From an uncultured Deinococcales bacterium (GTDB lineage: Bacteria; Deinococcota; Deinococci; Deinococcales; JAAFIG01), in contig CAXTTL010000040.1 in the NCBI GenBank assembly GCA_964247135.1, positions 1-26,721 on the forward strand: a stretch of DNA of 26,721 nucleotides, read 5' to 3'. The notes under the pieces are model-generated. The model saw only the letters and a list, made by a program, of their open reading frames with translations. It was not told the DNA's origin and made no database searches. Positions 1-26,721 of this stretch are shown one piece after another. The stretch's first letter is position 1; the number at the start of each line of letters is the position of its first letter. A program made the position numbers and the translations under genes.

Positions 1-1
1 G

Positions 2-79
2 TTGCCAGCCGATGCTCAGAAATCAACCAGCCCTACCAAAAGCCAGGACTTGAGCATCTCGAGCATTGGAAAGCCTTGA
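2..79 (+). CDS. possible 3' end of a gene entering from the left edge (partial)
   Basis: Frame 2 is open from the window edge (LPADAQKSTSPTKSQDLSISSIGKP) to TGA at 77-79 and is followed directly by a hairpin. No homology recognisable. Confidence 0.35.
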   Translation: MPADAQKSTSPTKSQDLSISSIGKP

Positions 80-83
80 CAGG

Positions 84-108
84 GGTGCAAAACCAGGCTT
101 TTTGCACC
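84..108. terminator. stem-loop, possible intrinsic terminator
   Basis: GGTGCAAAA (84-92) pairs with TTTTGCACC (100-108). No clear U-tract beyond the stem. Confidence 0.4.
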
Positions 109-281
109 ATGAGCCTTCAAGAACAACTCGAGAACACAACCGCATGTTGCCAGACAACAGAAATCCCTCGAAAAAACCCGAGTGATTCGCGCTCAGGACA
201 ATCTCGAGCCACCCTGAAGAAACTGATCGAAATTCTGAAATTGAGATTCTCGAGTTTGCCACAAACCATCAGGAGAACCCC

Positions 282-548
282 ATGAGCCGCCGCGAAGCCG
301 TTCAACGCCCGCAAAACGCAACCGAAGAAACCACACTTCCCACTCACTCGAGTCCCACAAACGCACCCGCATTTCAGAATTCAGATTTTAATTTTGGCAA
401 CATCAGGGTGTTCCCCGAAGCACAAACAAGCACTCGAGAAACCATGCCATTTGCTGTGCCACGTTCACTTGATATGGTCGCACACGAAGCGGCACACGTC
501 CAACAATACTTTGAACCTAACCCCATGCAACGCAAACCTCGAGATTGA
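282..548 (+). CDS. small DUF4157 (eCIS core domain)-like protein, internally deleted or miniature
   Basis: AGGAG RBS at 271-275. The product has DFNFGNIRVF and the DUF4157-type zincin tail MVAHEAAHVQQ followed by MQRK, but lacks the middle of the domain. Confidence 0.55.
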   Translation: MSRREAVQRPQNATEETTLPTHSSPTNAPAFQNSDFNFGNIRVFPEAQTSTRETMPFAVPRSLDMVAHEAAHVQQYFEPNPMQRKPRD

Positions 549-635
549 CTTGACGTTACAGCAATGAGAATTCTTCGAGTCCAAATACAATCTGGGATAC
601 ACCTCGAGCCAGAATTGACCCGCTACTCTGATTTG

Positions 636-1532
636 ATGAAAACCATTTTTTTGACCATGTTGCTCGCCGCAATCGGTTTTGCTTTGGCACAAGGCATCGA
701 AGCAGATCGAAAGTATGCCCCAAATGGAACCATCAACATGCCTACCTTGGGCATTTCAATGAAATTTCCATACACGGTTTTTGGCAACCCGAACGACTAC
801 GCCCTGAACGCTGGCGAACTCTCCGTTGGCATTCAACCAGGAGTAAACCCAATCCAAGTCAAATTAGCCATCGAAGCTGCCGCCCGTGGACAATACCAAA
901 AACTAAAGTTAAAAGGAGGCGTCAACATTCGCGGCGATCTTGTGACCGCCAGGTACTACCTTCCCGACGAAGGAACGTACTGGCGCATCGTTTACCGCCG
1001 AGGACCACAAGGGCAGGGCGTCATGTTTTCGATGCAGGGCATTACCAACATTATCGTTCCAAACAACGAAACCAACGTGGGCAACGCCCTGATTCAATTG
1101 GTCAAAACCGTCAAATTCTTTGCGCCGAAAAATGCCAAACTCGAGGCAACCTGGAAAAAGAACCTTGATCCAAAATGGGCGCTGTTCAGCAACGGCACGC
1201 ACGACTTAGACATCTTAAGGTTTTGCAAAGACGGCACACTGTTTTTTCAAGGCGAAACCGAATTCCCCCGCTTGAGCATCATCGAAGATTGGGTCGGGAA
1301 CGATTATCAAAAGCAAATCAAACTCAAATGGAAACTCTACCCCGTCAATGCCAAAATCGCCTTCATGATCCTCGAGTACGCTCAAAACGACATTCGCACG
1401 CTGGAGGTGCAATACAACGATGGCTCGGACGGTTCAACGCCTTCGTTAAAGTTTGGGGGTTCTGTCTTTTTTTTGAAAACAGCCGAAGAACTCAAAGAAC
1501 GGAAATTAAACATCCCAGATTGTGTCAATTGA
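636..1532 (+). CDS. hypothetical secreted protein (N-terminal signal peptide)
   Basis: Long ORF. ATG at 636 gives MKTIFLTMLLAAIGFALA|Q (Sec signal, ALA cleavage site). TACTCT -10 box lies 6 nt upstream, suggesting a leaderless start. Confidence 0.8.
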   Translation: MKTIFLTMLLAAIGFALAQGIEADRKYAPNGTINMPTLGISMKFPYTVFGNPNDYALNAGELSVGIQPGVNPIQVKLAIEAAARGQYQKLKLKGGVNIRGDLVTARYYLPDEGTYWRIVYRRGPQGQGVMFSMQGITNIIVPNNETNVGNALIQLVKTVKFFAPKNAKLEATWKKNLDPKWALFSNGTHDLDILRFCKDGTLFFQGETEFPRLSIIEDWVGNDYQKQIKLKWKLYPVNAKIAFMILEYAQNDIRTLEVQYNDGSDGSTPSLKFGGSVFFLKTAEELKERKLNIPDCVN

Positions 1533-1552
1533 GCACTAAGCCAAACATAGGA

Positions 1553-1581
1553 TTGACACCCTCGAGCATCCCACGTAACAT
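1553..1581 (+). promoter_or_regulatory. sigma70 promoter of the ileS T-box leader
   Basis: TTGACA (1553-1558), 17 bp spacer, TAACAT (1576-1581), directly before T-box stem I. Confidence 0.8.
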
Positions 1582-1587
1582 GACCTT

Positions 1588-1866
1588 AAGGCATTGACGG
1601 GAAGAGTAACTTTTTGCACGTCTCGAGCGAGTTGCGGATGGTGAGAGCGCAACGACACGACAAAAAGCCAAGATCACCCCCGAGCCGACGGAAGAAACAG
1701 TCTGAATTGAGGCTCGAGTAGACCCGTTCGGGTGCGCCCGACACAGCGCACAACAAATCTTGCCAAAGATTTGAATGAGGCTCGAGATTTTCTTGGGCGA
1801 AGTTGGGTGGTAACGCGCATTTTGCGCCCCAACACGAGATGTTTTCGTGTTGGGGTTTTTATTTTT
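1588..1866 (+). ncRNA. T-box riboswitch (Ile, AUC specifier) with transcription terminator
   Basis: Stem I elements AGAGTA, GCGAG and GGTGAGA; specifier ATC at 1673-1675 in AAGATCACC; T-box AAGTTGGGTGGTAACGCG at 1800-1817; terminator CCCCAACACGA/TCGTGTTGGGG plus T-tract at 1827-1866; lies upstream of ileS. Confidence 0.92.
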
Positions 1867-1899
1867 CTCGAGAATTCAAGAAGTTTCGCATTTCTCTCA

Positions 1900-1926
1900 A
1901 GGGGCGAACACAAGGTTCGCCCCTAC
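1900..1926 (-). repeat. REP-like palindrome (GTAG class)
   Basis: Minus strand reads GTAGGGGCGAACCTTGTGTTCGCCCCT: a 5' GTAG followed by a GC-rich hairpin, as in RAYT-associated REPs. Confidence 0.7.
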
Positions 1927-1948
1927 GAAACCCAAAAGGGGCAATGTT

Positions 1949-4900
1949 ATGAAATTTAACGAAATCAGTCCTCAACCCAATTACAAAGAAGTCGAAGCCA
2001 AAGTGCTCGAGTTTTGGAAGTCGCAAAACATCTTCGCGCAATCCGAAGCCAAAGCCGCACCCAAAGGCGAGTTTGTGTTTTATGAAGGTCCACCCACCGC
2101 AAACGGTCAACCCGCCATGCACCACGTTCTTGCTCGGGCGTTCAAGGATTTGTTTCCGCGTTACAAGTCCATGCAAGGCTTTCATGTCACGCGCAAGGGC
2201 GGTTGGGACACGCACGGTTTGCCCGTCGAGATTGCAGTTGAAAAGAAACTCGGGCTTTCAGGTCGCAATCACGGCGCGACTCGAGCGGAAATGGAAGAAT
2301 TCAACAAACTCTGCCGCGAGAGCGTGTTTGCCAACATTCAAGATTGGAACACGTTTACCGAACGCATGGGCTACTGGGTTGACCTCGAGCATCCTTATGT
2401 GACGTATCACAACGATTACATCGAATCGGTTTGGAATCTTATAAAGCGACTTTGGCAAAAGGGGTTGGTCGAACGCGATTATAAAGTTGTGCCTGTTTCG
2501 CCGCGCATTGGCACGACCTTAAGCGCGAACGAAATCGCAGACGGCTACCGAGATGTCAACGATCCAAGCGTCTACGTGCGGTTTCCGATCAAACTCGAGA
2601 CGATGCCAAAAGCCTTCAAAGCCGAACTCGAGGCGCAAAACGTCAATCTGGAAGCCCTCGAGAATCCAGCGTTGGTGGTTTGGACGACGACACCTTGGAC
2701 ATTGCCCAGCAATACCCTGGCAGCCGTCAACCCAGAACTCGAGTACGTGCTGGCAAGTTCCCCACAAGGGCATGTGATCGTCGCGGCGGGTGCGGTCGAA
2801 CGCATGAGCGCACTTTATAAAGACCTGCCACCGCTCGAGGTGGTGGCAACATTTCAGGGCGGGGTTATGGAATACCTCGAGTATCACCAGCCGTTTCCAG
2901 AATCGTTTGAAGAATTGAAGCTCGAGGGGAAAGCGCATTTTGTGGCGTTGGCGGATTTTGTCACCGATGATGACGGTTCGGGCGTGGCGCATGAAGCCCC
3001 CGTTTACGGCGCGGAGGACTTGGCGCTCGGGCGTCAGTATGGTGCGCCGCTGTGCTTTGGCACGGACAAAAACGGCATCATGCAAGTCACCGAGGCTCGA
3101 GGAAAGTTTTTTAAGGACGCCGATAAGGATTTGATCCGCATCATGAAAGAACGCGGCGTGATGTACCACGCTGGGCAACTTTTGCACTCTTACCCGTTCC
3201 ATGACCGCACGGGCGACCCGATTCTGTACTTTGCGCGTCCGAGTTGGTTTGTGCGCACCAACAAGATGCGAGCGAACCTGGCGGCGCAAAATCAGAAAAT
3301 CAATTGGTATCCGCCGCACATCAAGGACGGACGGTTTGGAAATTGGCTCGAGAACAATGTGGACTGGAGCATCAGCCGAGAGCGTTATTGGGGCACACCC
3401 CTCCCCTTCTGGAAATCCGAAGATGGCGATTTGCACGTGGTCGGCAGCGTCAAAGAGCTTTCAGCATTGACAGGTCGTGACCTCTCGAGCCTCGATTTGC
3501 ACCGTCCTTTCGTGGATGACATCACGTTTGAACTCAACGGCAAAACCTTTTCTCGAGTTCCCGAAGTGCTTGATGTCTGGTTTGATTCGGGTTCGATGCC
3601 CTCGGCACAATGGCATTTGCTGCTCGAGGCGGACGGCACGGCGCAAAGCCAAGAAAACCTCGAGACGTTCAAAAAGCATTTTCCAGCCGATTTTATTTGT
3701 GAAGCCATCGATCAGACTCGAGGTTGGTTTTACAGCCTTCACGCGATCAGCACGCTTTTGTATGATTCGCCAGCCTATAAAAACGTGATTTGCTTGGGGC
3801 ATTTGGTGGACGAAAAAGGCAAGAAGATGTCGAAGTCTTTGGGCAATGTGGTCGAACCGCTGCCAGCGTTTGACAAGTACGGCGCGGACAGCGTGCGTTG
3901 GTACATGTTCACCGCCTCCGAGCCTGGCGACACCAAACGTTTTTCCGAGCGCCTGGTGAGTGAAGGTCAGCGCGGATTCGTCAACACGCTTTGGAATGTC
4001 TACAGTTTTTTCGTGTTGTATGCCAACATCGACAACCCAGACCTCAATAACGCGCCAAAACTCGAGCAACGCCCAGAAATTGACCGTTGGCTGATCGCCA
4101 GGCTCGAGCAAACCAAAGAGGGCATGACCAAAGCGCTGGATCATTATGACGCTCGAGGGGCGGGTAAGGCGCTGGACAAATTCGTGATGGAGATGAGCAA
4201 CTGGTACGTTCGGCGCAATCGACGGCGATTCTGGTCGCAGGATGGAACTGTGGACTCGAGCGCTTATGCGACGCTGTATGAGGCGTTGGTGACGTGCGCC
4301 AAACTTGCCGCGCCATTCACACCGTTTTTGGCTGAGAGTCTGTACCAGAATTTGGTACGCAATCAAGACTCGAGTTCTCCAGAGAGTGTGCATTTGTGCG
4401 ACTGGACTGAATTTGATGCCAGCCGTTGTGATCTCAATCTGGTATCTGAAATGAATGCGGTATTGACCGTGGTCGAATTGGGTCGTGCCGCTCGAGCCAA
4501 AGCCAGTTTGGGCAACCGTCAGCCCTTGCCTCGTGCTCTGGTGTATGCCAGAAACCCGAGCGACGTGACAGCACTGACACGTTTGAAAGACGTGGCGCTC
4601 GAGGAACTCAACGTTGAAGACATGGAATTTTTGACGGGCGTGACCTACAAAGTTCGACCTAATCTGCCCGTGCTCGGAAAAACACTGCCGCCAGAAGCCA
4701 AAAAACTCATGCCACAAATCACGGCAGCCCTTGCAAATCCCGAAACCGCCGCTCGAATTGCTGAGAATTTGAACGCTGGCAAAACCGAAAATCTCGAGAT
4801 TGACGGCGTAAGCATCGAACTGACGCTCGAGAAAGTCTTGATTGATGCTGAAGCACCAGCAGGATTCCAGTCTTCACTCTCAGAAGGCTTCCTGGTCGCG

Positions 4901-5179
4901 CTCGATACGAATTTAACCCCAGAACTGAAACTCGAGGGTTTAAAGCGTTTCTTGGTGCGCATGGTCAACCAAGCCCGCAAAGATGCCAAACTCGAGGTCA
5001 GTGACAAAATCGAATTGCGCCTCGAGTTGGAAGGTGAGTTGTTGCAAGCCGCGCAAGAAAAACGTGAATCGCTGGCGCTGGAAACCATGTGCTCAAGCAT
5101 CGAATTTTCTGAACCAAAAACTGGGGATTTTGTGGTCGCGCTCGAAGATGGTGGGCGGTTGGGATTGCGTAAAGTTTAG
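1949..5179 (+). CDS. ileS: isoleucine--tRNA ligase (IleRS type 2)
   Basis: FYEGPPTANG, GWDTHGLPVE, WTTTPWTLPSN, DWSISRERYWGTP and KMSKS motifs; IleRS2-type C-terminus without the zinc finger; upstream Ile T-box. Start moved to ATG 1949 because the longer ORF begins inside the T-box terminator. Confidence 0.97.
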   Translation: MKFNEISPQPNYKEVEAKVLEFWKSQNIFAQSEAKAAPKGEFVFYEGPPTANGQPAMHHVLARAFKDLFPRYKSMQGFHVTRKGGWDTHGLPVEIAVEKKLGLSGRNHGATRAEMEEFNKLCRESVFANIQDWNTFTERMGYWVDLEHPYVTYHNDYIESVWNLIKRLWQKGLVERDYKVVPVSPRIGTTLSANEIADGYRDVNDPSVYVRFPIKLETMPKAFKAELEAQNVNLEALENPALVVWTTTPWTLPSNTLAAVNPELEYVLASSPQGHVIVAAGAVERMSALYKDLPPLEVVATFQGGVMEYLEYHQPFPESFEELKLEGKAHFVALADFVTDDDGSGVAHEAPVYGAEDLALGRQYGAPLCFGTDKNGIMQVTEARGKFFKDADKDLIRIMKERGVMYHAGQLLHSYPFHDRTGDPILYFARPSWFVRTNKMRANLAAQNQKINWYPPHIKDGRFGNWLENNVDWSISRERYWGTPLPFWKSEDGDLHVVGSVKELSALTGRDLSSLDLHRPFVDDITFELNGKTFSRVPEVLDVWFDSGSMPSAQWHLLLEADGTAQSQENLETFKKHFPADFICEAIDQTRGWFYSLHAISTLLYDSPAYKNVICLGHLVDEKGKKMSKSLGNVVEPLPAFDKYGADSVRWYMFTASEPGDTKRFSERLVSEGQRGFVNTLWNVYSFFVLYANIDNPDLNNAPKLEQRPEIDRWLIARLEQTKEGMTKALDHYDARGAGKALDKFVMEMSNWYVRRNRRRFWSQDGTVDSSAYATLYEALVTCAKLAAPFTPFLAESLYQNLVRNQDSSSPESVHLCDWTEFDASRCDLNLVSEMNAVLTVVELGRAARAKASLGNRQPLPRALVYARNPSDVTALTRLKDVALEELNVEDMEFLTGVTYKVRPNLPVLGKTLPPEAKKLMPQITAALANPETAARIAENLNAGKTENLEIDGVSIELTLEKVLIDAEAPAGFQSSLSEGFLVALDTNLTPELKLEGLKRFLVRMVNQARKDAKLEVSDKIELRLELEGELLQAAQEKRESLALETMCSSIEFSEPKTGDFVVALEDGGRLGLRKV

Positions 5180-5208
5180 CTTTCAACCAAGAACCTCGAA
5201 CCTTTGAA

Positions 5209-5256
5209 GTAGGGGCGCTGCTTGCCGCGCCCTTGCCGTTGCGCCCTTGCCATTGC
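5209..5256 (+). repeat. REP-like palindrome (GTAG class) followed by a short tandem duplication
   Basis: GTAGGGGCGCTGCTTGCCGCGCCCTT (5209-5234). GCGCCCTTGCC occurs at 5227-5237 and again at 5241-5251. Confidence 0.65.
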
Positions 5257-5332
5257 TTTCAAGTTTTTGTACCCAATCCAGACTCGAGTCCAAATGAAGT
5301 GCTTTTTCAGCATCCTGTGCTAGCCTTTTTGG

Positions 5333-8300
5333 GTGCAGACCCAAACCGTTTCAACTTTGGTGCAACGGTTAAACCCAGTCGTTTCCAGGCGCTTGGGTGT
5401 GGTTTTAAATGTCTTCGGCGAACCTGGGATCGGGAAATCTTGGACGGTTGCCCAGGTTCTAAAGGGCATTCCGTGTCAGACCCTAAGTTTTGCCGCCAAC
5501 ATCAACGAAACTGATTTGGCGGCGGCTTTACCGCGTCCAAAGAAACTGCCCGTTTGGGCTGAAAAACAACTTTTGCACCTCGAGCGTGGCGAATTCGTCG
5601 ATACGCCGGTGCTGGTGAACACCCTGACGAGCACTTTGGCGGGGCTTGCGCCAATTGTGCTGCACCTCGAGGATGCCCATGAAGCCAGCACTGATCGCCT
5701 CGAGTTGATTCAAAAATTGGCTTTGGCAATCAAACGTTTTAAAGGCATTGGTCTGATCGTCTCGAGCCGCAGTGCACTGTCCGAGCCTTTCGTTTCTTTT
5801 AAAATTGAGGCGCTCAACCGTGCCCAATCTGATGCGTTGCTGACTGGCGAGTTGGGTTTTGAATTGCCGATGGAGGGTTTGGAATATGTTTTTGCCAGGG
5901 CGCAAGGCAATCCTCTGTTTACGCTCGAGTTTTTACGCTATTTGACGCGCCAAGGTTTTCTCTGGTCGGACGGCAAGACCTGGCATTGGCGCACGCCGCC
6001 GACAGGTTTTGTGCCCGTCAGTTTGGAGGCGCTGCTCGAGCGAATCACCAACAGTCTGGTGCTTGAAAGCGACACCAAAACCGCGCTCGAGGCGAGGGCG
6101 ATGTTGAATCTGCCGATTCCGGTGGTGGGTCAAATTTGGCAGCCGGTCAGTGAATTGTCTGAGATGTCTTTCCAAAACGCAAAACTGGCGCTCGAGGCGA
6201 GTGGAATCGTGGTGGGTGGTGTTTTCAGCCACACTTTGATTCAGGAGGTGATCGCGTCGGCAATTCCACCCGAGCGGCGTCAAGTGCTGGCATGGCGCTC
6301 TTGGCGGCAACTCGAGCAAACCGATCCAATTTTGGCAACGCGTTTTATTCAGGATTCGGCGCGAAGTCATTCGGAGGTTTTAGACCTGCTCGAGCGGGCG
6401 ATGGCGGCGTGTACCCAACCCGAGCAAGCCGCCAAACTGTTGGCGTTAAAGGTGCAATGGACGCCACTTGCGAACCGTTTTGAGGTGGCACTCGAGGCTT
6501 CCAAGGCTTTGCTGGAAGTCGATTTGAAAACCGCCATCCAACTTGGAGAACTGGCTTTTGCACTCTCGCCCAACCATGAAGCGTTGTACTGGCTGGTCGA
6601 AATTCGTCTTCTCGAGCGGCGCTTTGATGATGCGAGAAAATTGCTGGGGACCCTGCCGAAAGCTGAAAAGAACTCGGTACGGCACTGGGAGTTTGGCATT
6701 CGGGTCTGCAAAGAGTCTTCAGAATTTCGTCTCGCACTCGAGCGTTGGCACTCGCATCCCGAATTCCAGGCGCTGGCGGAGCCAAAAACGATTCAGAGCT
6801 TGGCGTGGTGCATCATGGAAAGCGCCGTTCCAACTGAGATCACCTACGCCACAGAATTGATTTCCAAAACCTTGGCTCGAGACTTGAGCTTGCAAAACCG
6901 TTACTGGCTGCTCGATGCCAGGGGAAATCTGGAACTGCGTTTGAATCAGTACGCCGCCGCCAAAAATGATTTTTTAGAAGCACTCGAGTCCGCCAGCCTG
7001 GCGGGTTCGCATTTGTGGCGGGCAAAATTGTGCAACGACTTGGCGCACGTGCATTACATCCAAGACCAAAATGGGGAGGCTGTGACGTATCTTGAAATGG
7101 CGTACCAGATCATGCTCGAGCATGGGCAGGCGTTTGATCTGGCGCACATGCAGGCACGGTTGGGCGTGGTTTGTCTGGAGCGTGCCCAGTTTGAAAAAGC
7201 CGAATCCATGATGCAGCAAAGCCGTGAAATTTTGCAACACTCTGACAGCCTCGAACTCTGCGAGGTCAATTTGCACCTGGCAAATTTGTACCTGGCTTGG
7301 AACACCGCCCACAGCGCGGTGCTGGCGCGTTGGTATGCCAGCAGCGGTTTAAAGGTGGCGCGCAGGTTGGGCGTGCCTTTTACGTTGTGCTTGGCGTTGT
7401 TTCGCGCGGTCCAATGCGAACTGAAATTTGGTGATCTGGGTGCCGCCAAGGACTTGCTGCCGGAGTTTTCATTCAATCTTAAAGGTTTAAACATGTCGGG
7501 TTTGGAGGCGCGGCTGGCGTGGGCGAAGGGCATGGTTTTGGAAGCCAAACACGATATTCCTGGGGCACTCGAGCAATACCAAAGCGCCGCGACGCTGTTC
7601 GAGAAACTGAAGGACCTGAGTTTGATTCATCAGGTGCAGCTCGAGATTGACCGTTTAAACCAAGACACAGCCCGAGCCAAAACACATGGGGTTTGGTTTG
7701 AAGCCCACGGTTTGCTGCGTTTGGCGCAACTTGTACAGCGTTATTTTCCAGAAACCCTCGAAATGGCTGCTCCCAAAGTCGCCACAACCAAAGACGGTTC
7801 GTTACGACTTCAGGTACTCGGAACGGTTTCACTCGAGCAGCAAGGCAAAACCATCAACTACCGTGGTCGCAAACGCCTCGAGTTTTTGGGATATTTGCTC
7901 GAAACCCGCATCTCTGGGCGCGTTGAAGCCCCGACGCTCGAGATCATTGACGCGCTGTATCCAGATTTGCTCGAGCCTGAAGCCAAATCGGCGCTCAAGC
8001 AACTGGTGTATTTGCTGCGCAGCAAACTGGGCGCGGAAGTGATTCAAAGCACCGCTCAGGGTTATGCTTTGGGTGCCATCGGCAGCGACGCCGAAGAATT
8101 CCTGGCGACCGGCGACCCAAGCTTGTGGCACGGCATTTATTTGGAGGGATTGTCTGAGGGCTGGCTACCTGGGGTGCGCGACGCCTTGGTGCAGGCGATT
8201 CGTCAAAAAATTGAGAGCCTGGCAAAAACCGATGCCAAGCAAGCCGCACGGCTCGGGCAGATTTTGCTCGAGATGGAACCGTATGACCGTGACACGCTCG

Positions 8301-8452
8301 AGCTGACCTTACGCGCCATTGGTGAAAATGAAACCCTCAGCGGCACGCTATACCGATCTGCCAGAATTCGTTTTGAGCAAATCGGTGAATCCCTGCCCAA
8401 CTCGAGCGAGGCATTCTTAAAAATGCGTAACGAATCGTTTTTGGTCGATTGA
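5333..8452 (+). CDS. STAND-type AAA ATPase with TPR repeats and C-terminal winged-helix/BTAD (SARP-like) module; putative transcriptional regulator
   Basis: Walker A GEPGIGKS, Walker B VLHLEDAH, STAND GxP motif AQGNPLF, long helical TPR-like middle. C-terminal LRLQVLG...LYPD...KSALKQLVYLLRSKLG...GYAL...LEMEPYD resembles SARP wHTH+BTAD. GTG start lies 6 nt after extended -10 TGcTAGCCT. Confidence 0.85.
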   Translation: MQTQTVSTLVQRLNPVVSRRLGVVLNVFGEPGIGKSWTVAQVLKGIPCQTLSFAANINETDLAAALPRPKKLPVWAEKQLLHLERGEFVDTPVLVNTLTSTLAGLAPIVLHLEDAHEASTDRLELIQKLALAIKRFKGIGLIVSSRSALSEPFVSFKIEALNRAQSDALLTGELGFELPMEGLEYVFARAQGNPLFTLEFLRYLTRQGFLWSDGKTWHWRTPPTGFVPVSLEALLERITNSLVLESDTKTALEARAMLNLPIPVVGQIWQPVSELSEMSFQNAKLALEASGIVVGGVFSHTLIQEVIASAIPPERRQVLAWRSWRQLEQTDPILATRFIQDSARSHSEVLDLLERAMAACTQPEQAAKLLALKVQWTPLANRFEVALEASKALLEVDLKTAIQLGELAFALSPNHEALYWLVEIRLLERRFDDARKLLGTLPKAEKNSVRHWEFGIRVCKESSEFRLALERWHSHPEFQALAEPKTIQSLAWCIMESAVPTEITYATELISKTLARDLSLQNRYWLLDARGNLELRLNQYAAAKNDFLEALESASLAGSHLWRAKLCNDLAHVHYIQDQNGEAVTYLEMAYQIMLEHGQAFDLAHMQARLGVVCLERAQFEKAESMMQQSREILQHSDSLELCEVNLHLANLYLAWNTAHSAVLARWYASSGLKVARRLGVPFTLCLALFRAVQCELKFGDLGAAKDLLPEFSFNLKGLNMSGLEARLAWAKGMVLEAKHDIPGALEQYQSAATLFEKLKDLSLIHQVQLEIDRLNQDTARAKTHGVWFEAHGLLRLAQLVQRYFPETLEMAAPKVATTKDGSLRLQVLGTVSLEQQGKTINYRGRKRLEFLGYLLETRISGRVEAPTLEIIDALYPDLLEPEAKSALKQLVYLLRSKLGAEVIQSTAQGYALGAIGSDAEEFLATGDPSLWHGIYLEGLSEGWLPGVRDALVQAIRQKIESLAKTDAKQAARLGQILLEMEPYDRDTLELTLRAIGENETLSGTLYRSARIRFEQIGESLPNSSEAFLKMRNESFLVD

Positions 8453-8516
8453 ATTTTGAACCGCTTCGTGACAATTTCGCCATTAACCAGGATAAACCGC
8501 GTGATAATCTCGAGTC

Positions 8517-9560
8517 ATGCTCGAAAAACTCCGTCAAACCATGCGCGAATTTGAGATTCAATGTTTGTTGGTTTCAAATCCAGCCAACGTGCGCTACTTG
8601 TCTAACTTCAGCACACCAAGGGACGGTAACGTGCTGGTGACACTCGAGGATGCGTTTTTAATCACCGATGATCGGTATTTGGTGCAAGCAGGACTCGAGT
8701 CAACAATACCAGTCAAAATGGCGCGCTTTGAGGCGGTGCTCGAGTTTGTCCACGAAATCGTGCAGGGTCGTCCGCTGGGATTTGAAGCCGACGACACCAG
8801 TTACAAGCAATTTGACGCACTGCGGGCTTTAAACGCGCCGCTCCGTCCCGTCGAAAACCTGGTGGACAACTTACGCGCCATCAAAACGCCGACCGAGCTG
8901 GCAAAAATTCGTGAAGCCGCCCGCCTGAACGACCTCGCACTCGAGAGGGTCTTGCCCAAAATGGTACCAGGTGCCATCGAGCGCGACATCGCTTTGGACC
9001 TCGAGATCCAAATGCGCCGCGCTGGGGCTGACGGTTGCGCCTTTGAAATTACGGTTGCCAGCGGCGAGCGCAGCGCCATGCCTCACGGTGGTGCGTCGGG
9101 CAAAGTGATTGGCGACAACGAACTGGTCACGGTGGACATGGGTGCAAATTACCAAGGCTACCTTTCGGACATGACCCGAACTTACGCCATCGGCGATCCT
9201 GGAAAAGAGCTAAAAAACATTCACCGCATTGTCGCCCAGGCGCACCAAGCCGCCCTCGAGAAAGTACGCGCTGGGGTCAAAGCCTTCGATGTGGATTTCG
9301 CCGCCCGAGATATCATTGCCAAAGCCGGTTACGGCGAGTATTTTGGGCACAGCGTCGGTCACGGCGTGGGTTTAGCCATTCACGAGCAACCCAGCGTCTC
9401 GTACCGTTCTGAAGACAACAAACTCGAGGCGGGCATGGTGATCACCATCGAACCTGGCATCTACCTGCCCGAAAAGGGCGGCGTTCGGATTGAAGATTTG
9501 GTGCTGGTGACCGAAAACGGTTTTGAATTTCTCAGCCATGCGCCGCACAATACTGTTTAA
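8517..9560 (+). CDS. Xaa-Pro aminopeptidase/dipeptidase (M24B family)
   Basis: Creatinase-N region NVRYLSNF; metal-site motifs VDMG, SDMTRT, HSVGHGVGLAIHE, TIEPGIY, GVRIED. Confidence 0.93.
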   Translation: MLEKLRQTMREFEIQCLLVSNPANVRYLSNFSTPRDGNVLVTLEDAFLITDDRYLVQAGLESTIPVKMARFEAVLEFVHEIVQGRPLGFEADDTSYKQFDALRALNAPLRPVENLVDNLRAIKTPTELAKIREAARLNDLALERVLPKMVPGAIERDIALDLEIQMRRAGADGCAFEITVASGERSAMPHGGASGKVIGDNELVTVDMGANYQGYLSDMTRTYAIGDPGKELKNIHRIVAQAHQAALEKVRAGVKAFDVDFAARDIIAKAGYGEYFGHSVGHGVGLAIHEQPSVSYRSEDNKLEAGMVITIEPGIYLPEKGGVRIEDLVLVTENGFEFLSHAPHNTV

Positions 9561-9597
9561 ACCTCGAGTTTTAGATTCGCGCAATCCAGCCAAAAAC

Positions 9598-9606
9598 TGG
9601 TACACT
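9598..9606 (+). promoter_or_regulatory. extended -10 promoter element (TGnTACACT) upstream of the YbjN gene
   Basis: TGGTACACT at 9598-9606, about 65 nt before the start codon. Confidence 0.5.
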
Positions 9607-9671
9607 GCGCCGCGTTACCGAACTTGGAGTCCAAAAAGGCAAGCACAACCAAGTCGCAGGAGTCAAGAATC

Positions 9672-10115
9672 ATGGACATTATCCCTTTATTAACCTTGGA
9701 AACCATCGGCAGTTACTTGAAGAAAAAAGAAGTCAATTATGAGACCGAAACCAACGGCGCAAACCGTTTCTTGCGCACCAACTGGAAATTTGACATGGGC
9801 GACGCCGCCGTCATCATCAGCCTCAACGATGGACCCGACGGCACCAGCCGCCTCGAGATCACCTGTGTGACACACAACCAATACCGTTCGCGCCGCGCCG
9901 ACGTGCTCGAGATGCTGAACGCCCGCAACCGCGAACGCGCCTTTGCCCGCAGCATCGACGATGACGGCAACGTCTGGCTCGAGTACATCGCCTTTTACCC
10001 GATTGCCATGCAACTCAGCGAGAGCTTGTTCGACACGATTTTTGGCGGCGTGTTGGTGCATTTTCAAGACGATTATGCGACGCTCGAGGGTGTGACGCCA
10101 AAAGCCCAAGCTTAA
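9672..10115 (+). CDS. YbjN-domain (T3SS chaperone-like / sensory transduction regulator) protein
   Basis: About 147 aa; pattern [27 protein letters not shown] is typical of the YbjN family; AGGAG RBS at 9658-9662 supports ATG 9672. Confidence 0.7.
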
Positions 10116-10140
10116 CAGCCTTTGACAACAGGGATTTCGC

Positions 10141-10172
10141 CAGGAGCAGCCGTTTGGTTTGCTCCTGTTTTT
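10141..10172 (+). terminator. intrinsic terminator
   Basis: CAGGAGCAGCC/GGTTTGCTCCTG stem followed by TTTTT, between convergent genes. Confidence 0.75.
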
Positions 10173-10296
10173 ATTTCCTGGTGAAATTCAGGCTCGAGCT
10201 TGAAGCAGTCGAACACACGTCAACCTTTTAACAAGAAATGGCGATACCAAAAACCGTGACTCAAAATGGCGATCAATTGCCCGTTCAAGATTTATT

Positions 10297-11247
10297 TTAC
10301 CGTTTGAAACGCAACAACAAAATAAAAACCACCACGTACAACACAACCACAATTGGCACAATATATTTGCGAAGCGGCGAAACGGGTCGGGTTGGCTCGA
10401 GGATAATCGTGTGCTTTGGATCGTGCTCGAGGTCGGCGACCGCCATGGCGGGTTCACGTCCGAGTTGGGGCAGGGGGTAATTTTTGCTGCGTTTCCCGAT
10501 TTTTTTGACGCGGGTCAGAACCACCGTAATGTTGTCGGGTCCACCGTTGGCGTTGGCGGCATCAATTAATTTTTGGGCGACCACCTCGGCGGGGTCGTTC
10601 TGGTTTTTTTGCACCATGCCCAGGATCATGTCGTCGGTCAACATGTTCGAAAGCCCGTCGGAGCACAGTAAAATCGTGTCGTTTTCGCGCAGTTCGATGC
10701 CAAACAGGTCCAGGCGCAGTTGGGGTCTAGAGCCGAGGGCATTGGTGATGACGTTGCGCCAACGGTGGTTGCGGGCTTCGTCTTCGGTGATCACACCCTG
10801 GCGCACGCGCTCTGCCACCCAGGAGTGATCGCGGGTCAGTTGCTGAATCTGATTGCCGCGAATCAGGTAAGCCCTCGAGTCGCCCACGTGCCCGACAATC
10901 GCGGCGTTGCCGTCAACCACCAGGGCGGTCATGGTGGTACCCATGCCCCTAGATTCGCTACGCTTGCTGGCGTGCTGGTAGACCGCCAAATTGGCGCGTT
11001 GCAGGGCGCGGGGCAAGCCGTCTGGCGGCACTTGGCGGTTTTCGCTCATGGCTTCGACCAGGGTTTGGGTTGCCATCTGGCTGGCGACCTCGCCGGTGCG
11101 GTGTCCGCCCATGCCGTCTGCCACAATCATGACCTCGCCGGCGGAGACGCTGGCGGTCGCCCAAGTGTCTTCGTTCAATGACCGCACTTGCCCTGGATGA
11201 GAAAGTCCAGCAATTTCGAGGGGTGAAGTGGTTACCGGTGCACTCAT
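10297..11247 (-). CDS. PP2C-family (Stp1/PrpC) Ser/Thr protein phosphatase with C-terminal transmembrane anchor
   Basis: RSLNED, VADGMGGH, GMGTT, HVGDSRAY, LLCSDGL and GGPDNIT motifs; hydrophobic C-terminus YIVPIVVVLYVVVFILLL. TATAAT lies 8 nt before the ATG. Confidence 0.93.
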   Translation of the reverse strand: MSAPVTTSPLEIAGLSHPGQVRSLNEDTWATASVSAGEVMIVADGMGGHRTGEVASQMATQTLVEAMSENRQVPPDGLPRALQRANLAVYQHASKRSESRGMGTTMTALVVDGNAAIVGHVGDSRAYLIRGNQIQQLTRDHSWVAERVRQGVITEDEARNHRWRNVITNALGSRPQLRLDLFGIELRENDTILLCSDGLSNMLTDDMILGMVQKNQNDPAEVVAQKLIDAANANGGPDNITVVLTRVKKIGKRSKNYPLPQLGREPAMAVADLEHDPKHTIILEPTRPVSPLRKYIVPIVVVLYVVVFILLLRFKR

Positions 11248-11299
11248 CTGTTTGAATTATAACGTCTCGAATGACTTGGGGTGTGCGAATAGCGCACAC

Positions 11300-12670
11300 T
11301 CAACTCGAGTTTCGAGACTCGACCAGCAATTTGGCGTACAAATCTTGATACTCGAGCGCGGCGGCGTCCCAACTGACGTTGAGGTTCATGCCCGCTCGCG
11401 CTTTGCCCCGCCAAGTCTCAGATTGCCAATCGCGTCTGGCAATCGCCAATGCCTCAAGCATGTCTGTACTTTTGTAGCGGTGAAAACCGTAGCCTCGGGA
11501 TTCGGGGACGGTGTCGATCAGTCCTCCGGTGTAACGCACAATTGGAACGGTGCCGTAACGCATCGAGATCAGTTGCGACAAACCGCAAGGTTCAAAGCGG
11601 CTGGGCATCAAAAACGCGTCTGCTCCGGCGTAAATTCGGTGGGCGAAAGGTTCGTCAAATTGATCGCTGAAGGCGACCTGATTCGGATGTTCGTTTTTCA
11701 GTGACTCGAGCGCGTTTTGGTAATGCGCTTCTCCCGAGCCGAGTACCACCAAATTCCAGTCCTTGACAATGACTTCCAGAGCGGGCAGAACCAAATCGAG
11801 TCCCTTTTGATCGGTAAGGCGCGTGACCATACCCAGTATTGGGCGCGAAGCATCAATTCCCAACCCTCGGCACAATGCCGCCCGAGCCGCAGATTTGGCT
11901 TTCAAGGTCTTGTACCGATGTTCGAGGTACTGATCGGTGCCAGGATTCCAGTAATCCGTGTCAATACCATTCAAAATGCCCTTGACCCCCCGCGAACGCA
12001 AAAAACCGTCAAGCCCTTCGCCGTACTCTGGGGTTTGAATCTCGAGCGCATAAGAGGGTGAAACGGTGCTGATGACGTTTGAAAATGCCAATCCCGCTTT
12101 GGCGCAACTGGCATCGTTGTAATACTCGAGTCCTTCCTGCCCCGCGACCTCGGGCGGCAATCCTGACCATGCCAGCACCTCGGGAATGTTCCAGCGTCCC
12201 TGATAGGCAAGGTTGTGAATGGAGTAGACCAATTTGGCTTTGAGGCTGCTGTGCGTAACCAGCGGCGCAATCAACCCCGTTTGCCAATCGTTGAGGTGGA
12301 TCACATCTGGTTTTAATTTGAGAAACTCGAGGACCGACAAAAATGCGCGAGAAAAAGCGGTGAAACGCCGAACATCGTCAAAATAACCGTAGTAATTGGC
12401 GCGATCAAAAGCGTGTATGCCCACAAAGATAAAATCCACGCCATGTTGAGAAATTTTGCCAATGCGCAGGGGTTGATACAACCAATCAAAATCCAGCGTC
12501 CCAAGCAGTTCAGGCTTTGCTTTTAAACCTGAGTACCACGGGCTGAAGACTTTGATTCCCAGACCGAGTTTGGAGAGCGCAATCGGCAAAGCGCCCGCGA
12601 CATCCGCCAAACCACCCGATTTGGAGTACGGGTGAACCTCACTGGAAACAAACGCGATTTGACGAGCCAT
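11300..12670 (-). CDS. glgA: glycogen synthase
   Basis: KSGGLADV, HLNDWQT, SIHNLAYQG, GILNGID, RLTDQKG and PSRFEPCGLSQ motifs; start at ATG 12670 with GAGGGGG RBS. Confidence 0.95.
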   Translation of the reverse strand: MARQIAFVSSEVHPYSKSGGLADVAGALPIALSKLGLGIKVFSPWYSGLKAKPELLGTLDFDWLYQPLRIGKISQHGVDFIFVGIHAFDRANYYGYFDDVRRFTAFSRAFLSVLEFLKLKPDVIHLNDWQTGLIAPLVTHSSLKAKLVYSIHNLAYQGRWNIPEVLAWSGLPPEVAGQEGLEYYNDASCAKAGLAFSNVISTVSPSYALEIQTPEYGEGLDGFLRSRGVKGILNGIDTDYWNPGTDQYLEHRYKTLKAKSAARAALCRGLGIDASRPILGMVTRLTDQKGLDLVLPALEVIVKDWNLVVLGSGEAHYQNALESLKNEHPNQVAFSDQFDEPFAHRIYAGADAFLMPSRFEPCGLSQLISMRYGTVPIVRYTGGLIDTVPESRGYGFHRYKSTDMLEALAIARRDWQSETWRGKARAGMNLNVSWDAAALEYQDLYAKLLVESRNSS

Positions 12671-12806
12671 GAAATCCCCCTCTTGACACAAACCCAATTC
12701 CTGCCTAAAGTTATCATCCTTTGGTCTTGAAGCGTTCAAGTCTAAGGCAACTCGAGATTCGGCTGGAAGCCCACACTTCCCAGCCCATTTTTCGTGAGTC
12801 AAGCCA

Positions 12807-12815
12807 TGTTAAGCT
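12807..12815 (+). promoter_or_regulatory. probable extended -10 promoter of rpoD (TGtTAAGCT)
   Basis: TGTTAAGCT at 12807-12815, about 80 nt before the probable TTG start. Confidence 0.45.
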
Positions 12816-12894
12816 GTCAGTTCGTGATTGTGTGAGGTTTTAAGTCAAACACGGCAATCAGACTGAGTTGTTCACGTTAAGGGAGGGGTATCCG

Positions 12895-14730
12895 TTGAGC
12901 GTAAAACGCACCGCAGCCACACCAGCAAAATCTGCCCAAACTGTCTCGGGTTTGACAGATAAGGGCAAAGTCGGCTCGAGTCTGGGCAGTCAAAAAGGCG
13001 CGAAGCCCTCCCCCAACGTCGTTTCAAAACAAGAACCCGCCAAACCGATTGCCACCAGCAAAAAGATGGTCGCACCGAGCAAAAGCCAGGCTGGCAAAAC
13101 CGTTGCGACACCCGCCAAACCAACCCCGAAGACCACTGAGAAACCCAAAACCATGACTGTTGCCAAAGCATCCAAACCAGTTGCCCGAATCGCCGGAAAA
13201 CCCACCGCCAAAGCTGCCGCGAAACCAGCCAGCAAAATCGAGTCCAGCGCCCTCAAAACCAGCGCCCTCAAAGTCTCGAGCAAAGCCGAAGTCAAACCGA
13301 GCAAAGCCCCAGCCAAAGCCGAGGCTAAACCTGTCACCAAAAAAGCGCCCAAAGCCCCAGCCAAACCCATCGAACCCGTCAAAACCATTCGCTCGGACTC
13401 CAAACCCGCCAAAGCGGCGGCGGGCAGCAAACTCGCCAAACTCGAGACTGGCAAAGCCAAACCAGGCAAACCCGAATCGTCTGGCGGCAAAAATGCCGGC
13501 AAATCTGAACGTCCCTGGAAAGATACGGCGGCGATCAAAGCGCTTGTCAGCAAAGGCAAACGCGAGGGCTTATTAAACACCGCCGACGCCACCGACGCGC
13601 TTTCCAAAGCCTTGATCGAACTGGGTTTGAACCCAGACGAAACCGACGAGTTTGACGACTTGATGCTTTATTTGCAAGCCGAGGGCATCGTCATGGAAGA
13701 CCTCGCCGAGGAAGAGGAACTCGAGATTGAAGAGGACCTCGAGGGTGGCAGCGACGAGGAGAGCGAAGAGGACACCGAAAACCGCTTCGCCGAGGAGAGC
13801 GCCAGGTTGACCACCAACGACCCAGTGCGCCAATACCTGCACGAGATTGGTCGGGTTTCGCTTTTAACGCTCGAGGAAGAAATTGACCTGGCACGCCGCG
13901 TCGAGGAGGGCGAGGAAGCCAAAAAAGACCTGGCGGCAGCTCCCGACGACCTCGAGGAACGCTCGAGGCGAGGTTTGGTTCGCAAGGGTCAAGACGGGGA
14001 CGCCGCCCGTCAACATTTGATCGAAGCCAATTTGCGACTTGTGGTCAGCATTGCCAAAAAATACACCGGACGCGGGATGAGCTTTTTGGATTTGATTCAG
14101 GAAGGCAACCAAGGTTTGATTCGTGCGGTTGAAAAGTTCGAGTACAAACGCCGTTACAAGTTCTCGACCTATGCCACCTGGTGGATTCGGCAAGCGATCA
14201 ACCGTGCGATTGCCGACCAAGCCCGCACGATTCGCATTCCGGTGCACATGGTCGAAACCATCAACAAACTGACCCGAACCGCCAGACAACTGCAACAAGA
14301 ACTGAGCCGCGAACCCAGCTTTGAAGAAATTGCCGAGGCGATGGGACCAGGCTGGACTGCCGAAAAAGTCGAAGAGGTCCAAAAAGTCTCGCAAGAACCT
14401 GTCAGCCTCGAGACGCCAATCGGTGACGAGAAAGACAGCTTCTACGGCGATTTTATTCCAGACGACAACCTGGATACACCCGTGGACAACGCCGCCAAAA
14501 GCTTGCTGAGTGAAGAACTCGAGAAGGCATTGGGCAAACTGACCGAACGCGAGGCGATGGTTTTAAAACTGCGCAAAGGTTTGATCGACGGACGCGAGCA
14601 CACGCTCGAGGAAGTTGGGCAGTATTTCAACGTGACCCGAGAGCGCATTCGTCAGATTGAGAACAAGGCGCTCCGAAAATTGAAGTACCACGAAAGCCGC
14701 ACCCGTAAACTCCGCGATTTCTTGGATTAA
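12895..14730 (+). CDS. rpoD: RNA polymerase primary sigma factor with long Lys/Ala/Pro-rich N-terminal extension
   Basis: Region 1.2 [11 protein letters not shown], region 2 [13 protein letters not shown]...DLIQEGN...[14 protein letters not shown], region 4 [30 protein letters not shown] supports TTG at 12895. Confidence 0.96.
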
Positions 14731-14758
14731 GCAATCATCTCGAGATTGAATTTGAGAC

Positions 14759-14788
14759 AACAGGGCGAGCGAAATCTCGTCCTGTTTT
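14759..14788 (+). terminator. intrinsic terminator of rpoD
   Basis: AACAGGGCGAG/CTCGTCCTGTT stem with CGAAAT loop followed by T residues. Confidence 0.7.
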
Positions 14789-14810
14789 GTTAGAATTTGA
14801 GGAAGAAAAT

Positions 14811-15170
14811 ATGAAACTCAATCATTTGAACCTGATCGTCAGTGACGTTCCTGCAACCAGCGCTTTCTTGGAAAAGTATTTTGGTTTGCGCACCATCGCG
14901 CCAGGGAATGCCAACATGGCGTTCATGACCGACGACACCGGTTTAATTCTGATCATGTTTAAAGGCAAAGAGGTCAGCTATCCCGAAGGATTTCACATTG
15001 GCTTTATTCAAGAATCTGAGGCGCAAGTCAACGAAATCAATCAACGCCTGAAAGACGATGGTTTTGATGTTCCAGCGCCAACTCGCAATCAACAGGGACG
15101 CTGGACGTTTTACTTTGATTCCCCTGGCGGATTCGTGATCGAGGTCGAATACGTGAAATTCGGAAAATAA
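14811..15170 (+). CDS. VOC (glyoxalase/bleomycin resistance) family protein
   Basis: MKLNHLNLIVSDV...FHIGF...FYFDSPGGFVIEV pattern; GAGG RBS. Confidence 0.88.
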   Translation: MKLNHLNLIVSDVPATSAFLEKYFGLRTIAPGNANMAFMTDDTGLILIMFKGKEVSYPEGFHIGFIQESEAQVNEINQRLKDDGFDVPAPTRNQQGRWTFYFDSPGGFVIEVEYVKFGK

Positions 15171-15193
15171 GTTTACGCCAGAAATCTCGAGCC

Positions 15194-15228
15194 TCAAACG
15201 CAGAGCAAGCGAGCGGTTCTGCGTTTGA
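15194..15228. terminator. stem-loop between the VOC gene and the second M24 gene
   Basis: TCAAACGCAGAGC pairs with GTTCTGCGTTTGA (one G-T pair). Confidence 0.55.
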
Positions 15229-15259
15229 TGGTACGCTAAAGCTCAAAATGGAGACGAAC

Positions 15260-16429
15260 ATGCTGCTGCAAAAACTGGCTGAAGTTCAAGACCACTTGCA
15301 AGGAAACAAGATCGACGGTTGGTTGCTGTTCGACTTTAAAGACATGAATCCATTCGTCAAAAAAACCCTACAACTCGAGGGTGACGCGATTCTCTCGAGG
15401 CGTTGGTGGGTTTGGATTCCTGCCAACGGTCAACCCAGCGTGACCACCCACGGGATCGAGGTGAGGTCGTTTCCTGAGATTGGAATGCCGAAATCGAGTT
15501 ACTCGAGCCGCACCGATTTGAGCGAAAAATTGCGTGAGACGCTGGGAAATTCCAAACGCATTGCGATGGAATTCTCACCGCTTGGGAACAACCCTTATGT
15601 TTCCAAAGTGGATGCGGGAACAATTGATTTGATCAGAAGTTTTAATGTCGAGGTCGTGAGTTCTGGCGATTTGCTGCAACTGTTTCAAGCCTGGAGCGCC
15701 GAGCAACTCGAGGACCACCGCAAAGCCAACCAGGTTTTGACCCAAACCAAAGACGCGGCGCTGGAAAGAATCAAACATTGTTTCTCGAGCGGAATTGCGC
15801 TCAGTGAATTTGAATTGCAAACGTACATGTGTGATTTCATGGTGTCCAAAGGCATGACCTACGACCACGGTCCAATAGTTGGTTTCGGCGTTCATTCCAA
15901 CGACCCGCATTACGCGCCGCAAGCCTCGGGGTCAAAGCTGCTCGAGCCTGGTCCAATTTTGCTGGACTTGTGGTGCAAAGTCAGTGGCGAAAATTATTAC
16001 GGCGACATCACCTGGATGGCGCACCTCGGCACGCCCAGCGCAGCATTTATTCACGTTTTTGACCGTGTGACCGCCGCTCGGGATGCAGGATTGAATTTCT
16101 TAAAAACCAAGCTCGAGAATACCCAGGACGTGCGCGGCTTTGAGGTCGATCAGGTGGTGCGTCAGGTTTTGATTGACGCGGATTTCGAGTCAGCCCTCCT
16201 ACACCGCACGGGTCACAGTTTGGGCACGGTCACGACCCACGGCGATGTGGCGCATTTTGACAGCATCGAAACGCTTGACGACCGCAGGATTTTGCCGCGC
16301 ATGGGCTTTACGATAGAGCCAGGCGTTTATCTGCCCGAATTTGGGGTGCGCAGCGAGATCAACGTCTACAGCACCAGCACTGGACTCGAGTTGACCAGCG
16401 CGATTCAAACCACGTTGGACGTACTCTGA
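15260..16429 (+). CDS. M24 family metallopeptidase (Xaa-Pro peptidase-like)
   Basis: DGWLLFDF, SNDPHY, LDLW, GDITW, HRTGHSLG, FTIEPGVY and GVRSEIN motifs. GGAG RBS favours ATG 15260; ATG 15248 is the alternative. Confidence 0.9.
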   Translation: MLLQKLAEVQDHLQGNKIDGWLLFDFKDMNPFVKKTLQLEGDAILSRRWWVWIPANGQPSVTTHGIEVRSFPEIGMPKSSYSSRTDLSEKLRETLGNSKRIAMEFSPLGNNPYVSKVDAGTIDLIRSFNVEVVSSGDLLQLFQAWSAEQLEDHRKANQVLTQTKDAALERIKHCFSSGIALSEFELQTYMCDFMVSKGMTYDHGPIVGFGVHSNDPHYAPQASGSKLLEPGPILLDLWCKVSGENYYGDITWMAHLGTPSAAFIHVFDRVTAARDAGLNFLKTKLENTQDVRGFEVDQVVRQVLIDADFESALLHRTGHSLGTVTTHGDVAHFDSIETLDDRRILPRMGFTIEPGVYLPEFGVRSEINVYSTSTGLELTSAIQTTLDVL

Positions 16430-16882
16430 ATGTACCCAGTCCGCACGTCCACCAAAGCCATCATCATTGAGAACAAGGCGCTGTTGGTGATTGTCGGCAA
16501 AGGCGAAATTGGCGAAGAGTATTATTACCTGCCAGGTGGCGGTCAAGACAAATTTGAGACGCTCGAGGATTGTTTAAAACGCGAATGTCTCGAGGAAATT
16601 GATGCCAAAGTGATTGTTGGGGATATTCTTTTTGTTCGGGATTACATCGCCAGAAACCACGAATTCGCAGCGTTTGACCCCAACTTTCATCAGGTGGATT
16701 TCTATTTTGAATGCAGCCTCGAGCCGGACCAAATCCCAAAAAACGGCGCAAGTCCTGACACCACCCAACAAGGCGTTTACTGGCTGCCACTCAGCGAACT
16801 CGAGACGGCAAACCTTTACCCACAGAAACTCAAAACCGCGCTGCTGGCTCGAGATCGGGTGTACCTGGGCGATGTGAACTGA
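16430..16882 (+). CDS. NUDIX hydrolase
   Basis: Nudix box GGGQDKFETLEDCLKRECLEEID; ATG directly follows the upstream stop codon. Confidence 0.9.
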   Translation: MYPVRTSTKAIIIENKALLVIVGKGEIGEEYYYLPGGGQDKFETLEDCLKRECLEEIDAKVIVGDILFVRDYIARNHEFAAFDPNFHQVDFYFECSLEPDQIPKNGASPDTTQQGVYWLPLSELETANLYPQKLKTALLARDRVYLGDVN

Positions 16883-17220
16883 TGCGAAATTTTACGGTCA
16901 CTGGCACAAACAACCCCTTCAGTTGCGCCCATTGCGGTTTGGAAGTGTTGCCACTGGCGAATGGGTCTGTGCGCAACCACTGCCCAAAATGCCTGCACTC
17001 GGTTCATGTGGACGTGAATCCAGGCGACCGAGCCAGCGATTGTGGCGGTTTGCTCGAGCCTGTTGGCGTGGAGCATTCGGGCAAAAAGGGTTGGGTGATC
17101 GTCCATCGCTGCCAAAAATGCGGGCAAATTCGGCGCAACAAAGCGGCACTTGATGACCCAAACCAACCCGATGATTTTGATGAGATCGTTCGTCTCTCGA
17201 GCAAACCAGATCAGCATTAA
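16882..17220 (+). CDS. RNHCP domain-containing zinc-ribbon protein
   Basis: CAHCG...VRNHCPKCLHSVHVDVNPGDRASDCGG...HRCQKCG; TGATG overlap with the NUDIX stop codon. Confidence 0.9.
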   Translation: MRNFTVTGTNNPFSCAHCGLEVLPLANGSVRNHCPKCLHSVHVDVNPGDRASDCGGLLEPVGVEHSGKKGWVIVHRCQKCGQIRRNKAALDDPNQPDDFDEIVRLSSKPDQH

Positions 17221-17368
17221 ACCCCAACCGTCATTGAGAACTTGACCGAGGCAGGCTTCTTTACCAATACCTAACCTCCAAGCTTCAAACTGTTCATACT
17301 CGAGCTTTACGCCCGATCAGAAACGAGGAGCACATGAACCAATTTATTCATCTCGAGGGGATTAACAC

Positions 17369-18169
17369 ATGACCACGACCGCTTCAGACCGTTTGAGTCT
17401 CGCCAAAACCATGCTCAGCAAAGTCCCAGAGGTCACGGTTTACTTTTGGATCATCAAGGTGCTGGCGACCACGATTGGCGAAACCGCCGCCGATTTTTTG
17501 AACACCAACTTAAACCTTGGCTTGACTGGCACAACGCTCGTCATGGGCGTCTTGTTGATCAGCGTGCTGTTTTTTCAATTTCGCTGCCGGCAGTACATTC
17601 CAAGTATTTACTGGCTGGCGGTGGTGTTGATCAGCGTGGTCGGCACGCTGATTACCGATAACTTGGTGGACAATTTTGGGGTCGGTTTGCAAACCACCAC
17701 CATTTTGTTTGCCGTGGCGCTGAGTGCCAGTTTTATTGCCTGGTATCTGTCCGAGAAAACCCTGTCGATTCACAGTATTTTCACCACCAAACGCGAGGCG
17801 TTTTACTGGCTGGCAGTGCTCTTTACCTTTGCGCTCGGCACGGCGGCGGGCGATTTGGTTGCCGAGGGTCTGAACTTGGGCTATTGGAAATCGGCGTTGA
17901 TGTTTGCGGGCATGATTGGCGCGGTTGGGTTGGCGCATGTGTTCCTGAAATTGCCTGGCATTCCGACCTTCTGGATTGCCTATATTTTGACCCGACCACT
18001 TGGGGCTTCAATCGGTGATTTCTTGTCACAAGACAAAACCGATGGTGGACTTCAGTTGGGAACGTTTGTTACCAGCGGTGTTTTCTTGGTCGCCATTTTG
18101 GCGGTGGTGATCTTTTTAACCCTCACCAAACGAGACTTGGAAGTGGTTCCCGCCCAGTTCGAGAAATGA
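17369..18169 (+). CDS. COG4705 / DUF347-repeat membrane protein
   Basis: SKVPEVTVYFWIIKVLATTIGETAAD, REAFYWLAVLFTFALGTAAGD and FWIAYILTRPLGASIGD motifs; multiple TM helices. Confidence 0.88.
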   Translation: MTTTASDRLSLAKTMLSKVPEVTVYFWIIKVLATTIGETAADFLNTNLNLGLTGTTLVMGVLLISVLFFQFRCRQYIPSIYWLAVVLISVVGTLITDNLVDNFGVGLQTTTILFAVALSASFIAWYLSEKTLSIHSIFTTKREAFYWLAVLFTFALGTAAGDLVAEGLNLGYWKSALMFAGMIGAVGLAHVFLKLPGIPTFWIAYILTRPLGASIGDFLSQDKTDGGLQLGTFVTSGVFLVAILAVVIFLTLTKRDLEVVPAQFEK

Positions 18170-18280
18170 GTTGGTGAGCCACACGCCAAGCACCAATACT
18201 CGAGCCAAGCGAATCTGAAGTTCTGCACGAAAATTGAGCAAGCTCGGGAAACAACGAGTCTAAACATCCAAAAACATCAA

Positions 18281-18312
18281 AACTCTTCCATCAAATTACG
18301 ATGGAAGGGTTA
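18281..18312. terminator. stem-loop between convergent genes
   Basis: AACTCTTCCATC pairs with GATGGAAGGGTT. Confidence 0.45.
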
Positions 18313-18380
18313 GAAATACCCATTTGCTCGAGTTGCGCTGAATGTCAGTGAATTTGCGAGAAAGCACTTTACATTCAAGA

Positions 18381-18550
18381 TTTACAGCGGTTTTCATATT
18401 CGTTGACGCGCTTCTTGACCCTGAAAGCAGCACCTTGCGGGCTTGGGTCGCTTCGCGCGCTCACTCCTATGAAAACCGCTTGTTGTTGCTACTCCCTCTG
18501 GTCGCCAATGTTCGACGCTTCGCGTCAAACATTGTGCAAGGCGCTGTAAA
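18381..18550. mobile_element. SRE/MITE-like non-autonomous palindromic element
   Basis: Terminal inverted repeats TTTACAGCG (18381-18389) and CGCTGTAAA (18542-18550); internal inverted repeat AGCGGTTTTCATA/TATGAAAACCGCT; linker CTACTCCCTCTGGTCG; second hairpin 18506-18534. The layout resembles Deinococcus/Meiothermus small repeat elements as I recall them. Confidence 0.6.
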
Positions 18551-18553
18551 AAC

Positions 18554-19390
18554 TTATTTTTTCAGGTCGGCGCAAAGCGGCACGTTGCTGAGGTCAGAGG
18601 CGAGATGCACGTTGATGTACGCGCCCAAATCACCGGCAATGGCGGCGGTCAGTCCAAGCAGACGAACGGTGCCATTGCCAGACGCGTCGGTGGTGAAATT
18701 CGCAAAGCCCAAGGTGATTGGACCCGCCGATTGGCAAGGGTTGGTCGAGGCGACACCCAAGGCATGATAGTGGGCGGCATATTGCGTGTTGGCTTGCAAA
18801 CCGGCAACCACCAACGTGGTGGCTTTGGTTCCGTCGCTGAGGGTCGAAATTTTTGCCACGCCGCTGGCATTGGAGCCGCCCTGGGCGGTAAATGATTTGT
18901 CACTCGAGGTTCCGGTGATGGCTGGCAAATCGGTGCCTGCCTGTTCGAGATCGGCGCACAACGGCACGCTGGCAAGATTCGAGGCGAGGTGAACGTTGAT
19001 GTACGCGCCAGCCGCACCACTGATCTTGCTGGTTTCGCTGAGCAATTTGACGCTGCCGTTGCCGCTGGCGTCGGTGGTGAAGGAATCAAAACCTTCGGTG
19101 ATGGCGCCGCCCGAGGCGCAGGCGCTGCTCGAGGCGGTGCCTTTGGCGTGATAATGCGCGGTGTACTGGGTCAGCGGCGTCAATCCGCTGACGGTCAAGG
19201 TGGTGGCGGTTGATCCGTCAACCAGAAAGACTTTTTTGGCGTTGCCCGATGCGGGCGAGCCACCTTGCGGGCTGAAAACGTATTGCTTGGCGCTGGCATT
19301 AAATGAACCTGATCCGCTCACATTGCATCCTGCAAGGGTCAGGGCGAGCATGGCTGCGGGGACGACGGTAGCAAATTTAAAAACGTTCAT
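18554..19390 (-). CDS. lipoprotein with two tandem Cu/Zn-superoxide-dismutase-like (SodC/CHRD-like) domains
   Basis: Lipobox LAGC; two highly similar repeats each with YxAHYH, C..(S/A)G and YINVH...VPLCADL; GGAGG RBS. Confidence 0.75.
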   Translation of the reverse strand: MNVFKFATVVPAAMLALTLAGCNVSGSGSFNASAKQYVFSPQGGSPASGNAKKVFLVDGSTATTLTVSGLTPLTQYTAHYHAKGTASSSACASGGAITEGFDSFTTDASGNGSVKLLSETSKISGAAGAYINVHLASNLASVPLCADLEQAGTDLPAITGTSSDKSFTAQGGSNASGVAKISTLSDGTKATTLVVAGLQANTQYAAHYHALGVASTNPCQSAGPITLGFANFTTDASGNGTVRLLGLTAAIAGDLGAYINVHLASDLSNVPLCADLKK

Positions 19391-19667
19391 GATGTACCTC
19401 CGTGGTGGTCAAGCGTCTCGAGGCTTGCCTAGGTTTTTATACGGGGCACACTTGCGGTTTAGATGTGATTTTGGGTTAAGCGATTTTTCAGGCAAATCAG
19501 AGGATTTGGGTGCAGTGGCACGAATTTATGTTCACGAACTTTGGTTTTTGCATCCCACAAAATCCTGTTCAGGCGTTTGGGATTTTTGACCAAACTCGAG
19601 TTTAAAAATATCGATCTTTAACTGTGCTCAATACAATCTTACGTTCAAACTCAAGTTTTGGGACTTG

Positions 19668-20456
19668 TCAGGATTTTGATTTAAACACCACACCATTCTT
19701 AAGGTTTGGCGCCCGACCAAGCTGAATTTGCTCCAAATAATCTGTGCGAATCTCGAGCAGCAAATCTTCGGCAAATTGGCGCGATGAAGGCAATTTCAAC
19801 GCCAAATTCTGTTCTCGAGTCTCGAGCCATTCGTTAAAACCGCGTTTGGCGGTGTGCTGGTTTTTGTCAAACAAGGTTTTGATTAAAGCTTCCAAACCCG
19901 AGCTTGATTTGAATGCCTGCACGCTACCGACCCACAATTCTGTTAACTGATCTGGAAAATCGACTCGCTCGAGACGCTGTTTGGTCAATTCCACGAAGGC
20001 TGGTTCAAATTCTGGAAATTCGCTGGCGACATCGCCCAGTCCGATCACCATCGACCAGTAATGCCAGTACAAACTGTCCTCCAAGCTGAGCAGTGCGGCA
20101 GGGTCACGCTCGAGTTCGAGAATTCTGGCGAGGGCAGCATCGAAGCCAACTGGTCCAAACGCACCGATGGCTTGCGGCACAATCTCGGGAATCCAGGCGT
20201 GACCGATTCGTTCCGCCTCGAGTTCGGCGGCAATCACCTCATGCACGGCTTGGCTCGCTTTGACGAGCACCAAATACGCGATTGATGAAGTCTCGAGCCG
20301 CAAGAATTCGTCTTCAGGGTTTTTCAACCACGGCAGCGCAATGATTTCTCGAGCCAGGGCGATCATTTCAGGATCAGGCTCGAGGGTTTTGATGGTTGGG
20401 GCGTCAAAAATTCCTGTGCCCTCTTTGAGTTGCAAAAGCCATTGTTCTCGGGTCAT
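19668..20456 (-). CDS. hypothetical alpha-helical protein
   Basis: 262 aa ORF with host-like codon use (in-frame CTCGAG Leu-Glu); TATTCT -10 box 6 nt before the ATG. No confident family. Confidence 0.75.
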   Translation of the reverse strand: MTREQWLLQLKEGTGIFDAPTIKTLEPDPEMIALAREIIALPWLKNPEDEFLRLETSSIAYLVLVKASQAVHEVIAAELEAERIGHAWIPEIVPQAIGAFGPVGFDAALARILELERDPAALLSLEDSLYWHYWSMVIGLGDVASEFPEFEPAFVELTKQRLERVDFPDQLTELWVGSVQAFKSSSGLEALIKTLFDKNQHTAKRGFNEWLETREQNLALKLPSSRQFAEDLLLEIRTDYLEQIQLGRAPNLKNGVVFKSKS

Positions 20457-20473
20457 CCGTTTAGAATAACGTG
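20457..20473. promoter_or_regulatory. bidirectional overlapping -10 elements for two leaderless genes
   Basis: Plus strand TAGAAT (20462-20467), N6, GTG at 20474. Minus strand TATTCT (20468-20463), N6, ATG at 20456. Confidence 0.75.
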
Positions 20474-23014
20474 GTGTCGCTTAAAGGTACAGGTTCTGGT
20501 CCACTTCCGCCGCTGCTCGAGCAGTACGTTAAACTTCGTGACGAACACGCCGAGTATCTGTTGTTTTTTCAGGTCGGCGAGTTTTTTGAGACCTTTGGCG
20601 AAGACGCCGAACGGTTCGCTCGAGCGCTGAATTTGACCTTGACGCACAAGACCAGCAAGGATTTTTCGACGCCGATGGCGGGCATTCCGATGCGTGCCGC
20701 CGATGCGCACATCGAGCGTTTGTTGAGGTTGGGCTACCGTGTGGCGGTGGCGGAACAGGTGCAAGACCCCGCGCTCGCGCAAGGTTTGGTTGACCGTGAG
20801 GTGACGCAGCTCATCACGCCAGGCACGGTGATTGACGACGCGATTTTGCACGGCGAAGAAAACTATTTGGCGGGTGTCGCCAGCGGTGACGGGTACGGGC
20901 TGGCGCTGCTTGACGTGAGCACCGGCGAGTTCAGGTGTTGTCACGTCTCGAGTCGCGGTGCGTTGTACGACGAACTGGCGCGGTATCGCCCGAGCGAGGT
21001 CTTGCTCGCGCCTGAACTTCAGGACAACACGGTGTTCTCGAACGAGTTTAATGCCAGGTTTAGAGCCATGCGCTCGAGTGCCAGTTTTGCGCCTCAGGAT
21101 GCCCAGGAAGTGCTCGAGCGGCAGTTTGGCAGTCTCCCCAAAGGGCTTGAACTCGAGGCGGTTTTACGGGCTTGTGGCGCGGTGCTGGCATACGCGTCTC
21201 GGGTCGCCGAGAACCAAACACTGCCCGCTGTGCGGCGCTTGGTGCGTTACGACCCTGGAGCGCAAATGCGCCTGGACGAAACCGCGATTCGGGCGCTCGA
21301 GATTTTTGAACCCATCAACCCGACCGCCAACGAGAATGCGACGTTGTTTGGTGCGCTCAACCAAACCCGCACCGCCCCAGGTCGTCGGCGCTTGAAAGAC
21401 TGGCTGCGCTCTCCCCTGCTCGACGTGAATCTGATTAACGACAGGCTCGAGGCGGTCGCCGATTTGTACCGAGACTCGAGCACCAGACATTCCATCCGCT
21501 CGAGTTTGTACCGCGCCCATGATTTGGAACGACTTGCGGCGCGGGTCGCCGCCGAACGTGCCAACGCCAGGGATTTGAACGCGCTTTGTCGCACCCTCGA
21601 GCTTGTGCCAGAGCTTCGCGCCAGCATTGCCAACCTCGAGTCAAGGCTTTTGCGTGACATTGCCAGTCGCTTAGACCCGATTGAAGAAGCCGCCAGCCTC
21701 GTGCGTGCCTCACTCGAGGAAAGCCCACCACTTCGACTGACAGACGGCGGTTTGATTCGAGACGGTTTTGACAGCGAACTCGACCAGTACCGCAAGCATT
21801 CGATGGCGGGACGCACTTGGATCGCTGCGCTCGAGGAATCCGAACGCGCCAGAACGGGCATTCACAGTTTGAAAGTTGGGTTCAACAATGTTTTCGGCTA
21901 TTTTCTTGAGGTTACCAACCAGCACCGTGACCGTGTTCCAGACGATTACAAACCCGTCGCAACCCTCAAAGACCGCCAGCGTTTTACCCGCCCCGACTTG
22001 CGCGAACGCGAGCGCGAGATTCTGCACAACGAAGACCGTGCCAGCAAACGTGAGTACAGCGTGTTCCTCGAGCTTCGGGTGAGTTTGGCAAAATTTACCG
22101 AGCGCCTGCAATTTTTGGCTGGCGCTCTGGCAGAACTCGACGTGCTCGCCAACCTCGCCGAAGTCGCCAGTGAGCGTAGTTATGTGCGACCCGAGATTCT
22201 CGAGAATGGCACGGTTCAGATCGAACAGGCGCGGCATCCCGTGGTTGAGGTGGCAACCAGAGAAACCAGCAACCCGTTCATTCCAAATGACATCAACCTG
22301 TCCGACTCGAGCCGCATCACATTAATCACTGGTCCAAACATGAGTGGCAAAAGCACCTACCTGCGTCAAATTGCCCTGATCGCCCTGATGACCCAAATCG
22401 GGTCGTTCGTGCCCGCCAAAACCGCCAAAACCAGGGTTTTTGACCGTATTTACACCCGCATCGGCGCCAGTGACGACTTGGCTGGTGGCGCGAGCACTTT
22501 CATGGTCGAAATGCGCGAACTCGCCAGCATTCTGCACGGCGCGACCCCCTCGAGCCTGGTGATTCTGGACGAGGTTGGACGCGGCACGAGCACTTTCGAC
22601 GGTCTGGCAATTGCCTGGGCGGCTTGCGAATTCTTGCATCAAACCAGGGCGTTCACGCTTTACGCCACGCATTATTTTGAACTGACACAACTCGAGCAGC
22701 GTCTTTCGGGCGTGGTGAATTTGCACGTCGCCGCCCAAGAAGAAGCCGCACACGGTTTGCGGTTTTACCATCAGGTCATGCCCGGACCCGCCAGCAAAAG
22801 TTACGGCGTGCAGGTCGCCAAACTTGCAGGCTTGCCACCCGAAGCCGTGGCTCGAGCCGAGGCATTGTTGAACAGCCTCGAATCCAACTCGAGTGACCGT
22901 GTGAATGTGGTCGCCAGGGAATTGCTGGCGTTGGATGTCTCGAGGTTGACGCCGATGCAGGCGCTCTCAAAGCTCGAGGAATTGCAGAAAGAGTTGCGAC
23001 CAAAGGCAGGATAA
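20474..23014 (+). CDS. mutS: DNA mismatch repair protein MutS (MutS1)
   Basis: PLLEQY, GEFFETF (Phe-X-Glu), PMAGIP, Walker A GPNMSGKST, STFMVEM, DEVGRGTST, ATHYFEL and SYGVQVAKLAG motifs. Start is GTG 20474 (alternative 20471). Confidence 0.97.
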   Translation: MSLKGTGSGPLPPLLEQYVKLRDEHAEYLLFFQVGEFFETFGEDAERFARALNLTLTHKTSKDFSTPMAGIPMRAADAHIERLLRLGYRVAVAEQVQDPALAQGLVDREVTQLITPGTVIDDAILHGEENYLAGVASGDGYGLALLDVSTGEFRCCHVSSRGALYDELARYRPSEVLLAPELQDNTVFSNEFNARFRAMRSSASFAPQDAQEVLERQFGSLPKGLELEAVLRACGAVLAYASRVAENQTLPAVRRLVRYDPGAQMRLDETAIRALEIFEPINPTANENATLFGALNQTRTAPGRRRLKDWLRSPLLDVNLINDRLEAVADLYRDSSTRHSIRSSLYRAHDLERLAARVAAERANARDLNALCRTLELVPELRASIANLESRLLRDIASRLDPIEEAASLVRASLEESPPLRLTDGGLIRDGFDSELDQYRKHSMAGRTWIAALEESERARTGIHSLKVGFNNVFGYFLEVTNQHRDRVPDDYKPVATLKDRQRFTRPDLREREREILHNEDRASKREYSVFLELRVSLAKFTERLQFLAGALAELDVLANLAEVASERSYVRPEILENGTVQIEQARHPVVEVATRETSNPFIPNDINLSDSSRITLITGPNMSGKSTYLRQIALIALMTQIGSFVPAKTAKTRVFDRIYTRIGASDDLAGGASTFMVEMRELASILHGATPSSLVILDEVGRGTSTFDGLAIAWAACEFLHQTRAFTLYATHYFELTQLEQRLSGVVNLHVAAQEEAAHGLRFYHQVMPGPASKSYGVQVAKLAGLPPEAVARAEALLNSLESNSSDRVNVVARELLALDVSRLTPMQALSKLEELQKELRPKAG

Positions 23015-23070
23015 ACTGGCTCTCAAATCAGCAATCGATTTTGACTAAAAACTCGAGAATTTATTTCGTT

Positions 23071-24060
23071 TCACACAGAACTTTCCGTAACTTGAGAATT
23101 GGCATTTTTTACCACATACGGGACTTCCCAAGCATGAACTGAGCCTGCTGTACTTGTGGCAATCACTTTGGAATCATCTGGATAGAATTGCACGTGTAGA
23201 ACTGGCCACGACATAGCGAATAAAGTTCCAAGGTCGTCACCTGTTTGAGCATTCCAAAACCGTATTTGACGACCTGAGCCGACGGCAGCAATGACTGAAC
23301 CATCATTTGAGAAAGCAGCAAATCGCAAATACAAATGATGGCTTTTAATTTGAAGCAGTTCGATACCAGTTTTAGCATCCCAAACCCTAACAATACTGTC
23401 CTGTCCTGCTGTTAAAATTTTTAAACCGTCCAACGAAAATACAGCACTGGGAAGCTGACTTTTGGATTTGTGTCCAACGAGTCTCAAGATTTCAGTACCA
23501 GTTTCAAGATTCCAAACTCGAGCTGTACCATCTGTTACTGTAGACACGATCATTGAACCATCCGAGCTAACATCGATATCACAAACGACACAAAATCCAT
23601 TGTCCGGTTCTTCGTGTTCCAAGCTTTTGATTCCTTCACCAGTTTCAAAATCCCATATAGAAACCTGGCTGCCTTGACACGTGATAATTTTTGTATCGTC
23701 CTCTAAAAACCTCACTGCATTAATAGACCATTGATGTACGTGAAGTTCCTTAAGTAAAGCTATACTTTTTACATCCCAAACTCGAATAAATCCATCTTGA
23801 TGACCAGTGACAATTTTGGACTCATCAAACGTGATGCAGGCACAACCAAATATTCCATAAAACGCTTTATCTTGTAAATGGATGTCGCTTTTTGCAATAA
23901 GAAACAATTCTCGTGCATTGGCTGCATCCCAAACTCGCACTGTTTCGTCACAACCCACTGTCAATATCCTCTTGCCGTCTTTTAAAAAAACTGCGGAAGC
24001 CACATCGCCAAAATGACCTTTGAAAGTTATTGCTGGTGTACTGATCCGTTCTGGTTTCAT
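23071..24060 (-). CDS. WD40 repeat beta-propeller protein
   Basis: About 7 repeats ending VRVWD, IRVWD, VSIWD, ARVWN, VRVWD, IRFWN and VHAWE, some with GH starts; GGAG RBS; AT-rich compared with neighbours. Confidence 0.9.
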   Translation of the reverse strand: MKPERISTPAITFKGHFGDVASAVFLKDGKRILTVGCDETVRVWDAANARELFLIAKSDIHLQDKAFYGIFGCACITFDESKIVTGHQDGFIRVWDVKSIALLKELHVHQWSINAVRFLEDDTKIITCQGSQVSIWDFETGEGIKSLEHEEPDNGFCVVCDIDVSSDGSMIVSTVTDGTARVWNLETGTEILRLVGHKSKSQLPSAVFSLDGLKILTAGQDSIVRVWDAKTGIELLQIKSHHLYLRFAAFSNDGSVIAAVGSGRQIRFWNAQTGDDLGTLFAMSWPVLHVQFYPDDSKVIATSTAGSVHAWEVPYVVKNANSQVTESSV

Positions 24061-24367
24061 GGTTCAATATCTCCGAGACAACCATAACAAAAAGTAGGAT
24101 CAAAAGTTTCTTCAATCATTCTTTTCGACAAAATTTTCAACTTTTTTGCGATGAACTATACAAAAACAGTCTATTTTTGGATACCATACTATACAAAAAT
24201 TGCAATTCTGGCTCACGAATCTTTCACAAACGCTTTCATCCGTCTCGAGTATTCACGTCCCACCTCAAGATGGTCTTTTCCCCAGAGTCTCGAGGCTGCA
24301 TGAAGTCGAGTCAAACATGAATCCTGACCTCAAGAAACGGCATCAATTTCCCATAACAATTACAAAA

Positions 24368-26721
24368 TCACGTTATCGGCATCAGTTCTACAACTTGAGA
24401 CCCATCCCCCGAAAAACCCTGCATCTGGCTCGAGTTCTGCATCATGTTCACGAAAGCCAACGTGATCTCAGGGTCAAAATGCGTGCCGTTACACTCGAGC
24501 AGGTAATTGATGGTCTTTTCTTGCGTCCAGGCGGTGCGGTAGGGTCTGTCGGACATCAGGGCGTCGTACACGTCGATGATCGCAAAAATTCTGGCGGCGA
24601 GGGGAATCTCTGGTCCCTTTAAGCCGCGCGGATAACCGCTGCCATCGAATTTTTCGTGGTGCGCGTAAGGAATCTCGAGGGCAGGACGCAAAAAAGGAAT
24701 TTTGGAGAGCCATTCGTTTGCCAGGACCGGATGTTGTTTCATCAGCATCCATTCTTCGGCGTCCAGTTTGCCTGGTTTTAAGAGGATACGGTCTGGCACG
24801 CCCAGTTTTCCAATGTCGTGAAGCAGCGCACCGCGTCTGATTTGGAGAATGTCCGAGTGATCTAGATTCATTTCTTTTGCCAGGGCAACGGTCAACGCGG
24901 TGACCCGCTGCGAGTGTCCTTCGGTTTCGTGGTCGCGCAAATCAATGGCGAGCGAAAGGGCTTGAATGGTGTCGTCGTAAGCACTTTGCAGGTCTTGGTT
25001 GGCGGTTTGCAGGTCGGTAAAAAGCCTCGAGTTTTCGATGGCGATGGCGGCTTGAACCGCCAGGGATTGCAAGAAGGTATTCCAGTCCTCGCCAAAGTCT
25101 GTGATGGTGCGCGTGTACAATTCGAGTACGCCTTGCAGTCCAGCCCGCGACCAGAGCGGGATCGACCAGCTCGAGCGGAAGCCTTCGGTGGCAAAGTTTG
25201 GTTGGTTATCGCCGCTCGGTTTGGCAAAATCGCTGGTCTGCACAATGTCTCGAGCCAAGGCAGCCCGCCCGGGTCGTCCTTCGCCCAGGTGGAAAGGCAG
25301 GTTTTGAATTTTTTCATAAAAACCGTTGCTGGCAACGAATTCCAGGTTGTTGTTGGCTGGTTGATGCAAGATCACGGCGGCGGCATCGACGCCAAGTTTG
25401 CTGACGCATTCTTGCAAAAAGAATTTCAAGACCGAGTCGAGGTCCAGACTGCTGGTGATGGCAAGGTCAATGTTGTGAAGTAAAGACAGTTGGCGCAGTT
25501 GTTCCTGTACTTGTTGACGCAGTGCCAGCCGCCGCAGTGTGTTGGCTGCAAGTTCGACGGCACGTTCGAGCATGTTGATCTCGGCATAATTGATAACTCG
25601 AAGGTGCGGTACGGCGACGTTTAACACGCCCAGCACATCGCTGCCTGTTTGAATCGGAATCACCGCTCCAGACCAGTGTTTGGGCACAAAATCTCGAGAT
25701 TCATGGTAGATGTTCGGGCTTTGGTGTAAGTTCTCGATTCGCTCCGAAATTCTGGTGTGCACCACGCTGGCGGTGAGGCTGTCTGTTGGGAGTTTGTTGG
25801 GTTTTGGGAGGTTGACAAACCAACCTTGGGAACTCGAGATTCCAACTTTTTTGCTGACCGAATCAAACATCACGATGCTGCCAGCGTCGGTTTCCAAGCT
25901 GAGCAGCACTTCGCTTAAAAGGTTGTCGATCAGTTGTTGAACGTCGTCGGTTTCGCGCAGTCGCCAGGCGATCTGTTGAATCAGCTCGAGTTCGCGGCGG
26001 TATTCGACCGCTTCGGTCACGTCTTGTTTGATGGCGACGAAATGGCTGATGTGACCTGTTTCGTCCTTGACGGGCGTGATCGTCATTTCTTCGATGTATT
26101 CGCTGTTGTTTTTGCGGCGGTTGGTCAGTTGTCCCTGCCAGACTTCGGCGTTCATGATGGTCGTGCGCAGCGCATCGTAAAACCCTGGGGTTTGACGACC
26201 CGAATCCAGAAACCAGAGTTCCTGGTTCTGACATTCCTGCAAGCTGTAACCTGTTAAATTCGTAAAGGCAGGGTTAGCCCATTGGATCAAGCCATCTTTG
26301 TTGGTGATCACAATAGCGTTGGCGGCAGATTCCAGCACCACGGCTTGAAGCTTGAGTTGTGCTTCGGTTTTGCGGCGTTCGGTGACGTCGTGAATGATCG
26401 AGTACAACAATTCGCGTCCGTCCACCGTGATCGGTCCACTGTAAATTTCGACATCGCGGACCTCGTTGTTTTTCAGGCGTTGCTGACCAACAAAGAATTC
26501 TCGTTTGCCTGACATCGCATCCTCGAGTTCTTGTTGTAAACCTGGGACTGGCATGGAATTGATGTCTGAAACTTTGAGGTTGGTAAATTCTTCGAGGCTG
26601 TAACCGTAAAATTCGCAGGCGGCAGGGTTCGCGTCCACGATCTCCATTGTTTTTGGGTCTATAAAAAGCATCAATGCATGGTTGGAGTAAAACATTGATC
26701 GGTAACGCCATTCGCTCTCAT
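24368..26721 (-). CDS. PAS-PAS-GAF-GAF-HD-GYP cyclic-di-nucleotide phosphodiesterase (5' partial)
   Basis: PAS motifs ANPAACEFYGYS...HDVTER and ANPAFTNLTGYS...QDVTE, two GAF-like segments, HD-GYP motifs ETEGHSQRV, LLHDIGK, HHEKFDGSGYP. The frame stays open to the window edge (ESEWRYRSMF), so the true start lies outside. Confidence 0.93.
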   Translation of the reverse strand, partial: ESEWRYRSMFYSNHALMLFIDPKTMEIVDANPAACEFYGYSLEEFTNLKVSDINSMPVPGLQQELEDAMSGKREFFVGQQRLKNNEVRDVEIYSGPITVDGRELLYSIIHDVTERRKTEAQLKLQAVVLESAANAIVITNKDGLIQWANPAFTNLTGYSLQECQNQELWFLDSGRQTPGFYDALRTTIMNAEVWQGQLTNRRKNNSEYIEEMTITPVKDETGHISHFVAIKQDVTEAVEYRRELELIQQIAWRLRETDDVQQLIDNLLSEVLLSLETDAGSIVMFDSVSKKVGISSSQGWFVNLPKPNKLPTDSLTASVVHTRISERIENLHQSPNIYHESRDFVPKHWSGAVIPIQTGSDVLGVLNVAVPHLRVINYAEINMLERAVELAANTLRRLALRQQVQEQLRQLSLLHNIDLAITSSLDLDSVLKFFLQECVSKLGVDAAAVILHQPANNNLEFVASNGFYEKIQNLPFHLGEGRPGRAALARDIVQTSDFAKPSGDNQPNFATEGFRSSWSIPLWSRAGLQGVLELYTRTITDFGEDWNTFLQSLAVQAAIAIENSRLFTDLQTANQDLQSAYDDTIQALSLAIDLRDHETEGHSQRVTALTVALAKEMNLDHSDILQIRRGALLHDIGKLGVPDRILLKPGKLDAEEWMLMKQHPVLANEWLSKIPFLRPALEIPYAHHEKFDGSGYPRGLKGPEIPLAARIFAIIDVYDALMSDRPYRTAWTQEKTINYLLECNGTHFDPEITLAFVNMMQNSSQMQGFSGDGSQVVELMPIT

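Follow-up and report, generated by a model that had tools for sequence, protein, structure and literature searches.

The closest described system is the highly iterated palindrome HIP1 (GCGATCGC) of cyanobacteria. HIP1 is described as conserved in coding and non-coding DNA, as tied to methyltransferases, and as raising transformation in a way that depends on methylation (PMC13756078). Its saturation was placed near one site per 1,000 nt by Elhai (PMC4390886). According to the account in PMC13756078, what HIPs do has been an unanswered question from 1993 onwards, and cyanobacteria are the only group in which it has been studied. DNA uptake sequences provide a second point of comparison; these are reported to have approximately doubled the tripeptides encoded by them and to be lacking in newly acquired genes (PMC2817400). 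Methylation of CTCGAG itself is known from various prokaryotes (PMC8112702; bioRxiv 10.64898/2026.06.24.734251).

The window analysed here is the whole 26,721-bp stretch of DNA from an uncultured Deinococcales bacterium. CTCGAG is hyper-abundant in it and is a counterpart of HIP1 outside the cyanobacteria. HIP1 proper was rejected: the motif is CTCGAG and not GCGATCGC, CGATCG had zero copies in the window, and the host belongs to the Deinococcales and not to the cyanobacteria. No earlier report of CTCGAG hyper-abundance was found in the literature.

Abundance of CTCGAG in the window

In total, the window contained 176 CTCGAG sites (6.6 per kb; mean gap 151 bp). Dinucleotide-preserving shuffles (n = 100) gave a mean of 5.72 sites (sd 2.24, maximum 11), and none of the 100 attained 176. 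A first-order Markov model with the sites masked gave an expectation of 3.4, corresponding to an enrichment of ~52-fold. CTCGAG was the commonest palindrome of its length, the second commonest having 19 copies. The other 63 palindromic hexamers were avoided, with 180 copies altogether, about as many as CTCGAG alone, against 404 expected (O/E 0.45). The maximal-order Markov ratio was 1.30 (352 vs. 271, both strands counted); this control is degenerate because 352 of the 404 CTCGA/TCGAG pentamers sit within CTCGAG.

The preliminary description had claimed an extreme excess from manual counts of about 15 copies in the first 1.9 kb and about 29 in ileS. The excess proved stronger than stated there. 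Fifteen sites were found at positions 58–1867, and 30 in the ileS ORF (1847–5179) drawn from the first GTG; should the true start lie beyond the site at 1867, which closely follows the T-box terminator, the ileS count drops to 29. The features of the window were as follows:

1..26721, no strand: CTCGAG field, 176 sites (5.72 in shuffles; 3.4 on the masked first-order Markov model)
1..563, no strand: stretch outside the main ORFs, seven sites (58, 127, 203, 249, 347, 433, 538), ~12 per kb
1585..1834, + strand: T-box leader, a non-coding RNA 5' of ileS (RF00230; 89.7 bits against a gathering score of 93, E 2.2e-20), sites at 1622, 1713 and 1781
1847..5179, + strand: ileS ORF (TIGR00392, 951 bits), 30 sites, 9.0 per kb
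5333..8452, + strand: AAA/TPR regulator-like ORF, 25 sites, 8.0 per kb
17369..18169, + strand: DUF347 gene, 0 sites against 5.3 expected (Poisson P 0.005)
20471..23014, + strand: mutS (TIGR01070), 23 sites, 9.0 per kb
23071..24060, − strand: WD40 gene of foreign composition (GC 41%, GC3 31%), one site against 6.5 expected (P 0.011)

A small ORF (282–548) within the 1..563 stretch may be coding. In ileS, CTCGAG coded 20 of the 24 Leu-Glu dipeptides. The longest site-free gap (17352 to 18199; 847 bp) spanned the DUF347 gene. This gene was missing from the syntenic place in L001, a relative at ~85% nucleotide identity that served as the reference for site conservation. The WD40 gene likewise had no counterpart at the syntenic place in L001, and none of its three Leu-Glu dipeptides was coded by CTCGAG. 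The recently acquired genes (DUF347 and WD40) are poor in CTCGAG, the sites having not yet been gained.

Reading frames and protein imprint

Among the 18 ORFs taken as genes, 150 sites were found in 24,133 bp (6.2 per kb), while 26 sites occurred in the 2,588 bp outside ORFs (10 per kb). The coding sites were split among frames as CTC|GAG (105), xCT|CGA|Gxx (16) and xxC|TCG|AGx (29). In 500 synonymous-codon shuffles the corresponding means were 18.6, 1.4 and 2.6, and the totals had a mean of 22.6 and a maximum of 34. The preliminary description had held that CTCGAG occurs in all frames and between genes, beyond what codon bias could explain, and had named beforehand two outcomes against this: enrichment in the Leu-Glu frame only, and its loss once dicodon and lower-order k-mer composition were controlled for. 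The per-region counts and the codon-preserving shuffles bore out the claim, with enrichment persisting in every frame.

CTCGAG filled 105 of 154 synonymous opportunities at Leu-Glu (68%), 29 of 63 at x-Ser-Ser/Arg (46%), and 16 of 52 at Pro/Thr/Ala/Ser-Arg-x (31%). Away from these 154 dipeptides, CTC accounted for 105 of 759 Leu codons and GAG for 144 of 427 Glu codons. Leu-Glu dipeptides themselves were 2.3-fold in excess (154 vs. 66.5 expected; maximum 91 in 2,000 residue shuffles), and the reversed dipeptide Glu-Leu was at expectation (66 vs. 66.5). This excess, together with the MutS replacements described below, shows that site pressure has altered protein sequences.

Exactness of the word

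The bases flanking CTCGAG were uninformative (at most 0.092 bit per position). TCGA outside CTCGAG was near expectation (125 vs. 100). One-off variants were pooled at 194 against 134 expected (1.44x), compared with ~50x for the exact word, and those at the outer positions numbered 88 against 46.6. Transition-type variants were mildly enriched (TTCGAG 2.2x, CCCGAG 2.3x, CTTGAG 1.5x). The DNA-level pressure is confined to exactly CTCGAG, with none on adjoining bases.

A methylation-coupled repair or mutation bias had been suggested in the preliminary description. Its Vsr-like T:G version, in which repair would return C-to-T variants to CTCGAG, and that version only, is disfavoured: CTTGAG/CTCAAG were not depleted (26 observed vs. 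17.8 expected, pooled). The loss of deamination products expected of very-short-patch repair was thus absent, TTCGAG/CTCGAA being likewise above expectation (45 vs. 20.6, pooled).

Conservation and distribution among relatives

The closest records to the window were Deinococcales MAGs, which agrees with the placement in Deinococcota supposed by the preliminary description. CTCGAG density was 7.1 per kb in L001, 4.4 in L002 and 0.13 in L003. Enrichment was common to two related Deinococcales MAGs and was found neither in a third Deinococcaceae MAG nor in 77 other loci, each of which had at most 2.5 sites per kb. CTCGAG enrichment is a property of one uncultured Deinococcales clade.

A comparison of orthologous sites, proposed as a check in the preliminary description, showed conservation above background. 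Between the window and L001, 68 sites were shared, 13 were window-only and 16 were L001-only; that is, 68 of 81 window sites were kept. In coding DNA, 65 of 75 CTCGAG were kept, compared with 5,311 of 11,451 other hexamers (46%). Identity at third codon positions was 142 of 150 (94.7%) within sites and 2,672 of 3,710 (72%) elsewhere, and identity fell to background one base beyond the site edge. The alignment was gapless at 28 of 29 non-shared sites; sites therefore arise by substitution and not by insertion.

All 23 window sites in mutS were also CTCGAG in L001. In a codon-by-codon alignment of MutS, the non-enriched relative L003 had residues unable to encode the site at 17 of the 23 positions. 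Four of eight MutS sites were common to the window and L002; the overlap might stem from the same Leu-Glu positions having been saturated independently, and not from ancestry.

Spacing between sites

Seven gaps shorter than 30 bp were found in the window against 30.6 expected, a number as low in none of 5,000 randomisations. The non-syntenic part of L001 had seven such gaps against 14.5 expected, and L002 three against 5.7 (P 0.15, not significant). Gaps of at least 30 bp matched a hard-core exponential (P 0.49). Exactly one CTCGAG was present in 13 of the 15 Leu-Glu pairs lying less than 10 codons apart, and the odds of finding a site within 30 nt were 5.3 times higher for a Leu-Glu that is not coded by CTCGAG (Fisher P 4e-4). 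Site counts per window were under-dispersed (var/mean 0.4–0.9), and helical phasing was absent from the CTCGAG positions (mean phase vector 0.05 at 10.5 bp). One site suppresses a second within ~30 bp; farther out, placement is random.

Proposed explanation

According to the preliminary description, the responsible machinery lay outside the window. Consistent with this, searches of NCBIfam, Pfam and PADLOC yielded neither a DNA methyltransferase nor a restriction enzyme nor a Vsr-like protein among the window ORFs and the L001 and L002 flanks. Several ORFs matched no family, so the negative is an absence of evidence. Candidates for a nuclease or a DNA-binding protein were likewise missing from the window and from the L001 and L002 loci. 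The HIP-like character proposed earlier was upheld: CTCGAG, an exact palindrome, is in large excess in every frame as well as in non-coding DNA, is conserved between genomes beyond background and spreads by substitution.

The explanation toward which we lean, with reserve, places CTCGAG among the highly iterated palindromes (the HIP kind), as a genome-wide watermark of this Deinococcales clade with a putative methyltransferase-linked role as a self/kin mark. Point substitution creates CTCGAG wherever the sequence permits; synonymous opportunities fill first, followed by amino-acid replacement at variable protein positions, with non-coding DNA the freest, and sites once formed are retained between species. 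The sharp six-base palindromic specificity suggests a dimeric type-II-like DNA enzyme, and the agent would most likely be a CTCGAG methyltransferase, either solitary or linked to restriction, with its gene elsewhere in the genome. The mark it sets may allow resident or kin DNA to be told apart from foreign DNA, whether during uptake and recombination or during repair. By analogy with HIP1 and DNA uptake sequences, sites would build up via weak selection or via molecular drive coupled to the use of the mark. Saturation may account for the 30-bp exclusion, a single bound or marked site covering its neighbourhood. Several points were counted against this explanation. Candidates for the agent were missing from the window and from the L001 and L002 loci. 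Site-exact conservation is expected under selection and biased-repair drive alike, and the data do not separate the two. Elhai's ratchet calls either for enrichment of the inner core or for one-off variants strongly biased to the outer positions; TCGA was near expectation, and outer one-offs were ~1.9-fold enriched. The short-gap depletion in L002 was not significant, and the MutS sites in common with L002 could have arisen by independent saturation. A 6-mer at 6.6 per kb differs from known uptake sequences, and a 30-bp exclusion is much shorter than transforming DNA fragments.

A fuller form of the HIP-kind explanation is put forward tentatively, as possible but somewhat doubtful. It proposes an independent Deinococcales HIP system: a methylated six-base palindrome as dense as a four-base word, at one per 150 bp, serving as a kin/self mark, read by a protein with a ~30-bp footprint, and under a pressure strong enough to rewrite ~1% of protein positions. 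The reader protein would act, for example, when incoming DNA recombines or when repair chooses a strand.

Alternative explanations

Molecular drive without any cellular function is unlikely. A sequence-specific repair or gene-conversion bias would turn near-cognates into CTCGAG and restore mutated sites, for instance through a mismatch endonuclease working alongside a CTCGAG methyltransferase. Such a process would maintain tens of thousands of sites per genome more easily than per-site selection; it also agrees with site-exact conservation between flanks at background identity, with the existence of sites that change amino acids (MutS), and with a mild transition-type excess resembling a mutational halo. 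A precedent exists in the ratchet model that Elhai put forward for HIP1 (PMC4390886). Drive is weakened by the missing classical Vsr signature (depletion of CTTGAG/CTCAAG), by an exclusion zone for which a blind process gives no obvious cause, and by the lack of any such enzyme among the window ORFs and the L001 and L002 loci.

A role in DNA uptake or kin recognition, in which CTCGAG accumulates through favoured uptake and recombination of site-bearing DNA, is quite improbable. Thermus and Deinococcus are naturally transformable. CTCGAG is clade-specific and ~50-fold enriched, and would therefore discriminate kin DNA. The Leu-Glu excess and the site-poor new genes parallel uptake sequences (PMC2817400), and for HIP1 the idea of an uptake watermark has been put forward (PMC13756078). 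However, known uptake sequences are described as 9–12 nt long, asymmetric, present at ~1 per kb, and gradually over-represented in mismatched forms (PMC1939737), a gradation at odds with the 1.44x seen here. The flanks of sites compared between the window and L001 carried no recombination tract effect, and 30 bp is below any plausible uptake fragment.

It is very improbable that the sites serve, irrespective of methylation, to bind some abundant protein that is nucleoid-associated or organises the chromosome. The ~30-bp hard-core spacing is what a protein's footprint would span, placement is random at longer distances, and counts are under-dispersed; such a role has been proposed for HIP1 (PMC5861425). 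Against this, the window, L001 and L002 loci yielded no candidate protein, helical phasing was absent, and it is rare for nucleoid proteins to depend on an exact 6-mer.

An origin as a side effect of codon or dicodon preference (selection for Leu-Glu at the level of translation), or as part of a dispersed repeat containing CTCGAG, is scarcely credible: the Leu-Glu frame does hold 70% of coding sites, but the other two frames are each ~11-fold above synonymous shuffles, density peaks outside ORFs, CTC and GAG are minority codons away from Leu-Glu, flanks are uninformative and differing sites gapless, and conserved housekeeping genes contain sites. A REP/MITE-type repeat, an extended and mostly intergenic block, was rejected on the same flanks and on the location of 150 of the 176 sites within ORFs.

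Significance

A second independent case amounts to a natural replicate, with another word, another phylum and several times the density, and it adds a clean exclusion zone and a visible protein imprint. Gene sets co-occurring with CTCGAG density across the Deinococcota can be compared with those co-occurring with HIP1. If HIP systems did evolve independently, the thirty-year-old HIP question would become testable across two unrelated phyla. CTCGAG is also a sharp compositional marker for clade binning, for spotting recent transfers, and for predicting the methylome and restriction barrier.

Comparison with known systems

Very-short-patch repair by Vsr/Dcm in E. coli sets a precedent: there a repair enzyme linked to a methyltransferase makes its own site, CCWGG, more frequent. 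Its effect is small and its T-variants are depleted, in contrast to the ~50-fold enrichment and undepleted CTTGAG/CTCAAG found here. Sites of XhoI/PaeR7I-type restriction-modification are the identical palindrome; host genomes normally avoid restriction sites, as the other 63 palindromic hexamers are avoided in the window, whereas CTCGAG is hyper-abundant.

The uptake sequences of Pasteurellaceae (USS) and Neisseriaceae (DUS) are alike in accumulating by point mutation, in roughly doubling the peptides they encode, in preferring poorly conserved residues, and in being missing from newly acquired genes (PMC2817400). They are unlike CTCGAG in being longer, non-palindromic, present at ~1 per kb, and accompanied by graded mismatched forms (PMC1939737); the last trait was rejected for CTCGAG, whose one-offs contrast with its ~50x exact word.

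HIP1 and the alternate HIPs share the most with CTCGAG. As described (PMC13756078, PMC5861425, PMC4390886), each is a palindrome that is short and GC-rich, exceeds expectation tens-fold both within and outside coding DNA, is conserved above comparable words, arises by substitution and not insertion, and is lineage-specific. HIP1 is an octamer of cyanobacteria at ~1 per 1,000 nt (PMC4390886), with known cognate methyltransferases and with a quasi-periodic distribution at 10–90 kb as one of its criteria; CTCGAG is a hexamer of different sequence in the Deinococcota at ~6.6 per kb, with no methyltransferase found in the window, L001 or L002, and is seen here across 26.7 kb. Compared with HIP1, its inner core TCGA and its one-off forms are barely enriched. 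Its 30-bp exclusion zone and 2.3-fold Leu-Glu excess have no counterpart in the excerpts of the HIP1 literature cited here.

Abundance of CTCGAG

The window contained 176 copies of CTCGAG in 26,721 bp (6.6 per kb). Dinucleotide-preserving shuffles of the window (n = 100) averaged 5.72 copies and never exceeded 11, and a first-order Markov model with the sites masked gave an expectation of 3.4. The second commonest palindromic hexamer, TTTAAA, occurred 19 times. Pooled, the 63 palindromic hexamers other than CTCGAG reached 180 copies against 404 expected (O/E 0.45), with 54 of the 63 under expectation; thus, in a genome where palindromes are avoided, one palindrome equals all others combined. 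A maximal-order Markov control (ratio 1.30) was set aside as degenerate because 352 of the 404 pentamer copies fall within the hexamer itself. The local densities of the preliminary description (about 15 copies in the first 1.9 kb and about 29 in ileS) were borne out: the first 1,900 positions held 15 sites, and the ileS ORF, when started at its first GTG, held 30.

Palindromic hexamers other than CTCGAG were mostly avoided in the whole window and in three related metagenome-assembled genome (MAG) loci, L001, L002 and L003 (O/E 0.38-0.55). In total, 24 of the 64 palindromic hexamers were absent from the window, including GTCGAC, GGATCC and CTGCAG. This avoidance suggests a long history of contact with many restriction systems.

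Reading frames, codons and non-coding DNA

Chromosomal housekeeping genes were present in the window, among others ileS, an AAA/TPR protein, pepQ, a PP2C phosphatase, glgA, rpoD, mutS and a PAS/GAF/HD-GYP protein. In the 18 ORFs taken as genes, 105 sites were in frame CTC-GAG, 16 in frame xCT-CGA-Gxx and 29 in frame xxC-TCG-AGx. Synonymous-codon shuffles (n = 500), which leave every protein and the codon usage of every gene intact and thus retain the inflated CTC and GAG counts, gave frame means of 18.6, 1.4 and 2.6, and their largest total was 34 against 150 observed. Outside the ORFs, 26 sites were found in 2,588 bp, a higher density than in coding DNA. With all three frames above the codon-preserving shuffles and non-coding DNA also dense, the earlier statement that codon bias alone is no explanation was upheld.

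Codon choice was context-dependent at Leu-Glu. CTCGAG encoded 105 of the 154 Leu-Glu dipeptides; away from such dipeptides, Leu was coded CTC in 105 of 759 cases and Glu was coded GAG in 144 of 427. Across the three frames, the site occupied 105/154, 16/52 and 29/63 of the synonymously possible positions.

Three of the non-ORF sites fell within a T-box leader:
1585-1834 (+), T-box leader (RF00230) just upstream of ileS; 89.7 bits, E 2.2e-20, gathering score 93

An Rfam scan of the window at the gathering threshold returned no match; the leader scores just below the gathering score and is therefore missed by the default scan. A terminator-like stem and T-run followed at about 1835-1862.

Distribution among related loci

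The nearest records to the window by MutS scan were three Deinococcales or Deinococcaceae MAG loci. Signal-bearing DNA comprised the window and two of these loci.

Table. CTCGAG density and MutS identity to the window
L001 (contig JANXTZ010000033.1): 7.1 per kb, enriched; MutS 97% amino-acid identity
L002: 4.4 per kb, enriched, GC 47%; MutS 67% identity (partial match)
L003: 0.13 per kb (3 copies vs 8 expected), avoided like other palindromes; MutS 58% identity
Other 77 loci: at most 2.5 per kb, highest values in 72% GC DNA

Among MutS relatives at 64-97% identity (P0001-P0033), the median Leu-Glu O/E was 1.59 and the median number of Ser-Ser plus Ser-Arg dipeptides was 11. For the more distant Deinococcota MutS, 87 among the matches listed, these medians were 1.02 and 4. 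The three least similar MutS members of the clade appeared unenriched. This protein-level proxy, a weak one, suggests that most members of an uncultured clade share the trait.

Conservation and turnover of sites

DNA identity between L001 and the window was about 85% across some 12.3 kb, where 68 sites were common to both, 13 were window-only and 16 were L001-only. Coding sites were identical in L001 in 65 of 75 cases, compared with 5,311 of 11,451 (46%) for other hexamers; the corresponding non-coding values were 3/6 and 226/727. Third codon positions were 94.7% identical inside sites (142/150) and 72.0% elsewhere (2,672/3,710).

Beyond the site, identity dropped to background immediately, at the first base (third positions, 0.72 at distance 1), and the constraint is therefore site-exact, with no regional effect. 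Recombination or repair tracts around the sites were ruled out by the same flank identity. The non-shared sites aligned gap-free in 28 of 29 cases, and gain and loss therefore proceeded by substitution. The DNA-level alignment of L002 to the window spanned only 535 bp, too little to polarise gains and losses. Selection and biased repair are not separable from two genomes.

The recognised unit

No flanking position carried more than 0.092 bit in any of the three enriched sequences (window, L001, L002), and flank logos without information ruled out a longer motif. A TCGA core as the true target was likewise ruled out, as TCGA outside CTCGAG was near expectation (125 vs 100 in the window, 96 vs 81 in L001 and 22 vs 21 in L002). 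One-off variants of the site, pooled over nine classes, numbered 194 against 134 expected (1.44-fold), and transition-type variants were highest among the classes (1.5 to 2.3-fold).

Spacing of sites

Sites were rarely found within 30 bp of one another.

Table. Gaps under 30 bp between neighbouring sites
Window: 7 vs 30.6 random expectation; 0 of 5,000 randomisations that low
Window 1-9279: 0 vs 16.4 expected; 0 of 5,000 randomisations that low
L001, part non-syntenic with the window: 7 vs 14.5 expected; P 0.008
L002: 3 vs 5.7 expected; P 0.15, not significant

Ten other frequent hexamers had Poisson spacing. For gaps of at least 30 bp, an exponential distribution offset by a 30-bp hard core gave an adequate fit (pooled n = 296, 17 under 30 bp; chi-square P 0.49), which ruled out a preferred spacing. 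Helical phasing was ruled out by a phase vector of 0.05 at 10.5 bp.

The exclusion operates at the DNA level. When consecutive Leu-Glu lay less than 10 codons apart (15 pairs), exactly one CTCGAG was present in 13 pairs and two in the other two; among 121 pairs farther apart, 66 had two, 41 had one and 14 had none. Another site lay within 30 nt of 15 of the 49 Leu-Glu not coded CTCGAG, compared with 8 of the 105 coded CTCGAG (odds ratio 5.3, P 4e-4).

Imprint on proteins

Leu-Glu was the most deviant dipeptide of the window proteome (154 vs 66.5 expected; maximum 91 in 2,000 residue shuffles), and the reverse dipeptide, Glu-Leu, was at expectation (66 vs 66.5). All 23 sites of the window mutS were also CTCGAG in L001. 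Within the part of MutS that L002 covers, four of eight window sites were present; common descent may account for these, or each lineage may have saturated these positions on its own. MutS of L003, the locus without enrichment, had residues able to encode the site at only 6 of the 23 positions. Where the window has Leu-Glu, L003 had pairs such as L-K, S-A, L-D, L-V, T-E and V-E, and where the window has Ser-Ser it had varied pairs.

The densest gene of the window was an ORF beside mutS (11.4 sites per kb, 11 Leu-Glu dipeptides):
Window 19668-20456 (-) and L001:9210-10034 (-), conserved 262-aa helical protein, divergent from mutS

No family was found for this ORF in Pfam, NCBIfam or PADLOC, and the Atlas held unnamed clusters only. 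The site-dense left end of the window contained an 88-aa ORF (282-548, +) with a HEAAH motif resembling a zinc-metallopeptidase signature. A 322-aa ORF (564-1532, +) had an N-terminal hydrophobic segment and was assigned to no NCBIfam, Pfam or PADLOC family.

Site-poor genes

Two genes of the window were nearly devoid of sites:
17369-18169, DUF347 membrane-protein gene; 0 sites vs 5.3 expected (P 0.005); missing from the corresponding position in L001
23071-24060 (-), WD40 beta-propeller gene; 1 site vs 6.5 expected (P 0.011); not at this position in L001

The WD40 gene was strongly deviant in composition (GC 41%, GC3 31%; neighbours, about 52% and 60%). This composition, with its absence from the position in L001, makes it probably a recent horizontal acquisition. 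The segment containing the DUF347 gene (17205-18548) was unaligned to L001, where only about 205 bp stand; it is therefore either an insertion in the window or a deletion in L001.

In L001, a PIN-domain gene (18122-18810, +) with a 90-aa ORF before it looked like a toxin-antitoxin pair. This region was AT-richer (GC 41-43%) with few CTCGAG (one per ORF).

Machinery and comparison with known systems

A DNA-level pressure bears on an exact six-base palindrome. It makes sites by substitution, keeps them across species, saturates locally and reaches newly arrived DNA only with time. Recognition of so exact a palindrome suggests a type-II-like enzyme, which would most simply be a putative CTCGAG methyltransferase. 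NCBIfam, Pfam and PADLOC searches of the window, L001 and L002 recovered neither a DNA methyltransferase nor a restriction enzyme or Vsr. A Methyltransf_25 protein (L001:12537-13181) was rejected as a DNA methyltransferase, its domain being of the small-molecule type. Vsr-like repair of deaminated cytosines was disfavoured, since the depletion it should leave was not observed.

Neither hyper-abundant CTCGAG nor any iterated palindrome of Deinococcota was described in the literature searched; in PMC8112702 and bioRxiv 10.64898/2026.06.24.734251, CTCGAG figured only as a methylated motif of other organisms or communities. The behaviour of CTCGAG is that of the highly iterated palindromes (HIP) of cyanobacteria, as portrayed in PMC13756078, PMC5861425 and PMC4390886. 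DNA uptake sequences have the same effect on the proteome and the same absence from new genes, according to PMC2817400. Relative to the known HIP, CTCGAG differs in word, length, phylum and density, and it also shows a 30-bp exclusion zone.
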